Part shown: piece after piece, positions 1 to 64,000 of the stretch
Numbering within the stretch: position 1 is the first letter of the stretch
Layout of the letters: the number at the start of each line of letters is the position of its first letter
Assembly (NCBI GenBank): GCA_035638775.1
Contig: DASQZJ010000023.1
Location: 10,827-74,826, forward strand
Length of the DNA stretch: 64,000 nucleotides
DNA from: Gammaproteobacteria bacterium
GTDB lineage: Bacteria > Pseudomonadota > Gammaproteobacteria > UBA5335 > SLRW01
Reading direction: 5' to 3'
The notes under the pieces: generated by a model
Told to the model about the DNA's origin: nothing
The model's input: the letters and a program-made list of their open reading frames with translations, nothing else
Database searches by the model: none
Made by a program: the position numbers and the translations under genes

Positions 1-767
1 TCGGTGGTGATCTCGCGGCGCCGGGGCACGAAGTCCACGGCGACTTCCTCCACCTCGTGCTCGCGGGTGTAGCGGTAGCTCTTGGTGGAGCCCTCGTGAT
101 CGTTGAAGGTCACGCAGGGGGAGATGACGTCCACCAGGGCGAGCCCCCGGTGACGGATGCCCGCCTCCAGGATCGGCACCAGCTGCGCCTTGTCCCCGGA
201 GAAGCCGCGCGCGACGAAGGTCGCGCCCAGCGACAGCGCCAGCAGCACCGGGTCGATGGCACGCTCGTGATTGACCTCGCCGCTCTTGGCCACCGAGCCC
301 GGGTCGGCCGAGGCGGAGAACTGGCCCTTGGTGAGGCCGTATACGCCGTTGTTCTCCAGCACGTAGAGCATGTTCACGTTGCGCCGGATCACGTGGCCGA
401 GCTGGCCCAGCCCGATCGACAGCGAGTCGCCGTCGCCGCTGATGCCGATGTAGACCAGGTCCCGGTTGGCGGCGTTGGCGCCGGTGGCGATGGACGGCAT
501 GCGCCCGTGCACCGCGTTGAAGCCGTGCGCCTGGCTGACGAAGTAGGTCGGGGTCTTGGCGGAGCAGCCGATGCCGCTCAGCTTGGCGACCCGGTGGGGC
601 GGGATCGACAGCTTCCAGAAGGTCTCGATCACGGCGGCAGTAACGGAGTCGTGGCCGCAGCCGGCGCACAGCGTCGACATGCTGCCCTCGTAGTCGCGCC
701 GCGTCAGGCCGATCTCGTTGGCCTGCAGCGAGGGATGCTGCACGCGGGGCTTGCGGATGTAGGTCAT
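1..767 (-). CDS. korB: 2-oxoglutarate/2-oxoacid:ferredoxin (acceptor) oxidoreductase beta subunit, TPP-binding. The 3' end is cut by the window edge.
   Basis: Not in the ORF track because it runs off the edge. My manual minus-strand translation from ATG 767-765 gives MTYIRKPRVQHPSLQANEIGLTRRDYEGSMSTLCAGCGHDSV...GISGDGDSLSIGLGQ...YVLENNGVYGLTKGQFSA. The GDG...NN thiamine-diphosphate motif and Cys-rich N-terminus are typical of KorB/OorB. ATGA overlap with the korA stop. Confidence 0.85.
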   Translation of the reverse strand, partial: MTYIRKPRVQHPSLQANEIGLTRRDYEGSMSTLCAGCGHDSVTAAVIETFWKLSIPPHRVAKLSGIGCSAKTPTYFVSQAHGFNAVHGRMPSIATGANAANRDLVYIGISGDGDSLSIGLGQLGHVIRRNVNMLYVLENNGVYGLTKGQFSASADPGSVAKSGEVNHERAIDPVLLALSLGATFVARGFSGDKAQLVPILEAGIRHRGLALVDVISPCVTFNDHEGSTKSYRYTREHEVEEVAVDFVPRRREITT

Positions 768-2695
768 CGGCGGTGTTCTCCTTCCTCCCGGGGGCCCGAG
801 GCGGCGTGGGCGCCGGAGAGCGCACCACCGGCCCGCCGTGGCCCCGATCCCGTGTCCGTGCCCGCCAGGTGCGCCAGCACGTCGTCGGCCACCTGCCCGG
901 CGCCGAGCGGCACGCCGCCGTAGTGGCGGATGGAGACCAGGCGGTCCTTCGGCACGCGCGTTTCGGCGACGAGCAGGTGCCGGAGCTGGGCGTCGCGGTT
1001 CTGCTCCACCACGAACACCGTATCGTGCTCCAGCAGGAACGCTTCCACCTCGTCGCTGAACGGGAACGCCCGCAGCCGCAGGTAATTCGCCTGTACCCCG
1101 TCCCGCGCCAGGCCGTGGCGGGCCTCGCGGCAGGCCGCGTCGCAGCCGCCGACCGAGACCAGGGCCAGGCGCGCGCCCGTGGTACGCTCGATGACCGGCC
1201 GCGGCAGATGGGCCGCCGCGCCGCGATGCTTGCGGTCCAGCCGGTCGACCACCTCGGTGTAGGGCCCGGCGTCCTCCGTGTAGCGGGCGTCGCTGTCGTG
1301 CCCCGAGCCCCGGGTGAAGAAGGCGCCGCGGGGATGCGTGCCGGGCAGCGTCCGCCAGGGGATGCCGTCGCCGTCCACGTCGGCGTAGCGCCGGAACGCC
1401 GCGCCGGCCTCCAGCTCTTCGGCACGCAGCACCTTGCCCCGGTCGGGACGGTAGCTCTCGTCCCATGCCGGCCGCGGAACCACCCAGTCGTTCATGCCGA
1501 TGTCGAGGTCGGAGACCACGAACACCGGCGTCTGGAAGCGGTCGGCCAGGTCGAACGCGGCGACCGCCAGCTCGAAGCACTCGGCGGGGTCGGCCGGGAA
1601 CAGGGCGAGGTGCCGGGTGTCGCCATGGGAGGCGTAGGCGACGGTCAGCAGGTCCCCCTGCTGGGTGCGGGTCGGCATGCCCGTGGAGGGACCGGTGCGC
1701 TGGATGTCGAACAGCACCAGCGGGATCTCGGTGTAGTACGCGAGCCCGATGAACTCCGACATCAGCGAGATCCCCGGGCCGCTGGTGGCGCTGAAAGCCC
1801 GGGCTCCCATCCAGCTCGCGCCGAGCGCCATGCCGGCGGCCGCGAGCTCGTCCTCCGCCTGGATCACCGCGGCGCGGAGGCTGCCGGTGTCGGGGTCCCG
1901 GCGATAGCGCCGGGCATAGCGCTCGAACGCCTGCACCAGGGACGTCGACGGGGTGATGGGATACCAGGAGGCCACCGTGGCTCCGGCATAGAGGCAGCCC
2001 AGGGCCGCGGCCGTGTTGCCGTCGATCAGGATCGCGTCCCGATTGGCGTCCATCGCGCGCAGCCGCGTCGGGAGCGGGCAGTCGAAGTGCTCGCGGGCGT
2101 AGTCCCAGCCGAGGTCGAAGGCCTTGTAGTTGGCCTCGAGCAGCTCCTTCTTCTTCGCCCCCAGGCCTTCCTCGAGCACGGTCCGCACGACCTCACGGTC
2201 GATGTCCAGCAGCGCGGCGACGGCTCCCACGTAGCCCATGTTCTTCATCAGGATCAGGGTGCGCGATCCCCGGAAGTACTCGGCCCCCATGCGCGCCAGC
2301 GGAATCCCCAGGAACGTGACGTCCTCGCGGCGCAGCTCGGAGGCGAGCGGCCGCGAGTCGTCGTAGAGCACCCGGCCCCCGGCCCGGATCCCGGCGATGT
2401 CCCGGCCGTAGGTCGCGGGATTCATCGCGACCACGAGGTCGTAATCCGGGCTGCGTGCGGTCCAGCCGTCGCCGTTGGCGCGGATCTCGTACCAGGTCGG
2501 AAGGCCCTGGATGTTCGAGGGGAAGACGTTCTTCCCGGTGACCGGGATGCCCATGCGGAATATGGACTGCATGAGCAGGCGGTTGGCACTGGCAGAGCCC
2601 GTGCCGTTGGCCGTGGCGATCCGGATCGCGACGTCGTTGATGCGGGCCCCGGGCGCACCGGCAGTCGGCGACGCGGTCCCCTGTTCGGTAGGCAT
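764..2695 (-). CDS. korA: 2-oxoglutarate/2-oxoacid:ferredoxin (acceptor) oxidoreductase alpha subunit
   Basis: ORF 764..4084(-) trimmed to the internal ATG at 2695 (MPTEQGT...), with GGAGA upstream and 2 nt after the stop of the preceding gene. Sequence ...ILIDGNTAAALGCLYAGATVASWYPITPSTSL...GPSTGMPTRTQQGDL... matches the KorA/PorA pyrimidine-binding and domain III pattern. Confidence 0.85.
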   Translation of the reverse strand: MPTEQGTASPTAGAPGARINDVAIRIATANGTGSASANRLLMQSIFRMGIPVTGKNVFPSNIQGLPTWYEIRANGDGWTARSPDYDLVVAMNPATYGRDIAGIRAGGRVLYDDSRPLASELRREDVTFLGIPLARMGAEYFRGSRTLILMKNMGYVGAVAALLDIDREVVRTVLEEGLGAKKKELLEANYKAFDLGWDYAREHFDCPLPTRLRAMDANRDAILIDGNTAAALGCLYAGATVASWYPITPSTSLVQAFERYARRYRRDPDTGSLRAAVIQAEDELAAAGMALGASWMGARAFSATSGPGISLMSEFIGLAYYTEIPLVLFDIQRTGPSTGMPTRTQQGDLLTVAYASHGDTRHLALFPADPAECFELAVAAFDLADRFQTPVFVVSDLDIGMNDWVVPRPAWDESYRPDRGKVLRAEELEAGAAFRRYADVDGDGIPWRTLPGTHPRGAFFTRGSGHDSDARYTEDAGPYTEVVDRLDRKHRGAAAHLPRPVIERTTGARLALVSVGGCDAACREARHGLARDGVQANYLRLRAFPFSDEVEAFLLEHDTVFVVEQNRDAQLRHLLVAETRVPKDRLVSIRHYGGVPLGAGQVADDVLAHLAGTDTGSGPRRAGGALSGAHAASGPREEGEHRR

Positions 2696-2697
2696 GT

Positions 2698-4524
2698 TCA
2701 CGTGGTCTCCACTCGCATCCAGCGGACGGGGTGTTCCTCCCCGGCGGCGAGCCCGGCGTAGGAGAGCTGCAGCTCCGACCGGCGCATGTCCCAGGCGGCG
2801 GTCGGACAGCGCTCGGCGCACAGGCCACAGTGGATGCACAGGTCCTCGTCCTTGATCATGCGGCGCCCCGTCTGCGGCAGGGTCTCGGATACGTAGAGCG
2901 GCTCGTCCGGGTTCAATGGCGGCGCCGCCAGCCGCGCCCTGACCTGGTCCTCCGGGCCGTCTGCCGTGATGGTCAGGCACGAGAGCGGGCACACGTCCAC
3001 GCAGGCGTCGCACTCGATGCACAGCTTCGGCGTGAAGTCCGTCTGGACATCGCAGTTCAGGCAGCGCTCGGCCTCGCGCAGGGTCTGCTCGAGATCGAAT
3101 CCCAGCTCCGCCTCGACGTCCAGCCGGGCCCGGCTGCGATCGAAGTCCGCGTGGCGCATGCGTGCGCGGGCGGCCTCGTCGTAGTCGTTGGAGTAGGCCC
3201 ACTCGTGCAGGCCCATCTTCTCGCTCAGCAGGTTCATGCCCTGGGCCGGGCGCTGTTCGAGCGGCTGACCCTGGCAATGCGCGTGGATCGAGATGGCGGC
3301 CTGGTGGCCATGCTCGACCGCCCAGATGATGTTCTCGGGACCCCAGGCGGCGTCGCCGCCCGCGAACACGCCGGGGCGGGTGGTCTGGAAGGTGGTCCCG
3401 TCGACCACCGGCATGTCGCGGCGGTCGAACTCGATCCCCAGGTCGCGCTCGATCCAGGGGAACGCGGTGTCCTGGCCGATCGCCAGGATCACCTCGTCGC
3501 AGGGAATCGTGACGAGGTCGTGGACCGTCCTGTGCAGGCGGCCGTCGGAGCCCTCGCTCCAGCTCACGCGCTCGAACTCCATTCCCACGAGGCGCCCGTT
3601 CTCCACCAGGTAACGGGCCGGGGAGTGGTTCTCGACGATCTGCACGCCCTCGGCCTCGGCATCCTCCAGCTCCCACGGGGAGGCCTTGAACTGGCTGCGG
3701 TCCTTGCGCGCCATGATGCGGACCTCGGAGGCGCCCAGCCGCATCGCCGTGCGGCAGCAGTCCATCGCGGTGTTGCCGACGCCGATCACCAGCACCCGCT
3801 CGCCAACCGCGGCGACGTGACCGAAGCGCACCGATTCCAGCCACTCGATGCCGACATGGATGCGGTCGGTCTCGTGGCGCCCCTCCAGCTCCAGCTCCTT
3901 GCCCCGCGGGGCGCCCGAGCCGATGAACACGGCGTCGTAGGGCCCGTCCATCCCGCCGGCCAGCAGGGAGCGGAGGCTGTCCACGGGGGTCCCGGTCCTG
4001 AGGTCGACGCCCATGTCGGTGATCTGGCGGACCTCGTCCCAGAGCACCTCCGCCGGCAGCCGGAATTCCGGGATGTTGGTCCACATCAGCCCGCCCGGCC
4101 GGTCGAGCTTCTCGAACATGGTGACCTCGTAGCCCAGCGGCAGCAGGTCATTGGCCACGGTGAGCGATGCGGGTCCGGCCCCGATGCAGGCGATACGCCG
4201 CCCATTGCGGGACTCCGGGACGGCCGGGAGCAGGTCGTCGATCTCGCCCCGGTGGTCGGCGGCCACCCGCTTGAGGCGGCAGATCGCCACCGGCTCGCCG
4301 TCGATCCGGGTGCGGCGGCAGGCGGGCTCGCAGGGCCGGTCACAGGTGCGCCCGAGGATGCCCGGAAACACGTTCGATTTCCGGTTCAGCATGTAGGCGT
4401 CGGTGTAGCGGCCGGCCGCGATCAGCCGGATGTACTGGGGCACGTTGGTGTGAGCCGGGCAGGCCCACTGGCAATCCACCACGCGATGGAAATGCTGCGG
4501 ATCCGAGACGTCGGTCGGCTTCAT
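2698..4524 (-). CDS. GltD-like NAD(P)H-dependent FAD oxidoreductase fused to a C-terminal 2x[4Fe-4S] ferredoxin domain. Putative third (KorC-like) subunit of the oxoglutarate oxidoreductase.
   Basis: 608-aa ORF. N-terminal Cys cluster (CPAHTNVPQY..CDRPCEPAC), two Rossmann motifs (IACIGAGPASL, VLVIGVGNTAMD), a C-terminal CIECDACVDVCP ... CIHCGLCAERCP. AGGAG RBS. First gene of the tight korA-korB operon. Confidence 0.8.
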   Translation of the reverse strand: MKPTDVSDPQHFHRVVDCQWACPAHTNVPQYIRLIAAGRYTDAYMLNRKSNVFPGILGRTCDRPCEPACRRTRIDGEPVAICRLKRVAADHRGEIDDLLPAVPESRNGRRIACIGAGPASLTVANDLLPLGYEVTMFEKLDRPGGLMWTNIPEFRLPAEVLWDEVRQITDMGVDLRTGTPVDSLRSLLAGGMDGPYDAVFIGSGAPRGKELELEGRHETDRIHVGIEWLESVRFGHVAAVGERVLVIGVGNTAMDCCRTAMRLGASEVRIMARKDRSQFKASPWELEDAEAEGVQIVENHSPARYLVENGRLVGMEFERVSWSEGSDGRLHRTVHDLVTIPCDEVILAIGQDTAFPWIERDLGIEFDRRDMPVVDGTTFQTTRPGVFAGGDAAWGPENIIWAVEHGHQAAISIHAHCQGQPLEQRPAQGMNLLSEKMGLHEWAYSNDYDEAARARMRHADFDRSRARLDVEAELGFDLEQTLREAERCLNCDVQTDFTPKLCIECDACVDVCPLSCLTITADGPEDQVRARLAAPPLNPDEPLYVSETLPQTGRRMIKDEDLCIHCGLCAERCPTAAWDMRRSELQLSYAGLAAGEEHPVRWMRVETT

Positions 4525-4961
4525 GGTGCTCCTGCTGTGCCAGGAAACGTGTCGCGGCCATCGCGCCGGCGACGGCCTGCGGGCGGCGTCACGCTGCCGC
4601 CTCGCGGCGAAACGCGCCCGGGCCCGTACGGGCCTGGAGGCCGCGACCGGAGCCGGGGCAGGGCAGGAAGCCAGTCATGATCGAGGCAGTGCGTTCACTC
4701 GGAAGGCTGGTCATGGTGCCCGGAACCGGGTGCCCGGAAAGGGCCGGGTCCGCGGCCGGTCAAATTTCGCGCTTACTTTTGTAGCCTAACTAATACTGTC
4801 CCGCAACCGCCATCCGGGGGGTGGCGGGCGGCCCGGCGCCCCGCGCCCGTCGCGCGACGGGTTCCGGTGGCTGCCGTTCCGGCCGGTTCCGCGTGTCGCT
4901 TGGCAGTGGCGCCGTGTCGCCGTACATTGCCGGTACACCCGCGGCCGAGAGGGAAACGGAA

Positions 4962-6017
4962 ATGCCCGACAGCATCCAGTTCATCCGCCACGTGCAGAAA
5001 TCCTCCCTCCACAACCCGCTCCTGGAGGGCAGGCTCGACACGCAGGAGATCGAGATCCGGCGCGACCCGCTCACCGGCGCGCAGAGCGTGTTCAATGCCC
5101 GCCTCGAGGACAAGGTCGCGATGTTCTTCGGCGAGAGCGACCAGGCCCTGATCGAGAAGCTGGCGAAGGAGAGCGAGGCGCGCTGCTTCCTGTGCGGCGA
5201 CCGGTGGACGGAGATGACCCCCACCTACCCGGAAGGGGAGCTGCCCGAAGGCCGCATCCAGGTCGGCGAGGCGGTGCTGTTCCCCAACCTGTTCCCGGCC
5301 GCCCAGGTGCACGCGGTGATCCGCGTCGGCGACCGCCACTACGTGCCGCTGGCGGAGTTCGAGGCCGCACCCGTGGTCGAGGCCCTGCAGGCCTCGCTGC
5401 AGTTCGCCCGCGCGATCGGCGAGCGCGACCGCAGCGTGGAGTACCTGACGGTCAACGCCAACTACCTCGGCCCCGCCGGGGCGAGCATCGCCCACCCGCA
5501 TTTCCAGGTGATGGGCGGCGACCTGCCGTTCAGCTACATGGAGACCGCGTTCTCCGCCGCGCGCCGTCACTTCGAGGCGAACGGCAGCTGCTACTGGACC
5601 GACCTGGTCGAACTGGAGAAGCGTACCGGTGAACGCTACATCGGGGCCACCGGCCCGGTGGAATGGATCGCCTCGTTCTCCCCGCGCGGCACCAACGAGA
5701 TCATCGGCGTGCTGCCGCAGCGGACAAGCTTCCTGGAGATGGACGACGCCGACGCCGCCGGGCTCGGCCAGGGACTGGTGGACGTGCTGCACGCCTATGC
5801 CGACATGGGCGTGTCGACGTTCAACTTCGCCGTCTACTCGGGGCCCCTGCACGAGCGGGACGACGCCATCCGGTGCTTCGTGCGGGTGATCTCGCGCCAG
5901 AACCTGTACGAGAACTACCGCACGGACGACTTCTTCCTGCAGAAGCTGCTGCGCAACGAGCTGATCCTGACCACCCCGGAGGCACTCGCGGAGCGGGTGC
6001 GGGCCCGCATGCAGTAG
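4962..6017 (+). CDS. Galactose-1-phosphate uridylyltransferase (GalT)/HIT-superfamily nucleotidyltransferase-like protein
   Basis: ORF 4821..6017 trimmed to ATG 4962 (MPDSIQF). CxxC (CFLCGDRW) plus HPHFQV His-x-His-x-Gln active-site motif as in GalT-family enzymes. Divergent from the kor operon. Confidence 0.7.
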   Translation: MPDSIQFIRHVQKSSLHNPLLEGRLDTQEIEIRRDPLTGAQSVFNARLEDKVAMFFGESDQALIEKLAKESEARCFLCGDRWTEMTPTYPEGELPEGRIQVGEAVLFPNLFPAAQVHAVIRVGDRHYVPLAEFEAAPVVEALQASLQFARAIGERDRSVEYLTVNANYLGPAGASIAHPHFQVMGGDLPFSYMETAFSAARRHFEANGSCYWTDLVELEKRTGERYIGATGPVEWIASFSPRGTNEIIGVLPQRTSFLEMDDADAAGLGQGLVDVLHAYADMGVSTFNFAVYSGPLHERDDAIRCFVRVISRQNLYENYRTDDFFLQKLLRNELILTTPEALAERVRARMQ

Positions 6018-6405
6018 CGCCATCCGCCCGCGACGAACGCGGGCAGCGCGTGTGTTTCCGCCAGCGATTCCGGGCGCTCGCTCGACGCAGCTCCACTGCG
6101 CCTTCACTCCCGCGCCTGGCCGGCGAAGCGCACGACGGCTCTGAGGCATGGCAATAGCTTCCGGAAGATTGGTAATCAGTCTCCTTCACGACGCCCGGCG
6201 GTGATCCAGGTCACCGGCGGCCGTTTCCGGCTGCCCGAGAATCACCCGTCGAGGGGGCACCCGTGCATCCGCACCGCGGCCGCGGGCCGGGCGGTCCCGA
6301 TTCGCATCCGTCCGCGCCGCGCGGACCGTGGCCCGATCACGACATGCCGGAAGAACGCCCGCTCCGGGTCCCATGGGCCCGGAGCGTTTTGCGAGGAAAG
6401 CGATC

Positions 6406-6579
6406 ATGGAAGAGACCGTCGCCAACCCCCCCGGGCGCGCCGACCTGCTGCGGTACGCACGGGACGCGAGCATCGGCGAGCTGGAGCAGTCCGGGGTCGT
6501 CGAGCGCAGCGCGAACGGCAAGCGCCTGCGCGTGGTCGATCCCGAAGCCCTCGCGCGACTGGCCGCGTCACCGGCCTGA
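6406..6579 (+). CDS. Hypothetical small protein (57 aa)
   Basis: ATG at 6406 preceded by GAGGAAAG. High third-position GC. No recognisable family, only a weak resemblance to a winged-helix C-terminus. Confidence 0.3.
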   Translation: MEETVANPPGRADLLRYARDASIGELEQSGVVERSANGKRLRVVDPEALARLAASPA

Positions 6580-6917
6580 GCCGGGCGCCAGCCCGGACCG
6601 GCCGTGGTACCCCGGCAGGGAGGCGACGGCAGCACGGAAATCTACTTCCTCGATCGCCCGTTGCAGCGGCAGGAGGTCTCCGAGCTCAGGGAGATCCTGC
6701 GGCAGCGCCACCGCTCCGGCGACGGCCGGCCCGCCCTGAAGCAGCGCCGGCGGCCGGCGTCCGAAGGCCGCGGCCCCCGCCAGGCAGGGCACGCGGCAGC
6801 CGGGAAGTGCCAGGGGGCCCCCGGCTGCGCCGGTACCGGATGTTGACGCCGATCATTGCCGGGGCGTTCGCACGGCGCATGATGGGCACCGGAGATCGGT
6901 CGACCGGGAGCGCGGTC

Positions 6918-7394
6918 ATGCGAAGGAAAGTCTCGTACCTGTTGGTCGGGGGCGTGGTGGCGTTGCTGGCATTGGCCTCGCTGGCGGTCGTGAGCAGCCC
7001 CGAGCCACGGCCGGCCCCGGAATACGGCGGAATGATGGGGCATCACATGATGTCGGGCATGATGATGGGCCCGGGCATGATGCAGGGCGGGGGGACCGCC
7101 GGCGGCAGCCCGGAGGAAGCCCGCGGCGCCGCCGGGCGGCTGACCGGCTACGTGCAGCAGCAGGGCCTGGCGTGCATGGGTTGCCACGCGGTGAGCGGGC
7201 GGCTGGCCGCTCCATCCTTCAGTGAAATCGCCGGGCGTTACGCCGGCCAGTCGCAGGCGCGCGCCACGCTGGCGCAGGCCATCGAGCACGGCGTGGCCGG
7301 CAGGTGGCCCGGCTATGGGCCGATGCCGCCCGGGCTCGCCTCGTCGAAGCAGGCCGGCGAGCTCTCCGGCATGATCCTGGACCTTGGGCAGTAG
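6918..7394 (+). CDS. Membrane-anchored or secreted class I c-type cytochrome with a Met/His-rich linker
   Basis: ORF 6201..7394 trimmed to ATG 6918 (MRRKVSYLLVGGVVALLALASLAVV signal/anchor). Single CMGCH heme-binding motif, distal GPMPP Met-ligand region, linker MMGHHMMSGMMMGPGMMQGG. Confidence 0.75.
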   Translation: MRRKVSYLLVGGVVALLALASLAVVSSPEPRPAPEYGGMMGHHMMSGMMMGPGMMQGGGTAGGSPEEARGAAGRLTGYVQQQGLACMGCHAVSGRLAAPSFSEIAGRYAGQSQARATLAQAIEHGVAGRWPGYGPMPPGLASSKQAGELSGMILDLGQ

Positions 7395-7478
7395 CGGCTC
7401 CGTTCTCCGGGGCCGCACGCCCGGTTCGCGTGGTCACCTCCGGTCGACGCCTTCCGCGATCGCGGCCCTTCGGGAAAA

Positions 7479-7506
7479 GGACGGCCGGCCCGATGGCCGG
7501 CCGTCC
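7479..7506 (-). terminator. Rho-independent terminator-like hairpin between convergent genes
   Basis: Perfect 12-bp stem GGACGGCCGGCC-cgat-GGCCGGCCGTCC. On the minus strand it is followed by TTTTC. It lies 30 nt downstream of the stop of CDS 7536..7844. Confidence 0.5.
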
Positions 7507-7535
7507 CCGGCAACCGCCTGGGCGGGTGCGCCCGG

Positions 7536-7844
7536 TCAGTAGCCGGAATCGTCCCCCGAGGAATCATCCCCCGGGGCGTCGTCCATGGTGCCGCCGTTGT
7601 CGTCCTGCATCGGCTGGTCTTCCCCGGACTGATCCTGCTGCATCTGCTGCGTGCCGTTGTCGTCCGGCTGCATCGGCTGGTCGGCAGTGCCGTTGTCCTG
7701 CTGCATGCCGCCATCGTCGCCCTGGTCGTTCTGGGCGAGGGCGCCGCTGCCCCGGGTCTGCGCCGCGGCCGGCTGCTGCCAGCCGAACAGCAGGCCGGTC
7801 GAGACCAGCGCGACGGCGGCCAGGGTGGTGAATTTCATCGACAT
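7536..7844 (-). CDS. Secreted low-complexity Asp/Gln/Met/Asn/Gly-rich repeat protein (102 aa)
   Basis: ORF 7536..8018 trimmed to ATG 7844 (MSMKFTTLAAVALVSTGLLFGWQQPAAA signal peptide) with a perfect AAGGAGGA RBS. The mature part has a reiterated DNG(T)..DQPMQ motif, and the DNA shows imperfect tandem repeats (GCCGTTGTCGTCC..TGCATCGGCTGGTC). Confidence 0.65.
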   Translation of the reverse strand: MSMKFTTLAAVALVSTGLLFGWQQPAAAQTRGSGALAQNDQGDDGGMQQDNGTADQPMQPDDNGTQQMQQDQSGEDQPMQDDNGGTMDDAPGDDSSGDDSGY

Positions 7845-8068
7845 CGGATCATCCTCCTTGATGGTGATACGCGACAATCGCGGCGGGTACCCGTTTCGCG
7901 GGCCATGCCGGCGGGATGCCGCGGTGTCTGCTCCTTCCGGGTTCCGGTACCAGCCGGTCAGGCCGGGGGATATATATAGACCAGGGCGGGACCATGTGCA
8001 CACCCGCCGGCACGGCAAGTGCCTCCCCTCCGGCGGGGCGGCTGGCGTCCGCCCGCTCCGCCGGGCGG

Positions 8069-8869
8069 TCAGTCGTCTTCGGCGAGAAAGGAGAGCAGCA
8101 GCGCGAGCGTCTCCTGCGGTCTCTCGATCCAGAACAGGTGCCCGGCCGGGTCGAGGGTTTCCAGGCGGGCGCTGGGCAGCGCCCGCGCCAGCTGCCGCGA
8201 GTTCTCCGGGCTGACCACCCGGTCCTGCAGGCCCGTGATCACGAGCGTCGACGCCGCGATGTCCGCGAGGCGGCGGGAGGTGTCATGGGCCTCCAGGGCC
8301 CGGCGTCGGCGCGCCAGGGCCCGGACATCCAGGGGACGCTCGCGCCGGGCGGCGATCAGCCGTTGCAGAACTTCCGGATGGGCCGGCACGAAGCCCGGCG
8401 AAAACCCGGCTTCCGCGAAGCGCCGCGCCCGCTCCTCTGCGGTGAGCTCCGACGCTTCGTAGGCGCTCTCGCGGCTTTCGCTCTCCACCGTCACCGCGCG
8501 AGGGCCGCCGGCGGTGGTGCACCCGAGCACCAGCCGCCGCAGCCGTTGCGGGTGGCGAAGGGCGAACTCCTGCGCGACCATGCCGCCCATCGAGACGCCG
8601 AACACGTGGGCGCGGTCGATCTCGAGCGCGTCCATCAGGCGTGCCGTGTCGTCCGCATACCGCGCGGTGCTGTAGCGTTGTGCCGGTTTGTCGGTCCAGC
8701 CGCTGCCACGCTGATCGAATGCGAGCACCCGGTGACGCTCCGCGAGGCCCGGAACCAGACCGGCGAAGTTGCTGAGGTCCCCCTGCAAGCCGTGCAGCAG
8801 CACCACGGGCGTGCCTTGCCCCGTGATCGCGAAGCAGGTCCGGACCCGGTCGATCGTCTCCCAGGGCAT
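8069..8869 (-). CDS. Alpha/beta-fold hydrolase
   Basis: 266-aa ORF. HG oxyanion motif (VVLLHGL), nucleophile elbow GVSMGG, C-terminal GH. GAGGAG RBS. Confidence 0.85.
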   Translation of the reverse strand: MPWETIDRVRTCFAITGQGTPVVLLHGLQGDLSNFAGLVPGLAERHRVLAFDQRGSGWTDKPAQRYSTARYADDTARLMDALEIDRAHVFGVSMGGMVAQEFALRHPQRLRRLVLGCTTAGGPRAVTVESESRESAYEASELTAEERARRFAEAGFSPGFVPAHPEVLQRLIAARRERPLDVRALARRRRALEAHDTSRRLADIAASTLVITGLQDRVVSPENSRQLARALPSARLETLDPAGHLFWIERPQETLALLLSFLAEDD

Positions 8870-8915
8870 ACGCGGGTCTCCTCGTTGTCCGTATCGGCTG
8901 GCACCGGCGGGTCGG

Positions 8916-11279
8916 ATGCGGGCCCGGCAGGATCCGTTGCCACCCTGTGGTTACAGAACGTATATTGAAAATTCGACCGGGAATCGGCGCAATTCCCGCC
9001 TCCTTGAGACACAGGCTGCCACGCAGCGGCCCGGGATCCCGGATCCGGCATTGGAACGATATCCCTACTATGCCGCGCTGGGCGACATCGGAAGCCTGGT
9101 GGCCCGCGCGCCCGAGCTGACCGAGCTGCTGCAACAGGCATGCGGCCTGGTGGTCGATCATACGGGCTCGACCCTGACCTGCGTGGTCCTGGCGGAGGAA
9201 CCCGGCGGAGACAACCCGCGCATTGCCGCCTGGGCGGGACCGGCCAGGGATTACCTGGCCGGGTTGCCGGTCTGCGCGCGGAACGGCGCCTCGGGCGGAG
9301 ACGACATCGTCGGTCGCGTGTACCGGCATGGGGGTCCGCTGGCGTTCGACGACACCCGCGGGGTCCCGTCGTTCGGGCATCTCTCCGAGGCCCTGTCCGA
9401 CAGTGACGTTCCCGCCGCCGCCGGCATTCCCATATCCATCGGTGAACGCTGTCGCGGCGTGCTGGTGGCGGCCGCGGCCCACGCCGGGCATTACCGGGAC
9501 GACCTGGTCGGCCTGCTCCAGCGGGTGGCCGAGGTGCTGGCGGTCGGCATCGACCGGGCCGAGGCGCGTGAGCACAGCATCCGGTTCCAGGCCCTCTACC
9601 AGGCGCTGTCGGACGTCAACGAGCTGACCGGTCTCCCGAACCGGGCCATGTTCATGGACCGGCTCGCGGTGGCGATATCGCGTGCCGCCCGCGGGGACGA
9701 GGAGGTCGCCGTGGCGCTGATCGACCTGGACAACTTCAAGGAGATCAACGACCGGCTCGGACACGGTACCGGCGACGAGGTCATCCGCCAGCTCGCTGCC
9801 GCGGTCGTCTCGACCCTGAGAAAGAGCGACACCCTCGCCCGACTGGGCGGAGACGAGCTCGTCGCCCTTCTTCCCCTGGAGGGCCGCGGAGACGGTATCG
9901 AAAACATCATGCAGCGGGTCTTCGCAGCGGTCGCGCGCCCGTTCCCCGCGGGATCGGAGAGGCTTTCCGTGCGCATGAGCGCAGGGGTCGCGGTCTACCC
10001 GCGGGACGGGCTCGCCGCAGAGGACCTCCTGCGCCGCGCGGATCTCGCCATGTATCGCGTCAAGAGGCAGGGCGGCAATGCATGGGGCGTGTTCGAGCCG
10101 GCTCTCGAGGCACGGCTGGTCGAGCGCCACCGGGTCCGGGATCGGTTCGCCCGCGCGCTGGAGCGGGGGGCGATCGCCTTCCACTACCAGCCGATCGTCG
10201 ATCTGCGAAGCGGCGTGGTTACGGGGGCGGAGGTCCTGGTCCGGTGGAACGACCCCGGGCGGGCAACGCCGGGCCCGGGCGACTGGTCCGGCGCCGTCGA
10301 GAGCGATCCGCGCCTGGCGGCAGAGCTCGGGCGGCGCGCACTGCACGTCGCCGCGGGGCAGCTGGGGCACTGGCATGCCGACGGGAGACAGCTCTCGCTG
10401 TCGGTCGACGTCGACGTCCGCTACCTCCTGTCCGAGCGCTTCCTGGAAGATCTCCGCACGGCGCTTGCGGAAGCACCCCGGCTGGCCTCCCGGCTGGTGC
10501 TGGAGGTCGCGGAGGCCGGCCTGGAAGATAACCATCGCCGGGTCGCGGATGTGCTCGCGAGCGCGCGCGGGCTCGGCGTGCGGGTGGCACTGGACGGTTT
10601 CGGCACCGCCCGGGCATCCCTGGCGTATCTGCTCGAGTTGCCGGTCGACGGGCTCAAGATCGATCGCGGTTGCGTCGTTCGCATGCTCACGGACGTCCGC
10701 GCTTTCGGAGTCGTGGCGACCGCGGGCCAGGGCGCCTGGACCCTGGGCATGACCACGGTCGCGGAAGGCGTGGAGACCGAAAGACACGGATTCCGGCTGA
10801 TGCAGATGGGCTGCGACTGCGCGCAGGGTTCCGCCGTCGCACCGCCGATGGATGCGGCGGCGTTCGGGGAGTGGCTCGCGGCGTGGAAACCACCGGCCTC
10901 GTGGAGCAGCCGCGGCGGGTCCCGGATGTCCCCGGAGCATACCCAGCTGCTGGCCAGCCTGATCCTGCATCGCACGCGATTCGGCTCGATTCTCGATGCC
11001 ATGGCGCGGGAGAATCCTCGAGGGACCCTGCCCGTGCCGGTGGGCTCACGTTGTCCCGTGGATCGTTGGGGGGACGCCAGGGCCGCGCGGCTGCTCGGCC
11101 GCCGGTTGAACGCGATCCATCGCCGGATGCACGAGATCGAGGACGAGTGCCTGCGGAGCCTGGCCGTGTCCGGGAGCATGCCATCGCGGCTCCGCGAACG
11201 GGCGGCAAGCACCGTGTCGGAGTACGAGCGCTCGGTGGACGCGCTGATCGACGCGGGAGCCGCAGAGGGCGGGAGCTGA
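8916..11279 (+). CDS. GAF-GGDEF-EAL cyclic-di-GMP signalling protein with an extra about 150-aa C-terminal tail
   Basis: ORF 8769..11279. The 5' end overlaps the divergent hydrolase, so it is trimmed to ATG 8916. An in-frame TTG at 9051 is an alternative start, so the start is uncertain. GGDEF region RKSD-x5-GGDEL (I-site present). EAL region EVLVRW...LDGFGT...KIDR...EGVETE. Confidence 0.85.
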   Translation: MRARQDPLPPCGYRTYIENSTGNRRNSRLLETQAATQRPGIPDPALERYPYYAALGDIGSLVARAPELTELLQQACGLVVDHTGSTLTCVVLAEEPGGDNPRIAAWAGPARDYLAGLPVCARNGASGGDDIVGRVYRHGGPLAFDDTRGVPSFGHLSEALSDSDVPAAAGIPISIGERCRGVLVAAAAHAGHYRDDLVGLLQRVAEVLAVGIDRAEAREHSIRFQALYQALSDVNELTGLPNRAMFMDRLAVAISRAARGDEEVAVALIDLDNFKEINDRLGHGTGDEVIRQLAAAVVSTLRKSDTLARLGGDELVALLPLEGRGDGIENIMQRVFAAVARPFPAGSERLSVRMSAGVAVYPRDGLAAEDLLRRADLAMYRVKRQGGNAWGVFEPALEARLVERHRVRDRFARALERGAIAFHYQPIVDLRSGVVTGAEVLVRWNDPGRATPGPGDWSGAVESDPRLAAELGRRALHVAAGQLGHWHADGRQLSLSVDVDVRYLLSERFLEDLRTALAEAPRLASRLVLEVAEAGLEDNHRRVADVLASARGLGVRVALDGFGTARASLAYLLELPVDGLKIDRGCVVRMLTDVRAFGVVATAGQGAWTLGMTTVAEGVETERHGFRLMQMGCDCAQGSAVAPPMDAAAFGEWLAAWKPPASWSSRGGSRMSPEHTQLLASLILHRTRFGSILDAMARENPRGTLPVPVGSRCPVDRWGDARAARLLGRRLNAIHRRMHEIEDECLRSLAVSGSMPSRLRERAASTVSEYERSVDALIDAGAAEGGS

Positions 11280-11327
11280 GACCCGCCTCCTCCGGCCCGT
11301 CGCCGGGACGGTCCGCGCCGGCCCGGC

Positions 11328-12575
11328 TCAGCGCGCTTCCGGCACCCGGCGGGTCTGCATGAACGCCTCGAACGTCTCCCCGCGCATCTGCGCGTACATC
11401 TCCAGGTTGCTCACGCCCACGGTACGGGCGAACTTCTCGATCGCGAAGAAGTTGGCGCCGGAGCGGATCAGCCCGATCCAGTCGCGCGATCGCACCAGCG
11501 ACTGCTCCTGATCGCTGAGCCCGGCGGCCGCCATCGCCGCTTCCTCGTCGTCGTGAAAGCGTCGCCGGCAGTCTTCCTTCCGGAGATTCCAGAGGAAGCG
11601 GTTGAGGGTCAACGCCTTGTGGCTCACGCCGATGTCGAACGGGTATGTGCCGTCGAGGCCCTCGATGCCCGCGAGCTGCGGGTTGCCGGCCGATCGCCGG
11701 ACGCCGGCTTGTTCCCCGGCGTTGCGCACCTGCTGCCCGTCCGCCTGTTCGTACAGGGTGACCGCCATGGCGGTGCTGGTCGCCAGGTAGTAGTTCCGGT
11801 GCAGCTCGCGCAACGGCCCCGGCAGGGCTCCCCGCATGGCGAGCCACATGATCTGCTCGACGCTCTCCGCCCCGCCGCGGCGCACGTAGTCCGCGTGGGT
11901 CATGTTCAGCAGGGCCTCGGGATCGTCGCGGAAGAGGTCGAGAAAACGCATGTCCCAGTCGGTGTCGTTGAAGCCCGCGCGCTCGCCGTGAACCTGGTGC
12001 GAAAGCCCGCCGGTGCCGACGACCACGACCCGGAGATCCTGCGGATACGACTCCACGGCCCGCCGGACCGCCTGGCCGAGGCGGAAGCAGCGGCGCGCCG
12101 TGGGGAGGGGATACTGCAGCACGTTGATGGCGATCGGGACGATGCTGCCGGGCCAGTCCGGCTCGTGTGGCCAGAGCAGCGGCAACGGGGAAGCACAGCC
12201 GTGGTCGACCGGGCGGCCCTGGAAAACGCTGAGGTCGATCTCGTCGTTGACCAGTGACTCGGCGATGTGCTTCTGCAGATCGACATCCCCCTTCAGCGGC
12301 GGGAGCGGCCGCTGTCCGGCGCCTTCATCGGCGATCTGAAAGCGTTCGCCGACTCCCAGCGCGAACGTCGGGTAGCAGTCGAAGAACAGGGTCGTGCAGT
12401 GGTCGTTGTAAAAGAAGACCAGCGCGTCGGGCTCCTGCTCCGCCAGCCACCCGGCGACCGCCTTGTAGCCTTCGAACAGCGGCTGCCATGCCCGTTCGTC
12501 CTGTCGCCCCTTGTCGTAGGCGACTCCAATGGTGGGCACGTGCGACGTGCCGATGCCACCGATGATCCTGGCCAT
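11328..12575 (-). CDS. galA: Gallate dioxygenase-type extradiol dioxygenase (fused LigB-like and LigA-like domains; GalA/DesB family)
   Basis: ORF 11328..12677 trimmed to ATG 12575 (MARIIGGIGTSHVP, GGAGGA RBS). 415 aa. The N-terminal class III extradiol (LigB) pattern ..FYNDHCT..VDHG..GGLSHQ.. and the C-terminal LigA-like segment ..LNRFLWNLRKEDCRRRF.. match the remembered about 420-aa GalA/DesB architecture. Confidence 0.8.
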   Translation of the reverse strand: MARIIGGIGTSHVPTIGVAYDKGRQDERAWQPLFEGYKAVAGWLAEQEPDALVFFYNDHCTTLFFDCYPTFALGVGERFQIADEGAGQRPLPPLKGDVDLQKHIAESLVNDEIDLSVFQGRPVDHGCASPLPLLWPHEPDWPGSIVPIAINVLQYPLPTARRCFRLGQAVRRAVESYPQDLRVVVVGTGGLSHQVHGERAGFNDTDWDMRFLDLFRDDPEALLNMTHADYVRRGGAESVEQIMWLAMRGALPGPLRELHRNYYLATSTAMAVTLYEQADGQQVRNAGEQAGVRRSAGNPQLAGIEGLDGTYPFDIGVSHKALTLNRFLWNLRKEDCRRRFHDDEEAAMAAAGLSDQEQSLVRSRDWIGLIRSGANFFAIEKFARTVGVSNLEMYAQMRGETFEAFMQTRRVPEAR

Positions 12576-13281
12576 GTCTTCCTCCGATGCCTGACGGCCG
12601 CCGCGTCCGCGGGACGTGCACCGCAGCCGGCGGCATGCCTGTTTCTCCGGCGCCCGGTTGTGCCGGGAGCGTCGCACATGCCCCGGCAGCCTATGGCTTA
12701 CAGCATAAACGCATCCCTCCGACGATCAAGTCCGGGTCCGCTTCGGGAGGCGTCGGACCAGCCGTCGAGCTTGCTGGAGTCGCGCTTCACGCGCCCCGGA
12801 AGAGACCGGCCGGGAGGGCCCTCGGGGGCTCGCGGAGGGCTGCGCCGCGATTTGCGGCTATCGCAAAATTGGAACTGCTATGGTGGTATTCAATATTCTT
12901 CGGCGAAGAGGGGGGTGTTAGCTTGCCATGACACGGGGGTCGCCGTCGGTGCTTGCCCGATCCCGGCATGGGCGGCTCGCCAGGACAGGGACAACTCCCG
13001 TGGCGTCGTCCCGGGCGTGCACATGCCGCGTCGGTGGCCGCACGTACGTGCATGGCGGCGCCTTGAGGAGCCTTCGAAAATGATCGCGACGGCCGGTGCC
13101 ATGTCGACGATGTCGAATGCACCAGCCCGGGCTGGCATGGTCGGCGCCCGCATCGTCCGCGGGGTCGGCCGGTCCTGCCCGGTGTCGCCAGGTGCCGTGG
13201 GTCGGGTGTGGCGACCGCCGCCGGCTCGCCACCAGGGACGAAGCCGTGGCAAGCGATCCGACCCATGCTGTGGAGGAAGAC

Positions 13282-14679
13282 ATGGCCGAAAAAAGCCTGC
13301 AAGACCTGCTGGACAGGTTCAACAACCCCGTCGAGTTCCTGCGTAGCTCCCAGACCGGCCCCTACGTGTATCCGGTGGTTCCGGCCGAGTTCACGAACTG
13401 GAGGGACGAGCAGCAGGCGTGGCAGAAGACCTGCGTGCTGTTCAACCAGTCCTACCACATGACCGACATGTACATAGAGGGGCCGGACGCGCTCAAGCTG
13501 CTCAAGCTCACCGGAATCAATTCGTTCGAGAACTTCGCGCCCAACAAGGCCAAGCAGTTCATTCCCTGCAACTACGATGGCTACGTGATCGGCGACGTGA
13601 TCCTGTTCAACTTCGGTGACAACCGTTTCAACATCGTCGGTCGTCCGCCGACGCACAACTGGCTTCGCTACCAGGCAGAGGTGGAGAAGCTCGACGTCGA
13701 GCTCGACCTCGATCCCCGCGCGGCCGAGCGGGAAGGGCGCGTGGTGCGCAAGGCCTATCGCTTCCAGGTGCAGGGACCCAACGCGATGAAGGTGATCGAG
13801 AAGGTCATCGGCAAGGCCGCGCCCGAGGTGAAGTTCTTCAACATGTGCCAGATGACCATCGCCGGCCGCACCGTGAACGCGCTGCGTCACGGGATGGCGG
13901 GCCAGCCGGGGTTCGAGCTGTTCGGTCCCTGGGAAGACGGCGAAGCGGTGAGGGAGGCCGTGGTGAAGGCAGGGGAGGAGTTCGGGCTGCGCCAGGTCGG
14001 CGCCCGTGCCTACTCCTCCAACACGCTCGAGTCGGGGTGGATTCCTTCACCCCTTGCGGCCGTGTACTCCGGCGAGAAGATGAAGCCCTACCGGCAGTGG
14101 CTGCCGGCCAATGGTTACGAGGCCGTCGCCTCTCTCGGCGGCAGCTTCGTCTCCGACAACATCGAGGACTACTATCTGACGCCCTGGGATCTCGGCTACG
14201 GGCCCGTGGTGAAGTTCGATCACGACTTCATCGGGCGCGAGGCCCTGGAAAAGAAGGCGAAGGAGCCGCACCGCACCAAGGTCACGCTCGCTCTCGAAAA
14301 CGAGGACGCCACCCGGGTGCTGAGCACGATGTTTCGTCGGAACAACCGTGCCAAGTACGTCGACTTCCCGTCCGCGGTCTACTCGAGCCACCCGTACGAC
14401 AGGGTGATGGTGGACGGCAGGACGGTGGGTGTCTCGACCTGGATCGGGTACAGCTCGAACGAGGGCAAGATGCTCACGCTCGCGATGCTCGACGCCGATT
14501 ACGCCGAGCCCGGCACCGAAGTCACCCTGCTCTGGGGCGAGGAGAACGGCGGAACCGCCAAGCCCACCGTGGAGCCGCACATGCAGGTGCCGATCCGGGC
14601 GATCGTCAGCCCGGTCCCCTATTCGGAGGTCGCGCGGCATTCCTACGCCGAGGGCTGGCGGACGCGGCAGCGCTGGTAA
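13282..14679 (+). CDS. ligM: Tetrahydrofolate-dependent aryl O-demethylase (vanillate/3-O-methylgallate or syringate O-demethylase; GcvT/aminomethyltransferase fold)
   Basis: ORF 13096..14679 trimmed to ATG 13282 (GGAGGAAGAC-ATG). 465 aa. Long collinear similarity to remembered Sphingobium LigM/DesA (..YVYPVVPAEFTNWRDEQ..NKAKQ..RHGMAGQPGFE..SNTLESGWIPSPL..SDNIEDYY..LWGEENGGTAKPTVEPH..VSPVPYS). Confidence 0.8.
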   Translation: MAEKSLQDLLDRFNNPVEFLRSSQTGPYVYPVVPAEFTNWRDEQQAWQKTCVLFNQSYHMTDMYIEGPDALKLLKLTGINSFENFAPNKAKQFIPCNYDGYVIGDVILFNFGDNRFNIVGRPPTHNWLRYQAEVEKLDVELDLDPRAAEREGRVVRKAYRFQVQGPNAMKVIEKVIGKAAPEVKFFNMCQMTIAGRTVNALRHGMAGQPGFELFGPWEDGEAVREAVVKAGEEFGLRQVGARAYSSNTLESGWIPSPLAAVYSGEKMKPYRQWLPANGYEAVASLGGSFVSDNIEDYYLTPWDLGYGPVVKFDHDFIGREALEKKAKEPHRTKVTLALENEDATRVLSTMFRRNNRAKYVDFPSAVYSSHPYDRVMVDGRTVGVSTWIGYSSNEGKMLTLAMLDADYAEPGTEVTLLWGEENGGTAKPTVEPHMQVPIRAIVSPVPYSEVARHSYAEGWRTRQRW

Positions 14680-14721
14680 CAGGATCCCCCGCCCGGCGAG
14701 GCGGAGTGTCGAGCACGAGAA

Positions 14722-14747
14722 CCGGCCCGGGCGCCTGCCCGGGCCGG
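14722..14747. terminator. GC-rich hairpin between convergent genes (possible bidirectional terminator)
   Basis: CCGGCCCGGGC-gcct-GCCCGGGCCGG, a perfect 11-bp stem. No clear U-tract. Confidence 0.4.
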
Positions 14748-14844
14748 GCGGGATCCGGGGCTCTCGCGGCCGGCAGGCGTCGGCTGGTGCTCCCGGACCC
14801 GGTGCCGCCTCCCGCCGCTTGCGATTTCCCGGGTGTGCCCGGTG

Positions 14845-15249
14845 TCAGGCGGTCAGTGAGATCGAGCCTTCGCGCCGCGAGAAGCGCCAGCCGTCCTCCG
14901 TCCGCACGAAACGGTCCCGGTATTCCCCGACGAGTTGTCGGCTCACCCTGCCGTCGGCGGCGTTGCCGGCGAACAGCAGGACGTAGCTGATGCCCGAGGC
15001 CGTCTGCGGGCCCTGTTCCGTGATCAGGAAGTTGGCGCAGAAATGCCGCGTCACCCGGTCGCGGGGTCGTCGCCGGAAGGAATCGAGGATGGCGGCGCGG
15101 CCGACGATCGGGTGCTCCGGATCGCTGGGGCGGATGAAGACGCCGTCTTCGACGAACAGGCCGGCGAGCCGGTCGTGTTCGCCGCTGTCGCCGTAGACGG
15201 CGAAGCGGCGCACGAGCCTTTCGCACTCGCGCGCGATGTCATCGCTCAT
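14845..15249 (-). CDS. SnoaL/NTF2-like fold protein (134 aa)
   Basis: ORF 14845..16416 trimmed to ATG 15249 (MSDDIARECERLVRRFAVY..., AAGGAGGG RBS). Pattern ..LFVEDGVF.. ..DGWRFSRRE.. is typical of the SnoaL_4 / ring-hydroxylating beta-subunit-like fold. ATGA overlap with the upstream hydrolase. Confidence 0.7.
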   Translation of the reverse strand: MSDDIARECERLVRRFAVYGDSGEHDRLAGLFVEDGVFIRPSDPEHPIVGRAAILDSFRRRPRDRVTRHFCANFLITEQGPQTASGISYVLLFAGNAADGRVSRQLVGEYRDRFVRTEDGWRFSRREGSISLTA

Positions 15250-15965
15250 GTTCCCTCCTTGCCGGCCTCTACCAGCCAGTCGCGCAGGGTGTCCGTCACG
15301 GCCTCCGGCCGCTCGGACGGGATCATGTGGCCGGCGTCCTCGATCACCGACAGCCTGCTCCCCGGCACCAGGGCGGCCATGTCGCGGTGGCGCTCCAGCG
15401 GACTCCAGCTGTCCTGGCGGCCGCAGGCGAAGAGCGTGGGGCAGCGCAGCCCCTGCAGCACGGGGGTGGCGTCGGGGCGTGTCAGCAGGGCATTCTGCTG
15501 CCGGGCAAAGATGTCCGGATCGGATCGGCAGACCATTGCGGTGAGCCGGTCGACCAGCTCGCGGTCGTCGCGGCGGTCGGGATGAAGCATCGGCGGAAGC
15601 CAGAACCGTGCGAGCTCTTCCATGCCCTTGTCCCGGGCCAGCGCGACCAGCTTGCCGCGGCTCCCGGCCTCGGAGTCGCGGGCCGGCTTGTAGCCGGTGT
15701 CCAGCAATCCGAGTCGACGGATCCGCTCCGGCGCCAGGCGGGTCATCTCCAGCGCGACCCGACCTCCCATGGAATGGCCGATGAGTGCGATGGGCCCGGA
15801 AACAGCGCCCAGGCAGTCGTTGGCCATGGCGGTGATGTTGTCCTGCCGCGTGAGGTCGGCAACCCGGACCTCCGCGAGGCGTGCCAGTTCGCGGGCCTGG
15901 TGTTGCCAGATTTCCCCGTCGCAGAGCAGACCGGGTACGAGCAGGATCGTCAGGCTGTCGTTCAC
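15246..15965 (-). CDS. Alpha/beta-fold hydrolase
   Basis: ORF 15246..16526 trimmed. There is no in-frame ATG near the fold start, so a GTG at 15965 (VNDSLTILLVPGLLCD) or 15989 is likely. Nucleophile elbow GHSMGG, C-terminal DAGHM. Confidence 0.75.
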   Translation of the reverse strand: MNDSLTILLVPGLLCDGEIWQHQARELARLAEVRVADLTRQDNITAMANDCLGAVSGPIALIGHSMGGRVALEMTRLAPERIRRLGLLDTGYKPARDSEAGSRGKLVALARDKGMEELARFWLPPMLHPDRRDDRELVDRLTAMVCRSDPDIFARQQNALLTRPDATPVLQGLRCPTLFACGRQDSWSPLERHRDMAALVPGSRLSVIEDAGHMIPSERPEAVTDTLRDWLVEAGKEGT

Positions 15966-16564
15966 GGTTGCCCCATTCTGGAGGGTCACCAGTCTTGTGG
16001 AAGGTATTGTCGGGTCCCAGGGCCGTCGTATGCCCTGCGGGCGCGGCACCGGAGGCGTCGGCCGCCATGGTCCGGGTCTCTTCTTCGGGCCGTGCGGTCG
16101 CGAAACCGGATGCGTGATCGCCGGGAACCCGGGTAGGAGTGCTCCGTCCGGGTCTTCCGCTCCCATTCGACGTAATTGCGCGGCGTGCGTGGCGGAATAA
16201 CCGCGGTCGACCGGCCGGTTCGCGCCGTTCACCGCCAACCGGCAGCCCGTGTGCCAGCGGGCGATCCACCCCCGGATTCCCGGTGCCGGGCACCTTCGGT
16301 CCGGGCATCGACGCGTACCGATGATGCCTGCGTTGCCCGCAGCCGCATGTCCCCGCGTCGACGGCGACTCTGCCCGGCGCGCGGCCGGTTCTCCCGGGGT
16401 TGGCGGGATATGCCATTCTACACGCCCGTGCGAGGCATTGCCCGGTCCCGTCGGCGGGAGCGCGTCACCCGCCCCGACGGGACCGGTCCTGCCCGGGGCG
16501 CCTGCGGGGCGCCGGAGGGGCCGCACCGGCTATGCTGACGGCGTGGCCCGAAGGAGAGGACGTC

Positions 16565-16933
16565 ATGCTGCACCGTTTCGAAGACCGTTCGCAGGCCCTG
16601 ATTTCGCCCCGGCGTTTCCTCCAGCGAATGCTTGGATACCTCGGGCTCGCGCTGGCGATCGACCTCCTGGTGATCACGCTGGGCGCACTGGGCTTCCACC
16701 ACTTCGAGCGCCTGACCTGGACCGGGGCGGTGCTCAACGCCGCGCTCATCATCACCGGCAACGGCCCCCTGGTACCGATGCATTCGGAGGCCGGCCGCCT
16801 GTTCGAGATCGCCTACGCCGTGTTCGGCGGCATCAGCTTCATCGCGGTCGTCTCCGTCGTGCTGGCACCGGTGTTCCACCGCGTCCTGCACGCATTCCAG
16901 CTCGGCGTGAGCGACCAGCCGCCGCCCGCCTGA
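16565..16933 (+). CDS. Small two-TM pore-loop (K+-channel-like) membrane protein with a non-canonical filter
   Basis: ORF 16400..16933 trimmed to ATG 16565 (AAGGAGAGG RBS). 122 aa: TM1 (GYLGLALAIDLLVITLGALGF), then a pore-helix-like TWTGAVLNAALIITGNGPLVP, then TM2 (GRLFEIAYAVFGGISFIAVVSVVLAPVF). Confidence 0.6.
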   Translation: MLHRFEDRSQALISPRRFLQRMLGYLGLALAIDLLVITLGALGFHHFERLTWTGAVLNAALIITGNGPLVPMHSEAGRLFEIAYAVFGGISFIAVVSVVLAPVFHRVLHAFQLGVSDQPPPA

Positions 16934-17038
16934 CGGGCTCCCGGGTGATCCGGATCAAGATCGAACGCCGCGAGCGGGCGAGAATGGGGAATGGCGGACG
17001 CCGGCCGCGCCGGCGTCCGGAACCGCGGGGATCCTGCG

Positions 17039-17854
17039 TTGTGTGAGCTCTTCGCCATGAGCAGCCGGATGCCGGCGGGGGTGCGCTTCTCGTTCCGCGA
17101 GTTCGCCTCTCACGGCGGATCGACCGGGCCTCACGCCGACGGCTGGGGGATCGCCTGGTACGAGGACCGGGACGTGCGCGTGATGCGCGAGCCGGTACCG
17201 GCCGCGCGCAGTGCCTGCGTTCGTTTCGTCGAGGCCAACGACCTGCAGGGCACGCTGGTGCTGTCGCACATCCGGCGGGCCACCCGCGGGCGCGTGTGCC
17301 TGGCCAACACGCAGCCGTTCGCCCGCGAAGTGGCCGGATACATGCACGTGTTCGCGCACAACGGCGACCTGCCGGAGCTGGACCATGCCCTCGTCGCCCG
17401 GCCCGGCGCCGCGTTCCACCCGGTCGGGCAAACCGATTCGGAATACGCCTTCTGCACCCTGCTCGACACGCTGCAGGCCGCCTGGCAGCGGTGTGCCGGA
17501 CCGCCTCCGCTCGCCCAGCGCCTCGAGGCGATCGCGGGTTTCGCCGAAAGCCTCAGGCGCCTGGGGCCGGCGAACTTCCTCTACGCCGACGGCGACGCGC
17601 TGTTCGCGCACGGCCACCGGCGGCGGCACGACGACGGAATACGCCCGCCGGGGCTCTGGATGCTGCGCCGCCGGGGTCGGCAGCCGGGCCAGTACCGGCC
17701 CGACGGCGTCGCCATCAGCTCGGCGACCGGGGACCAGGATGTCGTCCTGCTGGCGAGCGTACCGCTGAGCGACGAGGGCTGGTCACCGGTGCCCGAGGGC
17801 GAGCTGCTGGCGCTCCGCCGCGGCGGTGTCGTGGGCCGCCTGCCGCCGGGCTAG
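17039..17854 (+). CDS. Class II (Ntn) glutamine amidotransferase, YafJ-like
   Basis: The ORF 16991..17854 reading frame contains LCELFAMSS... This family starts M-C-E-L with Cys as the nucleophile, so I place the start at the TTG (17039) directly before the Cys codon. Also HADGWGIAWY and SHIRRAT motifs. Confidence 0.8.
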   Translation: MCELFAMSSRMPAGVRFSFREFASHGGSTGPHADGWGIAWYEDRDVRVMREPVPAARSACVRFVEANDLQGTLVLSHIRRATRGRVCLANTQPFAREVAGYMHVFAHNGDLPELDHALVARPGAAFHPVGQTDSEYAFCTLLDTLQAAWQRCAGPPPLAQRLEAIAGFAESLRRLGPANFLYADGDALFAHGHRRRHDDGIRPPGLWMLRRRGRQPGQYRPDGVAISSATGDQDVVLLASVPLSDEGWSPVPEGELLALRRGGVVGRLPPG

Positions 17855-19410
17855 TAGAACTCGTACTCCAGCCGCGCCACGACGGTGTCACTGGCAGCGG
17901 CGTGGCTGGCGCCGAACAGGGCCACCACGCTGTAGCGCAGGCTGGAGGTTCCGCCGGTCAGCACCCGGCCGGTCAGGCCCGGTCCGACCTGGTTGCGCGG
18001 CCGGCCGTAGTTGCCGATCCTGCCCACCGGCTCGCCATAGGCCTCGAGCACCGGCGACAGCCTGCGGTGCCAGCGGTATTCCGCCCGCGCGCGGTAGCTC
18101 AGCTCCACGCCGGGCTGGGCGTTGGTCCCGTACTGGCGCCCGGCCAGCAGGTTGACCGTCGCGGTCAGGCGCCCGAAGTCCTTCTCGAAGCTCGGCCCCA
18201 GCTTGACCTCGTAGGGGTCGTGCCCGAAGCGCGGGATCTCGTTCTCGTTGACGATGCCGACGTCGGCCCAGTACCTGCCCTGGGGCGTCAGCTGGAAGCG
18301 GTTCTCCCACTCGAATTCCTCCAGCTTCAGGCTCTCGCCGTACTCCTGCTCGGCGGTCGCGTACACCTCGGTGGCCCAGCGGTTGGTAAAGGTATGGCCG
18401 ACAGCGATCTTGGCGCCCTTCCGCGCGCCGCTCCCGGGGCCCGCTCCGCCGCTGCTCCAGGCGCGCGCCTCCAGCTCGCTCTCGCCCTTGGTAACGGCAG
18501 GCGAGTAGACCTTGTAGTCGCCCGCGCGGGCCCGGGGCGCCAGTACCAGCAGCGGCGCCCCGGCCAGGAACACCAGCGCCGCCGCGCCCGCGCGTCCGGG
18601 GCGGAGACGCAGCCGCCCGCTCCTGATCAGCATCGCCCCGCCGATTACGGCGAAGCTGCCCAGCCAGGCGATCACCTGGGTCAGCGAGGGTGTCGGCGTG
18701 TACCCGACCAGCGCGCCCAGGCTGCGCCCCAGGATGCCCTGGCCGCTCAGCAGCCAGGACGTGTTCCAGACGTTGGGCACCAGGGGCGGCAGGTAGCCGG
18801 CCTGGACCAGGAACTCGATCCCGCGCGCGAGCATGCCGGCCGCGATGAACAGGATCACGACGCCGCTGACCTGGAACAGGCGCTTGAGCGGAATGCGGGA
18901 AAGACCGGCGAACAATACCAGGCCCACGGAGGCCCCGCAGGCCAGCCCGATGAGGCTGCCGCCGAGCAGCTGCATCCCGCCCGCGCCGCTGGCCGCGATC
19001 CCGAACAGGAACAGGGCCACCTCGGAGCCCTCGCGCATGACCGCGAGCGCGGTCACCGCGACCAGCACCGTGACCGGCTCGTTGCCTGCCGCGACATCGC
19101 CGCCCAGCGACTTGAGCCGCGCGGACATCTCGCGGCCGTGCTCGGCCATCCACACGTTGTGCCAGGCCAGCATCAGGCCCGCGGCGCCGAGGACGCCGGC
19201 CTCGAACAGCTCCTGGCCGGTGCCGTGGGCCAGGCGTGAGAGCACGTCGATGCCGGCGGCGACCGCCGCCGCGCCGGCGACGCCCAGGGCGACCCCCGCG
19301 GTCACGTAGCGTCCGCGGCGCGGCAGGCCCTTGACCGCGGCCGCCACGACGCCGATGACCAGGGCCGCCTCGAGCACTTCGCGGAAAACGATGACCAGCG
19401 CGCCGATCAC
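17851..19410 (-). CDS. FTR1/EfeU-family iron permease (N-terminal about 260 aa). It continues in-frame into a signal-peptide-like segment and a beta-rich, OMP-like C-terminal domain (about 230 aa).
   Basis: 519-aa ORF with a GTG start in a GTGA overlap with the cupredoxin stop. Two REXXE motifs (FREVLEAAL, MREGSEVAL) in a multi-TM region. From the internal ATG 18633: MLIRSGRLRLRPGRAGAAALVFLAGAPLLVLAPRARA|GDYKVYSP..., an alternating-polarity beta pattern ending ..ARLEYEFY. Confidence 0.75.
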   Translation of the reverse strand: MIGALVIVFREVLEAALVIGVVAAAVKGLPRRGRYVTAGVALGVAGAAAVAAGIDVLSRLAHGTGQELFEAGVLGAAGLMLAWHNVWMAEHGREMSARLKSLGGDVAAGNEPVTVLVAVTALAVMREGSEVALFLFGIAASGAGGMQLLGGSLIGLACGASVGLVLFAGLSRIPLKRLFQVSGVVILFIAAGMLARGIEFLVQAGYLPPLVPNVWNTSWLLSGQGILGRSLGALVGYTPTPSLTQVIAWLGSFAVIGGAMLIRSGRLRLRPGRAGAAALVFLAGAPLLVLAPRARAGDYKVYSPAVTKGESELEARAWSSGGAGPGSGARKGAKIAVGHTFTNRWATEVYATAEQEYGESLKLEEFEWENRFQLTPQGRYWADVGIVNENEIPRFGHDPYEVKLGPSFEKDFGRLTATVNLLAGRQYGTNAQPGVELSYRARAEYRWHRRLSPVLEAYGEPVGRIGNYGRPRNQVGPGLTGRVLTGGTSSLRYSVVALFGASHAAASDTVVARLEYEFY

Positions 19411-19751
19411 TTCTCACCTCCGCGGGCGGCGACGACGTGCCCGGTGGTGCCCTGGTTGAAGTCGTCGAAGATCTTGTACTTGCCCGGGGAGAGCGGCCCG
19501 ACCCACACGGTCACCGTGGTGCCGGACGGGACCACCTTCTCGCGGTTGAGGTCGAAGCTCTCGAACTCCGAGGGCAGCTTGCGCTTGTTGGTCACCAGAA
19601 GTTTCACCCGCTTGCCGGCGGGTACGGTGGTGGTGGCCGGATCGAAGCTGTTGGCCTTGATGGCGATGTGGAACGTGGGGGTCCCCGCCGCGAGCGCGGC
19701 ACCCGGCGCAAGCATGAGGGCGAGGACAAGTGTAGCGGCGCGCAGACGCAT
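19407..19751 (-). CDS. Periplasmic cupredoxin-fold protein (Cys-less), partner of the FTR1 permease
   Basis: 114-aa ORF. Signal peptide MRLRAATLVLALMLAPGAALA. ..FDPATTTVPAGKRVKLLVTN..SEFESFDLNREKVVPSGTTVTVWVGPLSPGKYKIFDD.. matches the Cupredoxin_1-like pattern seen next to FTR1 genes. AGGAG RBS. Confidence 0.75.
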   Translation of the reverse strand: MRLRAATLVLALMLAPGAALAAGTPTFHIAIKANSFDPATTTVPAGKRVKLLVTNKRKLPSEFESFDLNREKVVPSGTTVTVWVGPLSPGKYKIFDDFNQGTTGHVVAARGGEK

Positions 19752-19793
19752 GCGACGGACTCCTGTGATCGTGAGGCCGCGGGGGCACGGTAC

Positions 19794-19822
19794 GAATAAG
19801 AATGATAACGATTCTTATTTAT
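19794..19822. promoter_or_regulatory. Fur-box-like palindromic operator in the divergent cupredoxin-FTR1 / pldA intergenic region
   Basis: AATAAGAAT-gataacg-ATTCTTATT is a perfect 9-bp inverted repeat. The core AAGAATGATAACGATTCTT matches 13/19 of the Fur consensus GATAATGATAATCATTATC. It is the only AT-rich island in this GC-rich spacer and lies about 45 nt upstream of the cupredoxin ATG. Confidence 0.55.
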
Positions 19823-19947
19823 CTTGCAAGCATTCCCTGACGACTGAATCCCGTATACCCTCTGCTCCGGGGAGCGGTGGAGGGCCCGTTTCGATGGGTC
19901 CCGTTCCGCGGTACCGCGGTGGGTGCGCGCCCGGCACGGAGCGTTAC

Positions 19948-20811
19948 ATGAAGCACAAGGGAGCGTGGCTGATCGCGGCGCTGGTGTCCGTCGGTCCTGC
20001 CGCACACGCCGCCGGCGGTGACCCGGCCGGCCCGGCCAGCGCCGAAACCGCGCCCGCGCGGGCCCGAAGCGCTCTCGACCTGGCGGCCTACCGGCCGACC
20101 TACGTGCTGCCGCTGACGTATGTGACCGGGCTCAACCGGGCGCCGTTCGGTTCCCAGGGAAAGACCTTCCGCAACCAGGAAATGCAGTTCCAGCTGAGCC
20201 TGCGGTTCCCCGTCTGGAGCCACCCGCTCGGGCACCGCAATGCCAACCTGGTGTTCGGCTACACCCAGCGGGCTTTCTGGCAGGCCTACGATCGCGCCGA
20301 CTCGTCCCCGTTCCGCGAGACCGACCACGAGCCCGAGCTGATGGTGGAGGTGCACACCGATTACCGCTGGCTGGGCTTTCGCACGCGCATCATCCGGGCG
20401 GGGCTGGATCACCAGTCCAACGGCCAGGCGAACCCGCTCTCGCGCAGCTGGAACCGCGTTTTCGCCGAGGTCGTCGCGCAGCGCGGCGACTTCGCCTTCA
20501 GCTTCCGGCCCTGGTACCGGATCCCCGCCCCGGCGGGCAGCGACGACAACCCGGACATCACCCACTACATGGGCTACGCGCAGTTCCGGGTGGGATTCCG
20601 CCACGGCCGGGACGAGTACACGCTGATGTTCCGGGACAACTTCAACCCGCGCGACAACCGGGGCGCCATCCGCCTCGGCTGGAGCTTCCCGCTCAACGAG
20701 CGGCTGCGCGGCTACGTCCAGTTCTTCAACGGTTACGGCGAGAGCCTGATCGACTACAACGTGCGGGTAATGCGCATCGGCGCGGGGGTGATGCTCACGA
20801 ACTGGCTATGA
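19948..20811 (+). CDS. pldA: Outer-membrane phospholipase A (OMPLA)
   Basis: ORF 19444..20811 trimmed to ATG 19948 (MKHKGAWLIAALVSVGPAAHA signal peptide). YRPTYVLPLTY, catalytic LDHQSNG (His-x-Ser) followed by SRSWNR (Asn). C-terminal beta-barrel pattern. Confidence 0.85.
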   Translation: MKHKGAWLIAALVSVGPAAHAAGGDPAGPASAETAPARARSALDLAAYRPTYVLPLTYVTGLNRAPFGSQGKTFRNQEMQFQLSLRFPVWSHPLGHRNANLVFGYTQRAFWQAYDRADSSPFRETDHEPELMVEVHTDYRWLGFRTRIIRAGLDHQSNGQANPLSRSWNRVFAEVVAQRGDFAFSFRPWYRIPAPAGSDDNPDITHYMGYAQFRVGFRHGRDEYTLMFRDNFNPRDNRGAIRLGWSFPLNERLRGYVQFFNGYGESLIDYNVRVMRIGAGVMLTNWL

Positions 20812-22617
20812 CCGGCTCGCGCCGCCGGCCAGCGAGGCCGGGACCGGTACCGGGAAGTCCAGCAGCTGCTGGGCCTTGCCCTTGGCCAGGGGGTCCAGCC
20901 GCAGGCTGGCGAACTGGCCGCCGCCGAGAGCGTCGTGCAGGTGGAAGTTGACGGCATCGAGGCCGGGCGCGTCGAAGCGCTCCACGCGGGCCCCTGCCGG
21001 GTCCTCGAATTCGTGCACGAACCAGTCCCGCACGACCTCGGTCGTCAGCGCCGCCCGGATCCAGGGCAGGTACTCGGGCCGGCGCGCGATCACGCCGACG
21101 TTGAAGGCGTCGCCCTTGTCCCCGGAGCGTGCCCAGGCCAGCTCGATCAGGGGACGCTCGACCATATCGCCCTCGGCCCGGGGCTCCGGCGGCGGAGCGG
21201 GTCGCTCGACCGCGGCCGGATCGAAAACCCGCGCCGGAGGCGGCACGGCGACGTGCTCGTCGCCGCCGTCCAGGTGCACCGTCACGCCGATGCGCTCCCG
21301 GGGCATGGTGGTGGAGAACACCCGCATCACTGGCACGGCCTGTGCCCGGGCCCCGAACCAGCCCGTGGTCCCGACCGCCAGCGAAGTGGTGGGCGAGTCC
21401 CATTCCCGCTGCAGGTAGCGGAATGCCGCCGGATCCTCGTGCTCGACGCCCAGCTTGCACACGACCTCCCGGGTATCGCGGGCACGGGCGTTGGCACCGT
21501 AGGTCGCCTCTGCGCCGATGGCCTCGATGCGGTGGGCGCGGAACGGCCCCAGGCCGCGCTCGACGAGCATCCCGTTGACCCGGTCGAGGATCGCGCGCGC
21601 CTGGCGCTCGGCCTTGCGCGCCGCGTCGCGGCCGACGATCGGCATGAACGCGAAACAGCGATGGCCGTCCTGGTGGGTGATGGTGATCTTGTAGCGCCCG
21701 GTCGGCGGGTAGCCGACGACGCCGGTGACCCGCACGCGGTCGGCGCCGTCCTGCGCCAGGCGCACCCGCGAGAAGTCGCAGACCACGTCCGGGAGCATGT
21801 AGATCTGGGGGTCGTCGATCTCGTAGAAGATCTGCTCGGCGACCGTGGCGCACGTCACGAGGCCTCCGGTGCCCGCGGGCTTGGTGACGGTGAACGTGCC
21901 GTCCGCCTCGCACTCCACGATCGGGTAGCCCATGTGGGTCCAGTCGGGCACCTCCTCCCAGTCGGTGAACAGGCCGCCGGTCGCCTGCGCGCCGCACTCG
22001 ATGATGTGGCCGGCCAGCGAGCCTGCCGCCAGGCGGTCGTGGTCCTCCGGCGTCCACCCGAATTCGTGCACCAGCGGACCCAGCGCCAGGGCGGAGTCCA
22101 CGACGCGACCCGTCACGACCACGTCCGCGCCCATCGCCAGGGCCCGCGCGACGGGCGTCGCCCCGAGGTAGGCGTTCGCCGTGGCGACGTTGTCCGGGTC
22201 CGGGAACGGGGCGCCGGAGTAGAGCTCCGTCGTGCCGTCGGCCGCCAGCTCCGGCAGCAGGGCATGGACGTCGTCACCCTCGATCCAGGCGATGCGGAAC
22301 GCCAGTCCGGCCTCGTCCGCCCAGCGCTGCATCCGCTCGACGCAGGCGCGCGGGTTGACCCCGCCGGCATTGGTGACGATGCGCGTGCCGCTGTCGCGGA
22401 TCAGCTGGAGGTTGTCCTTCCACACCCAGTCGGTGAAGTCGCGGGCGTAGCCGAGATCCGGCCGCGCGGCGTGCAGCCGGCCCAGGACGGACATGGTCGC
22501 CTCGGCCAGGTAGTCGAGCATCAGGTAGTCGACGCCGGCCTGCATCAGCTGCGTCGGCGCCATGGACGAGTCGCCGTAGAAGGCGCAGGCGCCGCCGATC
22601 GTCACGGTTCGGGTCAT
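20806..22617 (-). CDS. AtuA-like (DUF1446, acyclic terpene utilisation family) protein
   Basis: 603-aa ORF. MTRTVTIGGACAFYGDS...DYLMLDYLAE...NAGG.NP...GAD.VVTGRV.D.AL..GP..HEFGW...GHIIECGAQATGG is the pattern I associate with AtuA/DUF1446. No other atu genes are nearby. Confidence 0.8.
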   Translation of the reverse strand: MTRTVTIGGACAFYGDSSMAPTQLMQAGVDYLMLDYLAEATMSVLGRLHAARPDLGYARDFTDWVWKDNLQLIRDSGTRIVTNAGGVNPRACVERMQRWADEAGLAFRIAWIEGDDVHALLPELAADGTTELYSGAPFPDPDNVATANAYLGATPVARALAMGADVVVTGRVVDSALALGPLVHEFGWTPEDHDRLAAGSLAGHIIECGAQATGGLFTDWEEVPDWTHMGYPIVECEADGTFTVTKPAGTGGLVTCATVAEQIFYEIDDPQIYMLPDVVCDFSRVRLAQDGADRVRVTGVVGYPPTGRYKITITHQDGHRCFAFMPIVGRDAARKAERQARAILDRVNGMLVERGLGPFRAHRIEAIGAEATYGANARARDTREVVCKLGVEHEDPAAFRYLQREWDSPTTSLAVGTTGWFGARAQAVPVMRVFSTTMPRERIGVTVHLDGGDEHVAVPPPARVFDPAAVERPAPPPEPRAEGDMVERPLIELAWARSGDKGDAFNVGVIARRPEYLPWIRAALTTEVVRDWFVHEFEDPAGARVERFDAPGLDAVNFHLHDALGGGQFASLRLDPLAKGKAQQLLDFPVPVPASLAGGASRS

Positions 22618-22750
22618 CGGGGACTCCGGTGCGGTCGATTCCGGGATGCGGGCGGCCGGGCACGGAGCGGCCCGCCGTCACGCGTGCATGGCGCCAGTAT
22701 ACGGAAGGCGGCCGCCGGTGGGCATCGGCGGCCGCGGTTCGCGGGTCCGG

Positions 22751-24070
22751 TCACATGGAGGCGTCGGGCTCGTGCGTGGGCGCCTTCGGCTGCCCGGCCG
22801 TGGACTCGCCCGCGGCCTTGAGCCGGCGGATCAGCTTCTGCTGCTTGGCGTAGGCGTCGGGCAGGTTGCCGTAGCGCAGCGAGGCATTGCAATCCTTCAG
22901 CGCCGCACGCAGCTTGCCGAGGTGCATTTCGGCGTAGCAGCGGTTGTTGTAGGCGATGGCCATGTTGTTGTCGGATTCGTGCTTCGCGTCATAGAGATAA
23001 TGATATCGGCGCAGCTCGGAGAGCATGTGGTGCAGGTCGTGGGTACGGCCGTAGACGACCGACATGTCGATTACGTAGTTGTTGTGCCCGGTGTCGTCGG
23101 CGACCAGCCGGGTGTCGCTGTGCATCGCCTGCGCGGCAAGCTGCAGGATGGCCGACGAGTAGCGCTGGCCGCCCTGGTAGCCGATCATGCCGCCGATCAG
23201 CCCTTCCACCCTGGAGCTGAAGTCGGCCTTGTCGACCTTGTCGTAGCTGTTGAGCAGCCGGTACACGTGCCGGTCCAGCCCGGCGGTCACCAGCTGCTGC
23301 ATGGTCTGGCGCACGCAGCGGGCCCCGATCTTCTGCTTCGGCTGGTAGCAGTGGACGGTCGCGGTGTTCAGCAGGGCGTCGTAAAGGTCGAGATAGAGCA
23401 TCTTGAGCGGCGAATCGCCGTGCGCCTGCAGGATTTCGAGCACCAGGCCGGCCGTGTACGGATTGTCCCCGCCCAGGTGCATGGCCTTGCCGAGGTCCTG
23501 CAGCGCCTGCTGCATGTCGTCCGAGAACGCCTGCATGTGCGCCGGCTCCACCACGTTCGCGAACCGGTTGCCCCGGACCCGCCAGCCGGTCCGGAAGTAG
23601 TAGACCGCACGCACCAGGTACGGCATCGGGGCGTTCGCGTCCTGCCGCACCCAGCGGTCGAGCTGTTCGCGGAAGTGCGCGTTGCCGGGCAGGGGAATGT
23701 CCTCGATGAATGCCGCGAAGGGCGCGTAGTACCAGCCGTTCATGCTGGTCTGCTTCAGCGAGCGTTCGAGCGCCCGGTTCGCACGGCCGAACCGGCCGTG
23801 TTCGATCGCGGAGGTCACCTTCATCGCGTCCGCGAACAGCGGCCGGACGTGGTGACGGTATCGGGGCAGCTTCGCTGCCTGCCGGTCGAGCGCGGCCAGC
23901 CGGGACGCTTGCGGGCCATTCGCCTGGTGCCTTGCCGGCGTGCGCGCCGCCGGAAGCCGGTCGAAGCGCAAAGCCGCGGTTGCGCCCGCGGCCAGGATGA
24001 TGCCCGCCAGGACGATCGAGACGACAAAGCCGGGTCGCACCGGCTTCCGGCTACGGGTGTCCTGCACCAT
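22751..24070 (-). CDS. Membrane-anchored hypothetical protein, DUF4034-like with a TPR-like C-terminus
   Basis: ORF 22751..24139 trimmed to ATG 24070 (GGGAGGGAG RBS). One N-terminal TM (GFVVSIVLAGIILAAGATAAL). ..WVRQDANAPMPYLVRAVYYFRTGWRVRGNRF.. resembles the DUF4034 signature (from memory). GC is noticeably lower than in neighbouring genes. Confidence 0.6.
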   Translation of the reverse strand: MVQDTRSRKPVRPGFVVSIVLAGIILAAGATAALRFDRLPAARTPARHQANGPQASRLAALDRQAAKLPRYRHHVRPLFADAMKVTSAIEHGRFGRANRALERSLKQTSMNGWYYAPFAAFIEDIPLPGNAHFREQLDRWVRQDANAPMPYLVRAVYYFRTGWRVRGNRFANVVEPAHMQAFSDDMQQALQDLGKAMHLGGDNPYTAGLVLEILQAHGDSPLKMLYLDLYDALLNTATVHCYQPKQKIGARCVRQTMQQLVTAGLDRHVYRLLNSYDKVDKADFSSRVEGLIGGMIGYQGGQRYSSAILQLAAQAMHSDTRLVADDTGHNNYVIDMSVVYGRTHDLHHMLSELRRYHYLYDAKHESDNNMAIAYNNRCYAEMHLGKLRAALKDCNASLRYGNLPDAYAKQQKLIRRLKAAGESTAGQPKAPTHEPDASM

Positions 24071-24265
24071 GCTGCTCCCTCCCCGGCGCCCGTTCGGTGA
24101 CGGGTTCGTCTTTTTCCCGGCACCTTCCAGGCTCTTCACCGATACCTTTAGCCCGCTCGCACGCCGGCCTCAAGGTTTGCTTTCATGGATCGGGCCGGTT
24201 CCGGACGGGTGGCGGCATTCGGGTGACGAGTGGCAGCAGGATCAAGGGGTTGCGCAGTGCCGGGG

Positions 24266-24988
24266 TCAGGTCCGATCGGGGCGCAGCTCGGCGAGTGCCG
24301 GCATGGCCTCGAGGTCCGCGTCGGACAGCGCGTTCCAGTCGATGCCCGGGGGTGACGGAGGGGGATCGGCCACCTCGATCAGCTCCTGCGGGGTCGCGAT
24401 CAAGTGTAGCGGCAGGTCGTGGGCGTCGGCGGGGAAACCGTCCAGGACCTGGATCGGATGAACCGTCGTGACCACGGGCACGGGCGGATGGCCCAGGTCC
24501 CGCAGCAGGGCATACTCGAGGTCGCCGTAGCCGTGGCCCTTGCCGCAGCGCCGGCCGTCGCGGGTCACCGCCACGCTGCCTGTGACGATCAGGTCCACCC
24601 GTGGCAGGTCGCGGACCGCGATCGACTCCGCCCAGCGCTCTGCGCCGGCGAGACCGGCTGCTTCGGCGCAGGCGGAAGCCGGGATGCGGGCCGGGTCCAG
24701 CAGGCGGAATCCGCCACGCAGGCGCGGCGTCGGCAGCAGGATCTCGACGCCGGCCTCGAGCAGCAACTGCCGCAGCGGGCGTTGCGGCGAGTCGGGATTG
24801 CACTTCACGCGCCTCGCGCGCCGCAGCCGGGGGTCGTCCATCAGGCGCCGCGCGGCCTCGGCGGCGCCCCGGAAATTCGGGATCCGGCCGTGGATCGGGA
24901 ACGGAAACGCGGCCGCGCGCTGCTCCCGCAGCGTGCTCCAGACATGCTCGCGGGCGGCGGCCTTGTCGGGGAACTCGGCAGTCATCAT
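24266..24988 (-). CDS. 5-formyltetrahydrofolate cyclo-ligase-like (COG0212 paralog) protein
   Basis: ORF 24266..25210 trimmed to ATG 24988 (MMTAEFPD). ..RIPNFRGA.. ..DLIVTGSVAVTRDGRRCGKGHGYGDLEY.. matches the 5-FCL family core. Confidence 0.7.
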   Translation of the reverse strand: MMTAEFPDKAAAREHVWSTLREQRAAAFPFPIHGRIPNFRGAAEAARRLMDDPRLRRARRVKCNPDSPQRPLRQLLLEAGVEILLPTPRLRGGFRLLDPARIPASACAEAAGLAGAERWAESIAVRDLPRVDLIVTGSVAVTRDGRRCGKGHGYGDLEYALLRDLGHPPVPVVTTVHPIQVLDGFPADAHDLPLHLIATPQELIEVADPPPSPPGIDWNALSDADLEAMPALAELRPDRT

Positions 24989-25058
24989 GACCCATGCTAC
25001 CCGTCGGTGCCCCGGCAGGTCAGACTGTGCGCGAGGCGGGCAACCCGCGGAGGGAGGC

Positions 25059-25775
25059 ATGACGCTGTGCTGCGGAATCGACGGCTGCCCGGGCGGCTGG
25101 ATCGCCGTCTGCGAGCACGCCGCCACGGGACGGTGGGAGCATCGCCTGCTGGCGCCGGGCGGTATCGCGGCGCTCCGGGCCGCGCGGCCCGACGTGATCG
25201 TGATCGACATCCCCGTCGGCCTGCCGGAGGCGGGGTCGCGCGAGTGCGACCGCGCGGCACGCCGCTATCTCGGCCCCGCGCGCCGAGCCAGCGTGTTCCC
25301 CGCCCCGATCCGGCGCGCGCTCGGTGCGCGTGACTGGGGGGAGGCGTGCCGCATGCGCGAGGCCGTCGAGGGCAAGCGCTACCCGCGGCAGGTGTTCGGC
25401 ATCCTGGCCAAGGTGCGGGAGATCGACGATCTCCTGCACCGCGCTCCCGGCCTCGGCGGACTTCTGCGTGAGGGCCATCCCGAGGTCACCCTGGCGGCAA
25501 TGAACGGCGGGAACGCGATGCGTCACCCGAAGAAATCCGCCGCGGGGCGGGCCGAGCGACTGGCGGTGATCCGCGAATCTCTCGGCGACGGTGCGGTGGA
25601 ACTGTATCAACACGCCGCCGCGCACTACCCGCGGGCGCGGGTCGGCCGCGACGACCTGATCGACGCCCTGGCGCTGGTCTGGACCGCGCGGCGGATCGCG
25701 TCGGGGCGGCACCTGCGACTGCCACGGGAGGCGCGGTCCGACGCACTGGGTCTGCCCATGCACATTCACTACTGA
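25059..25775 (+). CDS. DUF429-family protein
   Basis: ORF 24540..25775 trimmed to ATG 25059 (GGAGGGAGGC-ATG). MTLCCGIDGCPGGWIAV...VIVIDIPVGLP...R.CD..AR..LG...SVF..P..R.. ..GHPEV.. ..DDLIDALA is the typical DUF429 layout. Confidence 0.7.
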   Translation: MTLCCGIDGCPGGWIAVCEHAATGRWEHRLLAPGGIAALRAARPDVIVIDIPVGLPEAGSRECDRAARRYLGPARRASVFPAPIRRALGARDWGEACRMREAVEGKRYPRQVFGILAKVREIDDLLHRAPGLGGLLREGHPEVTLAAMNGGNAMRHPKKSAAGRAERLAVIRESLGDGAVELYQHAAAHYPRARVGRDDLIDALALVWTARRIASGRHLRLPREARSDALGLPMHIHY

Positions 25776-26533
25776 TCGCGATCGTGAATCCCGGGCCGGC
25801 CGCCCCGGCCCGGGAGTCGCAGCGGCAGCAGCATCGGGACCCGTCGCCGGTACTCGAGGTAGCGTGCGCCGAGGTGCCGGACCAGGTCGCGCTCCTCCAG
25901 CTGCAGCGCCAGCAGGATGTAGGCGGCGGACGCCGCCGCGAACAGCAGGTGGCCGACGGTCATGTGCGGCGTGGCCCAGAACACGACCACGAAACCGAGC
26001 ATCAGCGGATGGCGCACCAGGCGGTACAGCAGCCGTGCCCGGAACGGCACCGGCGGGGGCGTGGTGTCGCGGAGCGAATGCCAGACCTGGCGCAGGCCGA
26101 ACAGGTCGGTGTGGCTGATCATGAAGGTGGCGCCGAGCACGATTACCCAGCCGGACGCATACAGGATCCAGAGCACCGTGCGGCCCGCCGTTCCCGCGAC
26201 TTCCCAGACGGGCTGCGGCAGGCCCTGCCACTGCCACATCAGCAGGGCCAGCACCAGGCTCGCAAGGAGCACGTAGGTGGAGCGCTCGGCTGCCGGCGGA
26301 ACGATCCGCGTCCAGCGGCGCTTGAACCACCCGCGCGCCATCACGCTGTGCTGCAGGCCGAACAGGCCCAGCAGCGCCAGGTCGACGATCACCGCCAGTC
26401 CGGTCCCCAGGGACGAGGGCGCGTCGATGCCGACCGGGACCTCGAGCCCCGCGATGAACCCCACGGCGTACAGCGACACCGCGAGGAAGAGCGTGTACAC
26501 GGCGAGCCCGTAGACGAAGATGATGCCCCTCAA
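25769..26533 (-). CDS. Polytopic membrane SAM-dependent methyltransferase of the ICMT/PEMT superfamily (MddA-like candidate)
   Basis: 254-aa ORF with a TTG start at 26533 (GGAGGGGGG RBS). Several TM helices. C-terminal ..LYRLVRHPLMLGFVVVFWATPHMTVGHLLFAAASAAYILLALQLEERDL..YLEYRRRVPMLLP is the conserved ICMT/PEMT SAM-binding region. Confidence 0.7.
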   Translation of the reverse strand: MRGIIFVYGLAVYTLFLAVSLYAVGFIAGLEVPVGIDAPSSLGTGLAVIVDLALLGLFGLQHSVMARGWFKRRWTRIVPPAAERSTYVLLASLVLALLMWQWQGLPQPVWEVAGTAGRTVLWILYASGWVIVLGATFMISHTDLFGLRQVWHSLRDTTPPPVPFRARLLYRLVRHPLMLGFVVVFWATPHMTVGHLLFAAASAAYILLALQLEERDLVRHLGARYLEYRRRVPMLLPLRLPGRGGRPGIHDRDQ

Positions 26534-26915
26534 CAGAGTTCCCCCCTCCGGTTCGCGGCGCGGCGTTCCGCGCCCGGTGCCCGGATGTTGACGAGGACAG
26601 TACCGTAACCGTGCCGACCGGATGTCTCAACGGCGAGGTGATCATCGCTGCCCGGGTCATCCCCGGGCGCTTCACCCCGCGGACCGGGACCCGTCCCGGG
26701 CACCGGCTGAGCGTGCGCCGGACAGGCGCCCCCGGCACGGCGCCCGGTGTTGCAGCGGGGGCGGGGGCGTTGCAGCGGCGCAACAGCTCGCCGGGACCGG
26801 GCGCGATTTCGGGGGGCCGCTACGGGCCCCGGCCGGACGGTACGATTCTTGCTCGGCTGCTGGTGGGGGCGTGGCCGGGCCGCGCCCGGCGGCAAAACCA
26901 CGAGGGAGACATCCG

Positions 26916-27308
26916 ATGGCCGAGCAGACCACCTACGGCTACCTGATCGACATGGTCGAATACCGCTACTTCCGGGCGGTCGACGAGAAGAACATGGACG
27001 AGGTGCTGGACTGCTTCAACGACGACGCGGTCTTCACCATCCAGACGTCGCAGACTGTCCACAACGGCCGGGAGGGTATCCGCACGATGTTCGAGAACCT
27101 GTTCTCGAACTTCGAGATGACCACCCACAAGCACTTCCACCACGTCGCCGATCCCGAGAACGACCGCATTGCCTCGCAGTTCGTGGTCGACTTCGTCGAT
27201 CCGGAAGGCAAGCGGTTCTCCTACACCAACTGCAACTTCTGGTACCTGGAGAACGGGAAGTTCCAGCGCGTATCCGTCTACATGAGCGACGAGAACGTCC
27301 TGGTCTGA
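26916..27308 (+). CDS. SnoaL/NTF2-like fold protein (130 aa)
   Basis: ORF 26622..27308 trimmed to ATG 26916 (GAGGGAGAC RBS). ..YFRAVDEKNMDEVLDCFNDDAVF.. ..NCNFWYLENGKFQRVSVYMS.. is the NTF2-like pattern. Confidence 0.7.
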   Translation: MAEQTTYGYLIDMVEYRYFRAVDEKNMDEVLDCFNDDAVFTIQTSQTVHNGREGIRTMFENLFSNFEMTTHKHFHHVADPENDRIASQFVVDFVDPEGKRFSYTNCNFWYLENGKFQRVSVYMSDENVLV

Positions 27309-27362
27309 AGCCGGCGGGCGCGGTCCCGGCGGGTCGCGCGGACCGGGCGGAGGGCGAGTGCG

Positions 27363-28775
27363 ATGGCGGGCAGGACCCTGTATGACAAGCTCTGGGACGC
27401 CCACGTGGTGGACGTTGCCCCGGACGGTACCACGCTGCTTTACATCGACCGGCACTTCCTGCACGAGGTCAGCTCGCCGCAGGCCTTCGAGGCGATCGCC
27501 CTGGCAGGGCGGACGGCCGCGCACCCGGAGGCTTCCATCGCCGTCGCCGACCATAACGTCCCGACACGGGATCGCGGCCACGTGGCCGATCCGATCTCGC
27601 GGCGCCAGATCGAGGCCCTGGACGAGAATTGCCGGCGCTGGGGCATCCTGGAGTTCGGGCTGGCCGACCGGCGACAGGGGATCGTGCACGTCGTGGGGCC
27701 CGAGCAGGGCCTGACCCTGCCCGGCATGACCATCGTCTGCGGCGACTCGCACACTTCCACCCACGGCGCCCTGGGGACGCTGGCTTTCGGCATCGGCACC
27801 TCCGAGATCGAGCATGTCCTGGCGACCCAGTGCCTGCGCACGCACCGCAGCCGTCGCCTGCTGGTGCAATTCGAGGGCAGCCCGCGTCGCGGCGTGTATC
27901 CCAAGGACCTGGTCCTGGCCATGATCGGGTACATCGGTACCGCCGGTGCGACCGGTCACGCTATCGAGTACGCCGGCCCCGCGATCGAGGGGATGAGCCC
28001 GGAAGGGCGCATGACGGTCTGCAACATGAGTATCGAGGCGGGCGCCCGCTGCGGCCTGGTGGGGGTCGATCAGCACACGATCGACTACCTGCGCGGGCGG
28101 CCGTTCACGCCCAAGGGTGAGCTGTGGGACCGGGCGGTGCGCCAATGGCGGGACCTGCGGAGCGACCCGGACGCCGCGTTCGATCGCCGGGTGAGCCTCG
28201 ATGCCGCGGCGATCCGGCCGCAGGTGACCTGGGGAACCAGCCCGGGCATGGTGGCGTCCGTGGACCAACGGATCCCGGACCCGGAGGACGAGCCCGACCC
28301 GGTCCGGCGGCAGGGCATGTACCAGGCGCTGACCTACATGGACCTGCGGCCCGGGCAGGCGCTGGCCGATATCCCCCTGGACCGGATCTTCATCGGCTCG
28401 TGCACCAATGCACGCATCGAGGATCTGCGCGCCGCCGCGGCGGTGGTGCAAGGCCGGCGTCTGGCGGCGGGCATCCGCCAGGCCCTGGTGGTCCCGGGCA
28501 GCGGCCTGGTGCGGCGCCAGGCCGAGTCGGAAGGGCTCGACGGCGTATTCCGCGAGGCCGGGTTCGAGTGGCGCGAGCCGGGCTGCTCGATGTGCCTCGG
28601 AATGAACGAGGACCGGCTCGACCCGGGCGAGCGCTGCGCGTCCACCTCCAACCGGAACTTCGAGGGACGCCAGGGCCCGGGCGGACGCACGCACCTTGCC
28701 AGCCCCGCCATGGTGGCCGCGGCCGCAATCCACGGGCATTTCGTCGACATCTCGAGCGCGGGGCCGACGGCATGA
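27363..28775 (+). CDS. leuC: 3-isopropylmalate dehydratase large subunit-type aconitase-family dehydratase. No small-subunit gene is adjacent.
   Basis: 470-aa ORF collinear with remembered E. coli LeuC ([95 protein letters not shown]). Confidence 0.85.
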
Positions 28776-29188
28776 GCGCGTCCACCCTGGACCGGGTGCA
28801 TCACATTTCCTTCGTGGTGCGTGACCTGGACCGTGGCGTCGCGCAGCTGCGGCGGCTGCTGGATGTTCCGGAGCCCGAGCGCGGACCGGTTCCCGGGCGC
28901 GGCGCCGAGGTCGCGGTGTTCCGCCTGCGCAACCTGAACATCGAGCTGGTGGCACCGGTGACCCCCGACAGCGGCCTGTGGCGTCGCCTGGAGGCGCATG
29001 GCGAGGGCTTCTTTCACCTGGCCTTCGGCGTCGACGACGTGGACGCGGCCTGCCGCGACCTCGCGCGGCGCGGCCTGCGCATGCAGGGCCGGCCCTACGT
29101 CGCCTTCCGTGACTGGCGCATCGCCTACATCGACCCGGAAGACGCCGGCTGGCTGTCGCTGCACGTGATCGACGCCGACGCGGACTGA
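28772..29188 (+). CDS. VOC-superfamily (glyoxalase / methylmalonyl-CoA epimerase-like) protein
   Basis: ORF 28124..29188 trimmed to ATG 28772, in ATGA overlap with the leuC-like stop. 138 aa. ..[12 protein letters not shown].. ..IELVAP.. ..[17 protein letters not shown].. are the paired beta-alpha-beta-beta-beta motif residues. Confidence 0.75.
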
Positions 29189-29246
29189 AGCGTCCCGGGG
29201 CCGGGCGGATGACCGGCCCCGGGACGGCTTGCGCGTGGCCGGGGAA

Positions 29247-31331
29247 TCACCCCGCGGCAGGCTCCCATTGCTCCAGCGCGCCCGCCTCGATGTAGCGCGT
29301 GGACGGATCGAACAGCTCCCGGCCCGCCAGCATGCCCTCGTAGATCGCGTGCTCGATCTGCCGCGGCGCATGGCAGTCCCCGATGCGGTGCACGCTGATC
29401 CCGCGGTCCTTGAGCGCGAAGTACAGGTTGGCCTCGGCGCGGTGGCCGGTCGCCAGGACGACGCTGTCGAACTCGCCCAGGCTGTGCTCCCGTCCGGAAA
29501 ACAGGTTGTAGGCGATCACCTCCCGACCGCGGATCTCCTTCGCCCAGTGGTTGACGGTGTACTCGAGCCCGGCTTCGAACAGCCGCTGGAATACGATGGG
29601 CTGGTCCAGCGTCTGAACGATGTTCGGTGCGAGGCCGTTGAAGCGGGTCAGGACGTGGACCCGGCAGCCGGCCTGCTGCAGTTTCTCCGCCGTTCCCAGG
29701 ACATAGCGGGTGCCGTCGTCATCGAGGATCAGGCTTCGGCCGCCGGCGCGGTCGGGGTCCTCCAGCACCTCGGGCACGGTAAGCACATGCTCGCCCCGTA
29801 CGCCGGGCAGTTCCGCCACCATCGGGTTCACGGCGCTGAAGCCGGTGCGCAGGGGACTGGAGCCGGTGGCGACGATCACGCCGTCCGGCTGCAGTGCCAG
29901 GACGCTGTCGGCGTCCGCTTCCTCGCCCAGCCGGATGTTCACCCCGTGGCGCCGCATCTGGACCTCCAGGTCGCGGGCGATCCAGGCGAAGCTGCCGCGC
30001 GCGGGCTGCTGCACGACGCTGTTGACCTGGCCCCCGAGTCGCTGCTCGCGCTCGAGCAGGGTCACGCGGTGGCCGCGGGCCGCCAGGGTTTCCGCCGCCT
30101 TCATGCCGGCCGGTCCGCCACCGACCACGACCCAGTGGCCGGGGTTCGCCGCCGGCTCGAGCGTGTCCGGGCCAAACCGCTCCTCGCGGCCGGTCGCCGG
30201 ATTCAGGATGCAGGTGATGGGCCGGGCCTGGAACAGCCGCCCGATGCAGCCCTGGTTGCAGCGGATGCAGTGGTAGACCTCGTCCTCGCGGCCCTCGCGC
30301 ACCTTGTTCGCGTAGGCCGGGTCGGCGATCTGTTCACGCGTCATGGCGATCATGTCGGCCATGCCGCGGGCGAGGGCGTCCTCGGCCATCGCCGGATCCT
30401 TGATCCCGCCCACGGCGAACACGGGCACGTCGACGGCGCCGCGGATCTTCGACACCCGCTCCAGCAGCCACCCCTCCGGGACGTCGTTGGTGGGGATGCC
30501 GTAGCCGATGTTGTGGTAGGTGGCGGCGGTGGTGTTGACGTAGTCGATCAGGCCGGTTTCGGCGACCGTGGTCGCGATCCGTACCGCGGTGTCGACCTCG
30601 TAGCCGCCGGGCGCCATCTCCACCAGCGGCATGCGGATGCCAACGACGAAGTCGCGGCCCACGCGTTCGCGCACGCGCCGGATCACCTCCAGCGGGTAGC
30701 GCATGCGATTCTCGAAGCTGCCGCCGTACTCGTCCGTACGCTTGTTGAACAGCTCGGAGATGAACTGGTGCAGCAGGTAGCTGTGCGCCAGGTGCACCTC
30801 CACGCCGTCGAAGCCGGCCTCGCGGGAGTATGCGGCGCACAGGGCCCAGTATTCGGCGATCTCGTCCATGTCCTCGGGCTCCATCGGCTTGGGCGTCTCG
30901 CCGAAAGCCGGGGACTTGACGTCGGCGGAGGACCACAGCACGCGGAAATCGTCCATCGCGCTGCTGCTGCCGTTGACGCCGAAGTGGTTCTGCTGGGCGA
31001 TGATGCGTGCGCCGTGCTCGTGCACGGCGTCCGTCATGGCACGCTCCCGCTCGACGATCTCCCGACGATAGCCCCAGGAGAAGCCGCGCGAGCCCGTGTT
31101 GGACGTGGGATGGATCAGCCGGTTCCCGGTGATGATCAGGCCGATGCCGCCGCGCGCCCGCTCGCGCTGGTAGAAGACGTCCCGGCGGTTGGTCAGTCCG
31201 TCACGCATGTGAAAGACCTTCGCGTGCGCGGTCTGCATGATCCGGTTGCGGACGGTGATGTTGCCGATCTTCAGGCTCGAGTAAAGCCGCGGGTATCTCT
31301 GCTCCCCGGGCTGTTTCTGTCGTTCGTTCAT
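29247..31331 (-). CDS. Old-Yellow-Enzyme (FMN, 4Fe-4S) plus FAD/NAD(P)-binding two-domain reductase, 2,4-dienoyl-CoA reductase (FadH)-like, paralog 1
   Basis: ORF 29247..31562 trimmed to ATG 31331 (MNERQK, GAGGAGA RBS). ..GFDGVEVHLAHSYLLHQF.. .. CIRCNQGCIGR .. VVVGGGPAGMKAAE ... Preceded by its own -24/-12 promoter. Confidence 0.85.
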   Translation of the reverse strand: MNERQKQPGEQRYPRLYSSLKIGNITVRNRIMQTAHAKVFHMRDGLTNRRDVFYQRERARGGIGLIITGNRLIHPTSNTGSRGFSWGYRREIVERERAMTDAVHEHGARIIAQQNHFGVNGSSSAMDDFRVLWSSADVKSPAFGETPKPMEPEDMDEIAEYWALCAAYSREAGFDGVEVHLAHSYLLHQFISELFNKRTDEYGGSFENRMRYPLEVIRRVRERVGRDFVVGIRMPLVEMAPGGYEVDTAVRIATTVAETGLIDYVNTTAATYHNIGYGIPTNDVPEGWLLERVSKIRGAVDVPVFAVGGIKDPAMAEDALARGMADMIAMTREQIADPAYANKVREGREDEVYHCIRCNQGCIGRLFQARPITCILNPATGREERFGPDTLEPAANPGHWVVVGGGPAGMKAAETLAARGHRVTLLEREQRLGGQVNSVVQQPARGSFAWIARDLEVQMRRHGVNIRLGEEADADSVLALQPDGVIVATGSSPLRTGFSAVNPMVAELPGVRGEHVLTVPEVLEDPDRAGGRSLILDDDGTRYVLGTAEKLQQAGCRVHVLTRFNGLAPNIVQTLDQPIVFQRLFEAGLEYTVNHWAKEIRGREVIAYNLFSGREHSLGEFDSVVLATGHRAEANLYFALKDRGISVHRIGDCHAPRQIEHAIYEGMLAGRELFDPSTRYIEAGALEQWEPAAG

Positions 31332-31391
31332 TGCGTGTCTCCTCGCGCTTCTCCGGCGCCGCGTTCCGGTCTCTCCCGGCACTACCGGAAA

Positions 31392-31407
31392 GCAACATCC
31401 GTACCAG
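31392..31407 (-). promoter_or_regulatory. Sigma-54 (-24/-12) promoter for the FadH-like gene
   Basis: The minus strand reads CTGGTACGGATGTTGCTT. This is one mismatch from TGGCAC-N5-TTGC with correct spacing. The -12 element lies 61 nt upstream of ATG 31331. Confidence 0.6.
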
Positions 31408-31662
31408 CGGCCTCCGCCGCGCGGCGTGCCCGGTCGGGGCGTCCCTGCTGATGCAGGGAAGAAACGGCTGTTGCGCTGCCGGGGCGACCCGAGGGCAACG
31501 ATGCCCCGCCGGGCGACGGGCTGACGCGATGGTCCGGAACTTGCTTGTGCCCCGATGTCCACCCGGCGATCGCGCTGCCGCGACGGATGCGGGGATCGAG
31601 GGGTGAACGGGAGCTCGCAGCTCGCCGGGCCGGTGCCGTCGTTCGCGGTGGACGGAAGGACG

Positions 31663-31686
31663 GGGGGCGGGCCCGTGCCCGCCCCC
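31663..31686 (-). terminator. GC-rich hairpin downstream of the activator gene (putative terminator or insulator)
   Basis: GGGGGCGGGC-ccgt-GCCCGCCCCC, a perfect 10-bp stem 27 nt after the stop at 31713. No U-tract. Confidence 0.35.
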
Positions 31687-31712
31687 TTACCGACCGGCGT
31701 GTCGGAGGCGCG

Positions 31713-33722
31713 TCAGGAGTCGCCGGGCCGCGTCCCTTCGAAGGCCGGCGCGCCGTGCTGGCCCCGGTGCCGGCGCAGCTTGCGCCACAGCGTGGTCCGG
31801 CTCAGCTTGAGGCGGCGGGCGGCCTCGCTGATGTTGCCGTTGCACTGGGCCACCATGTCGACGATGCGGCTGTACTCGTTCTGCTCCACGAAGGCCTTGA
31901 GCGAATCCGGATGGTCCGCCTCGCGCCCCGGCTCCGCCGGCGTGGCGAAGAATTCCGGCACCATGGCGCGCAACTGGGCCTCGGTGTCGCGGAGCATCTC
32001 GTCGCCGTGCGCGTACATGACGGCGAGCCGCTCGATGACGTTCTCCATCTCGCGCACGTTGCCCGGCCAGCCGTACCGGCGCAGGAACGGCGCGATGCGC
32101 TCGATCAGCGGCCCGGCGTCCCGGGTCGAGCCCAGTCCCGCCAGGGTGACCGCGAGATGGCGGCGGGCCAGGTCGAGCACGTCCTCGCCCCGCTCGCTCA
32201 GCGCGGGGAGATGGATGCGCAGGATGTTGAGCCGGTAGTACAGGTCCGAGCGCAGTGCGCCCGACTCCATGGACTCCCTCAGGTCCCGGTTGGTGGCGGC
32301 GATCACGCGGACATCGATGGGAATGGGGTCTCCCCGGCCCAGCGGCACCACCTCCTTCTCCTGCAGAACCCGCAGCAGCCGGGTCTGCAGCGCGACGGGC
32401 ATCTCCGCGATCTCGTCCAGGAAGATGGTACCGGTGTGCGCCAGCTCGAACAGGCCGGACTGCCCGCCCCTGCGCGAGCCGGTGAAGGCGCCTTCCTCGT
32501 AGCCGAAAAGCTCGCTCTCCAGCAGGCTGTCGGGAATCGCTGCACAGTTGACGGCGACGAAAGGCGCGTCCCGGCGACTGCTCGCGTTGTGAATGCCCTG
32601 GGCGAAGATCTCCTTGCCGGTCCCGGTCTCCCCGGTGATCAGGACCGTGGCATTGGTGTCCGCATACCGGGCGCACAGCGCCGTGACCTGGCGCATCGCG
32701 GGTGAGGCGCCGATGATGTCGTCGAGGCTGTAGCGCGCGCTGAGGTTGCGCCGGCGGTTGCGGGACCGGATGTTGCGATCGACCCGCTCGATCATGCTGG
32801 TGTCCTGGACCGTGAGCACGGCGCCGCAGACCAGATCGTTGTCCTTGATCGGGATGCGGTTGGTCACCAGCGTGCGGCTGCCGAAGCGCTCGATCTTCTC
32901 CAGTGACGCCTGTCCCTGCCGGATCGTCCCGGCGAGCCCGAGGCTGGGCGCCAGCTCGCTCAGGCGGCGGCCCTCGAGGGCATCGGTGGACAGCCCCGTG
33001 AGGCTCTCCATGGCCGGATTCACGAGCTGCACCCGCTCCTCGTCGTCGACCGCGAGCACGCCCTCGCTGAGATGGCGCAGGATGATGTTGACGCGCTCCG
33101 CACGCCGCTCCTCCGCGGCACGGATGTGGGCGATGTCGATGGCATCGTCGATTGCCTGGCGCACGGAATTGGGCGAGTAGGCGAGAATGCCGATCAGGCC
33201 CTGCCGCTCCGCCAGCTCGGTCACCAGGCTCGAGCCGACGATCACCTTGTAGCCGCGTGAGGCGAGCTCCCGGAAGGCCTCCCGGGCATCGTCGATGGTG
33301 GTGTACGAACGCTGCTCGATGTCCAGGTTGAGCAGCTGCTTGATCTCGTCCAGCTCGCTGTTGGTCTGGCGGAAGGTGACCACCGCGATCTGGTCGGACA
33401 GGCGCCGTGCCTTGATCAGCGCACGCATCAGGTCGACGCCGGTTACCGGGACCCGGACCACCGGCACGGTGAACGTGTCCTTCAGGTAGGTGCCGTTGGC
33501 GCCGGCGCTCAGGAAGACGTCGACCTCGCCGCGCTCGACCAGCTCCCGGGCGATGTCGACCGCGTCGTCGAACACCTTGTCCAGTACCGTGATCTGCGCG
33601 CGCCCGGCATAGTCCGGCATCAGGCTGTGCACCAGCCTGCTCAGCCCCTTGTAGCTGATCGCCGTGATCCGGGGCGGCCGGGTGACCGGCTCCCGTGCGG
33701 CCAGCATCCCCGCCTGGCTCAT
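31713..33722 (-). CDS. PrpR-family sigma-54-dependent transcriptional activator (PrpR_N sensor, PAS, AAA+, Fis-type HTH)
   Basis: ORF 31713..33872 trimmed to ATG 33722 (MSQAGML). The N-terminus is PrpR_N-like (..AISYKGLSRLV..VFLSAGANGTYL..VVRVPVTGVDLMRAL..). Walker A GETGTGKE. ESELFGYEEGAFTGSRRGG (GAFTGS as in E. coli PrpR). C-terminal ..NISEAARRLKLSRTTLWRKL. Confidence 0.85.
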   Translation of the reverse strand: MSQAGMLAAREPVTRPPRITAISYKGLSRLVHSLMPDYAGRAQITVLDKVFDDAVDIARELVERGEVDVFLSAGANGTYLKDTFTVPVVRVPVTGVDLMRALIKARRLSDQIAVVTFRQTNSELDEIKQLLNLDIEQRSYTTIDDAREAFRELASRGYKVIVGSSLVTELAERQGLIGILAYSPNSVRQAIDDAIDIAHIRAAEERRAERVNIILRHLSEGVLAVDDEERVQLVNPAMESLTGLSTDALEGRRLSELAPSLGLAGTIRQGQASLEKIERFGSRTLVTNRIPIKDNDLVCGAVLTVQDTSMIERVDRNIRSRNRRRNLSARYSLDDIIGASPAMRQVTALCARYADTNATVLITGETGTGKEIFAQGIHNASSRRDAPFVAVNCAAIPDSLLESELFGYEEGAFTGSRRGGQSGLFELAHTGTIFLDEIAEMPVALQTRLLRVLQEKEVVPLGRGDPIPIDVRVIAATNRDLRESMESGALRSDLYYRLNILRIHLPALSERGEDVLDLARRHLAVTLAGLGSTRDAGPLIERIAPFLRRYGWPGNVREMENVIERLAVMYAHGDEMLRDTEAQLRAMVPEFFATPAEPGREADHPDSLKAFVEQNEYSRIVDMVAQCNGNISEAARRLKLSRTTLWRKLRRHRGQHGAPAFEGTRPGDS

Positions 33723-34093
33723 GATCGTCGCTTCCCCCTGCGATGCGCCCGGGGCACCCGATCGGATCCGGTGCGTGACCGGCTCCGTCGTCGGGCGGTC
33801 GCCGCCGGCTCGAACCTGGCCCGGACGGCTCGCGTCCCCGGGGGTTTCCTTCTTGTGTCGTGCAAGGCCCATGCCTGCCAGCTCCCTGTTGGGCTAAACC
33901 CTTGTGCGTACGGGGCGTGAGCGGCGGGAGCCCCGATGGAACCGGCATGGACGGGTATCGTTATTCTGTAACAGGTATGTAGCACATGAGAAACAGCACG
34001 GCCAGTGCCGCCATGCCGACCGGCCCTCCCGGCGGCTCTCCGCCCGGGCAAAACACGCGCCCGATAAAGGACTTAATCGGTGATGTGCGATCT

Positions 34094-34109
34094 TGGCACG
34101 GGGGTTGCT
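34094..34109 (+). promoter_or_regulatory. Canonical sigma-54 (-24/-12) promoter
   Basis: TTGGCACGGGGGTTGCTT is an exact TGGCACG-N4-TTGCT. It is divergent from the activator gene and lies about 335 nt upstream of the DUF1329 ATG. Confidence 0.7.
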
Positions 34110-34441
34110 TCTCCTCCCGCGGGAAACGGCGGACGCCCGATACGGCCAGTGCGAGAACGGTCACCGTGATCGGCACCTGGCGCAATGAGCGACACCGGCG
34201 GGACAGCGGCGCCGCTGCACGAGGGATCCCGCCGGACAACAACGGCAAGGCAGCGAGGGCCCGTCAGCACGTCCGGATTCCCGACTCGAGCGGCTTGCCG
34301 GGTTCCGGTCCGACCGGGCGCGCGGCGGGAAGGTCCGGTCGGGAACAGGACCACGGGCGTGCGGGCTGGCGGCTGCGGCGGCGGGCGGGAGCCGGATGGC
34401 CGAGGCAGCCCGCCGGCGCACCGTAACCGAGGAGGACTGAA

Positions 34442-35722
34442 ATGTTCGCTTTGAAGAAGATCTGCATGTACGCGGCGCTGGGGGTGGGCGTGGCATCACT
34501 GATGTCCGTGGCCTCGGCCAGGGAGCTTGCGGCCGGCACGGTGATCAACGCGTCGAACTTCGACCAGCTCAAGAACGACACCTTCGAGCAACACACCATC
34601 GCCAGCATGGTCCCGAGTCGGCTCGAGTGGCTGATCAAGAAGCACGGCCTGACGATCCGCCTGGCGCATTCCAAGCCGATCCACATGGATCCGGGATACA
34701 TCAAGCGTACGAAGGAGCACGCCGGCGAGGCGAAGATCAACCCGAAGACTCACGAGATGGAGAACTGGAGCGGCAGCGGCGCGCCCTTCCCGTACGACGA
34801 CATCTCGGCGAAGGACCCGCTCGCGGGCTGGAAGCTGATCTGGGACTTCTACGTCGAGCAGGTGGACGGCGACTACACGCATTTCCCGCGGTTTGCCTAC
34901 CTGCTGATCGACGGCAACAAGGGCATCGAGCGCACGCAGGTGTGGAGCTGGTACCGGGTCAAGATGGTCGGGCTGATCAGCGAGGACCACAAGCCGGTCC
35001 AGGGCGACGGCTCGATCCTGAACAAGACCCAGATCAGTGCCGTCTACCCGCAGGACATCCGCGGGCTGGGCACGCTGACCATCCGCTACATGGCGGACAA
35101 GGTGGACAACACCTGGGCGTACCTGCCGGCGGTCCGGCGCGTGCGGCGCCTGTCCGGCGGCGCCTGGATGGACCCGATCGGCGGCACCGACCAGTTGCAG
35201 GACGACATCAACATCTGGAACGCGCGCCCCAACTGGTACCCGCACATCAAGGTGCTGCGCAAGCAGTGGATGCTGGTGACCGCTCACTCCAAGTGGTCGT
35301 GGAACGAGAAGGGCGGTACCGACGCGCAGAAGTACCCCGAGGTCGATCTGCAGCACAAGCCGTACTGGAATCCCAAGACCGGCTGGGAGCCGCGCCAGGT
35401 CTACGTGGTCGAGGCCGATGCGCCGGACATCCACCCGTACTCCAAGAAGATCATGTACGTGGACGCCAAGTTCCCCTGGATCTGGCAGGGCGAGGCCTAC
35501 GACAAGAAGGGCAAGTTCTGGAAGTACATGTTCTGGCTGGCAATGGAGCACACCTGCCGCGGCAACGGCACCAAGGTGATCTGGCCGGCCCAGGGCGAGG
35601 TGCTGGACTACCAGCGCATGCACGGGACGGTGTTCGTCTCCAACAACAACTGGACCTGCAACCCGAAGGGGCTCAAGCCGAGCGACGTCTCGCTGGGCAG
35701 CCTGATGGCGGCCGGCAGGTAA
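34442..35722 (+). CDS. DUF1329-family periplasmic/outer-membrane-associated protein (LolA-like fold family)
   Basis: 426-aa ORF with a GAGGAGG RBS and signal peptide MFALKKICMYAALGVGVASLMSVASA. ..GAPFP.. ..WYRVK.. ..NTWAYLPAVRRVRRLS..DP..GTD...DD.. ..Y.K..MYVD is the DUF1329 pattern as I recall it. Confidence 0.85.
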   Translation: MFALKKICMYAALGVGVASLMSVASARELAAGTVINASNFDQLKNDTFEQHTIASMVPSRLEWLIKKHGLTIRLAHSKPIHMDPGYIKRTKEHAGEAKINPKTHEMENWSGSGAPFPYDDISAKDPLAGWKLIWDFYVEQVDGDYTHFPRFAYLLIDGNKGIERTQVWSWYRVKMVGLISEDHKPVQGDGSILNKTQISAVYPQDIRGLGTLTIRYMADKVDNTWAYLPAVRRVRRLSGGAWMDPIGGTDQLQDDINIWNARPNWYPHIKVLRKQWMLVTAHSKWSWNEKGGTDAQKYPEVDLQHKPYWNPKTGWEPRQVYVVEADAPDIHPYSKKIMYVDAKFPWIWQGEAYDKKGKFWKYMFWLAMEHTCRGNGTKVIWPAQGEVLDYQRMHGTVFVSNNNWTCNPKGLKPSDVSLGSLMAAGR

Positions 35723-35730
35723 CGGCCGCG

Positions 35731-35758
35731 CTCCCGGCCGGCTCCGGCCGGCCGGGAG
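35731..35758 (+). terminator. Intra-operon GC-rich hairpin after the DUF1329 gene (possible attenuator or partial terminator)
   Basis: CTCCCGGCCGG-ctccgg-CCGGCCGGGAG, a perfect 11-bp stem 9 nt after the stop. No U-tract. Confidence 0.4.
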
Positions 35759-35798
35759 CCCCGACCGTGGGCAAGACAAGACGACCGGAGGGACGACC

Positions 35799-36440
35799 AT
35801 GGATCTGACGCCCGGCGGTAGCGCCCTGCTGATCATCGACATGCAGAACGGCTTCCTGCATCCGCAGGGGTCCTGCGCGAGCATCGGGCTGCCCTGCGAC
35901 GCGCTGCGTGCGGCCGTGCCAGGCTGCCGGCAGCTGCTGGAGGCGGCCCGGCGCGAGCGCATGCCGGTGATCTTTACGCGTTACATGTACCGGCCCGACT
36001 ACAGCGACGGCGGGGTGGTGATCCGGGAGTTCTTCCCGGACCTGGCGACCTCGGGGGCGCTGCGTGCCGGCAGCTGGGATGCCGAGGTGGTCGACGAGCT
36101 CGCGCCCCGCGAGGGCGAGCTGGTGGTGGACAAGAACCGTCCCAGCGCGTTCTACGGCACACCGCTGGAGAGCTACCTGAACGGCCTGCATGCCGACAGC
36201 CTGATCGTGTGCGGCGTGACCACCAACGTGTGCGTCGAGACCACGGTGCGGGACGCGATGCAGCGGGACCTGAAGGTCTGGGTGGTGGGCGAGGCGACCG
36301 CGGAGTTCGACCGTGACCGGCACGAGGCGGCGCTCCACTCGATGGGCTGGATGTTCGGCCAGGTCGTGCGGCTCGATGCCGTGCTGAAGGAAATCCCGCG
36401 CCTGGCCGGGGAGCGCGAGCCGGCCGCGGCGGGCTCCTGA
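35799..36440 (+). CDS. Isochorismatase-family cysteine hydrolase
   Basis: 213-aa ORF. ..ALLIIDMQNGF.. ..K.R.SAFYGT.L...L.. ..LIVCGVTTNVCVETTVRDA.. carries the Asp-Lys-Cys triad pattern. Confidence 0.85.
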   Translation: MDLTPGGSALLIIDMQNGFLHPQGSCASIGLPCDALRAAVPGCRQLLEAARRERMPVIFTRYMYRPDYSDGGVVIREFFPDLATSGALRAGSWDAEVVDELAPREGELVVDKNRPSAFYGTPLESYLNGLHADSLIVCGVTTNVCVETTVRDAMQRDLKVWVVGEATAEFDRDRHEAALHSMGWMFGQVVRLDAVLKEIPRLAGEREPAAAGS

Positions 36441-36494
36441 AGGCGGCATCCGGCGATAGTGACACGCGGCCCGGGCGGCCGGCGGAGGTGAGCG

Positions 36495-37544
36495 ATGGCG
36501 GGGCATTTCGTGATCGACGGTGTGGTGCATCCCTACAACTTCAGCCGGGAGAACCTCCAGGGCCGGTTCGGCGAGTTGTTCAACGACACCATGTACAGCT
36601 ACTACCCGTACGTGAACCCGCCGGAGATCGCGTTCAGCCGCGAGCAGTGGGAGCGGGAGTGGCAGCCGGAGGAGTTCATCGAGACGATCCTGCTCGAGAG
36701 CCCCACCGACATGATCTGCGTCCATTCGCTGCCGATTTACGACGCCTACAGGGACGGCCTGGCGGCCGCCGACAAGTGCGCGCGGCTCAAGCGCGACTAT
36801 CCCGACCGCGTCCTGTGGTACGGCGGCGTCAATCTGTGCTGGCCGGAGCGGGCGCAGGAAGACCTGCAGCAGCAGATCGAGCAGGGCTGCGACGGCATCA
36901 AGCTGTACCCGGCCCGCTACGAGGAGGGGCGGACCCGGTTCTGGCGGCTCAATGACGAGGACCTCGCCTTCCCGCTGCTGGAAGAGGTGCGCCGGCACGG
37001 GATCCGGAACGTCGCGATCCACAAGGCGCTGCCGCTGGGGCCGGTGAGCACCGAGTCGATGCGCATCGACGACATCTCCGACGCGGCCAACGTGTTCCCG
37101 GAGATCAACTTCCAGATCGTCCACGCCGGCTTCATGTTCGTGGACGAGACCAAGTTCCTGATCGCCAACCATCCCAACGTGTACGCCACCATGGAGGCGT
37201 CGACCCTGTTCTGCATCATCAACCCGGCCGGGCTGCAGCAGATCCTGACCGAGTTCCTGCTCTACGGCGGGCCCGAGAAGATCATCTACTCCTCGGCGGC
37301 GGTCAACCCGCATCCGAGGATCGTCCTGGAGGCGTTCGAGAGCTTCCGGATGCCGCCGGATTCGCCGATCCAGCTGGACGAGGCGTTCCGCGAGGCATTT
37401 CTCGGCGGCAACCTGGCGCGGCTGCACGGCATCGACGTCGCCGAGCGCCGCAGGCGGCTGGCGGACGACCGCTTCGCCCGGCACGTCGCGGAGCACGGCT
37501 ACCGCCGTCCCTGGACCGCGGTGCACGGGGAGGCGGCGGCATGA
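36495..37544 (+). CDS. Amidohydrolase_2 (ACMSD/LigI/LigJ/LigW-type TIM-barrel) family protein, member A
   Basis: 349-aa ORF. N-terminal VIDGVVHPYNF takes the place of the usual ID-H-H motif. ..GIKLYP.. ..NVAIHKALP.. ..QIVHAGF.. ..YSSAAV.. follow the strand-end residues of the fold. Confidence 0.8.
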   Translation: MAGHFVIDGVVHPYNFSRENLQGRFGELFNDTMYSYYPYVNPPEIAFSREQWEREWQPEEFIETILLESPTDMICVHSLPIYDAYRDGLAAADKCARLKRDYPDRVLWYGGVNLCWPERAQEDLQQQIEQGCDGIKLYPARYEEGRTRFWRLNDEDLAFPLLEEVRRHGIRNVAIHKALPLGPVSTESMRIDDISDAANVFPEINFQIVHAGFMFVDETKFLIANHPNVYATMEASTLFCIINPAGLQQILTEFLLYGGPEKIIYSSAAVNPHPRIVLEAFESFRMPPDSPIQLDEAFREAFLGGNLARLHGIDVAERRRRLADDRFARHVAEHGYRRPWTAVHGEAAA

Positions 37545-37945
37545 GTACCGCGGACCGCGAGCTGGCGCAGGCGGTCCTGGAGGCTCTGGACGGGGTGCGG
37601 GACGCCTGCATGGTGGCCGCCGGACTGGATCTGAGCGTACGTGAGCTCGGGCTGGTGCGGGACGTCGAGTGCAGCGACGACGGCCAGGTTCGCATCCGCA
37701 TCACCTTCACCGAGCCGGGATGCCCGTTCACTCACCACATGCTCCACCACATCCACGAGGCGGTGGAGCGCGTTCCCGGCATCGCCGGCGTGCGGGTGCA
37801 GCCGGTGTGGGATCCGCCCTGGACCGAGGACTGGATGAGCGAGACGGCGCGCCGCCAGTTCCGGGCCGCGCGCCGGCGCATGGCCGGCGGCGCTACGCCA
37901 CTCCACCCGATGCGCCGCCGGCATTCCGCCGCCGGCAACGACTGA
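37541..37945 (+). CDS. DUF59 / MIP18-family (PaaD-like, Fe-S assembly-related) protein
   Basis: 134-aa ORF in ATGA overlap with the upstream gene. ..V.EALDGVRD....AGLDLSVRELGLVRDVE..DGQVRIRITFTEPGCP... is the classic DUF59 core. Confidence 0.75.
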   Translation: MSTADRELAQAVLEALDGVRDACMVAAGLDLSVRELGLVRDVECSDDGQVRIRITFTEPGCPFTHHMLHHIHEAVERVPGIAGVRVQPVWDPPWTEDWMSETARRQFRAARRRMAGGATPLHPMRRRHSAAGND

Positions 37946-37955
37946 GGAGGTGCCC

Positions 37956-38720
37956 ATGGCTGCCGCGAAAGGATCGGCGAAGCGTACGCGCGTCGAGGCG
38001 CGCAGCATGATGCCGTTGCACAGCCCCCCGTTCGGACCGCCGCCGTACCCGATGCTGGAGTGCCGGATGCTGATGGTGGAGCTGCGCGCGGACCCGGCCG
38101 AGATCCGGCGCATCACGCCGGAGCCGCTGGAGCCGGCGGACCGGGACCGGCTGTTTGCGTTCGTCGCGGACAACAGCCAGCTGTCCCACTCGCTGCGCTA
38201 CCACGAGGCCGCGATCCTGCAGCGCGTCCGTTACGGCGACCGGGAGGGCGTCACCACGCCCTACATCTGGACCTCGACCGACACGGCGATGCTGGCCGGG
38301 CGCGAGCTCTACGGCATGCCCAAGCTGATGTGCGACGACGGTGCCCTCGAGGTCGACGCCAACGAGGTGTACGGGCGCCTGGAAAAATACGGGCGGACCA
38401 TGATGGAGCTGTCCATCGTGATCGATCGCGCGGGCCGGATCGGCGATCTGCCGTTCGGCTCGGACTGGGTCTTCGTCCGTCACATCCCGACGCCCGATCC
38501 GCGCCGCCCGGCGCTGCGACAGCTGGTGTGGATCGGGCTCACGGACTTCGCGCTGCAGGAGTGCTGGCTCGGTCGCGGCTGGGCCGGGCTGGGTCATCCG
38601 GGCTCGTCGGGGCTGCACCGGCTGGGTGCCGCGGCGGCCGGCAGCGCCTGGTACGGACGCTTCTCCTGGATGCTCGGCGACGCCGAGATCCTGGAGGAGA
38701 CCGAGATCCCCGCGCGCTGA
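37956..38720 (+). CDS. Acetoacetate decarboxylase (ADC)-family protein
   Basis: ORF 37950..38720 (GTG). I prefer ATG 37956, 5 nt after GAGGAGG. ..MPLHSPPFGPPPYPM..C.ML.VELRADPAEIRRITPEPLEP.. ..YHEAAILQRVRY.. ..GRELYGMPK is the ADC-like beta-cone family pattern. Confidence 0.75.
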   Translation: MAAAKGSAKRTRVEARSMMPLHSPPFGPPPYPMLECRMLMVELRADPAEIRRITPEPLEPADRDRLFAFVADNSQLSHSLRYHEAAILQRVRYGDREGVTTPYIWTSTDTAMLAGRELYGMPKLMCDDGALEVDANEVYGRLEKYGRTMMELSIVIDRAGRIGDLPFGSDWVFVRHIPTPDPRRPALRQLVWIGLTDFALQECWLGRGWAGLGHPGSSGLHRLGAAAAGSAWYGRFSWMLGDAEILEETEIPAR

Positions 38721-38748
38721 ACGCGGCGGGCCGATACGGGAGGGAGAG

Positions 38749-39630
38749 GTGGCTTCATCACGGCGCGGCGAAGAGCGGCCCTGGAAGATCGACATCGTCT
38801 GCAACCCGTTCACGGAGCAGGAGATCCGTCTCGGTCAGACGGGGTTCGACCGGGACTTCATGGAGCAGGTCCGGATGCCGGAGGACATGCGAGCCGGCGT
38901 GTCGCTGGAGCGCTACATCGCGAAGATGGATCGCGCCGGCATCGAGCGTTCCCTGCTCATCGCCGTGCGGGCGGGCGACATCCGCATGCAGGGCTCGGCG
39001 GAGATTCCCTATGCCCAGGTGGCGCAATATTGCCGCGCGTTCCCCGACCGCTTCTCCGGCCTGGCCGGGGTGGACCCGTTCCGCGGAATGCGGGGCGTGG
39101 CGGAGCTGGAGGAGGCGGTGCGCGGGCACGGCTTCGTCGGCGCGCACCTGTACCCCCACTGGTTCGAGCTGCCCCCGGACCACGCCAAGTACTACCCGTA
39201 CTACGCCAAGTGCTGCGAGCTGGGCATCCCGATCATGATGCAGGTCGGGCAGAACCTGGTCTACAACCGCGCCCGGGCGCTGCCCAGCGTGGGCCGTCCG
39301 ATCTGCCTCGACCGGGTGGCGATCGATTTCCCGGAGCTGCGCCTGATCGGCATCCACATCGGCGTGCCCTGGACGGACGAGATGATCGCCATGGCCTGGA
39401 AGCACGAGAACGTCTTCATCGGGGCCGACGCCTACGCGCCCCGGTATTGGCCGCCGCAGCTCGTGCACTACCTCGACAGCTACGGCCGCGACAAGGTGAT
39501 GTTCGGCACCGACTGGCCCGTGATCGATCCCGAGCGGGCCATGCGCGAGATCGATGAGCTGGGGCTGCGCCCCGAGAGCCGGCGCAGCTTCATGCGGGAC
39601 AACGCCGTCCGGGTCTTCGGGCTGGCGTAG
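38749..39630 (+). CDS. Amidohydrolase_2 family protein, member B
   Basis: ORF 38626..39630 trimmed to an in-frame GTG at 38749 after GGGAGGGA. ..KIDIVCNPF.. replaces the ID-H-H motif. ..GAHLYPHW.. ..IMMQVG.. ..IGIHIGVPW.. ..VMFGTDWP.. are typical of the fold. Confidence 0.8.
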   Translation: MASSRRGEERPWKIDIVCNPFTEQEIRLGQTGFDRDFMEQVRMPEDMRAGVSLERYIAKMDRAGIERSLLIAVRAGDIRMQGSAEIPYAQVAQYCRAFPDRFSGLAGVDPFRGMRGVAELEEAVRGHGFVGAHLYPHWFELPPDHAKYYPYYAKCCELGIPIMMQVGQNLVYNRARALPSVGRPICLDRVAIDFPELRLIGIHIGVPWTDEMIAMAWKHENVFIGADAYAPRYWPPQLVHYLDSYGRDKVMFGTDWPVIDPERAMREIDELGLRPESRRSFMRDNAVRVFGLA

Positions 39631-39776
39631 TCCCCGGTTTCACCCGCCGGCAGGAGCCGACCGGATATGTCGATGTATACGTCAACTGCCTCTGGCGAAC
39701 GTGTCCCGTCCTCTCCCGGGACCGGGCGGCGCCTGCCGCCCACCGCTTCTGACGTATCCGGTATCCCGGGAACCCG

Positions 39777-39792
39777 GGGTGCGGGTCTTGTA
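39777..39792 (+). promoter_or_regulatory. Weak sigma-54-like element sharing the CTTGTAA -12 variant
   Basis: GGGTGCGGGTCTTGTAA. The GG and spacing are conserved, the -24 is degenerate, and the -12 is TTGT. It lies only about 25 nt before ATG 39816. Speculative. Confidence 0.25.
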
Positions 39793-39815
39793 ATCGAAGC
39801 CGGCGGAGCGCACCG

Positions 39816-41384
39816 ATGACCCGCCGGCGCGAATCCGGCCCCGCCCCGTCGCGGCCGCCCACCTACCGCCCCCTCACCATCTCCGGGGGCATCCGCGCCG
39901 CGGCCGGGCGTACGCCGGACAAGCCGGCACTCGGCATGGACGGCCGCTCGCTGTGCTACCGCGACCTGGTCGAACGTATCGACCGCGTGTCCAATGCGGC
40001 GCGGGCCGGGCTGGGCCTGGCCCGCGGGGAACGCGTGGCGCTGCTGGCGCCCAACTGCCCCGAGCTGGTGGAGCTGGTGTGCGGACTGTCCGCGGTCGGG
40101 ATCGCGGCGGTGATGGTCAATCCGCGGCTCACCGCGGCCGAGATCGCCTACATCTGCGCCGACTCGGGCGCACGCGCGATGCTGGTGCATCCCGAGCTCG
40201 AGGACCTGGCCCGGTCGGCCGACCTGCCCGGGATCGAGCAGATCATCGTGCTCGGGCCCGGCTACGAGGACTGGCTCGGCAGGGCCGCCGCCACCCCGCC
40301 CGGGGCCGCCGTGGAGGAGTGGGACGTGTTCGCCATGCACTACACGGCGGGCACCACGGGGGAGCCCAAGGGCGTGCTGCTGCCCCACCGCTCGCGCGCC
40401 CTCACCTTCTTCGGCATGGCCGCGGAGTACGGCTGCTACGGTCCCGCCGACCGCGCGCTGGCGATCGCGCCGATGTTCCACGGCGCGGGCTTCGCCTTCG
40501 CCGTGGCCCCCGTGTTCTTCGGCGGCTACTGCGAGATCCTCCCGCGCTTCGACCCGGAGCGCGCCCTGGGATTGATGGCCGACTGCGCCGTCACCAACAC
40601 CTTCATGGTGCCGACCCATTTCCAGGCACTGTTCGCGCTGGGCGCACAGGTGCTGCAGCGCCAGCGCACGCCGGCCCTGCGGACCATCGTCTCGAACGCG
40701 GCACCGCTGGCCCAGGCGATGAAGGAGCGCATCGTGGCGTACTTCGGCGAGGGGATCCTGCACGAGACCTACGGCTCCACCGAGGCCGGCATCGTGTGCA
40801 ACCTGCGACCGGAGGACCAGCTGCGCAAGCAGCAGTGCGTGGGCCTGCCGTTCCCCTGCACCGAGGTGCGCCTGCTGGGCGACGACGGCCGGGAGGTGGC
40901 GCCGGGCGAGGTGGGCGAGCTGCACAGCCTCTCGCCGTACCTGTTCAACGGCTACTGGGGCCGGCCGGAGGCGACCGCGCAAGCGCTGCGCGAGGGCTGG
41001 CTGACGGTCGGAGACCTGGCCCGGCGGGACGAGGAAGGCTACCTGTACATCGTCGACCGCAAGAAGGACATGATCATCTCCGGCGGGGTGAACGTCTACC
41101 CGCGGGAGATCGAGGAGCACCTGCTGCGCCATCCGGGGGTCGCGGAAGCGGCGGTCATCGGCGTACCCGACGAGTACTGGGGCGAGGCGGTGCGGGCCTG
41201 CGTGGTGCGCCGGCCCGGTGCGGACGTGACCGCCGGGCAGCTCATGGCGCACTGCGAGGGGCACCTCGCACGCTACAAGCTGCCGCGGGTGATCGCGTTC
41301 GTGGACGAACTGCCCCGCAACGCCGCCGGAAAGGTGCTCAAGCGGCAGCTGCGGGACACCTTCGAAAGGGGCACGGGAGCATGA
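39816..41384 (+). CDS. AMP-dependent acyl-CoA synthetase/ligase
   Basis: 522-aa ORF. AMP-binding motifs YTAGTTGEPKGV, ..ETYGSTE.., ..GDLARRDEEGYLYIVDRKKDMIISGGVNVYPREIE.., ..GK..K. Confidence 0.9.
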   Translation: MTRRRESGPAPSRPPTYRPLTISGGIRAAAGRTPDKPALGMDGRSLCYRDLVERIDRVSNAARAGLGLARGERVALLAPNCPELVELVCGLSAVGIAAVMVNPRLTAAEIAYICADSGARAMLVHPELEDLARSADLPGIEQIIVLGPGYEDWLGRAAATPPGAAVEEWDVFAMHYTAGTTGEPKGVLLPHRSRALTFFGMAAEYGCYGPADRALAIAPMFHGAGFAFAVAPVFFGGYCEILPRFDPERALGLMADCAVTNTFMVPTHFQALFALGAQVLQRQRTPALRTIVSNAAPLAQAMKERIVAYFGEGILHETYGSTEAGIVCNLRPEDQLRKQQCVGLPFPCTEVRLLGDDGREVAPGEVGELHSLSPYLFNGYWGRPEATAQALREGWLTVGDLARRDEEGYLYIVDRKKDMIISGGVNVYPREIEEHLLRHPGVAEAAVIGVPDEYWGEAVRACVVRRPGADVTAGQLMAHCEGHLARYKLPRVIAFVDELPRNAAGKVLKRQLRDTFERGTGA

Positions 41385-42328
41385 CCATGCGCATTGCCGC
41401 GGCACACGTGGCGCCGGTGCTGCTGGACCGGCAGGCCTGCATCGGCAAGGCCTGTGACTGGATCGAGCGCGCGGGCCGGGAGGGCGTCGGTCTGCTGGTT
41501 TTTCCGGAGGTGTTCGTGCCCGGCTTCCCGTACTGGATCAACTGTTACCCGCCGCTGGCACAGGGGGAGCTGAACCTGCGCTACATGCGCGCATCGGTGG
41601 CGGTTCCGGGACCGGAGATCGATGCCGTCCGCGACGCCGCGCGCGCCGCCGGCGTGACCGTGGTGCTGGGCGTGAGCGAGCGCGACGGCGGCACCTGCTA
41701 CAACACCCAGGTGTTCGTCGCCGCCGACGGCACCCTGCTGGGCAAGCATCGCAAGCTGCAGCCGACCTACGCCGAGCGCTACATCTGGGGCCAGGGAGAC
41801 GGCTCCACGCTGCGCGTGTGGGACACGCCCGCCGGGCGCGTCGGCGGGCTGGCCTGCTGGGAGCACACCATGAACCTGGCGCGGCAGGCGCTGATCGACC
41901 AGGGGCTGCAGATCCATGCCGGCTCCTGGCCGGCGCTCGGCACCCTGGCCGGCTTCGACGCCATGTTCGACGACCAGGTCGAGGCCATGAGCCGCGCCCA
42001 TGCGATCACGGGCCAGTGTTTCGTGGTGGTGGCCCAGGATACCGTTACCCGGCAGATGCTGGACGTCATGAGCGACGCCCTGGGGCCGCAGGAATTGCTG
42101 GCCCCCGGGGGCGGCTGGTCGGCGGTGATCCATCCCTGGGGTACGTACCTCGCCGGTCCTCATCGCGGCGGCGACGAAGCGCTGGTCCTGGCGGACGTCG
42201 ATCCGGGCGACATCGACGTGGTCAAGGGCTTCGTCGACACCGCCGGTCACTATGCGCGGCCGGAGGTGCTGCGCCTGGTGCTCGACGACCGTGCCCGCAC
42301 CCCGCTGCAACGGTGCGGGCGCGACTGA
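41381..42328 (+). CDS. Nitrilase-superfamily C-N hydrolase (branch-1 nitrilase-like)
   Basis: ORF 39953..42328 trimmed to ATG 41381, in ATGA overlap with the ligase stop. Glu-Lys-Cys triad contexts LLVFPEVFVPGFPYW, GKHRKLQPT, GGLACWEH. Confidence 0.85.
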   Translation: MTMRIAAAHVAPVLLDRQACIGKACDWIERAGREGVGLLVFPEVFVPGFPYWINCYPPLAQGELNLRYMRASVAVPGPEIDAVRDAARAAGVTVVLGVSERDGGTCYNTQVFVAADGTLLGKHRKLQPTYAERYIWGQGDGSTLRVWDTPAGRVGGLACWEHTMNLARQALIDQGLQIHAGSWPALGTLAGFDAMFDDQVEAMSRAHAITGQCFVVVAQDTVTRQMLDVMSDALGPQELLAPGGGWSAVIHPWGTYLAGPHRGGDEALVLADVDPGDIDVVKGFVDTAGHYARPEVLRLVLDDRARTPLQRCGRD

Positions 42329-42441
42329 CGTCGCGCCGATGCATCGCCGCGTTCCGCGGCTGGAACGCCGCGAGCGAGGTCGCCTCGCCGACTCCCCGCC
42401 GAGAGCCGCCGGCTCCGGGTTCCCGCGGCCCCGCGTGCGCG

Positions 42442-42457
42442 TGGCACGGTTCTTGTA
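42442..42457 (+). promoter_or_regulatory. Sigma-54-type promoter with a variant -12 (TTGT)
   Basis: CGTGGCACGGTTCTTGTAAC has a perfect -24 TGGCACG with correct spacing to TTGT. It is nearly identical to the element at 45130 and lies about 170 nt upstream of ATG 42627. Confidence 0.45.
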
Positions 42458-42626
42458 ACGGGATCCGCACGGGCAGGGTGCCCGGCCGACCGGCGAGTCG
42501 TCCGTGGGACCCCGGTGGAACGCGCCGGTTCGGACTCCGCGGCACCCCGCCCTCCATGGTTCTGCCGGGCGCCGGGACGGGCGGGGATCCCGCCGCCCGG
42601 GGACGGCCGGAAGCGAGGGAGAAACG

Positions 42627-44234
42627 ATGTCCGCGACGACGCAAACGGCGGGTTCGGAACTGCAGGCCAGGCTCGCCGCCGTGCTCGGCAGGGAGCAGGT
42701 GCTGACCGACCCGGCTTCCCGGGATTACTTCTCCCGGGACCTGAGCTACCTGCCGTGGGAGCGCGCGGCGCTGGTGGTGAGTCCGGCGACCACGGAAGAG
42801 CTGGCCGAGGCAGTGCGCCTGGCCACCGCGGCCGGCCACGCGGTGATTCCCCGGGGCGGCGGGATGTCGTATACGCGCGGCTACACGCCGGACAGCAGCC
42901 GCTCGGTGATCGTGGACATGCGCCGCATGGACCGCGTGGTCGAGATCAATACCGAGGACATGTACGTCACGGTCGAGTGCGGCTGCACCTGGAAGAAGCT
43001 GTACGAGGCGCTGCGCGAGAAGGACGTGCGTACGCCGTACTACGGGCCGCTGTCGGGGATGTTCGCGACCGTGGGCGGGGCGCTGTCCCAGAACAGCCTG
43101 TTCCTGGGCTCGGGCGACAACAACACCGCCGCCGAGAGCCTGCTCGGGCTGGAAGTGATCCTCGGTGACGGCACGCTGCTCCGGACCGGTTCCTGGGCGC
43201 ACCGTCACAGCAACCCCTTCTACCGGCACTTCGGGCCGGACGTCAGCGGCATCTTCACCGCCGATACGGGCGCGTTCGGCTTCAAGGCGCGCGCGACGCT
43301 GCGCCTGATCCGCCGGCCGGCCGCGACCTTCACCATGTCGTTCGCGTTCCGGACGCTGCGCGACCTCCTGGGGACACAGACCGAGATGGCGCGCCTGCGC
43401 ATCGCGGCCGAGTGCTACGGCTTCGATCCGTACTACAACGCCGCGTTCGAGAAGAGCGGCTTCAGCTTCAAACAGGGGGTGGCGACGCTGCGCGGCGTGG
43501 CCCGCTCGGGCCGGACGCTGGCGGCAGGTCTCGGGAATGCCCTGCGCGTCGCGCGCGCCGGCCGTACGGTCCTGCGGGGCGTGCCGTACTCCCTGCACAT
43601 GACCTTCGAGGGCCACACGCCGACGATCGCCGCGGAGAAGCTGCTGATGGCGCGCGAGATCTGCCGGCACCACCACGGCACCGAGATCGACAACAGTCTG
43701 CCCACGGTGTTCAACGCGACACCGTTCGACGGCGTCGGCTCGGTGATCCTGGGCGCGGACGGCGAGATCTGGCTTCCGGTGCACGGATTCATGCCTTTGT
43801 CGCGGGTGCAGGCCGTGGGTGCGGCCATCGAGCAGTTCTTCGCCGACAACCGGGAGCTGATGGAAAGCCACCGCATCCGCACCTCGTACCTGACCTGCTT
43901 CGCCGGCACCGAGTTCGTCATCGAGCCGAGCTTCTACTGGTACGACGAGGTGCAGCAGTTCCGGCTGGACAAGCTGGAGCCGGACAAGCGGCGGCAGTGG
44001 CAGGGCCGTTCGCCGGAGCCCGAGGCCCGGGCCGTCGCCCTGGACCTGCGCGACCGGTTGCGCCAGCTGATGGACGAGCACGGCTGCTGCCACCTCCAGA
44101 TCGGACGCTACTACCCCTATCGCGAGATGATGAACAACGAGGCCCTGTGGTCCCTGCTCGGCATGCTGAAGGAGGACCTGGACCCGAGGGGACTGGTCAA
44201 CCCCGGGTCGCTGGGGCTGGAGGAGGACGCATGA
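42627..44234 (+). CDS. FAD-binding (FAD_binding_4 / GlcD-like, vanillyl-alcohol-oxidase fold) oxidoreductase
   Basis: ORF 42504..44234 trimmed to ATG 42627 (GAGGGAGAAACG-ATG). ..VVSPATTEELAEAVRLA..AGHAVIPRGGGMSY.. is the PCMH-type FAD-binding pattern. C-terminal ..DP.GLVNPG. Confidence 0.8.
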   Translation: MSATTQTAGSELQARLAAVLGREQVLTDPASRDYFSRDLSYLPWERAALVVSPATTEELAEAVRLATAAGHAVIPRGGGMSYTRGYTPDSSRSVIVDMRRMDRVVEINTEDMYVTVECGCTWKKLYEALREKDVRTPYYGPLSGMFATVGGALSQNSLFLGSGDNNTAAESLLGLEVILGDGTLLRTGSWAHRHSNPFYRHFGPDVSGIFTADTGAFGFKARATLRLIRRPAATFTMSFAFRTLRDLLGTQTEMARLRIAAECYGFDPYYNAAFEKSGFSFKQGVATLRGVARSGRTLAAGLGNALRVARAGRTVLRGVPYSLHMTFEGHTPTIAAEKLLMAREICRHHHGTEIDNSLPTVFNATPFDGVGSVILGADGEIWLPVHGFMPLSRVQAVGAAIEQFFADNRELMESHRIRTSYLTCFAGTEFVIEPSFYWYDEVQQFRLDKLEPDKRRQWQGRSPEPEARAVALDLRDRLRQLMDEHGCCHLQIGRYYPYREMMNNEALWSLLGMLKEDLDPRGLVNPGSLGLEEDA

Positions 44235-45028
44235 GCATCCGGAAGGGATATGTCGACACCCGGGACGGGCAGATCCACTATCGCGTCAGCGCCGCGGCCG
44301 GGCCGGCGCTCGTGTTCCTGCACCAGACCGCCAGCTCGTCCGCGATGTGGGAGCAGATCATGCAGCGCCTGGAAGGACGCTGCCACATGGTCGCCCTCGA
44401 CACGCCGGGCTTCGGCGGGTCTTACGACCCCGGCGTGGTGGCCCCGGACATCGGCTACTACCGCGATGCGTTCCTGGAGGCCCTGGCGGGGCTGGGGCTG
44501 GAGGAGTTCCACCTGTGCGGTCATCACACCGGTGCCTGCGTGGCCGTGGACATCGCGGCCCGCCATCCCCGCCGGGTGCTGAGCCTGGCGATCTTCGGCC
44601 CGGTCCAGCTCACCGCCGCGGAGCGGGAGGAGTTCCGCAAGCACTTCTCGGAGCCGATCGCGCCGCGCGCCGACGGCGGACACCTGCAGCAAACCTGGGA
44701 CTACCTCGCCGGGCTGGGCGCCGACCGCTCCCTCGATCTGCACCACCGCGAGCTGCTCGACACGGTGCGCGCCTGGCGCGGACGGGCGGCGGCCTACGCG
44801 GCGGTGTGGGACCAGGACTTCCCGTCGCTGTACGCCCGGGTGCAGTGCCCGACCCTGATCATGGCGGCCCGCGACGACGTGCTGTGGCCCTACTTCGAGC
44901 GGGCCCGGCGGGACCGGCCCGAGGTGCGGTCCGTGGTCCTGGAGGGCGCGAACTTCGAACCGGATCTCGACCCGGATGCCTCGAGCGCCGCGTTGAACGA
45001 GCTGGTCGTCTCCGCGGGCCCGCACTGA
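44231..45028 (+). CDS. Alpha/beta-fold protein with an atypical nucleophile elbow (G-H-H-T-G)
   Basis: ORF 43412..45028 trimmed to ATG 44231, in ATGA overlap with the upstream stop. ..PALVFLHQT.. ..FHLCGHHTGACVAVDIAARHP.. The fold pattern is intact, but the Ser/Asp nucleophile position is His. Confidence 0.8.
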   Translation: MSIRKGYVDTRDGQIHYRVSAAAGPALVFLHQTASSSAMWEQIMQRLEGRCHMVALDTPGFGGSYDPGVVAPDIGYYRDAFLEALAGLGLEEFHLCGHHTGACVAVDIAARHPRRVLSLAIFGPVQLTAAEREEFRKHFSEPIAPRADGGHLQQTWDYLAGLGADRSLDLHHRELLDTVRAWRGRAAAYAAVWDQDFPSLYARVQCPTLIMAARDDVLWPYFERARRDRPEVRSVVLEGANFEPDLDPDASSAALNELVVSAGPH

Positions 45029-45129
45029 CTTCGCGGAATGTTGCACCGCTGCAACGCACTGGTCGCAGGTGCGCGTCGCTCCGGCGGCCGGCCGCCTGCC
45101 CGGGCCGCGTCCGGCGGGGGCGCCGCTCG

Positions 45130-45145
45130 TGGCACGGAACTTGTA
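45130..45145 (+). promoter_or_regulatory. Sigma-54-type promoter with a variant -12 (TTGT)
   Basis: CGTGGCACGGAACTTGTAAG has a perfect -24 and correct spacing. It lies 45 nt upstream of ATG 45190. A palindrome GTTGCA-ccgc-TGCAAC (45040-45055) sits 75-90 bp upstream, a typical enhancer distance. Confidence 0.5.
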
Positions 45146-45189
45146 AGACGACGGGGGCCGGCCGGGCGAGAAGGGGAGGAGGTACGGCG

Positions 45190-45546
45190 ATGTCGAGGAA
45201 GGCCAAGGGCAAGCGCCCGATCTATTTCGAGAACCCCGAGAGCGACCGCCTGCTCGCGATCACGATGGCCGTGGCCGGCGAGCTCGCGGTGCTGCGGGAG
45301 CGGCTGGATACCGTCGAGCGCCTCGCCGAGGACCGGGGCCTGCTGCTGCGATCCGAGATCGAAAGCTACCGCGCCGACGAGGCCGTCGAGGACGAGCGCG
45401 AAGCCTGGCGTGCCGAGTACCTGGAGCGGGTCCTGCGGATCGTCCATCACGAGCTCGAATCCGAGCAGCAGGGCGAGACGCGCAGGAAATACGAGCGCGA
45501 GGTCCGCGACCATCTGCGGCAGGGAGCCGCCGAGATCGGTTCCTGA
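45190..45546 (+). CDS. Hypothetical helical, charged protein (118 aa)
   Basis: ORF 44347..45546 trimmed to ATG 45190 (GGGGAGGAGG RBS). MSRKAKGKRPIYFENPESDRLLAITMAVAGELAVLRERLDTVERLAE.. No family recognised. High GC3 is consistent with coding. Confidence 0.6.
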   Translation: MSRKAKGKRPIYFENPESDRLLAITMAVAGELAVLRERLDTVERLAEDRGLLLRSEIESYRADEAVEDEREAWRAEYLERVLRIVHHELESEQQGETRRKYEREVRDHLRQGAAEIGS

Positions 45547-45591
45547 AGACCGCAACTGCCGGCCCGCGAGCGAACCGGAGGAGGAGACGCG

Positions 45592-46749
45592 ATGAACGGT
45601 CAGACCCGACATGCAATGCTGCCGCAGGCGAGCCACGACGAGCTGGCGCGCCAGGCTTTCGTCCAGAGCTTCAAGATCCACCTGGCGAACGAGGTTTCGC
45701 CGGGCAACCGGGTGGTCTACGAGAAGCGCGTGCTCCCCGCCTTCGAGGAGCGCAACAAGCGCTCCTTCCGCGACCGCCACGAGGTGCGCAAGGCCATGAA
45801 CCGCGACGCCTATCATCAGCTGTGGTCGGCGCTGCAGCGCACCAGCCAGGAAATGATGTGGGATGCCGTCAGCACCAGCGTGGACCGCCAGGCCGAGCAG
45901 CTGGCCGCGAGGGCGCGGCAGTGCGACGGCGCCCCGGCGGGCAGCCTGCGGCTCGACCCCGACCTGCCCCTGCCGCGCTATCACGCCGCCGTCGACATCC
46001 ACTGCCAGCCGGGCGGCTATCACACGGAGCTGCGTGCGGACGACGTCGCCGCCGGCGCCATCTACGACCGGGCCGTCTACATCTACACCATGGGCCGGGC
46101 GGGCGCGCTCAACGACGACATGGGCAATTCCGTGGTGCTGCGGCTGCAGCGCGATTACCCGGACTTCCGCCCGCGCCGGATCCTGGACATGGGCTGCACC
46201 GTGGGGCACAGCACGCTGCCGTACGTGGATGCCTGGCCCGGGGCCGAGGTGCACGGCATCGACGTGGCGGCGCCGGTGCTGCGCTATGCCCACGGGCGGG
46301 CCGAGTCGCTCGGCAGGCGGGTGCACTTCTCGCAGCAGAATGCCGAGCACACCGACTTCGAGGACGAGAGCTTCGATCTCGTGGTCTCGCACATCCTGTT
46401 CCACGAGACGTCCGCCCGGGCACTGAAGAACATCGTCCGCGAGTGCCACCGGCTGCTCCGGCCCGGGGGCCTGATGGCCCACCTGGAGGTCCCGCCCTAT
46501 GCGGGCATGGATCTGTACGACCAGCACATGCTCGACTGGGATACCTACAACAACAACGAGCCCTTCTGGGGCGCGTCGCACGAGATCAGCTACGAGAAGC
46601 CCGGCACGGAGGCGGGCTTCGCCGCGGAGAACCTGGTCCAGACACTCACGCCCAGCGCGCTCGTGGATGCCCGCAAGCGTACCGGGGTCTTCCAGGGCGG
46701 GGACTTCGCGGGCGCCGGCCAGTGGTTCCTTTACCTGGGCCGCAAGTAG
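45592..46749 (+). CDS. Class I SAM-dependent methyltransferase with an about 190-aa N-terminal extension
   Basis: 385-aa ORF with a GGAGGAGGAG RBS. Motif I ILDMGCTVGHS, post-I HGIDV, motif II/III ..FDLVVSHILFHE.. ..LRPGGL. Confidence 0.8.
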   Translation: MNGQTRHAMLPQASHDELARQAFVQSFKIHLANEVSPGNRVVYEKRVLPAFEERNKRSFRDRHEVRKAMNRDAYHQLWSALQRTSQEMMWDAVSTSVDRQAEQLAARARQCDGAPAGSLRLDPDLPLPRYHAAVDIHCQPGGYHTELRADDVAAGAIYDRAVYIYTMGRAGALNDDMGNSVVLRLQRDYPDFRPRRILDMGCTVGHSTLPYVDAWPGAEVHGIDVAAPVLRYAHGRAESLGRRVHFSQQNAEHTDFEDESFDLVVSHILFHETSARALKNIVRECHRLLRPGGLMAHLEVPPYAGMDLYDQHMLDWDTYNNNEPFWGASHEISYEKPGTEAGFAAENLVQTLTPSALVDARKRTGVFQGGDFAGAGQWFLYLGRK

Positions 46750-46793
46750 CCGCGGCCCGAGCGAGCGGCGCCGGCGGCGCCGGGAGGTGCGAG

Positions 46794-47204
46794 ATGACGA
46801 GCGCGGCCCGCCTGGAAGGGGATATCGGCGATCCCGACTGGAAGAAGCGCCGGGTCCTGGAGCTGCTCGACGGGGCGCTGGTCCCGGGAGACAGGGAGCG
46901 TCTGCAGGAGCTGGTTTCCCCGGAGGTGAAGATCGTGTTCCCGGGCTTCGAGGCCCGCGGGCACGCCGGCGTCGACGAGCTGCTGGCGATGATCGACACG
47001 CTCTTCGACGGCTGTCCGACCAAGTCGTACGACCTCTGGATCTGCGAGGCCGACGCCGTGAACGTGCACGGGGTCCTCTACGGGCGCATGAAGGACGGCC
47101 GCTCGATGGACGGGACCCGGTACACGGACACGTTCCGGTTCGGGCCCGACGGGCGCGTCACGCACTGGCTGGTGTTCAACGACCTGGCGCTGCTGCCGGC
47201 GTAG
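46794..47204 (+). CDS. SnoaL/NTF2-like fold protein (136 aa)
   Basis: ORF 45822..47204 trimmed to ATG 46794 (GGGAGG RBS). ..LVSPEVKIVFPG.. ..DTFRFGPDGRVTHWLVFNDLA is the NTF2-like C-terminal pattern. Confidence 0.7.
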   Translation: MTSAARLEGDIGDPDWKKRRVLELLDGALVPGDRERLQELVSPEVKIVFPGFEARGHAGVDELLAMIDTLFDGCPTKSYDLWICEADAVNVHGVLYGRMKDGRSMDGTRYTDTFRFGPDGRVTHWLVFNDLALLPA

Positions 47205-47254
47205 TGCCCGCCTGACGATCCGGCCCGCCCGCCGCCCGCACAGGAGCTGCAGCC

Positions 47255-49315
47255 ATGACCGAAACCACCCGTTCCCGCGCGGCCGACGTGCGCGCCGACC
47301 AGCTCCGGCTGATCTTCCAGCCGCTCAGCATCGGCAGCACCGAGGTCAGGAACCGCATCATGATGACCGCCCAGAGCACGCTCTACGGCGACGACAACAT
47401 CCTGGGAAACCGCCACATCGAGTACTACCGCGAGCGCGCCCGGGGCGGCTGCGCGCTGTTCATCTGCGAGCAGCAGGGGGCGCACCCGTATGCCAAGGGC
47501 TCCTTCCACAACGGCTGTTCGGCCTGGGACCCCGAGTCGGTGCCGAAGTACGCCCGCCTCGCCGAGGCGGTGCACGAGCACGGCGCGCGCCAGTTCGTGC
47601 AGCTCTACGCCCCGGGCGTGCACGACAAGGGCACCACCATCATCGACCAGTGGCATCCCCTGTGGGGCGCGTCGCGCACCATGTCGGTGGTGCACCGCGA
47701 GGTGCCGATGGTGATGGAGCAGGAGCATATCGACGACCTGGTGCGCGGTTTCGGCAAGTCCGCGCTCAACGCGAAGGTGGCCGGGATCGACGGGGTCGAG
47801 CTGCACGCCGCGCACAGCTACATGTTCGGCCAGTTCCTGAGCCCCGCGTACAACAAGCGCACCGACGCCTACGGCGGCTCGGTACGTAACCGCTGCCGCA
47901 TTGTCATCGAGGCCGGCGAGGAGGTTCGCCGGCGGGTCGGGACCGACTTCACGGTCGGGGTGCGGCTGTCGTTCGACGAGTTCATGGGCGAGGCGGGCAT
48001 CACGCCCGGGATGTCCGAGGAGATGCTTGACATCCTCGCCGACACGGGCCTGTTCGACTTCTTCAACATCTCGGGGGGCGGCTATCACACGCTGCACCTG
48101 GCGGTGGCGCCGATGTCGGTGGACTACGGTTTCATGCTGCCGTTCGGCAAGCGGGCGAAGGCCGTGGTCGGCGACCGGGCGAAGATCTTCATCGTGGGCC
48201 GGATCGTGGACCTGAAGATGGCCGAGGACGCGATCCGCGACGGCGCCGCCGACATGGTGGCGATGACCCGCGCGCAGATGGCCGAGCCGCAGATGATCCG
48301 CAAGACCCTGGAGGGCCGGCAGCAGGAGATCATCGGCTGCATGGGCGCCAACGAGTGCGTAGCCCGCACCTTCGAGAACCGGCCCTCGGTCTGCCTGGTC
48401 AACCCCACGGTCGGTCGGGAGGCCCGCTGGGGGACCGGCAAGCTGCGCCCGGTGGCTCCGGCCGACGCGCGGCACGTGGTGGTGGTCGGCGGCGGTCCCG
48501 GCGGCATGCACACGGCCCAGGTCGCCGCGCGCCGCGGCCACCGGGTGACCCTGCTCGAGCGCGACGCCGAGCCCGGCGGCAACCTGCGCCTGCTCATGGC
48601 GATGCCCACCCGGCAGGAATGGGGCATCGCCATCGACAACCTGCAGCGCGCCATGGCCGCCGCCGGCGTGACGGTGCGCACGGGTGTCGAGGCCGATCCC
48701 GACGTGATCGCGGCGGAGCAGCCCGAGATCGTCGTGGTGGCCACCGGATCACGCTACGTCACCACCGGCTACAGCCAGTACCGCCCCGAGCGGCCGGCGT
48801 TGCCGGGGCACGAGCAGGACAACGTGATCGACGTCGAGACCGCCGTGCAGCGCGCGCTGAAGGACCCGGCGGCGCTCGGGCGCAAGGTGCTTATCCTGGA
48901 CCAGACCGGGGATTACCTGCCGGTCGGCCTGGCCGAGATCCTGTCGCAGACCGGGAACCGCGAGGTCGAGCTGATCTCCCCCAACGAGGTGATCGGCGAG
49001 GACATCATGCGGCGGCTGGAGTATCCCCACGTGATCCCGCGCCTGACCGCCGCCGGCGTGCGCCTGTCACCGTCCTGCTTCGTCGAGCGGATCGAGGGCG
49101 ACAGCGTGGAGATCTATCCGGTATGGGGCGGACCTTCCCGCACGGAGCGGGAGGTCGACACGGTCGTCGTGGCGATCGAGCGGGTGCCCGCGGACGCGCT
49201 CTACTTCGCCTGCCGCGAGCGCTTCCCCCTGGTCCACCGCGTGGGCGACTGCGTGGCGCCGCGTCGGCCCGCCGCCGTGACCTACGAGGCCGAGGAACTG
49301 GGCCGCCGGCTCTGA
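47255..49315 (+). CDS. OYE (FMN, 4Fe-4S) plus FAD/NAD(P)-binding reductase, FadH-like, paralog 2
   Basis: 686-aa ORF. ..GIDGVELHAAHSYMFGQFLSP..NKRTD.YGGS.. ..CMGANECVAR.. ..VVVGGGPGGMHTA.. It has the same architecture as CDS 29247..31331. Confidence 0.85.
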   Translation: MTETTRSRAADVRADQLRLIFQPLSIGSTEVRNRIMMTAQSTLYGDDNILGNRHIEYYRERARGGCALFICEQQGAHPYAKGSFHNGCSAWDPESVPKYARLAEAVHEHGARQFVQLYAPGVHDKGTTIIDQWHPLWGASRTMSVVHREVPMVMEQEHIDDLVRGFGKSALNAKVAGIDGVELHAAHSYMFGQFLSPAYNKRTDAYGGSVRNRCRIVIEAGEEVRRRVGTDFTVGVRLSFDEFMGEAGITPGMSEEMLDILADTGLFDFFNISGGGYHTLHLAVAPMSVDYGFMLPFGKRAKAVVGDRAKIFIVGRIVDLKMAEDAIRDGAADMVAMTRAQMAEPQMIRKTLEGRQQEIIGCMGANECVARTFENRPSVCLVNPTVGREARWGTGKLRPVAPADARHVVVVGGGPGGMHTAQVAARRGHRVTLLERDAEPGGNLRLLMAMPTRQEWGIAIDNLQRAMAAAGVTVRTGVEADPDVIAAEQPEIVVVATGSRYVTTGYSQYRPERPALPGHEQDNVIDVETAVQRALKDPAALGRKVLILDQTGDYLPVGLAEILSQTGNREVELISPNEVIGEDIMRRLEYPHVIPRLTAAGVRLSPSCFVERIEGDSVEIYPVWGGPSRTEREVDTVVVAIERVPADALYFACRERFPLVHRVGDCVAPRRPAAVTYEAEELGRRL

Positions 49316-49326
49316 GGAGAACCATC

Positions 49327-50082
49327 ATGGGGATGCTGGACGGACGCGTGGCGCTGGTCACCGGCGCGGCGAGCGGGATCGGTCGGGGCGTGGCGCTGGC
49401 GTTCGCCGCCGAGGGTGCCGCGGTGGCGGTCAACCATCCGGGCGGCGACCAGGCGCACGCGGCCGCGGAGGTCGCCGACCGGGCGCGGGCGGGGGGCGCC
49501 CGGGCCATGGCGGCGGCGGCGGACGTTTCGGACGAGCAGGCGGTGGCGGACATGGTCGCGGCAGTGGAGCGCGAGATCGGCCCCGTGGACATCCTGGTCA
49601 ACTGCGCGGGCATCGCCGCCAGTGCGCCGGTGGAGGAAATGCCTGCGGCGACCTGGGACCGGGTGATCGCGGTGCACCTGCGCGGCACGTTCCTGTGCAC
49701 CCGGGCGGTGCTGCCCGGGATGTACGCGCGCAACCGGGGCCGCATCATCAATACCGCCTCGCAGCTCGCCTACAAGGGTGCGCCGGGATTTTCCGCCTAT
49801 ACCGCGGCGAAAGGCGGGATCCTGTCGTTCTCCCGCTCCCTGGCGCTGGAGATCGGTCCCCGCGAGATCAACGTCAACGTGGTCGCGCCGGGCGCCACCA
49901 TGACCCCGATGCTCGAGGACGTGCCGCGGGAGGTCCTCGAGGCGATCCGCCAGACCATTCCACGTGGCCGGCTGGCCGAGGTCGACGACATCGTTCCCAC
50001 CTACGTGTTCCTGGCCAGCGACCGGGCCCGCCACTACGTGGGGCAATGCCTCAGCCCCAACGGCGGAGACGTCTTCCTCTGA
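49327..50082 (+). CDS. Short-chain dehydrogenase/reductase (FabG-like)
   Basis: ORF 48355..50082 trimmed to ATG 49327 (GAGGAGAACC RBS). TGAASGIG, NCAG, S..YKGAPGFSAYTAAK catalytic Ser-Tyr-Lys. Confidence 0.9.
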   Translation: MGMLDGRVALVTGAASGIGRGVALAFAAEGAAVAVNHPGGDQAHAAAEVADRARAGGARAMAAAADVSDEQAVADMVAAVEREIGPVDILVNCAGIAASAPVEEMPAATWDRVIAVHLRGTFLCTRAVLPGMYARNRGRIINTASQLAYKGAPGFSAYTAAKGGILSFSRSLALEIGPREINVNVVAPGATMTPMLEDVPREVLEAIRQTIPRGRLAEVDDIVPTYVFLASDRARHYVGQCLSPNGGDVFL

Positions 50083-50106
50083 GCCCGGCCGGGTCCGTCG
50101 GCCAAG

Positions 50107-50136
50107 GCGCCCCCTTCCCCGGGGGCGCTTCTGTTT
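50107..50136 (+). terminator. Rho-independent terminator after the SDR gene
   Basis: GCGCCCCC-ttcccc-GGGGGCGC followed by TTCTGTTT, 25 nt after stop 50082. Confidence 0.55.
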
Positions 50137-50311
50137 GGGTCTTCGGACCGGCTGTTCCGCATCTGTAACGCGGGTGTGTCAGCGGGGTAACAACCGCCGG
50201 CAGCCCCGGCTCGGACGGGGCTGTGCGGCGGGCCGCGTGTCCGCTGCCGGAGGCGCTAACGGCAGGAAAAACAGGCAAAAGCATCCGCATTCGGTGCCTT
50301 GGCCCGGGAGT

Positions 50312-50327
50312 TGGCACAGCGCTTGCT
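50312..50327 (+). promoter_or_regulatory. Canonical sigma-54 (-24/-12) promoter
   Basis: TTGGCACAGCGCTTGCTT is an exact TGGCAC-N5-TTGCT, about 110 nt upstream of ATG 50436. An A-rich tract (GGAAAAACAGGCAAAAGC) lies just upstream and may be a bending site. Confidence 0.7.
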
Positions 50328-50435
50328 TCACAGGGAGTCGAGCGATCGCACCGCACGGCGGCGCGCCAGGGAAGACTGGCACCGGCAGGAATACCGATTC
50401 ACAGACCGCAACGAGAAACGAAGGCCGCGACGGCG

Positions 50436-51635
50436 ATGAAAGCGCTGGAAGGAATCAAGGTCATCGACCTCACCCACATGCTCTCCGGCCCCTACGGCAC
50501 GATGCTGCTGGCCGACCTCGGCGCGACCACGATCAAGGTCGAGCCGCCCGGCCGCGGCGAGGGGACCCGCAAGCTGCTGGCCGACAACCCCCGCTACTCG
50601 GTAAAGGGCATGGGGGCCTACTTCTTCACGCTCAACCGCAACAAGCGCAGCGTCTGCATCGACCTCAAGTCGGAGCAGGGCAAGGCCGTCTTCCTGGACC
50701 TGGTGCGCGCCTGCGACGTGGTGTTCGACAACTTCAGCGCCGGCGTTCCGGCCCGCCTGGGGATCGATCACGAGGCGCTCGCCGCCGTGAACCCGCGGAT
50801 CATCACCTGCAGCGTCACCGGCTTCGGCGAGACCGGCCCCGACAACCTCCGGCCAGCCTTCGACCAGGTGATCCAGGGCATGGGCGGGGGCATGTCGATC
50901 ACCGGCTATCCGGACGGCGGCCCGCTGCGCGCCGGCATCCCCATCGGCGACCTCGCGGGCGGCATGTTCGGCGCCATGGGCGTGCTTTCCGCGCTGGTGG
51001 CGCGCGAGAAGACCGGCAAGGGCCAGCACCTGGACGTGTCGATGCTGGACTGCCAGATCTCCCTGCTGAACTACATGGCGACGATGTTCTTCCTCTCGGG
51101 CGAAAACCCTCACCCGCTGGGTAACGGGCACTTTGTCCATGTGCCGTACAACACCTTCGCCACCAGCGACGGCTGGATCATCATCGCGGTGATCTTCGAC
51201 AGCTTCTGGCTGAACCTGCTGAAGGTCATCGACGTGCCCGAGCTCCGGATCGAGAAGTACCACACCCAGCCGGGCCGCTTCGAGGATCGGGAGTTCATCA
51301 ACGCCCGCCTCGGCGAGGTTCTGCGCACCAACACCACCGAGCACTGGCTGCGCGAGCTGCGCGCCGAGCGCATCCCCTGCGCCCCGGTGAACAACTTCGA
51401 GCAGGCCCTCAACGACAGCCAGGTCCGCTACCGGAACATGGTGGTGAAGGTCCGGCACCCGGAGAACGGCGAAGTCGAGATGCCCGGCAACCCGATCAAG
51501 ATGTCGGAGACCTGCGAGGACAGCTACGCCCCGCCCCCGCTGCTGGGACAGGACACGGACGAGGTCCTGCGCGAGCTGCTGGGCATGGATGCCGAGCGCC
51601 TCCGCGCGCTGCGCGAGGCGGGAGTCATAGGTTGA
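50436..51635 (+). CDS. Family III CoA-transferase (CaiB/BaiF/Frc family)
   Basis: ORF 50223..51635 trimmed to ATG 50436. MKALEGIKVIDLTHMLSGPYGTMLLADLGA..IKVE.P..G.. ..NRNKRS..IDLK.. ..DV...NF.. is the hallmark N-terminus. Confidence 0.9.
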   Translation: MKALEGIKVIDLTHMLSGPYGTMLLADLGATTIKVEPPGRGEGTRKLLADNPRYSVKGMGAYFFTLNRNKRSVCIDLKSEQGKAVFLDLVRACDVVFDNFSAGVPARLGIDHEALAAVNPRIITCSVTGFGETGPDNLRPAFDQVIQGMGGGMSITGYPDGGPLRAGIPIGDLAGGMFGAMGVLSALVAREKTGKGQHLDVSMLDCQISLLNYMATMFFLSGENPHPLGNGHFVHVPYNTFATSDGWIIIAVIFDSFWLNLLKVIDVPELRIEKYHTQPGRFEDREFINARLGEVLRTNTTEHWLRELRAERIPCAPVNNFEQALNDSQVRYRNMVVKVRHPENGEVEMPGNPIKMSETCEDSYAPPPLLGQDTDEVLRELLGMDAERLRALREAGVIG

Positions 51636-51641
51636 ATCGTC

Positions 51642-52577
51642 ATGGCTGAACAGGAATTCGTCAGCGTCAACGAGGTCGGGCTGCGCGACGGGCTGCAGAA
51701 CCAGTCGGTGCAGGTCCCCATCGAGGGCAAGCTGCGCCTGGCACGGGCCCTTGCCGACGCCGGCTTGCGCAGCATGGAGGCGACCAGCTTCGTGTCGCCG
51801 CGGGCGGTGCCGCAGATGGCGGATGCCGCCGAGCTGTTCCCGGCGCTGCCGCGCCCCGATGAAATCGACTACTCCGCCCTGATCCCCAACAGGAAGGGCT
51901 ACGAGCGTGCCCTGGAGGCCGGTGTTCGCTCGGTCGCGGTGGTGCTGGCGGCGACCGACACCATGAACCGCAAGAACATCAACATGTCGCTCGCCGAGAC
52001 TCGCCGGGTCTGCGCCGACGTGGTCGCGCGCGCGAAGCGTGACGGCGTTCACAGCCGCGCCTACGTGGCTGTGGCATTTGAATGTCCCTACGAGGGACGC
52101 GTGTCCGCGCAGCGCACAACGGAGCTCACGGAAGAGATGTTCGGGGCCGGTGCCGACGAGGTCATCATCGCCGACACCATCGGGGCGGCGAACCCCTCCG
52201 CATCGTTCGACCGCTTCAGCGGGCTCGCGGAACGCTTCGACCCGGAGCGCCTGTGCGCCCACTTCCACGACACCCGCGCGCTGGCCCTGGCCAACGCCTG
52301 GGCCGCCCTGCACGCGGGGATCCGCCGTTTCGACAGCTCCATCGGCGGCCTGGGGGGCTGCCCGTTCGCGCCGGGTGCCGCGGGCAACGTGGCGACCGAG
52401 GACCTGGTGCTGATGCTCGGGATGTGCGGCTTCCGCACCGGCATCGATGTTCCCGGTCTGCGTCGCGCCGTCGAGGTCGCCTCGGAGCTGGTCGGCCGCG
52501 AGCTCGGTGGACGCATGACGGCGTGGCTGCGCTCGCAGGACCGCCGGGACGGCTCCGGCAAGGGAGATGCGGGGTAA
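51642..52577 (+). CDS. Hydroxymethylglutaryl-CoA lyase-like (HMGL/DRE-TIM) acyl-CoA lyase
   Basis: 311-aa ORF. ..VNEVGLRDGLQN.. ..E.TSFVSP..VPQMAD.. ..ADTIG.. ..HFHDTRA.ALAN..AAL..G...FDSS.GGLGGCPFAPGA.GN..TEDLV. Confidence 0.85.
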   Translation: MAEQEFVSVNEVGLRDGLQNQSVQVPIEGKLRLARALADAGLRSMEATSFVSPRAVPQMADAAELFPALPRPDEIDYSALIPNRKGYERALEAGVRSVAVVLAATDTMNRKNINMSLAETRRVCADVVARAKRDGVHSRAYVAVAFECPYEGRVSAQRTTELTEEMFGAGADEVIIADTIGAANPSASFDRFSGLAERFDPERLCAHFHDTRALALANAWAALHAGIRRFDSSIGGLGGCPFAPGAAGNVATEDLVLMLGMCGFRTGIDVPGLRRAVEVASELVGRELGGRMTAWLRSQDRRDGSGKGDAG

Positions 52578-53659
52578 TGGCATTGCGCTGGGAGGAAACG
52601 TCCATGCGCGGGGGCGGTCCGGCCGAAGGCGGGGTCGATCGGCATGCGGAGCGTCGCGGACTCGCGGCCCGGCTCCGGGCCGGCGTGCTCGGCCTGATCC
52701 CGTGGGCGGTGATCGCGCTGCTGCTGATCGCGGCGTTCACGGTGCGTCCGGGTGCCGTGGGCAAGGCCGTGCAGCCGCCGCCGATCTCGCGCCAGGACGA
52801 CTTCTACGGCATCGCCCATCCAGCACCGCAGGTGCTCTGGCTCGCCGGCAACCTCGGCAAGATCGTGCGCAGCGACGACGGCGGACGCTCCTGGACCGTC
52901 CAGGAGACCCCGACCCGGCGCAACCTCCAGGCCATCGCCGCCTGGAACGCGAACGACGCCGTCGCCGTGGGCGACGGGGCGACCGTGCTGGTGACCGACG
53001 ACGGCGGGCGGAGCTGGAAGCAGGTTGCGGCCCCGCACTCCAAGGTCGCGGACAAGTTCATCCGCGTACGGATCATGCCGGACGGCAGCGCCTGGATCGT
53101 GGGCGTCATGGGCGCGGTCCTCGAGTCCACCGACCACGGCCGCACCTGGACCCGCAAGGCACCGGTCGAGGACGTCGCGCGCAACGACATCGCCGGCGTC
53201 GGGGACAGTCGCTGGGTGGTGGGTGAGTTCGGCAGCATCCTGGTCTCGCGCGATGGCGGTGCCACCTGGTCGAAGGACACGGCGCCGGTGCAGAACACGC
53301 TGAACGGCGTTCGTTTCCGCGACGCCGAGCACGGCGTCGCGGTGGGCCTGCAGGGCACGATCCTGGTGACGGACGACGGCGGGCGCAGCTGGAAGCAGGT
53401 GACGGGGGTGACCGGTGAGCACCTGTTCGCGGTGGCCTGGGACGGCCACCGGTGGATGGCCGCGGGCGCCGACGGGGTGGTGCTCTCGGCGCCGCCGCCG
53501 GCCCGCGACTGGAAAGCCTCACGCGTCGCGCCGCGGGACTTCGCCTGGCATACCGACCTGGTTCCGGCCGCCGGCGGCGGCTGGTACCTGGTCGGCGCCG
53601 ACGTCGGCGCACTGGGCCAGGGCGGCTGGCGGGTGTTCAACGGAGGGAAGAGCTCGTGA
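52577..53659 (+). CDS. Membrane-anchored BNR/Ycf48-like beta-propeller protein
   Basis: ORF 52082..53659 trimmed. ATG 52577 overlaps the upstream TAA by 1 nt. An alternative ATG at 52604 has a GGAGGA RBS. One TM (GVLGLIPWAVIALLLIAAF), then reiterated S/T-D-D/H-G-G-R/A-S/T-W motifs (SDDGGRSW, TDDGGRSW x2, TDHGRTW, RDGGATW). Confidence 0.8.
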   Translation: MALRWEETSMRGGGPAEGGVDRHAERRGLAARLRAGVLGLIPWAVIALLLIAAFTVRPGAVGKAVQPPPISRQDDFYGIAHPAPQVLWLAGNLGKIVRSDDGGRSWTVQETPTRRNLQAIAAWNANDAVAVGDGATVLVTDDGGRSWKQVAAPHSKVADKFIRVRIMPDGSAWIVGVMGAVLESTDHGRTWTRKAPVEDVARNDIAGVGDSRWVVGEFGSILVSRDGGATWSKDTAPVQNTLNGVRFRDAEHGVAVGLQGTILVTDDGGRSWKQVTGVTGEHLFAVAWDGHRWMAAGADGVVLSAPPPARDWKASRVAPRDFAWHTDLVPAAGGGWYLVGADVGALGQGGWRVFNGGKSS

Positions 53660-56034
53660 CCCGGTTCATCCGCAGCTTCGCCGACTTCTGCATCCGCCGG
53701 CGGGTGCCCATCGTGGTGCTGCTCGGCACGCTCACCATCGTGTTCGGCGTGCTGGCGACGCGGATCCAGGTCAAGACCGTGTTCGAGGACATGCTTCCGC
53801 TGTCCCATCCCTGGATCAAGACCCACGAGAAGTACAAGGACACCTTCGGCAGCTCGAACATGGTCACCATCATGGTGACCGCCCGCCATGGCGACATCTT
53901 CCAGCGGCCGGTGCTCACCAGGATCCGGAAGATCACCCGGGAGCTCCGCCAGGTCGAGGCGGTCAACCAGTTCCAGATCATTTCGCTGGCCTCGAAAAAG
54001 CTCAAGACCGTCAAGGCGACCAGCTGGGGCATCGACACCGTGCCCCTGATGTGGCCGGACACCCCGAAGACGCAGAAGGGGATCGACAAGCTGCGCCAGG
54101 AGGTGCTGCGCAACCCGCTGGTCTACGGCTCCTACGTCTCGCCCGACCTGAAGTCGGCCCTGATCACGGTGGACTTCATCGACCGGCTGGTCGACTACCC
54201 GGAGATCTTCAGCCAGATCAACCACATCATCGACGGCGTGCGCGGCAACGACGTGCGCATCAACGTCATCGGCCAGCCGATGCTCTACGGCTGGGTGGGC
54301 AAGTACCTGCCGCAGACCATGATGATCACCCTGCTGACCATCGGCATGCTCAGCCTGACGCTGTTCATACTCGCGCGGACCTGGCGCGGCACGCTGCTGC
54401 CGCTGCTGGCCGGGCTGACCAGCGCCTGCTGGTCGCTGGGCATCGCCCACCTGCTGGGGATCAACTTCGATCCACTGGTCGTGGTGGTCGCGTTCCTGAT
54501 CACTGCGCGGTCGATCTCCCATTCCGTGCAGCTGATCACCCGCTACGAGGACCTGCGTACGGAGGAACGCGGCATCCGCCTGCGCGACGCCGCGCGGGTC
54601 AGCCTGGCCGAGCTGTTCCGGCCCGGCATGCTGGGGGTCATCGCCGACGCGGGCGCGATCCTGGTGGTGCTGCTGACGCCCATCCCGCTGCTGCAGAAGG
54701 TCTCGATCATCGGCGCCATCTGGGTATCCACCATCGCCGTGTCTGCCGTGATCATGACGCCGGTGCTGCTGTCGTTCCTGAAGCGGCCCGGGGGCGCGGT
54801 GCACCCGATCAACCTGGACGGGCCGATGCATCGCTTCCTTCAGCTGTGCGTGCGCATCGCGGTGACCCGGGCGCGCTACGTCGCGATCGCGGTGGCCGTG
54901 CTGCTGTTCGCGGGCTCCGGCCTGCTGGCGATGAACCTGCAGGTGGGCGATGCACGGGCCGGCTCGCCGATCCTCTGGCCCGGGCACCAGTACAACCGCA
55001 GCGCAACCGCGATCAACCACAAGTTCGCGGGCACCGATCGGCTGTTCGTGGTGTTCCACGGCAAGGAAAAGGACGCCATGAAGAAGCCCGACGTGCTGCG
55101 CACGATGCAGGGCTTCCAGCGCTACATGGAGGCGCAGCCGGAGGTGGGCGGAACGATGTCGCTGGTGGACGTGGTCAGCTCGATCAACCGCGTGCTGCAC
55201 GGCGGCAATCCGCGTTACCAGGAGCTTGGCGACAGCGCCACCCAGAACGGGCAGTTCCTGTACATGTTCGTGTCCGGCTCCGATCCCGGGGACCTGAACC
55301 GCTATGCCGATCCGGACTTCCGCAACGGCGCGGTCACGATGTTCTTCCACGACCACACGGGCGTGACGATCCGCACCGCCTTCCGGCGGATCCAGGAATT
55401 CATGCAGGGCCACCCCATGAAAGACGCCAGCTACCAGCTGGCCGGCGGCCTGGTGGGCGTGCTCGCCGCGGTCAACGACGTGCTGCTGAAGGGCCAGATC
55501 GAGGCGATCGCGCTCGGGCTGCTGGTCGTGGTGCTGTGCGCCACCGCGGTGTACCGATCCAGCGTGGCCGGGATGTTCTTCATGGTGCCGGTGCTGTTGT
55601 CCAACACCGTCACCTTCGCGTGCATGAGCCTCATGCACGTGGGCCTGAACATCAACACGGTCCCGGTGGTGGCTCTCGGCATCGGCCTGGGGGTCGATTA
55701 CTCGTTCTACATCATCGACGGGATCAAGGAAGAGCTGGCGCGCCACGGAAACGTCGTGGAGGCCCTGACCAGCTCCCTGCACAGCGCCGGACGCGGCGTG
55801 CTCATCACGGGCGCGACCCTGGTGGTGAGCGTGATCCTGTGGATGTTTTCCTCGCTTCGCTTCCAGGCGGAGATGGGGCTGCTGATCGCGCTGTGGCTGG
55901 CCGTCTCGGCCAGCAGCGCCCTGTTCCTCATGCCGGCGCTGGCCTACGTGTTCCGGCCCCGGTTCATTTTCGGCGACGAACGCGGCGGGGCGTGGCGCTC
56001 CGGGAGCGTTCGAGCAGTGGCGGAGTCCTCGTGA
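53656..56034 (+). CDS. RND-superfamily (MMPL/HpnN-like, 12-TM, two-periplasmic-loop) transporter
   Basis: ORF 53452..56034 trimmed to GTG 53656 (GGAGGGA RBS, GTGA overlap with the upstream stop). 792 aa. Two repeats of 1 TM + large loop + 5 TM. ..GINFDPLVVVVAFLITARSISHSVQL.. and ..GLNINTVPVVALGIGLGVDYSFY.. are the TM4/TM10-like segments. Confidence 0.85.
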   Translation: MTRFIRSFADFCIRRRVPIVVLLGTLTIVFGVLATRIQVKTVFEDMLPLSHPWIKTHEKYKDTFGSSNMVTIMVTARHGDIFQRPVLTRIRKITRELRQVEAVNQFQIISLASKKLKTVKATSWGIDTVPLMWPDTPKTQKGIDKLRQEVLRNPLVYGSYVSPDLKSALITVDFIDRLVDYPEIFSQINHIIDGVRGNDVRINVIGQPMLYGWVGKYLPQTMMITLLTIGMLSLTLFILARTWRGTLLPLLAGLTSACWSLGIAHLLGINFDPLVVVVAFLITARSISHSVQLITRYEDLRTEERGIRLRDAARVSLAELFRPGMLGVIADAGAILVVLLTPIPLLQKVSIIGAIWVSTIAVSAVIMTPVLLSFLKRPGGAVHPINLDGPMHRFLQLCVRIAVTRARYVAIAVAVLLFAGSGLLAMNLQVGDARAGSPILWPGHQYNRSATAINHKFAGTDRLFVVFHGKEKDAMKKPDVLRTMQGFQRYMEAQPEVGGTMSLVDVVSSINRVLHGGNPRYQELGDSATQNGQFLYMFVSGSDPGDLNRYADPDFRNGAVTMFFHDHTGVTIRTAFRRIQEFMQGHPMKDASYQLAGGLVGVLAAVNDVLLKGQIEAIALGLLVVVLCATAVYRSSVAGMFFMVPVLLSNTVTFACMSLMHVGLNINTVPVVALGIGLGVDYSFYIIDGIKEELARHGNVVEALTSSLHSAGRGVLITGATLVVSVILWMFSSLRFQAEMGLLIALWLAVSASSALFLMPALAYVFRPRFIFGDERGGAWRSGSVRAVAESS

Positions 56035-56122
56035 GGGGCTCATCGCAGGCCGGTTACGGTCGCCGCTCCCCGGCAGCGTACGCAAGGCCTGGCTCAATTA
56101 GAGAGGGGATGGAGGACGACAA

Positions 56123-57679
56123 ATGTTCACAAGAGCAAGGGCGATAGGGAAGCTTGCGGCCCTGGCGGTCGCGGCGCTCGGCCTGGTGCCGCTGGCCGCG
56201 TCCGCCGGGCAGCTGGAATGGCAGGGGAGCGACTGGAGCCTGACGGTGTCCGGTTATGCCCGCCAGTACCTTTCGATGAACCTGCAGAACCCGCCGGAGA
56301 CCAAGGCGAACGACCGCTACAATCTGTCCATGGTGCGCACCGTACTGGAGCCGTACTTCGACGGCCATGTCAGCGCCGTGCACTACCACCTGGTGGGCCG
56401 GATCGCGCGGGAGCCGACCACCACCTACCTGCAGCGGCTCGAGACACCGTCGGACCTCGTCAGCGGCGGCGCCGGAACGGGGGGCGCCAACGGCGGCAGC
56501 AACCTGGTGCACGACCAGTACGACGTCAACGACATCCGCGAGGCCTGGCTCGGCTTCCACGTCGGCCAGTGGACCGAGGTGCGGCTGGGCAAGCAGCAGA
56601 TCGTGTTCGGGCACACGGATTTCTTCCACGCCCTGGACATGGTCGAGGGCTACGACTTCACCTGGCGATCCTTCCTGGTGCCCGAGAACGAGGACGTGCG
56701 CAAGCCGCTCAACCTCGTGAACGTGATGGTCAATACCGCCCAGGGCGGCCAGTTCCAGCTGGTGGTGATCCCGGGCGATGCCAACCGCAAGCGGGATATC
56801 GGCAACACCTATGACCTGTTCGGCGGCCGCTGGGCCAACCAGCCGAACAAGGGCATCGATTTCCTGCAGGTGATGGACTACAACTACGACCACCCCGAGG
56901 GCAAGGCCAGCGACACCACCGGGGCCCTGCGCTGGAGCGGCATCGCGGGCGACATCAGCTACTCCGTCGACTACCTGCACGTGTACAACCCGGACCCGGT
57001 GGTGAACTCCGTCTTCGCACCCTGGAAGGCGGCCCCCAGGGGCCTGCTGGGCGACTTCATCTACCCGGTGGTCGACACGGTGGGCGGCAGCATGAGCGCC
57101 TACTCGTCGTGGGCCGACGCGGTGTTCAGCACCGAGGTCGCGTACACCCTGGACAAGCCCTACAACGTGGGCACCAACGGCGCTACCTGCGGCTCGCCGT
57201 TCCCGGGGTTCTGCGGCGTCAAGCAGAAGAACACGGTCAACTTCATGGTGCGCATGGACAAGAACGTGTCCTGGACGCACACGCTGTTGGGGGCCGCCCG
57301 CGGCTCGTTCATGTCCTTCCAGTTCTTCGACACGTGGATCCCGAACTTCAAGAAGTCGGATGACATCGTCGACCTGGCCGGGTACGCGGCGCCGAAGCAC
57401 GAGCACAACATGATCGCGACGGGCATCCTCGGGCTGAGCTACATGAACGCCCGGATCAATCCGCAGCTGGCGGGTGGCTACGACCTCACCAACGGCGGCG
57501 GCTTCCTCATCCCGAGCGTGCAGTTCGTCCGCGGTGACCACTGGCGCCTGAAAGTGGAGGCGGACCTGTTCTACCCGCACGGCAGCAACGAGTTCGGGGG
57601 CAACTCCTCGGACACGCACCTGTTCGGGTACTTCGCCAACAACGACCAGCTCGCGCTGCGGCTCAGCTACCTGTTCTGA
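56123..57679 (+). CDS. DUF1302-family outer-membrane beta-barrel protein
   Basis: 518-aa ORF with a GGAGGACGAC RBS. Signal peptide MFTRARAIGKLAALAVAALGLVPLAASA. ..VSGYARQY.. ..IREAWLGF....W..VRLGKQQIVFG.TDFF.. ..C-terminal ..LALRLSYLF (aromatic terminus). Confidence 0.85.
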   Translation: MFTRARAIGKLAALAVAALGLVPLAASAGQLEWQGSDWSLTVSGYARQYLSMNLQNPPETKANDRYNLSMVRTVLEPYFDGHVSAVHYHLVGRIAREPTTTYLQRLETPSDLVSGGAGTGGANGGSNLVHDQYDVNDIREAWLGFHVGQWTEVRLGKQQIVFGHTDFFHALDMVEGYDFTWRSFLVPENEDVRKPLNLVNVMVNTAQGGQFQLVVIPGDANRKRDIGNTYDLFGGRWANQPNKGIDFLQVMDYNYDHPEGKASDTTGALRWSGIAGDISYSVDYLHVYNPDPVVNSVFAPWKAAPRGLLGDFIYPVVDTVGGSMSAYSSWADAVFSTEVAYTLDKPYNVGTNGATCGSPFPGFCGVKQKNTVNFMVRMDKNVSWTHTLLGAARGSFMSFQFFDTWIPNFKKSDDIVDLAGYAAPKHEHNMIATGILGLSYMNARINPQLAGGYDLTNGGGFLIPSVQFVRGDHWRLKVEADLFYPHGSNEFGGNSSDTHLFGYFANNDQLALRLSYLF

Positions 57680-57697
57680 GCACGGCGCGTCGGTCAC

Positions 57698-57725
57698 GGC
57701 CCGGCCCGCGGACGCGGGCCGGGCC
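57698..57725 (+). terminator. GC-rich hairpin after the DUF1302 gene
   Basis: GGCCCGGCCCGCG-ga-CGCGGGCCGGGCC. The arms are perfect complements and the effective stem is about 11-12 bp. It lies 19 nt after stop 57679. No U-tract. Confidence 0.4.
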
Positions 57726-57749
57726 CCGGTTCGGGAGGACGGGAACGGC

Positions 57750-58364
57750 ATGGCTCGGCTCGATCGACTGAGCGTCGGCATGGGACGCCGGCCGGCGCTG
57801 CTGGTGGTGGACGTGTCCCGGGGATTCACCGATCCCGCGTGCCCGCTGGGCTCCGAGGCGGGCGAGGTGGTCGGCGCGATCGCGGCGCTGCTCGAGGCGT
57901 TCCGCGCCCGCGGGCTGCCGGTCTGGTACACGACGGTGATCTATACCTCGCCCTACCAGGCCGCCGTGTTCCGCCGCAAGCTGCCGGTGCTGGAGCTGCT
58001 GGCGCCGGACAGCCGATGGGTCGAGATCGATCCGCGCATCGCCCCCCGGGCGGACGAGCCGGTGCTGGTCAAGCATTTCCCGAGCGCCTTCTTCGGTACC
58101 GACCTCGCCCAGCAGCTTGCCGGGGCAGGGGTGGACACCCTGTACGTGACCGGGCTGACCACCAGCGGCTGCGTGCGGGCCTCGGCGCTGGATGCGCTGC
58201 AGCACAACCTGCGGCTGATCGTGCCGCGGGAGGCGACCGGGGACCGCGATGCGGCGGCCCACGAGGCGAATCTCTACGACCTGGAGAGCAAGTACGGCGA
58301 CGTGGTGTCGCTGGACGACGCCCTGCGGATGCTCGAGGCGTTTCCCCGCGACAGCGGCGGCTGA
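57750..58364 (+). CDS. Isochorismatase-family hydrolase (N-carbamoylsarcosine-amidase-like)
   Basis: 204-aa ORF. ..PALLVVDVSRGF.. ..VKHFPSAFFGTDL.. ..LYVTGLTTSGCVRASALDA.. carries the Asp-Lys-Cys triad. Confidence 0.85.
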   Translation: MARLDRLSVGMGRRPALLVVDVSRGFTDPACPLGSEAGEVVGAIAALLEAFRARGLPVWYTTVIYTSPYQAAVFRRKLPVLELLAPDSRWVEIDPRIAPRADEPVLVKHFPSAFFGTDLAQQLAGAGVDTLYVTGLTTSGCVRASALDALQHNLRLIVPREATGDRDAAAHEANLYDLESKYGDVVSLDDALRMLEAFPRDSGG

Positions 58365-58439
58365 ACACGACAGGAAACGGAAAGCGGCCGCCCGTCCACC
58401 GGCGGGCGCGAGGCAGGATCGAACAGGGGAGAAGCGACC

Positions 58440-60506
58440 ATGGCTTACCATCTCGGCGTCGATGTCGGCGGGACCTTCACCGACGTCCTGCTGATCGACG
58501 AGGACAGCAGGCGGACTTACACCGCGAAGGTGCCGTCCACGCCGTCCGATTCCTCCATCGGGGTGCTCAACGGCATCGGCAAGGTGTGCGAGCGCGCCGG
58601 GGTCGACCCGACGCGCATCGACTACGTGATGCACGGCACCACGGTGGCGACCAACGCCGTGCTCACCGGCAAGGGCGCCCGCGTCGGGCTGGTGACCACG
58701 CGGGGTTTCCGCCAGGTGCTGCAGATCGCGCGCTCCTTCGTGCCGGGCGGCCTGGGCGGCTGGGTGATCTACAACAAGAGCGACCCGCTCGCCCCGCTGG
58801 AGCTGACGGTCGAGGCCGACGAGCGCATGGGCGCCGACGGCAGCGTGGTCGAGGCGCTGGACGAGAAGACCCTGCGCGAGCGCCTGGAGCACTTGCGCGA
58901 ACGCGGCGTCGGCGCGCTGACCATCTCGTTCGTGAACTCCTTCGCCAACGGCGTGCACGAGCAGCGGGCGAAGGCGATCGCCCGGGAGGTGTTCCCCGAG
59001 GACGTGCCGGTGTCCGTCTCCTCCGAGGTGATACCGGAGATGCAGGAGTACGAGCGCACCCTGACCACGGTGGCGAACTCCTTCGTGCGCCCGGAGGTGT
59101 CGCGCTACATGCGCAACCTGCGGGAAGAGCTGAACCGCCGGATGAACGAGGTGCGGCTCTACATCCTGCGCTCCGACGGCGGCCTGGCGACCAGCGACGC
59201 TGCCGTGGACCTGCCGGTGAACCACCTGATGAGCGGCCCCGCCGGCGGCGTTTCCGGGGCCATCTGGATTTCCCGCCAGGCCGGCTTCCGCAACCTCATG
59301 ACCCTGGACATGGGCGGCACCTCCACCGACGTCTGCCTGGTCCAGGATGCGGCCGCCCAGACACGCCGCGAGACCACCGTGGGCGACCTCACCATCCGCG
59401 CCTCCTCGGTGGATGTGCGCACGGTGGGCGCCGGCGGCGGATCCATCGCGCATGTTCCGGAGCTGACCGGCGCCCTGCGCGTGGGACCGGAAAGCGCCGG
59501 CGCCGACCCGGGGCCGGCCGCCTATGCCATGGGCGGCGAGCAGCCAACCGTCACCGACGCCAACGTCGTGCTGGGCTACCTGCCCGGGTCCACCCGCCTG
59601 GGTGGAGAGATGAACATCGACCGGGGCCTGGCGGAGAAGGCGGTGCAGGCCGTCGCCGATGCCCTGGGCCTGCCGCTGCAGAAGGCGGCCGCCGGCATCA
59701 TCGACATCGTCAACGAGAACATGTTCGGCGCGCTGCGCCTGGTTTCGGTCGAGCAGGGCTACGATCCGCGGGACTTCGCGCTGGTCGCCTTCGGTGGTGC
59801 CGGGCCGATGCACGCAAACGCGCTCGGGCGGCTGATGGGCTCGTGGCCGGTGATCATCCCGCCGGGGCCGGGGGTGCTCTGCGCCTACGGCGATGCCACG
59901 ACACAGCTGCGGCAGGAAGCCTCGCAGACATTCATCCGCCGGTTCCGGGACACCGCCAGCGCGGAGGTCGGCGAGCTGCTGTCGACCCTCGCGGAGACCG
60001 CGTCCTGCCACCTGGACGAGGAGGGCGTCGACCGTGCCGACCAGACCGTGACCTGCCAGGTGGACCTGCGCTACCACGGCCAGGCGCTGATGCTCACCAT
60101 CGACGTGCCGCTGGAGGGCTTCGCCGGTGACGGTCTCGAGCGCGTCGGCCGGCGCTTCGACGAGCTGCACGAACAGCTCTACACCTTCGCCCTGGACGAG
60201 GACAAGGAGATCGTCAGCCTGCGGGCGATCGTGCAGGGCAAGGCGGTGGCGGTGGAGGCCCGGGAGATCGAGAGCGGCGGCGAGGACCCGTCCGCTGCGC
60301 GCCTCACCGAGGAGACCATCTTCGTCGACGACGGCGAGCACAGCGCGGCCATCTACGACCGCGCCCGGCTGCGGGCGGGCAACCGCATCGCGGGACCGGC
60401 GATCGTCACCGAGATGGATTCCACCACCCTGATCCTGCCGGACCACGTGGGCGAGATCGACCGGTTCGGCAACATTCTCATCCGGCCGGCGGCCGCGGCG
60501 AAGTAG
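58440..60506 (+). CDS. hyuA: Hydantoinase/oxoprolinase A-type subunit (ATP-dependent N-methylhydantoinase A / caprolactamase alpha / acetone-carboxylase beta family)
   Basis: 688-aa ORF. MAYHLGVDVGGTFTDVLLIDE.. ..HGTTVATNA.. ..DMGGTSTDV.. are the ASKHA-fold motifs of HyuA. Confidence 0.9.
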   Translation: MAYHLGVDVGGTFTDVLLIDEDSRRTYTAKVPSTPSDSSIGVLNGIGKVCERAGVDPTRIDYVMHGTTVATNAVLTGKGARVGLVTTRGFRQVLQIARSFVPGGLGGWVIYNKSDPLAPLELTVEADERMGADGSVVEALDEKTLRERLEHLRERGVGALTISFVNSFANGVHEQRAKAIAREVFPEDVPVSVSSEVIPEMQEYERTLTTVANSFVRPEVSRYMRNLREELNRRMNEVRLYILRSDGGLATSDAAVDLPVNHLMSGPAGGVSGAIWISRQAGFRNLMTLDMGGTSTDVCLVQDAAAQTRRETTVGDLTIRASSVDVRTVGAGGGSIAHVPELTGALRVGPESAGADPGPAAYAMGGEQPTVTDANVVLGYLPGSTRLGGEMNIDRGLAEKAVQAVADALGLPLQKAAAGIIDIVNENMFGALRLVSVEQGYDPRDFALVAFGGAGPMHANALGRLMGSWPVIIPPGPGVLCAYGDATTQLRQEASQTFIRRFRDTASAEVGELLSTLAETASCHLDEEGVDRADQTVTCQVDLRYHGQALMLTIDVPLEGFAGDGLERVGRRFDELHEQLYTFALDEDKEIVSLRAIVQGKAVAVEAREIESGGEDPSAARLTEETIFVDDGEHSAAIYDRARLRAGNRIAGPAIVTEMDSTTLILPDHVGEIDRFGNILIRPAAAAK

Positions 60507-60516
60507 GGAGCGTGTC

Positions 60517-62394
60517 ATGCCAGCGAAAATCATCCAGCGCAACGATCAGCCGTTCCGCCCGGTCGAGGTGGATTCGATCAGCCTCGACATCATCGAGAGC
60601 GCACTGAAGAACGCCCGCTTCGAGATGGACGCGGTGCTGTTCCGCACGGCCATGTCGCCGGGGATCCGGGAGCAGGGCGACACCTTCCCGATGATCGCCA
60701 ATCACGAGGGCAAGATGGTGGTGGGCCAGTTCGGCTCCTTCATCTACGGCTTCACCAGCAGCTACGAGGGCACCATCGAGGAGGGGGACATCATCCTCAC
60801 GTCCGACCCCTACGGGGTCGACGGCGCGATCAGCCACGCCAACGACTGGCTGGTGCTGATGCCCATGTTCCGCGAGGGGCGGCTGATCGGCTGGGCCTCG
60901 ATGTTCGGGCACATGACCGACGTTGGCGGCATGTCGCCCGGGAGCCTGCCCACCGGCGCCACGGAGAACTTCCAGGAAGGCGTGGTGATCCCGCCGGTCA
61001 AGATCTACCGCAAGGGCGAGCTGCAGGAGGACGTGCTCAGCCTGATCCTGCGCAACTGCCGCATCCCGCAGTGGAACAACAGCGACCTCAAGTCGCTGGT
61101 GGCGGCCTGCCACGTGGCCGAGCGGCGCTGCAACGAGATCTGCGACCGCTTCGGCGTGGACACCTTCATCGCCGCCATGCAGGAGTTGCTGGCACGCAAC
61201 TACCGGGCCATGGACCAGCTGATCCGGACCAACATCCCGGAGCACCGCCAGTCGTTCGAGGATTACGTCTGCGACGACGGCAACGGCTACGGTCCCTACA
61301 AGATCGCCTGCAGCATGTGGCGGGAGAAGGACCGGCTGATCTTCGACTTCGAGGGCACCGACCCGCAGTCGATGTACTCGATCAACTTCCTGCTCAACGA
61401 AGAAATGTTCAAGATGTTCGCGGGCGTGTTCCTGATCATGGTGTTCGACCCGCAGATCGTCTACAACGACGGCTTCTATGACCTGATGGAGGTGCGCATC
61501 CCGCGGGGGTCGCTGCTCAAGCCGGTCGCGCCGGCGGCGCTTTCCTGCCGCAACCACGCGCTGGGCCGCATCTTCGACGTGCTCGGCGGCCTGTTCGGCC
61601 AGGGCAACCCGGACTTCCTCAACGCCGCCGGCTTCTCCGACAGCCCGCACTTTTTCTTCTCCGGATACGACCGCAAGGGGGAGTGGTTCCAGGTCTACCA
61701 GATCGGTTTCGGCGGGATCCCCGGCCGGCCCATGGGGGACGGGCCCGACGGCCACTCCCTGTGGCCCTCGTTCCGCAACGTTCCCAACGAGTTCGTCGAG
61801 AGCCACTACCCGCTCCGGATCGAGGTGTTCGAGACCATCCCGGACTCGGGCGGTCCCGGGGTGCACCGCGGCGGCAACGGCCTGCGCCTGGGCTATCGCT
61901 TCCTCGAGCCGGGCACCGTGTCGGTGCACGACGATCGGTGGCTGACCTATCCGTGGGGCGTGCGCGGGGGGCTGCCCGGCGGTCGCAGCGAGAAGATCCT
62001 GGTGCGCAAGGACGGCAGCCGCGAGTACCTGCGCTCCAAGCAGGACAACATCCGGGTGGAGGAAGGCGACCTGCTGTACTTCAACACCTGGGGCGGCGGC
62101 GGCTGGGGCGATCCCCTGGAGCGGGACCCGGCGCGGGTGGCGCTGGACGTGGACCGCGGGCTGGTCACGCGCGAGGGCGCGAAGCGCTACGGCGTGGTGC
62201 TTCGGGACGACCTGAGCGTGGACGACGCCGCCACGGAGAAGCTGCGCGGGAAGATGGCCAGGCAGCGTGGCGAGGTCAAGCTGTTCGACTTCGGCGGCAC
62301 CGTCGACGAGCTGCGCGCGCGCTGCCTCGAGGAGACCCACATCGAGGCGCCGCAGGCACCGGAGCTGGGCCGGCGCGCCCGTGCCGGGACCTGA
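60517..62394 (+). CDS. hyuB: Hydantoinase B/oxoprolinase-type subunit
   Basis: 625-aa ORF. ..DSISLDIIESALKNARFEMDAVLFRTAMSPGIREQGD.. ..GGGGWGDPLERDPA.V..DV..G.V is the typical HyuB N- and C-terminus. Confidence 0.9.
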   Translation: MPAKIIQRNDQPFRPVEVDSISLDIIESALKNARFEMDAVLFRTAMSPGIREQGDTFPMIANHEGKMVVGQFGSFIYGFTSSYEGTIEEGDIILTSDPYGVDGAISHANDWLVLMPMFREGRLIGWASMFGHMTDVGGMSPGSLPTGATENFQEGVVIPPVKIYRKGELQEDVLSLILRNCRIPQWNNSDLKSLVAACHVAERRCNEICDRFGVDTFIAAMQELLARNYRAMDQLIRTNIPEHRQSFEDYVCDDGNGYGPYKIACSMWREKDRLIFDFEGTDPQSMYSINFLLNEEMFKMFAGVFLIMVFDPQIVYNDGFYDLMEVRIPRGSLLKPVAPAALSCRNHALGRIFDVLGGLFGQGNPDFLNAAGFSDSPHFFFSGYDRKGEWFQVYQIGFGGIPGRPMGDGPDGHSLWPSFRNVPNEFVESHYPLRIEVFETIPDSGGPGVHRGGNGLRLGYRFLEPGTVSVHDDRWLTYPWGVRGGLPGGRSEKILVRKDGSREYLRSKQDNIRVEEGDLLYFNTWGGGGWGDPLERDPARVALDVDRGLVTREGAKRYGVVLRDDLSVDDAATEKLRGKMARQRGEVKLFDFGGTVDELRARCLEETHIEAPQAPELGRRARAGT

Positions 62395-62425
62395 GTGGCA
62401 ACGTCCGTCGCCGGGAGGGCGCGTG

Positions 62426-62845
62426 ATGGAGACAGGTGAGTCGACGGGAGCCAGCCGGATCCATCTCCAGCCCGATCCCCTGGAAGCGTTTCGCATTGCC
62501 CAGGGCTACCGGGTGGGCGGTCTCGTGTTCACCTCTGGTCAGGCCGCCATCGCGCGGGACGGCAGCCTGGTCGGGGTCGGGGACTTCGACGCCCAGGCCG
62601 ACCAGGTCTTCGCGAATCTCGCGGCCGTCCTGGAGGCGGGCGGCTCGAGCCTCGAGCGCGTGATCAAGGTCACGATCCATCTGACGGACATGGCCAACTT
62701 CCCGAAGATCGTGGAGCTCAGGGGCCGATACTTCAGCCCGCCCTGGCCGGCCGACACCATCGTCGAGGTCCGGGCCCTTGCGCTTCCGGAGCTGATGATC
62801 GAGATCGAGGCGGTGGCACTGGCCGGGGGCGGGATGACCGGCTGA
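62426..62845 (+). CDS. ridA: RidA/YjgF/TdcF-family reactive-intermediate (enamine/imine) deaminase
   Basis: ORF 62267..62845 trimmed to ATG 62426 (GGGAGGG RBS). ..GGLVFTSGQ.. ..QADQVFANLAAVLEAGGSSLERVIKVTIHLTDM.. ..P.DT.VEV..L....IEIEAVA. Confidence 0.85.
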   Translation: METGESTGASRIHLQPDPLEAFRIAQGYRVGGLVFTSGQAAIARDGSLVGVGDFDAQADQVFANLAAVLEAGGSSLERVIKVTIHLTDMANFPKIVELRGRYFSPPWPADTIVEVRALALPELMIEIEAVALAGGGMTG

Positions 62846-62917
62846 CCACCCGGCGCAGCTCCGGTCAGCGCCGGGCGCAGGCCGGGCCCGGGCAGGAGGC
62901 CGGTGCGGGAGAGAGCC

Positions 62918-64000
62918 ATGAGCGACAGGGTCGTGCGTACGGTCTGTCCGCGGGACTGCCCCGACAAGTGCAGCCTTTGGGTCCACGTGGAAGGAAACCG
63001 GGTGAAGCAGGTGGTGGCCGACGCGGATCACCCGATCACCCGGGGCTTCCAGTGCAGCAAGTGCCGGAACTACGAGAGCTGGATCCACCACCCGGACCGC
63101 CTCCTCCATCCCCTCGCCCGCGACAGCAAGCGGGACCCGTTCCGGCAGGTTTCCTGGGACGACGCCCTGGAGCGGATCACCGGGCGCTTCCGGACAATCA
63201 TCACCGAGCGCGGCGGCTCCGGGATACTGCCCTACAGCTATCTCGGCAACATGGGCATCGTCTCCAACCGCTTCGCCGACCGGCTCTGGAACCGCATGAA
63301 CACGTCGCGGGTCGGGGCGGAGATCTGCGCCATGGCCGGGGCCGAGGCAATGATCCGCGTCGTCGGGAAGGTCCGCGGGACGGAACCGCATCACCTGTCC
63401 CGGACGCGCCTGTATGTCGCCTGGGGCAGGAATCCCAAGGAGACCAGCGTGCACGCCTGGGGACTGGTGCGCGACATCCATCCGCGGGTTGTGATCGACC
63501 CGTTCCGGTCCGAGACGGCGCTGGATTGCGACCTTCACCTCCAGCCCAGGCCCGGGACGGACAGCATGCTGGCCATGGGCCTGATGCGCCTGCTGATCGA
63601 GAACGACTGGGTGGACCACCGGTTCATCGCCGAACGCACGACCGGCTACGAGGCGCTGCGTGACAAGGTGCTGTCGGTAGGGATAGACGAGGTGGAGCGC
63701 GTCACCGGGGTGCCGCGCGAGCAGGTCCACGAGCTGGCCCGGCTCTACCACCAGCACCGTCCCGGTCTGATCAACATCGGCGTGGGCCTGCAGCGCAACA
63801 CCAACGGCGGCGAGATGGTGGCGGCGGTGTGCATGCTGGGGGCGCTCACCGGCCAGATCGGGGTGCCGGGCGGGGGCGTGCTCTACGCCAACTTCGACTG
63901 GCAGCTGGGCGACATCAGCTACGGGAATCTGCGCACCGAGGGTCCGCGGATGTACAACATGATCAAGCTGGGTCGCTGCCTCACCGAGAGTGACGACATC
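62918..64000 (+). CDS. Molybdopterin (bis-MGD) oxidoreductase, N-terminal part. The 3' end lies beyond the window.
   Basis: Not in the ORF track because it runs off the edge. My manual translation from ATG 62918 gives MSDRVVRTVCPRDCPDKCSLWVHVEGNRVKQVVADADHPITRGFQCSKCRNY..HPDRLLHPL.. The C-x2-C-x3-C...C 4Fe-4S motif and the following Molybdopterin domain pattern (..NPKETSVH..) are present. Open frame to position 64000. Confidence 0.8.
   Translation, partial: MSDRVVRTVCPRDCPDKCSLWVHVEGNRVKQVVADADHPITRGFQCSKCRNYESWIHHPDRLLHPLARDSKRDPFRQVSWDDALERITGRFRTIITERGGSGILPYSYLGNMGIVSNRFADRLWNRMNTSRVGAEICAMAGAEAMIRVVGKVRGTEPHHLSRTRLYVAWGRNPKETSVHAWGLVRDIHPRVVIDPFRSETALDCDLHLQPRPGTDSMLAMGLMRLLIENDWVDHRFIAERTTGYEALRDKVLSVGIDEVERVTGVPREQVHELARLYHQHRPGLINIGVGLQRNTNGGEMVAAVCMLGALTGQIGVPGGGVLYANFDWQLGDISYGNLRTEGPRMYNMIKLGRCLTESDDI

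Follow-up and report, generated by a model that had tools for sequence, protein, structure and literature searches.

An FTR1 iron permease and a predicted outer-membrane barrel in one open reading frame, joined by a signal-peptide-like junction

A single frame in the window (the whole stretch of DNA analysed, 64 kb) encodes an FTR1 iron permease followed directly by a predicted outer-membrane barrel, which raises the question of how one polypeptide can serve two membranes. The preliminary description of the locus proposed three answers: two genes sharing a frame after loss of a stop codon, with internal initiation; a polyprotein cleaved by signal peptidase; or a genuine periplasmic beta-domain. 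We consider it probable that the frame (Table 1) encodes a polyprotein, which signal peptidase I would split into an inner-membrane permease and an outer-membrane barrel, in a small Ftr-type iron operon that is probably under Fur control.

Table 1. Features of the locus, with positions in the window
Feature	Position	Strand	Basis
Whole ORF (FTR1 permease, internal signal peptide and barrel), stop included	17851..19410	minus	ORF list and translation
FTR1/FtrC-type permease domain, residues 1-264, 7 TM, N-out/C-in (predicted)	18619..19410	minus	Pfam FTR1, AF2, positive-inside rule
First REXXE, R10-E-V-L-E14	19369..19383	minus	Sequence; R10, E11, E14 invariant in 65 fused homologues
Second REXXE, R126-E-G-S-E130	19021..19035	minus	Sequence; R126, E130 invariant in 65 fused homologues
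ATG of Met260, conserved Met (motif IGGxM) where TM7 ends, possible secondary internal start	18631..18633	minus	Alignment, anti-SD duplex
Basic cytoplasmic loop, residues 262-274 (IRSGRLRLRPGRA), putative n-region of the internal signal peptide	18589..18627	minus	Family loop charge
Hydrophobic segment, residues 275-292 (GAAALVFLAGAPLLVLAP), putative h-region; TM8 if cleaved	18535..18588	minus	AF2, family h-region
c-region R-A-R-A, residues 293-296; predicted signal peptidase I site after Ala296 (ARA|GD)	18523..18534	minus	A-x-A conservation
Mature barrel (predicted), residues 297-519 (223 aa): conserved N-terminal DYKVYSPxVxxGE segment, 12 strands, beta-signal L-E-Y-E-F-Y	17854..18522	minus	AF2, Foldseek, dyad pattern
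FtrB-like periplasmic cupredoxin, 114 aa, predicted Sec signal peptide (MRLRAATLVLALMLAPGAALA|AG), no Cys	19407..19751	minus	Pfam Cupredoxin_1, PDB 8vuk
Sigma70-like promoter TTGCAA-16 nt-TATCAT, upstream of the cupredoxin gene	19802..19829	minus	Consensus match only
AT-rich Fur-box-like element: ATAAATAAGAATCGTTATC (13/19 to Fur consensus) and palindrome ATAAGAAT-N7-ATTCTTAT; overlaps the -10 hexamer	19796..19822	minus	Consensus score

The fused reading frame and its two modules

The ORF list and an independent translation both gave the single 519-codon ORF that had been described, with a GTG start. GGAGG lies just 5' of this GTG, which shares 4 nt (GTGA) with the stop of the upstream cupredoxin gene. 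Records of NCBI (HYW03630.1), JGI/IMG and ENA (ERZ27257104) contain the identical 519-aa protein, and the same full-length architecture was found in more than 100 protein clusters (505-536 aa, 39-92% identity, 100% query coverage) of Gamma-, Beta- and Alphaproteobacteria, among them Acidihalobacter aeolianus WP_070073219.1. The in-frame junction is also present in one 92% identical cluster. FTR1 homology extends to residue 279 and barrel-precursor homology begins from residue 285, without gap or frameshift between them. Some close relatives have two separate genes, and a short indel at the junction distinguishes them from the fused form; this would be expected if the fusion were peculiar to this genome, through a faulty assembly or sequence or through the recent, pseudogene-like loss of a stop codon. 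Because the architecture recurs in so many clusters and the identical protein stands under three records, we regard such an artefact as hardly conceivable. By these comparisons, the FTR1-barrel fusion is an old, recurrent and conserved state. The earlier proposal of two genes sharing one frame was right in that many genomes carry separate, overlapping genes, but not in assuming a local stop loss.

The N-terminal half was confirmed to be a complete FTR1 permease. Pfam FTR1 (PF03239) matched residues 1-256 (E 5.5e-29, 101.8 bits against a cut-off of 25.3), and the two REXXE motifs noticed before were present (REVLE 10-14 and REGSE 126-130), their R10, E11, E14, R126 and E130 being invariant across 65 fused homologues. 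Since the score against the EfeU equivalog NCBIfam NF041756 (145.2 bits) was below its cut-off of 255, the permease is a member of the family and not an EfeU orthologue. AF2 placed helices at residues 2-25, 32-61, 66-107, 113-140, 145-169, 175-203 and 243-264 of the FTR1 part. In 65 sequences, the net charge of loops 1, 3, 5 and 7 was +2.0, +1.5, +2.1 and +3.1, and that of loops 2, 4 and 6 was -1.5, -0.2 and -1.0. A topology of seven TM segments with the N-terminus outside and the C-terminus in the cytoplasm is predicted. By the positive-inside rule, these loop charges put the end of TM7 in the cytoplasm, so that the next hydrophobic segment would cross the membrane outwards, in the manner of a signal peptide.

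The barrel-like character and the aromatic end of the C-terminal part were borne out by structure prediction. AF2 gave 12 long beta-strands for this part (pLDDT 87, pTM 0.80). The protein ends with ARLEYEFY, and the C-terminal residue is F or Y in 99 of 122 fused and 123 of 142 stand-alone members. The leading Foldseek matches in the PDB were all outer-membrane barrels, namely FapF (TM 0.63-0.65), KdgM (0.71), NanC (0.68), VhGalP (0.65), Tsx and OmpG, with modest E-values (1e-6) and a sequence identity to known barrels of about 10%. No Pfam or NCBIfam family was assigned beyond the FTR1 part; Pfam at E up to 1 gave nothing or only sub-threshold OMP_b-brl matches for the barrel, and a PDB profile search with its sequence gave nothing at E up to 10. 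Membership of the KdgM/NanC porin family was rejected at the sequence level for want of a Pfam or PDB sequence match, and the likeness is one of fold only.

The faces of the strands were compared in 276 sequences. One face was hydrophobic or aromatic (mean Kyte-Doolittle +0.2 to +1.8, about 0% acidic residues), except in strand 4, whose less polar face averaged -0.6, and the opposite, polar face contained 20-46% acidic residues. The conserved acidic residues are E310, E314, E348, E369, D383, E389, E515 and E517. The Foldseek matches and the strand parity lead us to infer both the closure of the barrel and the direction of its acidic face. The C-terminal part had also been considered as a possible common soluble extension of FTR1 proteins; the extension is indeed common, but it is a predicted membrane barrel instead of a soluble domain. 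The full-length AF2 model contained two confident domains with a pTM of only 0.47 and a pLDDT of about 50 over residues 270-300. Because of this low pTM and the weak confidence of the linker, the two modules look independent.

Operon context and distribution of fused and separate forms

The upstream gene matched Cupredoxin_1 (E 4.4e-26) and PDB 8vuk, an EfeO-type cupredoxin-like protein (E 5e-14), and showed a weak CopI match. The absence of Cys was confirmed, but it is not the anomaly it had been taken for, as Cys-less Cup domains are usual in the FtrB/EfeO type (PMC11966278). The protein carries FDDFN where Brucella FtrB has FDDFH, that is, Asp is kept and His becomes Asn; FGEFN or FDDFN is the motif in most members of this cupredoxin family. 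The Cu2+ ligands proposed for FtrB are D118 and H121 (PMC11966278), and the position equivalent to His121 is the Asn of our protein.

The promoter was the only site found in a search of positions 17500-20100 (mean of shuffles, 0.1). Of 67 loci compared, 57 scored at least 12/19 for a Fur-like site at the equivalent place before the cupredoxin gene, with homologous sites reaching 14-17/19; a Fur-box search of the 64 kb window allowing up to 3 mismatches found nothing. The nearest relatives have cupredoxin-FTR1-barrel-FtrD-P19 operons (loci L001, L012, L014 and L017 with FtrD and P19). These FtrABCD-like operons, the Fur-like boxes and the promoter overlapping the box suggest a link to iron. The earlier remark that the usual P19 and FtrD partners are missing was correct, since tblastn with a relative's proteins (E up to 0.01) found neither in the 64 kb window; both are required in Bordetella FtrABCD (PMC11966278). 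The modest Fur-like site, the missing P19 and FtrD and the Asn for His121 are points against the polyprotein reading in an iron operon.

Whether homologues of the two halves exist as separate genes had been raised before, and they do in many genomes. Among 80 species genomes, the FTR1-barrel fusion was present in 27. In 23 the barrel had an ORF of its own immediately after FTR1, the two often overlapping by 4 nt (ATGA/GTGA), and in 24 it occurred without a nearby FTR1, so that its role need not be bound to FTR1. An FtrB-like cupredoxin was paired with the barrel in most of the 80 genomes, and in 15 this pair had no FTR1 within 7 kb. Stand-alone barrels are about 250 aa long and begin with a signal peptide that lines up with the fusion junction. 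In a rough NJ tree, fused and separate forms are intermingled and at least 37 switches between them are needed, which fits the two forms yielding the same products.

The junction and the fate of the fusion

The junction sequence reads MLIRSGRLRLRPGRAGAAALVFLAGAPLLVLAPRARA|GDYKVYSP. The segment after the ATG at 18633 had been described as signal-peptide-like, and this description stood. A rule-based test found five Arg in residues 263-273, an 18-residue h-region and then A-R-A|G in the 519-aa protein. The family means for the basic loop before the h-region were 3.4 for K+R and 0.3 for D+E, and the median length of the h-region was 19 residues in 122 fused proteins. AF2 gave a helix of low confidence at residues 275-289. 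Position -1 was Ala in 121 and position -3 in 110 of the 122 fused proteins, and A-x-A was conserved in about 89% of fused members. A.A within 8 residues of the barrel start, a motif which the rule-based search favours, was found in 105 of 122 fused proteins versus 11.8% in control windows run alongside. Pro or Gly occurred at -4 to -8 in 90 of 105 fused proteins. Real signal peptides of stand-alone homologues contained A-x-A in 117 of 141 cases. Apart from A-x-A, the remainder of the linker had no sequence consensus in the alignment of fused homologues. The junction is thus predicted to behave as a Sec signal peptide set behind a 7-TM N-out/C-in permease.

Such a junction suggests the following course of events. 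The operon, probably controlled by Fur through its promoter and Fur-like box, would encode the periplasmic FtrB-like cupredoxin and then the ORF for two membrane proteins. Residues 1-264 would fold as the FTR1/FtrC permease, whose seven TM helices run from a periplasmic N-terminus to a cytoplasmic C-terminus. Loop 262-274, stretch 275-292 and A-R-A (294-296) would act as a signal peptide inserting from inside to outside, and the following 223 residues would be exported via Sec, with the A-x-A site exposed to signal peptidase I. After the cut behind Ala296, the permease would retain one more helix (TM8) at its C-terminus, and the freed 12-stranded barrel precursor could be brought into the outer membrane by BAM via its C-terminal L-E-Y-E-F(Y) signal. 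The acidic conserved face of the barrel would most likely be a cation (Fe2+) channel or binding site, supplying the cupredoxin and the permease. Starts at Met260 may add barrel precursor with the same signal peptide and the same mature protein, and some lineages, possibly that of the source genome, may combine polyprotein cleavage with internal initiation.

The strongest competing explanation makes Met260 the main source of the barrel: its precursor would come mainly from starts within the FTR1 frame, and the read-through fusion would be a minor or useless by-product. We consider this rather unlikely. The ATG of codon 260 (18633-18631), directly preceded by GGC GGG GCG, aligns with the Met of ...GLMFTKSGRL... 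in unfused FTR1 tails and not with the start codon of barrel genes; judged from this alignment, M260 is a conserved FTR1 residue and not an inherited start codon. The anti-SD duplex calculated for its upstream sequence GGCGGGGCG has -5.5 kcal/mol, close to the median for true FTR1 starts (-5.2); the median for other internal Met is -2.8. An M260-initiated product would have a normal n-h-c signal peptide. In the family, the Gly-Gly codons at GGxM were SD-like (GGAGG, GGGGG, GGGGA) in 14 of 20 cases versus 16 of 122 other Gly-Gly pairs of the same ORFs, and duplexes of -8 kcal/mol or stronger were found at 70% of junction Met versus 0.8% of 249 other internal Met. Since SD-like sequence precedes the junction Met in many fused genes, internal initiation may be the main route in some lineages. 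However, the strong cases belong to alpha and beta clades, and the closest fused relatives (L011-L014) reached only -1.7 to -2.8. Besides, the SD-like string is just 4 nt from the ATG, and such strings might reflect pausing or shared ancestry. Without a stop codon, each ribosome translating FTR1 yields the fusion, which the cell must still handle. Met was absent 20-50 residues ahead of the barrel in 18 of 122 fused proteins; as these have no Met and the closest gamma relatives no SD-like sequence, processing must release the barrel in those members. Internal initiation, as proposed in the preliminary description, therefore has codon-level support in alpha and beta fused genes and moderate support here, but none in the closest gamma relatives, and it is compatible with the polyprotein reading rather than exclusive of it.

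The fusion might also stay uncleaved, with TM8 holding the beta domain on the permease, where it would bind metal or act as a gate in the periplasm, or form a bridge to the outer membrane. The conserved architecture would agree with this and the conserved acidic residues could bind metal, but free secreted homologues with cleavable signal peptides exist, the junction A-x-A is conserved, and the fold, with its hydrophobic outer face and C-terminal beta-signal, resembles transmembrane outer-membrane barrels only. From the hydrophobic segment to strand 1 there are about 18 residues, or about 6 nm when fully extended, and the periplasm is estimated to be roughly 20 nm wide, so the linker is too short to span it. 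AF2 showed no defined packing of the two domains either. An uncleaved fusion is very improbable on these grounds, and the tethered periplasmic beta-domain of the preliminary description found no support. Among its three options, the polyprotein cut by signal peptidase was the best supported, by the predicted cytoplasmic end of TM7, the conserved A-x-A and the fused proteins without Met, although signal peptidase I rarely processes natural polyproteins in bacteria, which counts against it. Finally, the barrel could be cleaved and reach the outer membrane and still not be an iron channel, serving as a pore for Cu or another metal, as a docking site for the cupredoxin, or as a small general porin kept in the operon for stoichiometry. 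The cupredoxin-barrel pairs without FTR1 and the weak CopI match would fit such a role, Cupredoxin_1 proteins are known in copper systems too, and the FTR1 family includes non-iron members, e.g. for lead uptake. We still regard a non-iron barrel as unlikely, because Fur-like boxes precede FTR1-less pairs too (L003, L009, L023 and L038), the barrel of the nearest relatives sits in FtrABCD-like operons with P19 and FtrD, and both REXXE iron motifs are invariant.

Comparison with known systems and significance

FtrABCD of Bordetella and Brucella consists of FtrA (P19), FtrB (cupredoxin), FtrC (FTR1 permease) and FtrD (polyferredoxin). Our locus resembles it in the FtrC-type permease with two REXXE motifs and the Cys-less FtrB-like cupredoxin directly upstream; the Fur-like box may point to an iron-dependent regulation. 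It differs in the partners missing from the window, in the Asn of the cupredoxin, and in the predicted outer-membrane barrel fused to or adjoining FtrC as a fifth component, which the described system does not include. The only outer-membrane barrels in the Ftr paper are TonB-dependent ones, in general terms (PMC11966278). EfeUOB of E. coli and Pseudomonas and the yeast Ftr1p/Fet3p share the permease family and the proposed logic, in which periplasmic oxidation is coupled to import. In contrast, our locus contains no EfeO M75 domain, EfeB peroxidase or multicopper oxidase, and EfeU itself is without a C-terminal extension.

The KdgM, NanC and VhGalP porins, Tsx and the FapF barrel are similar to the present barrel in size (about 220 residues), strand number (12), fold (TM 0.6-0.7), short loops and aromatic C-terminus, whereas a sequence relationship is undetectable, the polar face here is acidic and the genomic partners are different. 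KdgM and NanC channels take acidic sugars and are lined by basic residues. The cytochrome b-c1 polyprotein FbcH of Bradyrhizobium japonicum is reportedly divided at an internal signal peptide, with proven cleavage. Its single ORF has the same order of a polytopic inner-membrane protein, a signal-peptide-like segment with a signal peptidase site, and an exported protein; however, its products share one inner-membrane complex, whereas our second product would be released by a predicted cut and go to the outer membrane. Autotransporters and Cyc2-type cytochrome-porins also combine an outer-membrane barrel (12-16 strands) with a functional partner domain in one polypeptide, and the context of Cyc2 is iron as well. 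In those proteins the signal peptide is N-terminal and both parts end at the outer membrane, whereas the partner of the present barrel is an inner-membrane permease of seven TM helices, with the signal peptide lying between the two.

The passage of free ferrous iron across the outer membrane is commonly credited to general porins, and to our knowledge Ftr- and Efe-type systems have been described with inner-membrane and periplasmic parts only. Gene order, fusion and the shared Fur-like box tie the barrel to FTR1 and the cupredoxin, which proposes a third, outer-membrane tier and makes the barrel a candidate outer-membrane component of Ftr-type iron uptake that has so far escaped notice. A wider proposal, which in our view could equally well prove right or wrong, is that signal peptidase I splits an inner-membrane transporter from an outer-membrane channel while the signal peptide stays as TM8 of the permease, that such fusions arose repeatedly from ATGA-overlapping pairs, and that the acidic 12-stranded barrels are the dedicated outer-membrane entry of Ftr-type ferrous-iron uptake.

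For protein targeting, the fusion would be a natural and widespread example of a polypeptide whose parts are delivered to two membranes. It may serve as a model for signal peptidase cleavage after a polytopic protein, for the passage from co-translational insertion by Sec to BAM, and for the interchange of fusion, 4-nt overlap and internal starts in balancing two products. For annotation, hundreds of entries of about 520 aa named 'FTR1 family protein' conceal an unannotated barrel domain. This family of predicted acidic 12-stranded barrels is previously unnamed and, with about 2,200 clusters at 50% identity, deserves a family of its own. The layout recurs in many Proteobacteria, and its cultured hosts include Acidihalobacter, Parvibaculum, Acinetobacter brisouii and Salinisphaera.

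The fused frame and its predicted barrel

The preliminary description had reported one 519-codon frame holding an FTR1 permease with two REXXE motifs, an ATG at codon 260 with a secretory-type sequence after it, and the terminus ARLEYEFY. All of these were borne out by the ORF list, our own translation and the Pfam match. Residues 1-256 form the FTR1 domain (E 5.5e-29, far over threshold) with both motifs in place (REVLE 10-14, REGSE 126-130), and GGC GGG GCG lies immediately 5' of the ATG at 18633. NCBIfam assigned the permease to the FTR1 family but not to EfeU orthology, its score (145 bits) being below the equivalog cut-off (255).

The GTG start of the fused ORF shares four bases (GTGA) with the stop codon of the upstream cupredoxin gene, and GGAGG is found directly 5'. 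At 17851-17854 the stop codons of the fused ORF and the convergent gene share CTAG, with no intergenic space or terminator between them. Hairpins resembling terminators at 18920-19031 lie inside coding sequence and were taken as chance matches.

Features of the fused locus and neighbouring genes in the window
Feature	Position	Strand	Description
177-aa ORF	16400-16933	plus	Ion_trans_2 two-TM channel domain match, sub-threshold (21.6 vs 22.5 bits)
Class-II glutamine amidotransferase gene	16991-17854	plus	GATase_4, E 3.8e-66; convergent with fused ORF
Fused ORF	17851-19410	minus	519 codons, GTG start; ORF list and own translation
Cupredoxin gene	19407-19751	minus	114 aa, Cupredoxin_1, signal peptide, no cysteine
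AT-rich island	19796-19829	minus	Promoter and Fur-box-like palindrome; surrounding DNA ~70% GC
Outer-membrane phospholipase A gene	19894-20811	plus	PLA1, Pfam E 3.5e-93; divergent from cupredoxin promoter region
AtuA-family gene	20806-22617	minus	Adjoins 462-aa ORF
462-aa ORF	22751-24139	minus	No Pfam match at E <= 0.001; N-terminal hydrophobic segment

Residues 260-519 matched no Pfam or NCBIfam model down to E = 1, and sequence profiles against the PDB found no solved relative of the barrel. AlphaFold2 modelled this part as twelve long antiparallel strands behind a disordered, signal-like N-terminus (pLDDT 87, pTM 0.80; 21-sequence alignment). The fold was assigned by Foldseek only, and outer-membrane barrels headed both lists of PDB matches, with TM-scores of 0.71 for KdgM, 0.68 for NanC, 0.65 for VhGalP and 0.63-0.65 for FapF. 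Tsx, OmpG, OMPLA, autotransporter and intimin barrels and a designed 12-strand transmembrane barrel were also matched. The window barrel thus has its fold class in common with KdgM/NanC, Tsx and FapF, but a sequence relationship to them is undetectable.

Across 276 family members, one face of each strand is hydrophobic or aromatic and nearly without acidic residues, and the opposite face is polar, with 20-46% Asp/Glu. The best-conserved residues (E310, E314, E348, E369, N370, D383, E389, N420, E515 and E517) are all on the polar face. The family C-terminus reads Phi-E-Y-E-F with or without one extra aromatic residue, an OMP beta-signal pattern; F or Y is the final residue of 99/122 fused and of 123/142 free proteins. 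We infer barrel closure and the identity of the lumen-lining face from the Foldseek matches and strand parity. Together, AlphaFold2, Foldseek, the strand pattern and the beta-signal support the earlier suggestion of an outer-membrane-barrel-like domain with an aromatic end.

Distribution of fused and split forms

With the C-terminal half as query, 34 proteins were retrieved, nearly all of them stand-alone and of ~250 aa, with their own Met and a signal peptide that line up with the window junction. Homologues of this half are thus found as separate proteins, a point that the preliminary description had raised for checking, and the fusion was first taken for a rare accident or a lost stop codon. 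This reading was misleading. The word-indexed search with the C-terminal 260 aa had missed every full-length fused homologue, even one of 92% identity, whereas the full-length query recovered them from the same database; an exhaustive profile search agreed that the prefilter was responsible. The window protein is matched over its full length by more than 100 clusters (505-536 aa, 39-92% identity), so a stop codon lost locally in this genome is not the explanation. Gamma-, Beta- and Alphaproteobacteria are represented among these clusters, as are a few metagenome-assembled genomes (MAGs) labelled as other phyla, the labels being used as given and some plainly wrong. Among the carriers in culture is Acidihalobacter aeolianus, whose protein (WP_070073219.1) has the annotation 'FTR1 family protein / Iron permease'. 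The 519-aa window protein has identical entries at NCBI (HYW03630.1, gammaproteobacterial MAG), JGI/IMG and ENA. Assembly error was rejected as the origin of the fusion.

The exhaustive profile search placed 2,207 cluster representatives in the barrel-domain family at E <= 1e-3 (1,255 at E <= 1e-10), with lengths in two classes of ~250 and ~520 aa; in public databases they are called 'FTR1 family protein' or 'hypothetical protein'. Matches of 330-440 aa were considered as cupredoxin-barrel fusions, but Pfam showed them to be FTR1-barrel fusions clipped by contig ends. A rough NJ tree intermixes fused and split states and requires at least 37 changes between them, a count swollen by tree error. 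The distribution clearly reflects more than one event, and such interleaving is consistent with near-equivalence of the two states.

The junction and proposed release of the barrel

To locate the junction, unfused relatives were aligned to the window protein. The window segment 'GGAMLIRSGRLRLRPGRAGAAAL' has its homologous counterpart in the L001 FTR1 tail, '...GLMFTKSGRLDRKRNRTKAAAL...'; in L001, a related locus with separate genes, this tail is a few residues longer and its stop codon overlaps the ATG of the barrel gene. FTR1 homology extends to window residue 279, and homology to the barrel precursor begins at residue 285. This alignment places Met260, in the GGxM motif at the end of TM7, within the permease, and it is a conserved permease residue rather than a former start codon of the barrel. 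Relative to the split form, the fused form has lost the tail end, the stop and the start in a short deletion.

In 65 fused proteins the net charges of loops 1, 3, 5 and 7 were +2.0, +1.5, +2.1 and +3.1, and loops 2, 4 and 6 were neutral or negative. This pattern gives a predicted topology with the N-terminus outside and the C-terminus inside, as published for Ftr1p and EfeU. With the permease C-terminus inside, the next hydrophobic segment would span from inside to outside like a signal peptide, its C-terminal end facing the periplasm. Ala was found at -1 in 121 and at -3 in 110 of the 122 fused proteins, and the signal peptides of free homologues are similar (A-x-A in 117/141). By our own rules rather than a trained predictor, and among sequences whose kinship makes a binomial figure overstate independence, A.A lay in the eight residues preceding the barrel in 105/122 fused proteins versus 11.8% of control windows drawn from these Ala-rich sequences; Pro or Gly occupied -4 to -8 in 90 of these 105. 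Outside A-x-A the linker is without consensus sequence, and such drift is the manner in which signal peptides evolve. Topology and A-x-A conservation therefore both point to a signal-peptide-like segment, as had been proposed. A lipoprotein signal was rejected, there being no Cys near the site. AlphaFold2 of the full-length protein gave two confident domains and a low-confidence helix (275-289), with a pTM of only 0.47 and no fixed packing predicted between permease and barrel.

Since there is no stop codon, each ribosome on the permease runs into the barrel and the fusion protein is made. Cleavage would be the most straightforward means of releasing a barrel bound for the outer membrane. If the barrel instead stayed tethered to the permease across the periplasm, a linker of only ~18 residues between the hydrophobic segment and strand 1 would have to span it, and this is too short; a genuine tethered periplasmic beta-domain is thus unlikely. 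Internal initiation at the conserved junction Met, inside the FTR1 frame, deserves more weight. The Gly codons of GGxM are GGAGG, GGGGG or GGGGA in 14/20 fused genes, compared with 13% of the other Gly-Gly pairs in the same ORFs, which are mostly GGCGGC. Of the junction Met codons, 70% have an anti-SD pairing energy of -8 kcal/mol or lower, whereas among 249 other Met codons inside the ORFs only 0.8% do. These G-rich codons in the last permease helix suggest a selected internal ribosome-binding or pause site. The strong cases belong to Alpha- and Betaproteobacteria; the value for the window (-5.5 kcal/mol) is intermediate and near that of typical true FTR1 starts (median -5.2). However, 18/122 fused proteins lack any Met where such a start would lie, and the closest fused relatives of the window have no SD-like sequence 5' of the junction Met (-1.7 to -2.8 kcal/mol), so processing must suffice in some members.

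From these sequence patterns we take cleavage of the read-through product at the predicted site to be the probable general mechanism, with an internal start added in some clades and possibly in the window. Both routes would yield an identical mature barrel. Among the readings proposed earlier, a polyprotein cut by signal peptidase is therefore favoured by A-x-A, the topology and the Met-less members. The idea of two genes in one frame holds in part: the halves are separate genes in relatives and an internal start is possible, but local loss of a stop codon did not stand. The nearest precedent for the processing logic is reportedly the cytochrome b-c1 polyprotein FbcH of Bradyrhizobium; its two products share one membrane, whereas two membranes are proposed here. 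GGAGG or GGGGG four nt before the ATG, ~40 codons before the barrel, was seen in the alpha- and betaproteobacterial fused loci L024, L026-L029, L031, L032, L034, L040, L047, L051, L057, L060 and L063.

Operon context and putative iron route

The window cupredoxin matches PDB 8vuk (E 5e-14), presumably the Brucella FtrB structure of PMC11966278. FtrB is itself a Cys-less cupredoxin, with His121 proposed as a Cu2+ ligand (PMC11966278). The missing cysteine had been observed correctly, but it is normal for such a protein rather than an oddity. The window family shares the stretch EFES(F/L)(D/E)L with FtrB. At residues ~95-99 the window protein reads FDDFN versus FDDFH in Brucella FtrB; the unusual feature is this His121 position, which is Asn in the window and most of the family, and Asn or His across it (FGEFN, FDDFN, FGEFH). 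P19 and FtrD were not found by tblastn anywhere in the 64-kb window, in agreement with the preliminary description. With this His to Asn change and without P19 and FtrD in the window, the Bordetella/Brucella mechanism is not simply transferable, although the gene pair is FtrBC-like.

The only promoter-like site found in 17500-20100 is sigma70-like (TTGCAA, 16 nt spacer, TATCAT), and a palindrome, ATAAGAAT-N7-ATTCTTAT, overlaps its -10 hexamer. Within this palindrome, the Fur-like site ATAAATAAGAATCGTTATC matches the Fur consensus at 13/19 positions. A strict search (<=3 mismatches) gave no match in the window, so the Fur argument rests on weaker, position-conserved matches across loci: sites of at least 12/19, up to 17/19, precede the cupredoxin gene in 57/67 loci, at a constant distance and mostly as the best match of the locus.

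Species-representative genomes were scanned once and the resulting 80 loci were classed with our own HMMs. There were 27 fused loci and 23 with a separate barrel ORF immediately after FTR1, the two often overlapping by ATGA or GTGA; two had the order barrel-cupredoxin-FTR1, 24 had no FTR1 within 7 kb and four were at contig ends. A Cupredoxin_1 gene lies directly upstream in 26/27 fused loci and all adjacent-separate loci, and is present in 15/24 FTR1-less loci, e.g. in Acinetobacter brisouii and Salinisphaera hydrothermalis. Such FTR1-less pairs include L003, L009, L021-L023, L033 (S. hydrothermalis), L038, L059, L061, L069, L070, L073, L077 and L088 (Acinetobacter), several with good Fur-like boxes (14-15/19). 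Each may have either a distant permease partner or a function of its own, and their existence suggests that the barrel may be partnered more closely by the cupredoxin than by the permease. Among members of the window's clade, FtrD-like and P19 genes lie further along in L001/L016, L012, L014 and L017, so the barrel there sits within an FtrABCD-type operon; only P19 matches and gene calls were used here, as our iterated FtrD (Fer4_5) HMM drifted to alternative-frame ORFs in GC-rich DNA.

Domain identities and gene linkage are shown here. Taken together, the Fur-like box, FtrB-like cupredoxin, FTR1 permease and acidic barrel of the operon look like a complete ferrous-iron route across two membranes, in which Fe2+ would enter through the 12-stranded, cation-attracting barrel, the cupredoxin would handle or oxidise it, and the REXXE permease would import the iron. 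The substrate assignment, the channel activity of the barrel and the part played by the cupredoxin are putative. Our literature search found no description of an outer-membrane component of Ftr/Efe systems, of this fusion or of the barrel. A known uptake system would thus gain an unrecognised outer-membrane partner family, delivered unusually, by one ORF for two membranes.

The 177-aa ORF may encode a small K+-channel-like protein; it is uncertain, as L093, the ENA copy of the contig, has a 122-aa call on the other strand at this position. The phospholipase A beside the cupredoxin promoter is itself a 12-stranded outer-membrane barrel, and the same adjacency is seen in L093. In L001, an OprB-family porin gene and, beyond it, a multicopper-oxidase/CopB-like gene (7983-9050, 9528-10747) come after the cupredoxin-FTR1-barrel-FtrD-P19 operon; this ties that locus to copper handling.

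Follow-up and report, generated by a model that had tools for sequence, protein, structure and literature searches.

The 64-kb stretch of DNA analysed here (the window) likely holds, judged from its sequence, a multi-operon sigma-54 regulon under a single enhancer-binding protein of the PrpR family, encoded at 31713–33722 on the reverse strand. A first-pass annotation had proposed that one such activator serves several −24/−12 promoters as one catabolic regulon. This proposal is supported by the same upstream site at six promoters, by a half-site in common with the known PrpR enhancer and by promoters and sites ahead of orthologous units in other genera. The range first assigned to it, 29247–57725, does cover regulon DNA but is too small, as a promoter at 26837 with its SnoaL–LeuC–VOC genes falls outside and the isochorismatase, hydantoinase A/B, RidA and molybdopterin oxidoreductase genes beyond 57725 are part of the same conserved set. 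The regulon begins near 26.7 kb, extends to 62.4 kb at the least and probably runs on to the window end.

Candidate promoters were scored in bits with an approximate sigma-54 weight matrix of our own. Six sites had been proposed, all of whose quoted sequences were found in place, and five of them scored 13.4–19.0 bits. The three described as near-perfect gave the highest scores in the 64-kb window, at 50311 (19.0 bits), 34093 (17.9 bits) and, on the reverse strand, 31407 (17.3 bits), while the two near-identical variants listed at 42442 and 45130 (here 42441 and 45129) scored 13.4 bits each. A search for TGGCACNNNNNTTGCW with at most one mismatch returned six matches against 1.5 expected, a number reached in none of 100 shuffles; five of the six were sites already listed. 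Intergenic DNA makes up 8% of the interval 26–64 kb, yet these five promoters are all intergenic and aimed at the next gene. The last proposed site, a weak copy at 39777, is present as sequence but was ruled out as a sixth promoter by its score of 1.0 bit, the missing upstream site and the absence of conservation. Six sites are considered credible sigma-54 promoters by their sequence features, namely P7, P1, P2, P4, P5 and P3.

The predicted promoters precede operons whose Pfam calls matched the gene list drawn up earlier. P7 (CGGTACGATTCTTGCT, 26837–26853, forward, 14.8 bits), missing from the earlier list and outside its range, lies 64 nt upstream of the SnoaL start and is conserved as CGGTACGTTTCTTGCT in the related loci L085 and L086. 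Its operon (26917–29188, forward) comprises a SnoaL-like gene (26917–27308), a LeuC-type aconitase-family dehydratase (27363–28775) and a small VOC/glyoxalase-fold protein (28772–29188), identified from the Glyoxalase-family gene at the same position in relatives; this trio or quartet adjoins the activator in L081, L082, L092 and L100. P1 (CTGGTACGGATGTTGCT, 31391–31407, reverse) is found 60 nt upstream of a FadH-like OYE flavoenzyme gene (Oxidored_FMN and Pyr_redox_2; 29247–31331, reverse), a single-gene unit that it would drive, and in L092 (16.4 bits) and L081 the OYE genes likewise have −24/−12 sites of their own. P2 (TTGGCACGGGGGTTGCT, 34093–34109, forward) is followed by a 333-nt leader, and both promoter and long leader are conserved in L084 and L086. 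The P2 operon (34442–42328, forward) holds eight genes, encoding DUF1329/LolA-like (34442–35722), isochorismatase-like amidase (35799–36440), Amidohydro_2 (36495–37544), DUF59/FeS_assembly_P (37541–37945), ADC-like (37950–38720), a further Amidohydro_2 (38749–39630), acyl-CoA ligase (39816–41384) and nitrilase-superfamily (41381–42328) proteins, in the same order in Salinisphaera, Algiphilus and Spiribacter. The Amidohydro_2 proteins should not be counted among the C–N hydrolases, as had been done before; their nearest solved relatives, which are distant, are decarboxylases and hydratases (for example LigW and LigJ). A possible sigma-54 site before the activator gene itself (CAGGCATGGGCCTTGCA, 33861–33877, reverse, 13.6 bits) is put forward with low confidence because it is conserved only in L085 and L086, the 82% relatives.

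The variant promoter P4 (GTGGCACGGTTCTTGTA, 42441–42457, forward), with GT for GC at −13/−12, precedes an operon (42627–45028, forward) of an FAD_binding_4 oxidase (42627–44234) and an alpha/beta hydrolase (44231–45028). The second variant, P5 (GTGGCACGGAACTTGTA, 45129–45145, forward), precedes five genes (45190–50082, forward) for a conserved protein of 118 aa with no Pfam family (45190–45546), a SAM methyltransferase (45592–46749), a SnoaL-like protein (46794–47204), a FadH-like OYE (47255–49315) and an SDR (49327–50082). P3 (TTGGCACAGCGCTTGCT, 50311–50327, forward) is conserved ahead of the CoA-transferase gene in seven of seven loci. Its five-gene operon (50436–57679, forward) encodes a family III CoA-transferase (50436–51635), an HMG-CoA-lyase-like enzyme (51642–52577), a BNR/Ycf48-like protein (52577–53659), an MMPL/RND HAE3-type transporter (53656–56034) and a DUF1302 outer-membrane protein (56123–57679), in an order identical in L092. 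The forward-strand genes at 57750–64000 are a probable continuation of the system: an N-carbamoylsarcosine-amidase-like isochorismatase (57750–58364), hydantoinase A (58440–60506), hydantoinase B (about 60500–62394), RidA (ending at 62845) and a molybdopterin oxidoreductase (from 62846, cut by the window end). The isochorismatase and hydantoinase A genes come after the same cluster in L092, and RidA and the molybdopterin oxidoreductase come after the OYE–SDR genes in Salinisphaera. Terminator-like hairpins had been reported at 50107, 57698 and 31663; all three exist, but a U-rich tail was found only at 50105–50128 (forward, tail UUCUGUUU), the most terminator-like of them. The GC-rich hairpin 3′ of the activator gene (31663–31686, reverse, z = −2.2) is a possible terminator with no clear U tail, and the 12-bp GC hairpin between the DUF1302 and isochorismatase genes (57698–57725, forward, z = −1.0) has none.

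The motif GTTNC-N6-GNAAC precedes all six promoters by 58–157 nt, exactly at four and with one mismatch at two (P2 and P1). Exact copies number six in the window against 0.37 expected and never more than two in shuffles; four of the six sit 68–157 nt upstream of P7, P4, P5 and P3. Upstream of P7, two GTTGCAGCG repeats occupy 26747–26784, the second being the exact palindrome GTTGCAGCGGCGCAAC at 26769–26784, and an equivalent site precedes the orthologous promoter in L086. The P4 site is the exact palindrome GTTCCGCGGCTGGAAC directly past the nitrilase stop codon (42351–42366), a position occupied by GTTCCATTGTCGCAAC in L086, and that of P5 is the exact palindrome GTTGCACCGCTGCAAC (45040–45055). 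P3 has tandem sites 22 bp apart (50154–50191), GTTCCGCATCTGTAAC exact and GTGTCAGCGGGGTAAC with one mismatch. P2 and the possible activator promoter have an upstream site in common (33968–33994), in which GTAAC, GTAGC and GAAAC pentamers follow in 11-bp steps and which is the block conserved when the region is aligned with L086 and L084. The candidate site of P1, GTTTCTTCCCTGCATC (31450–31465), is the weakest of the six, with one mismatch and a distance of only 58 nt, which counts against it; further GTTGC and GCAAC pentamers extend to 31499.

The motif was derived partly from window sequences, and its independent tests are confined to L091–L094 and L097–L098. In a blind test on the four loci L091–L094, fetched after the pattern had been fixed, the motif was found within 40–200 nt of six of seven strong sigma-54 sites, with 10 copies against 0.58 expected (Poisson P about 8e-10), and its distance to the CoA-transferase promoter was 156–157 nt in the window, L092 and L093. 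In Salinisphaera and Algiphilus the pentamers ahead of the orthologous P5 form direct rather than inverted repeats, and the binding grammar is therefore not fully defined. The comparison with related genomes covered Salinisphaera, Algiphilus, Spiribacter and several MAGs, among which gene order is shuffled. Despite this rearrangement each unit comes with a sigma-54 promoter of its own in two or more other genomes, and the upstream site is retained at most units. The conserved core consists of the activator gene divergent from the family III CoA-transferase and HMG-CoA-lyase-like genes. In a seven-genome alignment of the intergenic region between activator and CoA-transferase, the only conserved islands were the upstream site, with the tandem copies of P3, and the −24/−12 element.

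GETGTGK, ELFGYE and GAFTGS hallmarks occur together in one gene only in the 64-kb window, and domain calls gave PrpR_N, PAS, sigma-54 AAA+ (GAFTGS) and HTH_8, confirming the earlier description of a sole enhancer-binding protein with a PrpR_N-type sensor. The rpoN gene is absent from the window. Public annotation would make the protein a true PrpR, the propionate/2-methylcitrate regulator, in an unrelated gene neighbourhood. This reading, which we regard as highly improbable, draws on the name PrpR given in sources, a pass with the NCBIfam model TIGR02329 (567 bits, cut-off 499) and the half-site in common with the PrpR enhancer. Against it, the stricter model NF011953 failed (526 bits against 703), the protein carries a PAS domain that is missing from E. 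coli PrpR, its sensor domain is just 37% identical to the E. coli one, and the activator's motif precedes the local operons. None of the window genes scanned belonged to a PrpB, PrpC or PrpD family, in agreement with the earlier statement that prpBCDE is lacking here, and "PrpR" names the wrong pathway because prpBCD is missing from all 12 related loci, one having just a 78-aa PrpD fragment.

The promoters might instead be real but served, in part or entirely, by an activator encoded elsewhere, such as NtrC under nitrogen limitation, with the local protein acting on its neighbouring operon only. Many of the enzymes free ammonia (nitrilase-superfamily, isochorismatase-type amidases, hydantoinase A/B, RidA), the P1 upstream site is just a weak copy and the view is that of a 64-kb window of the genome. 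This is nonetheless quite unlikely, as one PrpR-type motif stands ahead of all six promoters and their orthologues, the activator gene accompanies these operons in every relative examined, and the NtrC box TGCACC-N5-GGTGCA (up to one mismatch) lies upstream of none of the promoters, its three near matches all being within genes. It is likewise unlikely that the promoters are limited to P1, P2, P3 and possibly P7, with the TTGTAA variants P4 and P5 non-functional, the genes behind them read through from P2 and the palindromes acting as transcript-end hairpins. P4 and P5 do lack the near-invariant C at −12, their 13.4 bits are reached by single sites in some shuffles and each palindrome begins no more than about 25 nt from a stop codon. 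As RNA, however, the palindromes show folding no more stable than that of shuffled sequence (z = −0.45 and +0.82), and L086 retains a palindrome and a TGGCCGGGAACTTGA element ahead of the FAD-oxidase gene. In Salinisphaera (TGGCACGGAATTTGGA) and Algiphilus (TGGCATGGAACTTGAA) the P5 element holds its position ahead of the corresponding gene, in spacers otherwise diverged. A non-C base at −12 of P5 is conserved across three genera, and the TTGT of P4 has a precedent in the proven E. coli pspA promoter (TGGCACGCAAATTGTA).

A single local activator for all six promoters is the preferred reading, and one of its closest known counterparts is PrpR of Salmonella enterica and E. coli, the prpBCDE activator with 2-methylcitrate as effector. 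Both have PrpR_N, sigma-54 AAA+ with GAFTGS and HTH_8, are divergent from a target operon and are associated with GTTTC/GAAAC half-sites upstream of a TGGCAC-N5-TTGC promoter. In the E. coli prpR–prpB region, GTTTCA/TGAAAC repeats recur every 11–12 bp upstream of TGGCACACCCCTTGCT, and the presumed recognition helix at the end of the HTH domain is SRTTLWRKL in the activator against SRTTFWRRL in E. coli PrpR. The present case differs in an additional PAS domain of about 120 aa, in six promoters instead of one, in target genes outside the methylcitrate cycle and in the GTTNC-N6-GNAAC arrangement of its half-sites, the published Salmonella enhancer being CGTTTCATGAAACG (PMC4987338). LvaR of Pseudomonas putida KT2440, a PrpR homologue divergent from the levulinate operon lvaABCDEFG that it controls (PMC10164729), is similar by description, being a sigma-54 activator of the PrpR family put to use in an organic-acid pathway other than that of propionate, one that runs via CoA thioesters; it serves one seven-gene operon with an unrelated enzyme set. 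The envelope genes resemble AmeABCD of Castellaniella defragrans, induced on monoterpenes (PMC6394551), and the co-fit genes that Pseudomonas requires to grow on fatty esters and Tween 20 (bioRxiv 10.1101/2020.07.04.188060). All four components are present, the DUF1302 outer-membrane, DUF1329 LolA-like periplasmic and BNR proteins and the HAE3 RND transporter, but here they are divided over two sigma-54 operons (DUF1329 in P2, BNR–RND–DUF1302 in P3) and surrounded by amide-hydrolysing enzymes; the regulator of the P. putida set is of LuxR type.

We infer that the activator would bind series of GTTNC/GNAAC pentamers repeated at intervals of one helical turn, usually as the palindrome GTTNC-N6-GNAAC and often with another such unit at a distance of 22 bp, some 60–160 bp upstream of the six promoters. 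A pathway intermediate may bind the PrpR_N sensor domain, perhaps also the PAS domain, and release the AAA+ domain, which would reach RNA polymerase–sigma-54 via DNA looping and open the promoters. This would turn on enzymes for ring opening, amide hydrolysis and CoA activation, FadH-type ene-reductases and, at the end of the route, a CoA-transferase and a cleavage step of the HMG-CoA-lyase type, together with an envelope system like AmeABCD that deals with hydrophobic compounds (DUF1329, DUF1302, BNR, MMPL/RND). The gene content fits the hydrophobic, nitrogen-containing or alicyclic acid suggested earlier as candidate substrate. Multi-promoter catabolic regulons under enhancer-binding proteins are already known. 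XylR serves the Pu and Ps promoters. In Aromatoleum anaerobium, resorcinol degradation involves RedR1/RedR2 and three sigma-54 promoters (PMC10084136). These systems likewise have one or two substrate-sensing activators for several separate −24/−12 promoters of one catabolic pathway, with V4R/XylR-type or other sensor domains in place of PrpR_N and with other enhancer sequences. The present regulon is a further example of the type, in which one PrpR-like activator probably turns on about 35 degradation genes.

The window, whose G+C content is about 70%, was annotated by gene calling from third-position GC bias and ORF lists followed by a Pfam scan of the called genes, and this reproduced the gene list of the first-pass annotation. 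On the minus strand lie a FadH-like flavoenzyme (OYE) gene (29247-31331) and the gene of an enhancer-binding protein, hereafter the activator, with PrpR_N, PAS, sigma-54 AAA+ and HTH_8 domains (31713-33722). On the plus strand, Pfam families were assigned to DUF1329, isochorismatase-like, Amidohydro_2, DUF59, ADC-like, further Amidohydro_2, acyl-CoA ligase and nitrilase-superfamily proteins (34442-42328), to a FAD_binding_4 oxidase and an alpha/beta hydrolase (42627-45028), and to a CoA-transferase III, an HMGL-like protein, BNR, MMPL/RND and DUF1302 proteins (50436-57679). The same strand carries genes for a 118-aa protein without Pfam family, a methyltransferase, a SnoaL-like protein, a second OYE and an SDR (45190-50082) and for an isochorismatase-like protein, hydantoinase A and B, RidA and a molybdopterin oxidoreductase that is incomplete at the window end (57750-64000).

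The activator is the only reading frame across the window in which GETGTGK, ELFGYE and GAFTGS occur together, in agreement with the earlier claim of a single enhancer-binding protein, and Pfam assigned it Sigma54_activat (E = 3.5e-69) in addition to HTH_8. An identical protein is annotated in the metagenome-assembled genome of a Gammaproteobacterium. Compared with the two NCBIfam models for PrpR, the activator scored 567 bits with TIGR02329, which exceeds its cut-off (499), and 526 bits with NF011953, which falls short of its cut-off (703). Its sensor domain and that of E. coli PrpR share 37% identity. E. coli PrpR consists of PrpR_N, AAA+ and HTH in 528 aa; the activator has 669 aa, with a PAS domain between PrpR_N and AAA+. 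The prpB, prpC and prpD families were found neither in the window by the Pfam scan, as had been stated previously, nor beside 12 related activators. The activator is probably PrpR-like in its working mode but not the propionate regulator. The nearest precedent for recruitment of the PrpR family to another pathway is LvaR of levulinate catabolism, a homologue of PrpR (PMC10164729). That enhancer-binding proteins can serve several promoters of one catabolic regulon is already well known, as exemplified by RedR1/RedR2 with three promoters (PMC10084136).

Searching the window for TGGCACNNNNNTTGCW with at most one mismatch resulted in six matches against 1.5 expected, a number reached in none of 100 shuffles. 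Five of the six were sites named in the first-pass annotation, whose quoted promoter sequences were all found at the positions assigned to them. Sigma-54 sites were also scored with a weight matrix that is our own approximation of the published consensus, its bit values being meaningful only relative to one another. The three highest scores in the whole window were 19.0 bits at 50311 (P3), 17.9 bits at 34093 (P2) and 17.3 bits at 31407 on the minus strand (P1), and these are the three promoters previously described as near-perfect. The two variant sites at 42441 (P4) and 45129 (P5) scored 13.4 bits each in the same scan. A further promoter, P7 (CGGTACGATTCTTGCT at 26837, 14.8 bits), lies beyond the range considered earlier, and an operon of SnoaL, LeuC and VOC genes begins 64 nt downstream of it. 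The arrangement TGGCAC-N5-TTGCW, with its GG and GC dinucleotides 10 bp apart, is present in full at P1, P2, P3 and P7. Intergenic DNA makes up 8% of the region from 26 to 64 kb, yet all six predicted promoters are intergenic and face the next gene, with leaders of 45 to 333 nt behind them. The weak promoter copy formerly placed at about 39777 was rejected, as it scored 1.0 bit and had no upstream motif. The genes flanking it overlap in Salinisphaera, Algiphilus and Spiribacter, which leaves no space for a promoter there in these three genera.

Additional sigma-54-like elements were observed around the activator gene. A 13.9-bit match in the upstream region of P1 (31529-31545, plus strand), antisense to the activator gene, is probably due to chance. 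Another element, CAGGCATGGGCCTTGCA (33861-33877, minus strand, 13.6 bits), precedes the activator gene by 139 nt, with the P2 upstream site on its other side; the two relatives at 82% identity (L085 and L086) retain it, and none was seen in those at 75% identity or less. With low confidence, the activator may regulate its own gene through this element. The leader behind P2 (34110-34441, 333 nt) has counterparts of roughly 270-320 nt with conserved patches in the related loci L084 and L086. A riboswitch or a small ORF was considered for this leader and rejected: Rfam gave no match in the window, the leader included, the fold z-score of -1.05 was not significant and no convincing small ORF was found.

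P4 and P5 read TGGCACGG..CTTGTAA, that is GG-N10-GT, in which GT replaces the GC that is almost always present at the -12 element of sigma-54 promoters. The experimentally established pspA promoter of E. coli (TGGCACGCAAATTGTA) has the same variant, and the -12 element of P4 and P5 therefore has a functional precedent. The gene of the 118-aa protein heads the same operon in Salinisphaera and Algiphilus, where it is preceded by TGGCACGGAATTTGGA and TGGCATGGAACTTGAA, respectively, at the distance seen in the window, in spacers that have otherwise diverged. In L086, TGGCCGGGAACTTGA is kept before the FAD-oxidase gene. Conservation of a base other than C at -12 in three genera argues for a functional element, which perhaps represents a deliberately weaker -12 contact. 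The 118-aa protein itself (45190-45546), which has no Pfam family, has more than 1000 homologues, some of them in Binataceae, cyanobacteria and Cytophagales, and a 385-aa SAM methyltransferase directly follows it in all three loci examined (the window and the related loci L097 and L098).

Comparison of the promoter-upstream regions of the window with orthologous regions revealed a shared site made of the pentamers GTTNC and GNAAC spaced by one helical turn, most commonly as GTTNC-N6-GNAAC. Six exact copies of this arrangement are present in the window against 0.37 expected, and shuffled sequences never held more than two. Four of them lie 68, 90, 89 and 157 nt upstream of P7, P4, P5 and P3, respectively. 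Copies with one mismatch precede P2 (by 114 nt) and P1 (by 58 nt), and at P3 a second copy is found 22 bp from the first. Hence a site of this type is found 58-157 nt upstream of every one of the six promoters. As the motif was derived partly from window sequences, it was tested on four loci fetched later (L091-L094). These held 10 copies against 0.58 expected (Poisson P about 8e-10), and six of their seven strong sigma-54 sites had the motif within 40-200 nt. The motif lies 156-157 nt before the promoter of the CoA-transferase gene in the window as well as in L092 and L093, and tandem sites are found at -138 and -116 before the BNR-MMPL promoter in L097 and L098. In an alignment of the interval between the activator and CoA-transferase genes from seven genomes, the upstream site and the -24/-12 element were the only conserved islands. 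The palindromes at P4 and P5 were also considered as terminators, and this was ruled out since as RNA they folded no better than shuffled sequence.

As for the protein acting at these sites, GTTTCA and TGAAAC recur in steps of 11-12 bp in the prpR-prpB interval of E. coli, upstream of TGGCACACCCCTTGCT. Salmonella PrpR, whose effector is 2-methylcitrate, has the enhancer CGTTTCATGAAACG (PMC4987338, Table 1). The window sites share the GTTTC/GAAAC half-site with the PrpR enhancer but differ in spacing. The end of the HTH domain, taken to be the recognition helix, reads SRTTLWRKL in the activator and SRTTFWRRL in E. coli PrpR. Likeness in both half-site and HTH domain would link the candidate sites, indirectly, to the local PrpR-like protein specifically. 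Control by NtrC was weighed as an alternative and rejected, as a search of the window found no NtrC box upstream of any promoter.

Relatives of the activator were sought as well. When genomes were scanned with the complete protein, matches to the generic AAA+ peptide FLDEIAEM dominated and a single true orthologue (L001) emerged; two close loci came from a scan of metagenomes in which just the N-terminal 330 aa served as query. Relatives at 52-83% identity were found in Salinisphaera sp. PC39, Algiphilus, Spiribacter salinus, Methylonatrum kenyense, a Porticoccaceae MAG and several other assemblies. Among them the divergent CoA_transf_3 and HMGL-like pair is the activator's invariant neighbor; in L094 just this pair and an ABC transporter lie beside it. 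The other blocks recur in shuffled order: the operon from DUF1329 to nitrilase, the FAD oxidase with hydrolases, LeuC(D)-VOC, single OYE genes, the operon of small protein, methyltransferase, SnoaL, OYE and SDR, BNR-MMPL-DUF1302, isochorismatase with hydantoinase, and RidA with the molybdopterin oxidoreductase. For every block, a sigma-54 promoter of its own is retained in two or more other genomes. Since the blocks are conserved in relatives, the unit is wider than the range of 29247-57725 first proposed; as delimited by comparison, it starts near position 26.7 kb of the window, reaches at least position 62.4 kb and probably extends to the window end. The earlier observation is confirmed, and both sequence statistics and comparison with relatives lend good support to the reading as a single regulon; the earlier range was too narrow and the promoter count was off.

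Local variation was also noted among these loci. The LeuC-type large subunit of the window is followed directly by the VOC gene (27363-29188) with no LeuD small subunit there, and LeuD is present in Salinisphaera, Algiphilus, L092 and Methylonatrum. In the Algiphilus locus (L082, 16744-17529) a divergent pair of strong sigma-54 promoters (18.0 bits and 17.3 bits), with GNAAC pentamers at 11-nt steps between them, heads EamA-LeuCD-VOC and an Amidohydro_1 gene, the latter having no counterpart in the window. A repeat of about 200 nt is present twice in the interval between activator and SnoaL genes of the Salinisphaera locus (L081, 11950-12520). Both copies have inverted ends and short tandem repeats of the GACACAGAGG type, features suggestive of a miniature mobile element or a REP-like insertion. 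Outside the unit, a fused LigB+LigA extradiol dioxygenase gene (minus strand) adjoins a gene of the GCV_T family (plus strand) at 11328-14679, a family that includes tetrahydrofolate-dependent O-demethylases, and a 5-formyl-THF cyclo-ligase gene lies at 24266-25264. These genes suggest a neighboring module for methoxylated aromatic compounds without a sigma-54 site. An AtuA-family gene (acyclic terpene utilization) adjoins that of a 472-aa protein without Pfam match (20806-24169, minus strand), and a GAF-GGDEF-EAL signaling protein (cyclic-di-GMP turnover) is encoded at 8736-11279.

All four families of a known envelope system, DUF1302, DUF1329, BNR and the HAE3/MMPL RND transporter, were identified in the window by Pfam, and their genes form one contiguous block in L092 and L001. 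The set matches AmeABCD of Castellaniella, which is induced on monoterpenes (PMC6394551). The corresponding genes of Pseudomonas, again from all four families, are co-fit on Tween 20, and their mutants are impaired on fatty esters (bioRxiv 10.1101/2020.07.04.188060). By analogy with this set and the fitness data, the evidence points to a hydrophobic substrate. Regarding the enzymes, searches of NCBIfam and PDB sequences gave no pathway enzyme above an equivalog cut-off, the only NCBIfam models passed being subfamily-level ones for HMG-CoA lyase and LeuC, and literature searches turned up nothing specific to this gene combination. Similarity to N-carbamoylsarcosine amidase (E = 3e-46) is seen for the isochorismatase-like protein encoded at 57750, and the adjacent hydantoinase A/B pair is closest to caprolactamase, below the cut-off of that model; together they look like a candidate ATP-dependent ring opening followed by an amidase. 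Aminotransferases are present in relatives in addition to RidA, which makes nitrogen in the substrate plausible on the basis of gene content. The two Amidohydro_2 proteins had been counted as C-N hydrolases, an assignment that was not upheld: for one, no relative was found in the PDB, and the other has only distant matches, to decarboxylases and hydratases of the LigW and LigJ types. HMG-CoA lyases are close to the HMGL-like protein (E = 3e-69), and for the CoA-transferase the nearest enzymes are of the mesaconate and glutarate types, with scores below the NCBIfam cut-offs.

The effector could be a branched hydroxy-dicarboxylate, HMG-like or citramalate-like, a guess that is rather unlikely to be right and that draws on the invariance of the CoA-transferase and lyase pair, the LeuC-type dehydratases alongside and analogy with 2-methylcitrate. 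Similarly doubtful is the tentative reading of the whole regulon as an undescribed pathway of marine and hypersaline Gammaproteobacteria, a group including Salinisphaera, Algiphilus, Spiribacter and Methylonatrum, in which the activator would sense such an HMG- or citramalate-like compound. A hydrophobic cyclic amide, imide or lactam would be taken up via the Ame-like envelope system and its ring opened by the hydantoinase-A/B-type ATP-dependent hydrolase, followed by the action of amidases. The ring-opened product would then be activated with CoA and reduced by the FadH-type enzymes, final cleavage being performed by the CoA-transferase and HMG-CoA-lyase-type pair. Algiphilus and Porticoccaceae have been linked to hydrocarbon degradation.

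The regulon model is testable, as it consists of one activator, a defined motif, six promoters and about 35 genes conserved in several genera, and the pair of promoter and activator could be used as a reporter for inducer and substrate screening. Many database proteins called "PrpR" belong to a subfamily with a PAS domain whose gene partners are not those of propionate metabolism but a CoA-transferase and an HMG-CoA-lyase-like gene. The regulon puts the poorly understood DUF1302/DUF1329/BNR/RND system and a catabolic pathway under shared substrate-specific control, and is a tractable entry into an uncharacterized but conserved catabolic gene set.

Follow-up and report, generated by a model that had tools for sequence, protein, structure and literature searches.

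An AmeABCD-type envelope quartet divided within a predicted sigma-54-controlled catabolic island of a gammaproteobacterium

Envelope quartets that combine a DUF1302 outer-membrane barrel, a DUF1329 protein, a Ycf48-like BNR propeller and an HAE3 RND pump are widespread in Proteobacteria, including Pseudomonas aeruginosa, and recur beside oil, terpene, aromatic and steroid pathways. The characterised pumps of the HAE3/MmpL kind, HpnN and MmpL3, carry lipids outward from the inner membrane. One described quartet is AmeABCD, the tetrapartite HAE3 RND system for monoterpene tolerance and efflux of Castellaniella defragrans 65Phen, whose deletion results in poorer growth on non-functionalised monoterpenes and in a higher accumulation of Nile Red; the mutant shows no growth defect on oxygenated monoterpenoids, and a co-substrate rescues it (PMC6394551). 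In Shewanella, Kangiella and Pseudomonas the four genes of the quartet are cofit, that is, their mutants have common fitness phenotypes; Price et al. reported pleiotropic phenotypes, proposed the export of a cell-wall component and found DUF1329 paralogues to be frequent within genomes (10.1101/072470). The growth of P. putida on Tween 20 and butyl stearate requires all four genes, and an esterase role for DUF1302/DUF1329 was floated by Thompson et al. (10.1101/2020.07.04.188060). According to AlphaFold models, DUF1329 has been proposed to bind the DUF1302 barrel or else the BNR and RND pair (PMC10866462; PMC13499233, ipTM 0.84), and the Foldy authors speak of a 'substrate transport system' (PMC10866462). 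DUF1302 and DUF1329 are contained in the outer-membrane vesicles (nanopods) of Delftia (PMC3110197), and the deletion of a Delftia DUF1329 gene is mentioned in PMC13101534, which cites Shetty et al., as having impaired growth on phenanthrene. The presence of quartets in catabolic islands (for monoterpenes, phenanthrene, p-cresol, steroids and benzene) and their split arrangement (in P. stutzeri and P. putida) have both been published. The first-pass annotation of the DNA studied here took the function of the quartet as not established, a view outdated by the published AmeABCD deletion phenotypes, cofitness and AlphaFold models.

In the 64-kb stretch of DNA analysed here (the window), Pfam searches place all four open reading frames in the families initially proposed for them (DUF1302, DUF1329, BNR and MMPL), and their reading frames are backed by frame-specific GC3. 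All lie on the forward strand: the DUF1329 periplasmic LolA-like protein at 34442..35722 (PF07044, E 2.4e-55, plus LolA_like), the Ycf48-like BNR beta-propeller at 52577..53659 (PSII_BNR, 4.3e-22, 79 bits against a cut-off of 27), the MMPL-type RND inner-membrane transporter, probably of the HAE3 family, at 53656..56034 (MMPL, 3.3e-24, above the cut-off) and the DUF1302 outer-membrane beta-barrel at 56123..57679 (PF06980, full-length alignment, 8.8e-9, 35 bits with a cut-off of 23). The physical split by about 17 kb of enzymes was borne out, since 16.85 kb holding 16 genes separate DUF1329 from the other three. The annotated coupling of the distal genes stands for the TAATG overlap at 52575-52579, which joins the BNR gene to the preceding gene, and for the GTGA overlap at 53656-53659 between the BNR and RND genes, but not for DUF1302, which is not translationally coupled to the RND gene because a gap of 88 nt lies between them. 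No second copy of DUF1302 or DUF1329 was found within the window, and the four envelope proteins diverge in parallel across relatives. The quartet is a real set of the already described AmeABCD kind, predicted to form a four-part envelope transporter for oily compounds and here rearranged within a catabolic island.

The locus shares with AmeABCD the families DUF1302, LolA-like DUF1329, COG4447/Ycf48-like BNR and RND, the RND pump being HAE3 in Ame and probably so here, and a position in a catabolic island for a hydrophobic substrate; Ame is induced together with its pathway, as the promoters predict for the window. The composition of the ameA-B-C-D cassette of Puentes-Cala & Harder is matched but its order is not: the ame genes form one cassette in the order DUF1302-DUF1329-BNR-RND, whereas the window has BNR-RND-DUF1302 with DUF1329 ~17 kb upstream. 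Further differences are the DUF1302 protein, which at 518 aa belongs to a shorter subfamily than AmeA (605 aa) when compared by description rather than by alignment, the regulation by sigma-54 and a PrpR-type activator, and the enzyme set, which is not the monoterpene set. The quartets of P. putida (PP_0765/PP_0766 and PP_2018/PP_2019) and P. stutzeri (Psest_1122-1123 and Psest_1923-1924) are likewise split into separate loci yet cofit, and AlphaFold suggests contacts of their DUF1329 with both the barrel and the BNR-RND pair. Nevertheless, these splits are 2+2, with DUF1302 and DUF1329 apart from BNR and RND at distant loci and a LuxR-type regulator, whereas that of the window is 1+3 inside one island and one sigma-54 regulon. 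The lipid-exporting pumps HpnN, MmpL3 and BstA, which among solved or curated proteins are closest to the RND component, resemble it in their 12 TM helices, two periplasmic domains and conserved intramembrane Asp/Tyr, but have no known DUF1302 barrel, DUF1329 carrier or BNR propeller as partner. The 'nanopod' cluster of ORM2a, a benzene-degrading member of the Desulfobacterota, includes a porin-like protein, DUF1329, a YCF48-related protein and an MMPL transporter and is highly expressed during hydrocarbon degradation; it differs in having additional genes (universal stress protein) and no reported sigma-54 context, and the ORM2a cluster and the DUF1302/DUF1329 of Delftia Cs1-4 are just distantly related (an identity of 21% is given for the ORM2a protein against the Delftia DUF1329) (PMC13101534).

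The DUF1329 protein bears a Sec signal peptide (...SVASA) without a lipobox, and its AF2 model (pLDDT 88.5) comprises an N-terminal domain in addition to a C-terminal part of ~290 aa that resembles LolA3 (9tp6), 3bk5 and 4z48 (TM 0.76-0.85). The five Asp-boxes reported earlier for the BNR protein are present (aa 99, 140, 184, 224 and 265) and its N-terminal segment (aa 31-63) is indeed hydrophobic, but the latter may be either a cleavable signal peptide or the uncleaved anchor first suggested. Its PDB matches include the Ycf48 structures 5oj5 and 2xbg (E 1e-18 to 1e-21). The likeness to the photosystem II assembly factor Ycf48 is one of fold and family only, with 79 bits for the NCBIfam Ycf48 equivalog, whose cut-off is 326; the protein is not filed as Ycf48 because its context is a catabolic island. 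The RND protein has ~12 hydrophobic segments, predicted to form ~12 TM helices, with the invariant TM residues D272, R285, H289 and D681/Y682. Its top NCBIfam model is HAE3 (TIGR00921, 146 bits, under the cut-off of 352) and its top PDB match is the HAE3 pump HpnN (6wu0), a weak similarity (E 6e-11) restricted to the C-terminal bundle. The DUF1302 protein also possesses a Sec signal peptide and is modelled by AF2 as a beta-barrel (pLDDT 87.8) similar to 16-18-strand porins, AlgE and OccAB1 (TM 0.45-0.6); a sequence search found no solved homologue and, to our knowledge, no DUF1302 structure has been solved.

Exact matches to TGGCAC-N5-TTGC occur just twice in the 64 kb, both intergenic and on the forward strand: P1 (TGGCACGGGGGTTGC, 34094..34108) and P4 (TGGCACAGCGCTTGC, 50312..50326). 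These are the two sigma-54 promoters recognised in the first-pass annotation, and both are conserved in relatives. When one mismatch is allowed, 11 sites are found against 4.4 expected, a number reached in none of 100 shuffles. Two further sigma-54-like sites with one mismatch are intergenic, on the same strand and inside the enzyme block: P2 (TGGCACGGTTCTTGT, 42442..42456), 62 nt 5' of the gene for a FAD_binding_4 oxidoreductase, and P3 (TGGCACGGAACTTGT, 45130..45144), 60 nt 5' of the next gene. They have CGTGGCACGG..CTTGTAA in common and a -12 element TTGT, and are weaker candidates because of this GT at -12. P1 is kept 5' of the DUF1329 orthologues of five loci (L004, L005, L007, L010 and L011) and P4 5' of the CoA-transferase gene in four (L009, L010, L011 and L012), while a canonical site precedes the L004 orthologue of the FAD_binding_4 gene, as a counterpart of P2. 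Sigma-54 promoters are conserved before DUF1329, the CoA-transferase gene or the cassette in 10 related loci, at equivalent positions even in relatives just ~50% identical. A PrpR-type sigma-54 activator (PrpR_N, PAS, AAA+ and HTH_8) is encoded on the reverse strand at 31713..33872, divergently from the DUF1329 operon; it passes NCBIfam TIGR02329 (567 bits against a cut-off of 499), and every island variant has an orthologue of it (50-65% identity) beside the envelope or CoA-transferase genes. Promoters with GG at -24 and GC at -12 and a nearby bacterial enhancer-binding protein are thus both present at the locus, and the predicted sigma-54 control of the region is well supported by the sequence. 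Candidate upstream activator sites are GTAACAGGTATGTAGCA (33968..33984, forward strand), 126 bp upstream of P1, and GTAACGCGGGTGTGTCA (50165..50181, forward strand), 147 bp upstream of P4. Their pattern, GTAACR-N4-TGTRKCA, has just these two occurrences in the window and none in shuffles, and relatives have related motifs upstream of their equivalent promoters; since the pattern was defined after viewing the sequences, it is a lead rather than a proof.

Four predicted tandem sigma-54 units, rather than the two first proposed, make up the region, all on the forward strand. In the P1 unit DUF1329 is followed by an isochorismatase-type amidase, an Amidohydro_2 protein, DUF59, an ADC-like protein, another Amidohydro_2 protein, an acyl-CoA ligase and a Nit6803-like nitrilase (35799..42328; Pfam, NCBIfam), in an order that matches Spiribacter, Algiphilus and Salinisphaera. 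Pfam assigns the next genes to the FAD_binding_4 oxidoreductase and an alpha/beta hydrolase (42504..45028), and those after P3 to an unknown 118-aa protein, a methyltransferase, SnoaL_2, an OYE/Pyr_redox_2 reductase and an SDR (45190..50082). The P3 unit is closed by a predicted intrinsic terminator at 50106..50130 (GGCGCCCCC-loop-GGGGGCGC, then a T-run; fold z-score -2.8). Downstream of P4, a Family III CoA-transferase and an HMG-CoA-lyase-family enzyme (50436..52577, Pfam; NCBIfam HMG-CoA lyase subfamily, 343 bits against a cut-off of 246) form a pair that adjoins DUF1302 or the cassette in every island variant. DUF1302 was regarded as the operon tail, and a 12-bp GC stem-loop without a T-run does lie directly 3' of it (57698..57725), at a position conserved in L009 and L012, where the hairpins are unrelated yet equally placed. 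DUF1302 is nevertheless not the final co-directional gene, as five more follow: isochorismatase, hydantoinase A and B (caprolactamase-like), RidA and a molybdopterin oxidoreductase that runs off the window (57750..64000; Pfam, NCBIfam). No sigma-54 or sigma-70 consensus was found between DUF1302 and these five genes. No NCBIfam models other than those for HMG-CoA lyase and PrpR exceed their curated cut-offs, so that the sequence does not give the pathway or substrate, and the 'unusually direct' handle on the substrate once expected from the enzymes is weak.

Judging from the related loci, the island, ~37 kb here, belongs to a conserved family with three architectures. In the compact one (variant III), represented by Porticoccaceae MAGs (L015-L017), the BNR-RND-DUF1302-DUF1329 cassette has as neighbours a PrpR-like activator orthologous to that of the window and the CoA-transferase, HMGL and hydantoinase genes also present there; this gene order is also seen in L013 and in C. 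necator (L014). The split one (variant I) is the 1+3 arrangement of the window. The reduced one (variant II), in Algiphilus, Salinisphaera and Spiribacter, has DUF1302 and DUF1329 only: no BNR or RND gene was found inside these islands and no BNR match bears the name of any of the three genera. All three carry conserved sigma-54 promoters and PrpR-like activators. The 1+3 split is one of these conserved architectures and not special to the window, and splits were already published for P. stutzeri and P. putida. The island family, its three architectures and its conserved sigma-54/PrpR-like switch are what is added to prior knowledge.

The reading favored here, with a probability of about 0.5, is that the quartet is one AmeABCD-type system in a PrpR/sigma-54-switched island, split from a compact cassette and forming a substrate-induced trans-envelope conduit driven outward by the RND pump. 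In its favour are the families and folds of the four proteins, their parallel divergence, the single copies of DUF1302 and DUF1329 in the window, the compact cassettes of relatives, the conserved promoters, the upstream motif and the invariant intramembrane residues of the pump, together with the published Ame phenotypes, cofitness, AlphaFold models, Delftia vesicle proteins and outward-working HpnN and MmpL3. An ancestral compact BNR-RND-DUF1302-DUF1329 cassette would have been rearranged into the present split, DUF1329 being relocated so as to lead the first enzyme operon and BNR, RND and DUF1302 remaining behind the CoA-transferase/HMG-CoA-lyase pair. One PrpR-type activator would turn on the whole island via the four tandem promoters, conduit and enzymes being made together when a hydrophobic or amphiphilic growth substrate appears. 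The proton-driven HAE3 pump would be the inner-membrane part, the membrane-tethered propeller its periplasmic partner, DUF1329 a soluble LolA-like carrier across the periplasm and the ~18-strand DUF1302 barrel the last part of the route. DUF1329 may ferry the compound by alternating between the barrel and the BNR-RND complex as docking partners, and the pump may use the proton gradient to pull excess compound from the inner membrane and load it outward; the membrane load would therefore stay sub-toxic while catabolism proceeds. The barrel and carrier alone could provide a passive flux across the outer membrane. The amidases, nitrilase and lactamase-like enzymes are no obvious pointer to a very hydrophobic compound, which counts against this proposal.

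Alternatively, the quartet could be an uptake route that feeds catabolism rather than protecting the cell, in which DUF1302 admits a hydrophobic growth substrate, DUF1329 ferries it and the BNR-RND pair receives it. This remains a tentative reading. In variants I and II, DUF1329 heads the presumably induced operon of enzymes, and the variant II islands, with no BNR match named after their genera, keep barrel and carrier alone. Since these islands lack BNR and RND, what is specific to the pathway may be the outer-membrane pair, and this agrees better with uptake than with energised efflux. Yet characterised HAE3/MmpL pumps work outward, we know of no bacterial RND pump that imports, and a hydrophobic compound enters the inner membrane without energy. 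The failure of P. putida mutants on Tween 20 and butyl stearate (10.1101/2020.07.04.188060) is readable as uptake too and counts against the outward reading; the 'substrate transport system' label (PMC10866462) and the Delftia phenanthrene phenotype, as related in PMC13101534 from Shetty et al., point the same way. The Ame mutant, on the contrary, was normal on oxygenated monoterpenoids, was rescued by a co-substrate and accumulated more dye, not less (PMC6394551). A variant of this idea, somewhat more doubtful still, regards barrel and carrier as a self-sufficient pathway-specific uptake module, with BNR-RND as an optional energised addition by which the flux would be reversed or buffered; the DUF1302/DUF1329 pair is present in every island version, including the pump-less ones.

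It is improbable that the quartet serves the envelope itself, exporting an endogenous lipid or cell-wall component or promoting vesicles so as to remodel the surface, and never carries the substrate. The pleiotropic phenotypes and the export proposed by Price et al. (10.1101/072470), the two proteins in Delftia nanopod vesicles (PMC3110197) and the endogenous lipids exported by the closest solved relatives, HpnN and MmpL3, agree with such a role, but the genes are embedded in substrate-specific catabolic islands with dedicated sigma-54 promoters common to three architectures, and one would not expect such a housekeeping exporter to accompany a single pathway, or its pump to be missing from some of the versions. 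A merely coincidental grouping, in which the DUF1329 at 34442 has another partner elsewhere and BNR-RND-DUF1302 is independent, or in which DUF1302 and DUF1329 are esterases (a role floated by Thompson et al., 10.1101/2020.07.04.188060), is very hard to credit. The genes are indeed 17 kb apart in different transcription units and genomes often hold DUF1329 paralogues (10.1101/072470). Nevertheless, the window has one copy of each, the divergence of DUF1329 and DUF1302 matches across loci, in variant III the two genes lie side by side under a regulator of the same type, and DUF1302 is modelled as a porin-like barrel and DUF1329 as a LolA-like carrier, neither with a hydrolase fold.

By itself, the window leaves the picture of the transport direction and ligands of the quartet as it was. 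The island family is a clean comparative and genetic system, with compact, split and pair-only forms under one sigma-54/PrpR-type switch, and cultured strains (Salinisphaera sp. PC39, Algiphilus) appear to be the source of some versions. It could serve to identify the inducer and, through it, the substrate, to sort the components needed for uptake from those needed for tolerance, and to recover the ligand bound to DUF1329. If the modular reading of the barrel and carrier pair were true, the cultured Algiphilus and Salinisphaera islands would settle the role and direction of that pair, and the enzymes, so far unrecognised as a set (amidases, a lactamase-like ATP-dependent hydrolase, ene-reductases and HMG-CoA lyase), would represent a new pathway that degrades a lipophilic compound with an amide, lactam or imide group.

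The four envelope genes considered here encode a DUF1329 protein, a Ycf48-like BNR propeller, an HAE3/MMPL-type RND pump and a DUF1302 barrel. Genes were called by frame-specific third-position GC, not by ORF length, in a window of about 70% G+C. Pfam searches confirmed the four families named by the first-pass annotation: DUF1329 with LolA_like at 34442-35722 (E = 2.4e-55), PSII_BNR/BNR at 52577-53659 (4.3e-22), MMPL at 53656-56034 (3.3e-24) and DUF1302 at 56123-57679 (8.8e-9; the score of 35 bits is modest, but the alignment spans the whole 541-position model). All are on the forward strand, which carries every gene from 34.4 kb to the window end. The description of a split quartet was accurate and requires minor corrections only. 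The last three genes had been considered a translationally coupled tail: at the inspected junctions, a TAATG overlap does join the gene of the HMG-CoA-lyase-family enzyme (HMGL) to BNR and a GTGA overlap joins BNR to RND, but 88 nt separate the RND stop from the DUF1302 start, so DUF1302 is not translationally coupled. In the BNR protein, a basic segment comes before a hydrophobic stretch (residues 31-63), which would be either an uncleaved anchor or a cleaved signal peptide, and the five Asp-boxes reported in its propeller are canonical (residues 99, 140, 184, 224 and 265). Both the DUF1329 and the DUF1302 proteins start with Sec-type signal peptides, and DUF1329 lacks a lipobox.

AlphaFold2 models of DUF1302 and DUF1329 were built on 42-sequence alignments. 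DUF1302 was modelled as a large beta-barrel (pLDDT 87.8); the solved structures that match it best are 16-18-strand porins, AlgE and OccAB1 (TM 0.45-0.6), and a PDB sequence search with this protein returned no match at E<=1. In the DUF1329 model (pLDDT 88.5), the C-terminal ~290 residues superpose on P. gingivalis LolA3, 3BK5 and 4Z48, itself a DUF1329-family structure (TM 0.76-0.85), and an extra N-terminal domain lies outside the coverage of these structures. Among solved structures, the RND protein is closest to HpnN; its nearest NCBIfam model is HAE3, with a score under the model cut-off. The comparison of eight orthologues revealed invariant intramembrane residues (D272, R285, H289, D331 and the D681-Y682 pair). 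Residues of this kind are expected of a working proton relay in RND pumps, and those observed here would fit such a relay.

All window proteins were mapped onto 14 related loci (L004-L017), which form one island family with three architectures. Variant I comprises the window, L009 and L004/L012 (one contig): DUF1329 is the first gene of an isochorismatase-to-nitrilase operon and a second block encodes CoA-transferase, HMGL, BNR, RND, DUF1302, isochorismatase and hydantoinases A and B. In variant II (L005/L006, L007/L008, L010 and L011, from Algiphilus sp., Salinisphaera sp. PC39 and a Spiribacter salinus MAG), a PrpR-like activator is divergent from a CoA-transferase, HMGL and DUF1302 unit, which is convergent with a DUF1329-headed operon. 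BNR and RND genes are absent from this island, where DUF1302 directly follows HMGL; none of the named BNR matches, a minority of all matches (only 8000 candidates scored), bears the name Algiphilus, Salinisphaera or Spiribacter, which is suggestive only. Variant III was revealed by a genome-collection scan with the RND protein that returned only 4 loci. It is made up of three Porticoccaceae/gammaproteobacterial MAGs (L015-L017, RND 63% identical), in which a compact BNR-RND-DUF1302-DUF1329 cassette under a sigma-54 promoter is transcribed divergently from a PrpR-like activator gene and precedes the genes for CoA-transferase, HMGL and hydantoinase A. Since the compact order is also found outside the island, in L013 and Cupriavidus necator, the 1+3 split of the window appears to be a rearranged derivative of the compact cassette. 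This split is kept in at least three independent contigs.

The activator of the window (31713-33872, on the opposite strand and immediately upstream) has a PrpR_N-PAS-AAA+-HTH_8 organization and passes the curated PrpR model. The sigma-54 promoters previously proposed at 34094 (P1) and 50312 (P4) are indeed the sole exact matches to TGGCAC-N5-TTGC in the window; both are forward, intergenic and ahead of forward genes, and their positions are kept in relatives. Allowing up to one mismatch, 11 sites were found against 4.4 expected, a number reached by no shuffle. Two of the one-mismatch sites, at 42442-42456 (P2) and 45130-45144 (P3), lie in intergenic gaps, the block having no others of appreciable size, and precede the nearest downstream start codons by 62 and 60 nt; they have in common the extended sequence CGTGGCACGG..CTTGTAA, and their -12 element is GT, not GC. 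A canonical site precedes the orthologous FAD_binding_4 gene in L004. Together with a good intrinsic terminator at ~50106-50130, after the SDR gene, P2 and P3 suggest that the region is best described as four tandem sigma-54 units. Sigma-54 promoters also precede DUF1329 in L004, L005, L007, L010 and L011, the CoA-transferase gene in L009, L010, L011 and L012, and the compact cassette in L015-L017; as the promoter-region sequences are otherwise unalignable, these conserved sites constitute a phylogenetic footprint.

GTAAC/GAAAC-type repeats occur ~130-150 bp upstream of the promoters. The search for 9-mers shared among the four promoter-upstream regions gave nothing convincing, and the motif GTAACR-N4-TGTRKCA emerged through cross-species comparison only. 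This candidate activator site, a pattern defined post hoc once the sequences had been seen, is present in the window at 33968 and 50165 only and in none of the shuffles. The single PrpR-type activator is a neighbour of P1 in the window and of the P4 equivalent in variants II and III. From the conserved promoters, the upstream motif and this single activator, we infer with good support that DUF1329 is co-regulated with BNR-RND-DUF1302. A scan of 49-64 kb found no sigma-70 promoter, so nothing indicates that DUF1302 or the genes after it have a promoter of their own. The leader between P1 and DUF1329 (34110-34441) is unusually long, ~348 nt versus about 180-245 nt in relatives; a riboswitch or leader RNA was considered there and dropped, given a folding z of -0.9 against shuffles and the lack of any RNA family in an Rfam scan of 33800-58000 at E<=1.

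In each of the three variant I loci, a strong stem-loop comes immediately after the DUF1302 stop (57698-57725 in the window, without a T-run; ~11549-11592 in L009; ~11607-11642 in L012), although their sequences are unrelated. Given this position, and since DUF1302 ends its operon in variant II, the stem-loop probably marks a transcript boundary or stabilises the mRNA. The earlier view of DUF1302 as the tail of its operon is thus partly upheld, but more forward-strand genes lie downstream: a second isochorismatase, hydantoinase A and B subunits, RidA and a molybdopterin oxidoreductase (Pfam). The two isochorismatase-family paralogues (35799-36440 and 57750-58364) are 36% identical and lie directly 3' of DUF1329 and DUF1302, respectively.

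The interval from DUF1329 to BNR contains 16 genes described as enzymes, with Pfam assignments, all on the forward strand, to an isochorismatase-type amidase, two Amidohydro_2 proteins, DUF59, an acetoacetate-decarboxylase-like protein, an acyl-CoA ligase, a nitrilase-family hydrolase, a FAD_binding_4 oxidoreductase, an alpha/beta hydrolase, a methyltransferase, a SnoaL-like protein, an OYE/Pyr_redox_2 reductase, an SDR, a family III CoA-transferase and the HMGL. An NCBIfam scan of 20 proteins, aimed at naming the pathway, gave no substrate assignment: only HMG-CoA lyase and PrpR passed the cut-offs, the former, a subfamily model, being the only one to do so among the enzymes. The matches to caprolactamase, biuret amidohydrolase, Nit6803 nitrilase and mycofactocin-OYE all score well under the equivalog thresholds. 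The direct handle on the substrate announced by the first-pass annotation is therefore a promise for experiments and cannot be read from the sequence itself. The enzyme classes (two isochorismatase-type amidases, a Nit6803-like nitrilase, a caprolactamase-like ATP-dependent hydrolase pair, two OYE-type ene-reductases, an aconitase-like pair just upstream, a mesaconate/glutarate-type CoA-transferase and HMG-CoA lyase) allow the speculation that an amide, lactam, imide or nitrile compound might be funnelled to a branched C5/C6 dicarboxyl-CoA.

Upstream of the activator lie an aconitase-family large subunit (27309-28775, forward) and a second OYE/Pyr_redox_2 reductase (29247-31562, reverse), 38% identical to the copy at 47255-49315. 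As these genes also border the island of Salinisphaera (L011), a start of the island near 27 kb is probable. Further upstream, genes at 11328-12725 (reverse), 13084-14679 (forward), 20806-22677 (reverse) and 24266-25264 (reverse) encode a LigB-LigA fusion, that is, a gallate/protocatechuate-type ring-cleavage dioxygenase, a GCV_T-family folate-dependent protein, possibly an aromatic O-demethylase, an AtuA-family protein and a 5-formyl-THF cyclo-ligase, which hints at methoxylated-aromatic or terpenoid catabolism nearby. A GAF-GGDEF-EAL cyclic-di-GMP protein (8736-11279, forward) has no apparent tie to the quartet.

The quartet is of the AmeABCD type. In Castellaniella defragrans, AmeA (DUF1302), AmeB (DUF1329), AmeC (COG4447) and AmeD (HAE3 RND) are encoded in a monoterpene island and induced by alpha-phellandrene, and their deletion leads to poorer growth on non-functionalised monoterpenes and more Nile Red accumulation (PMC6394551). 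The quartet is cofit in Shewanella, Kangiella and Pseudomonas, is split 2+2 in P. stutzeri, and DUF1329 genes occur in phenanthrene, p-cresol and steroid clusters (Price et al., 10.1101/072470). P. putida PP_0765/0766 and PP_2018/2019 are required on Tween 20 and butyl stearate (10.1101/2020.07.04.188060), Delftia outer-membrane vesicles contain DUF1302 and DUF1329 according to proteomics (PMC3110197), and a related cluster is highly expressed in a benzene-degrading member of the Desulfobacterota (PMC13101534). AlphaFold predictions suggested two alternative partners for DUF1329, the barrel or the BNR-RND pair (PMC10866462), and gave a barrel of 18 strands and an ipTM of 0.84 for DUF1302-DUF1329 (PMC13499233). 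Publications thus already cover the system type, its splitting and its presence in catabolic islands, and treating the quartet as functionally blank or novel was an overstatement. The original interpretation stands for composition and regulation; novelty and substrate tractability were overstated.

Several scenarios may explain the role of the quartet. Between the window and its closest relative, L009, envelope proteins are 64-75% identical (BNR 64%, RND 73%, DUF1302 75%) and enzymes 83-96% (CoA-transferase 90%, hydantoinase A 92%, hydantoinase B 96%); across loci, divergence runs parallel in the four envelope proteins and is faster than in the enzymes. This parallel divergence and the lack of a second DUF1302 or DUF1329 copy within the window argue that the four are cognate partners, which makes non-partnership highly improbable. 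The same holds for an enzymatic role, as an esterase function for DUF1302/DUF1329 was rejected on fold evidence, predicted models being compared with solved structures. That the quartet exports an endogenous envelope component seems a rather remote prospect.

Beyond the families, folds, topology signals, promoters and synteny, which the analysis shows, we favor, at a probability of about 0.5, a substrate-induced trans-envelope route. Induction would build this route for the hydrophobic or amphiphilic substrate of the island, the LolA-like DUF1329 would serve as the carrier that links the DUF1302 barrel with the BNR-RND complex through the periplasm, and the energised RND step would run outward, providing tolerance or homeostasis, whereas the barrel/carrier pair alone would allow passive flux. 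The outward direction is favored because, to our knowledge, all HAE3/MmpL pumps characterised so far transport lipids out of the inner membrane in the outward direction and because the Ame phenotypes are tolerance phenotypes. The main rival, an uptake route for the island substrate, is a less likely possibility, for which variant II is genuine evidence, barrel and carrier being the sole components that accompany the pathway there. The locus of the window is a newly found, rearranged quartet within a known system type. Its chief new value lies in the comparison, which shows a conserved sigma-54/PrpR-type island family that carries compact, split and pump-less envelope sets, some of them apparently in cultured strains.
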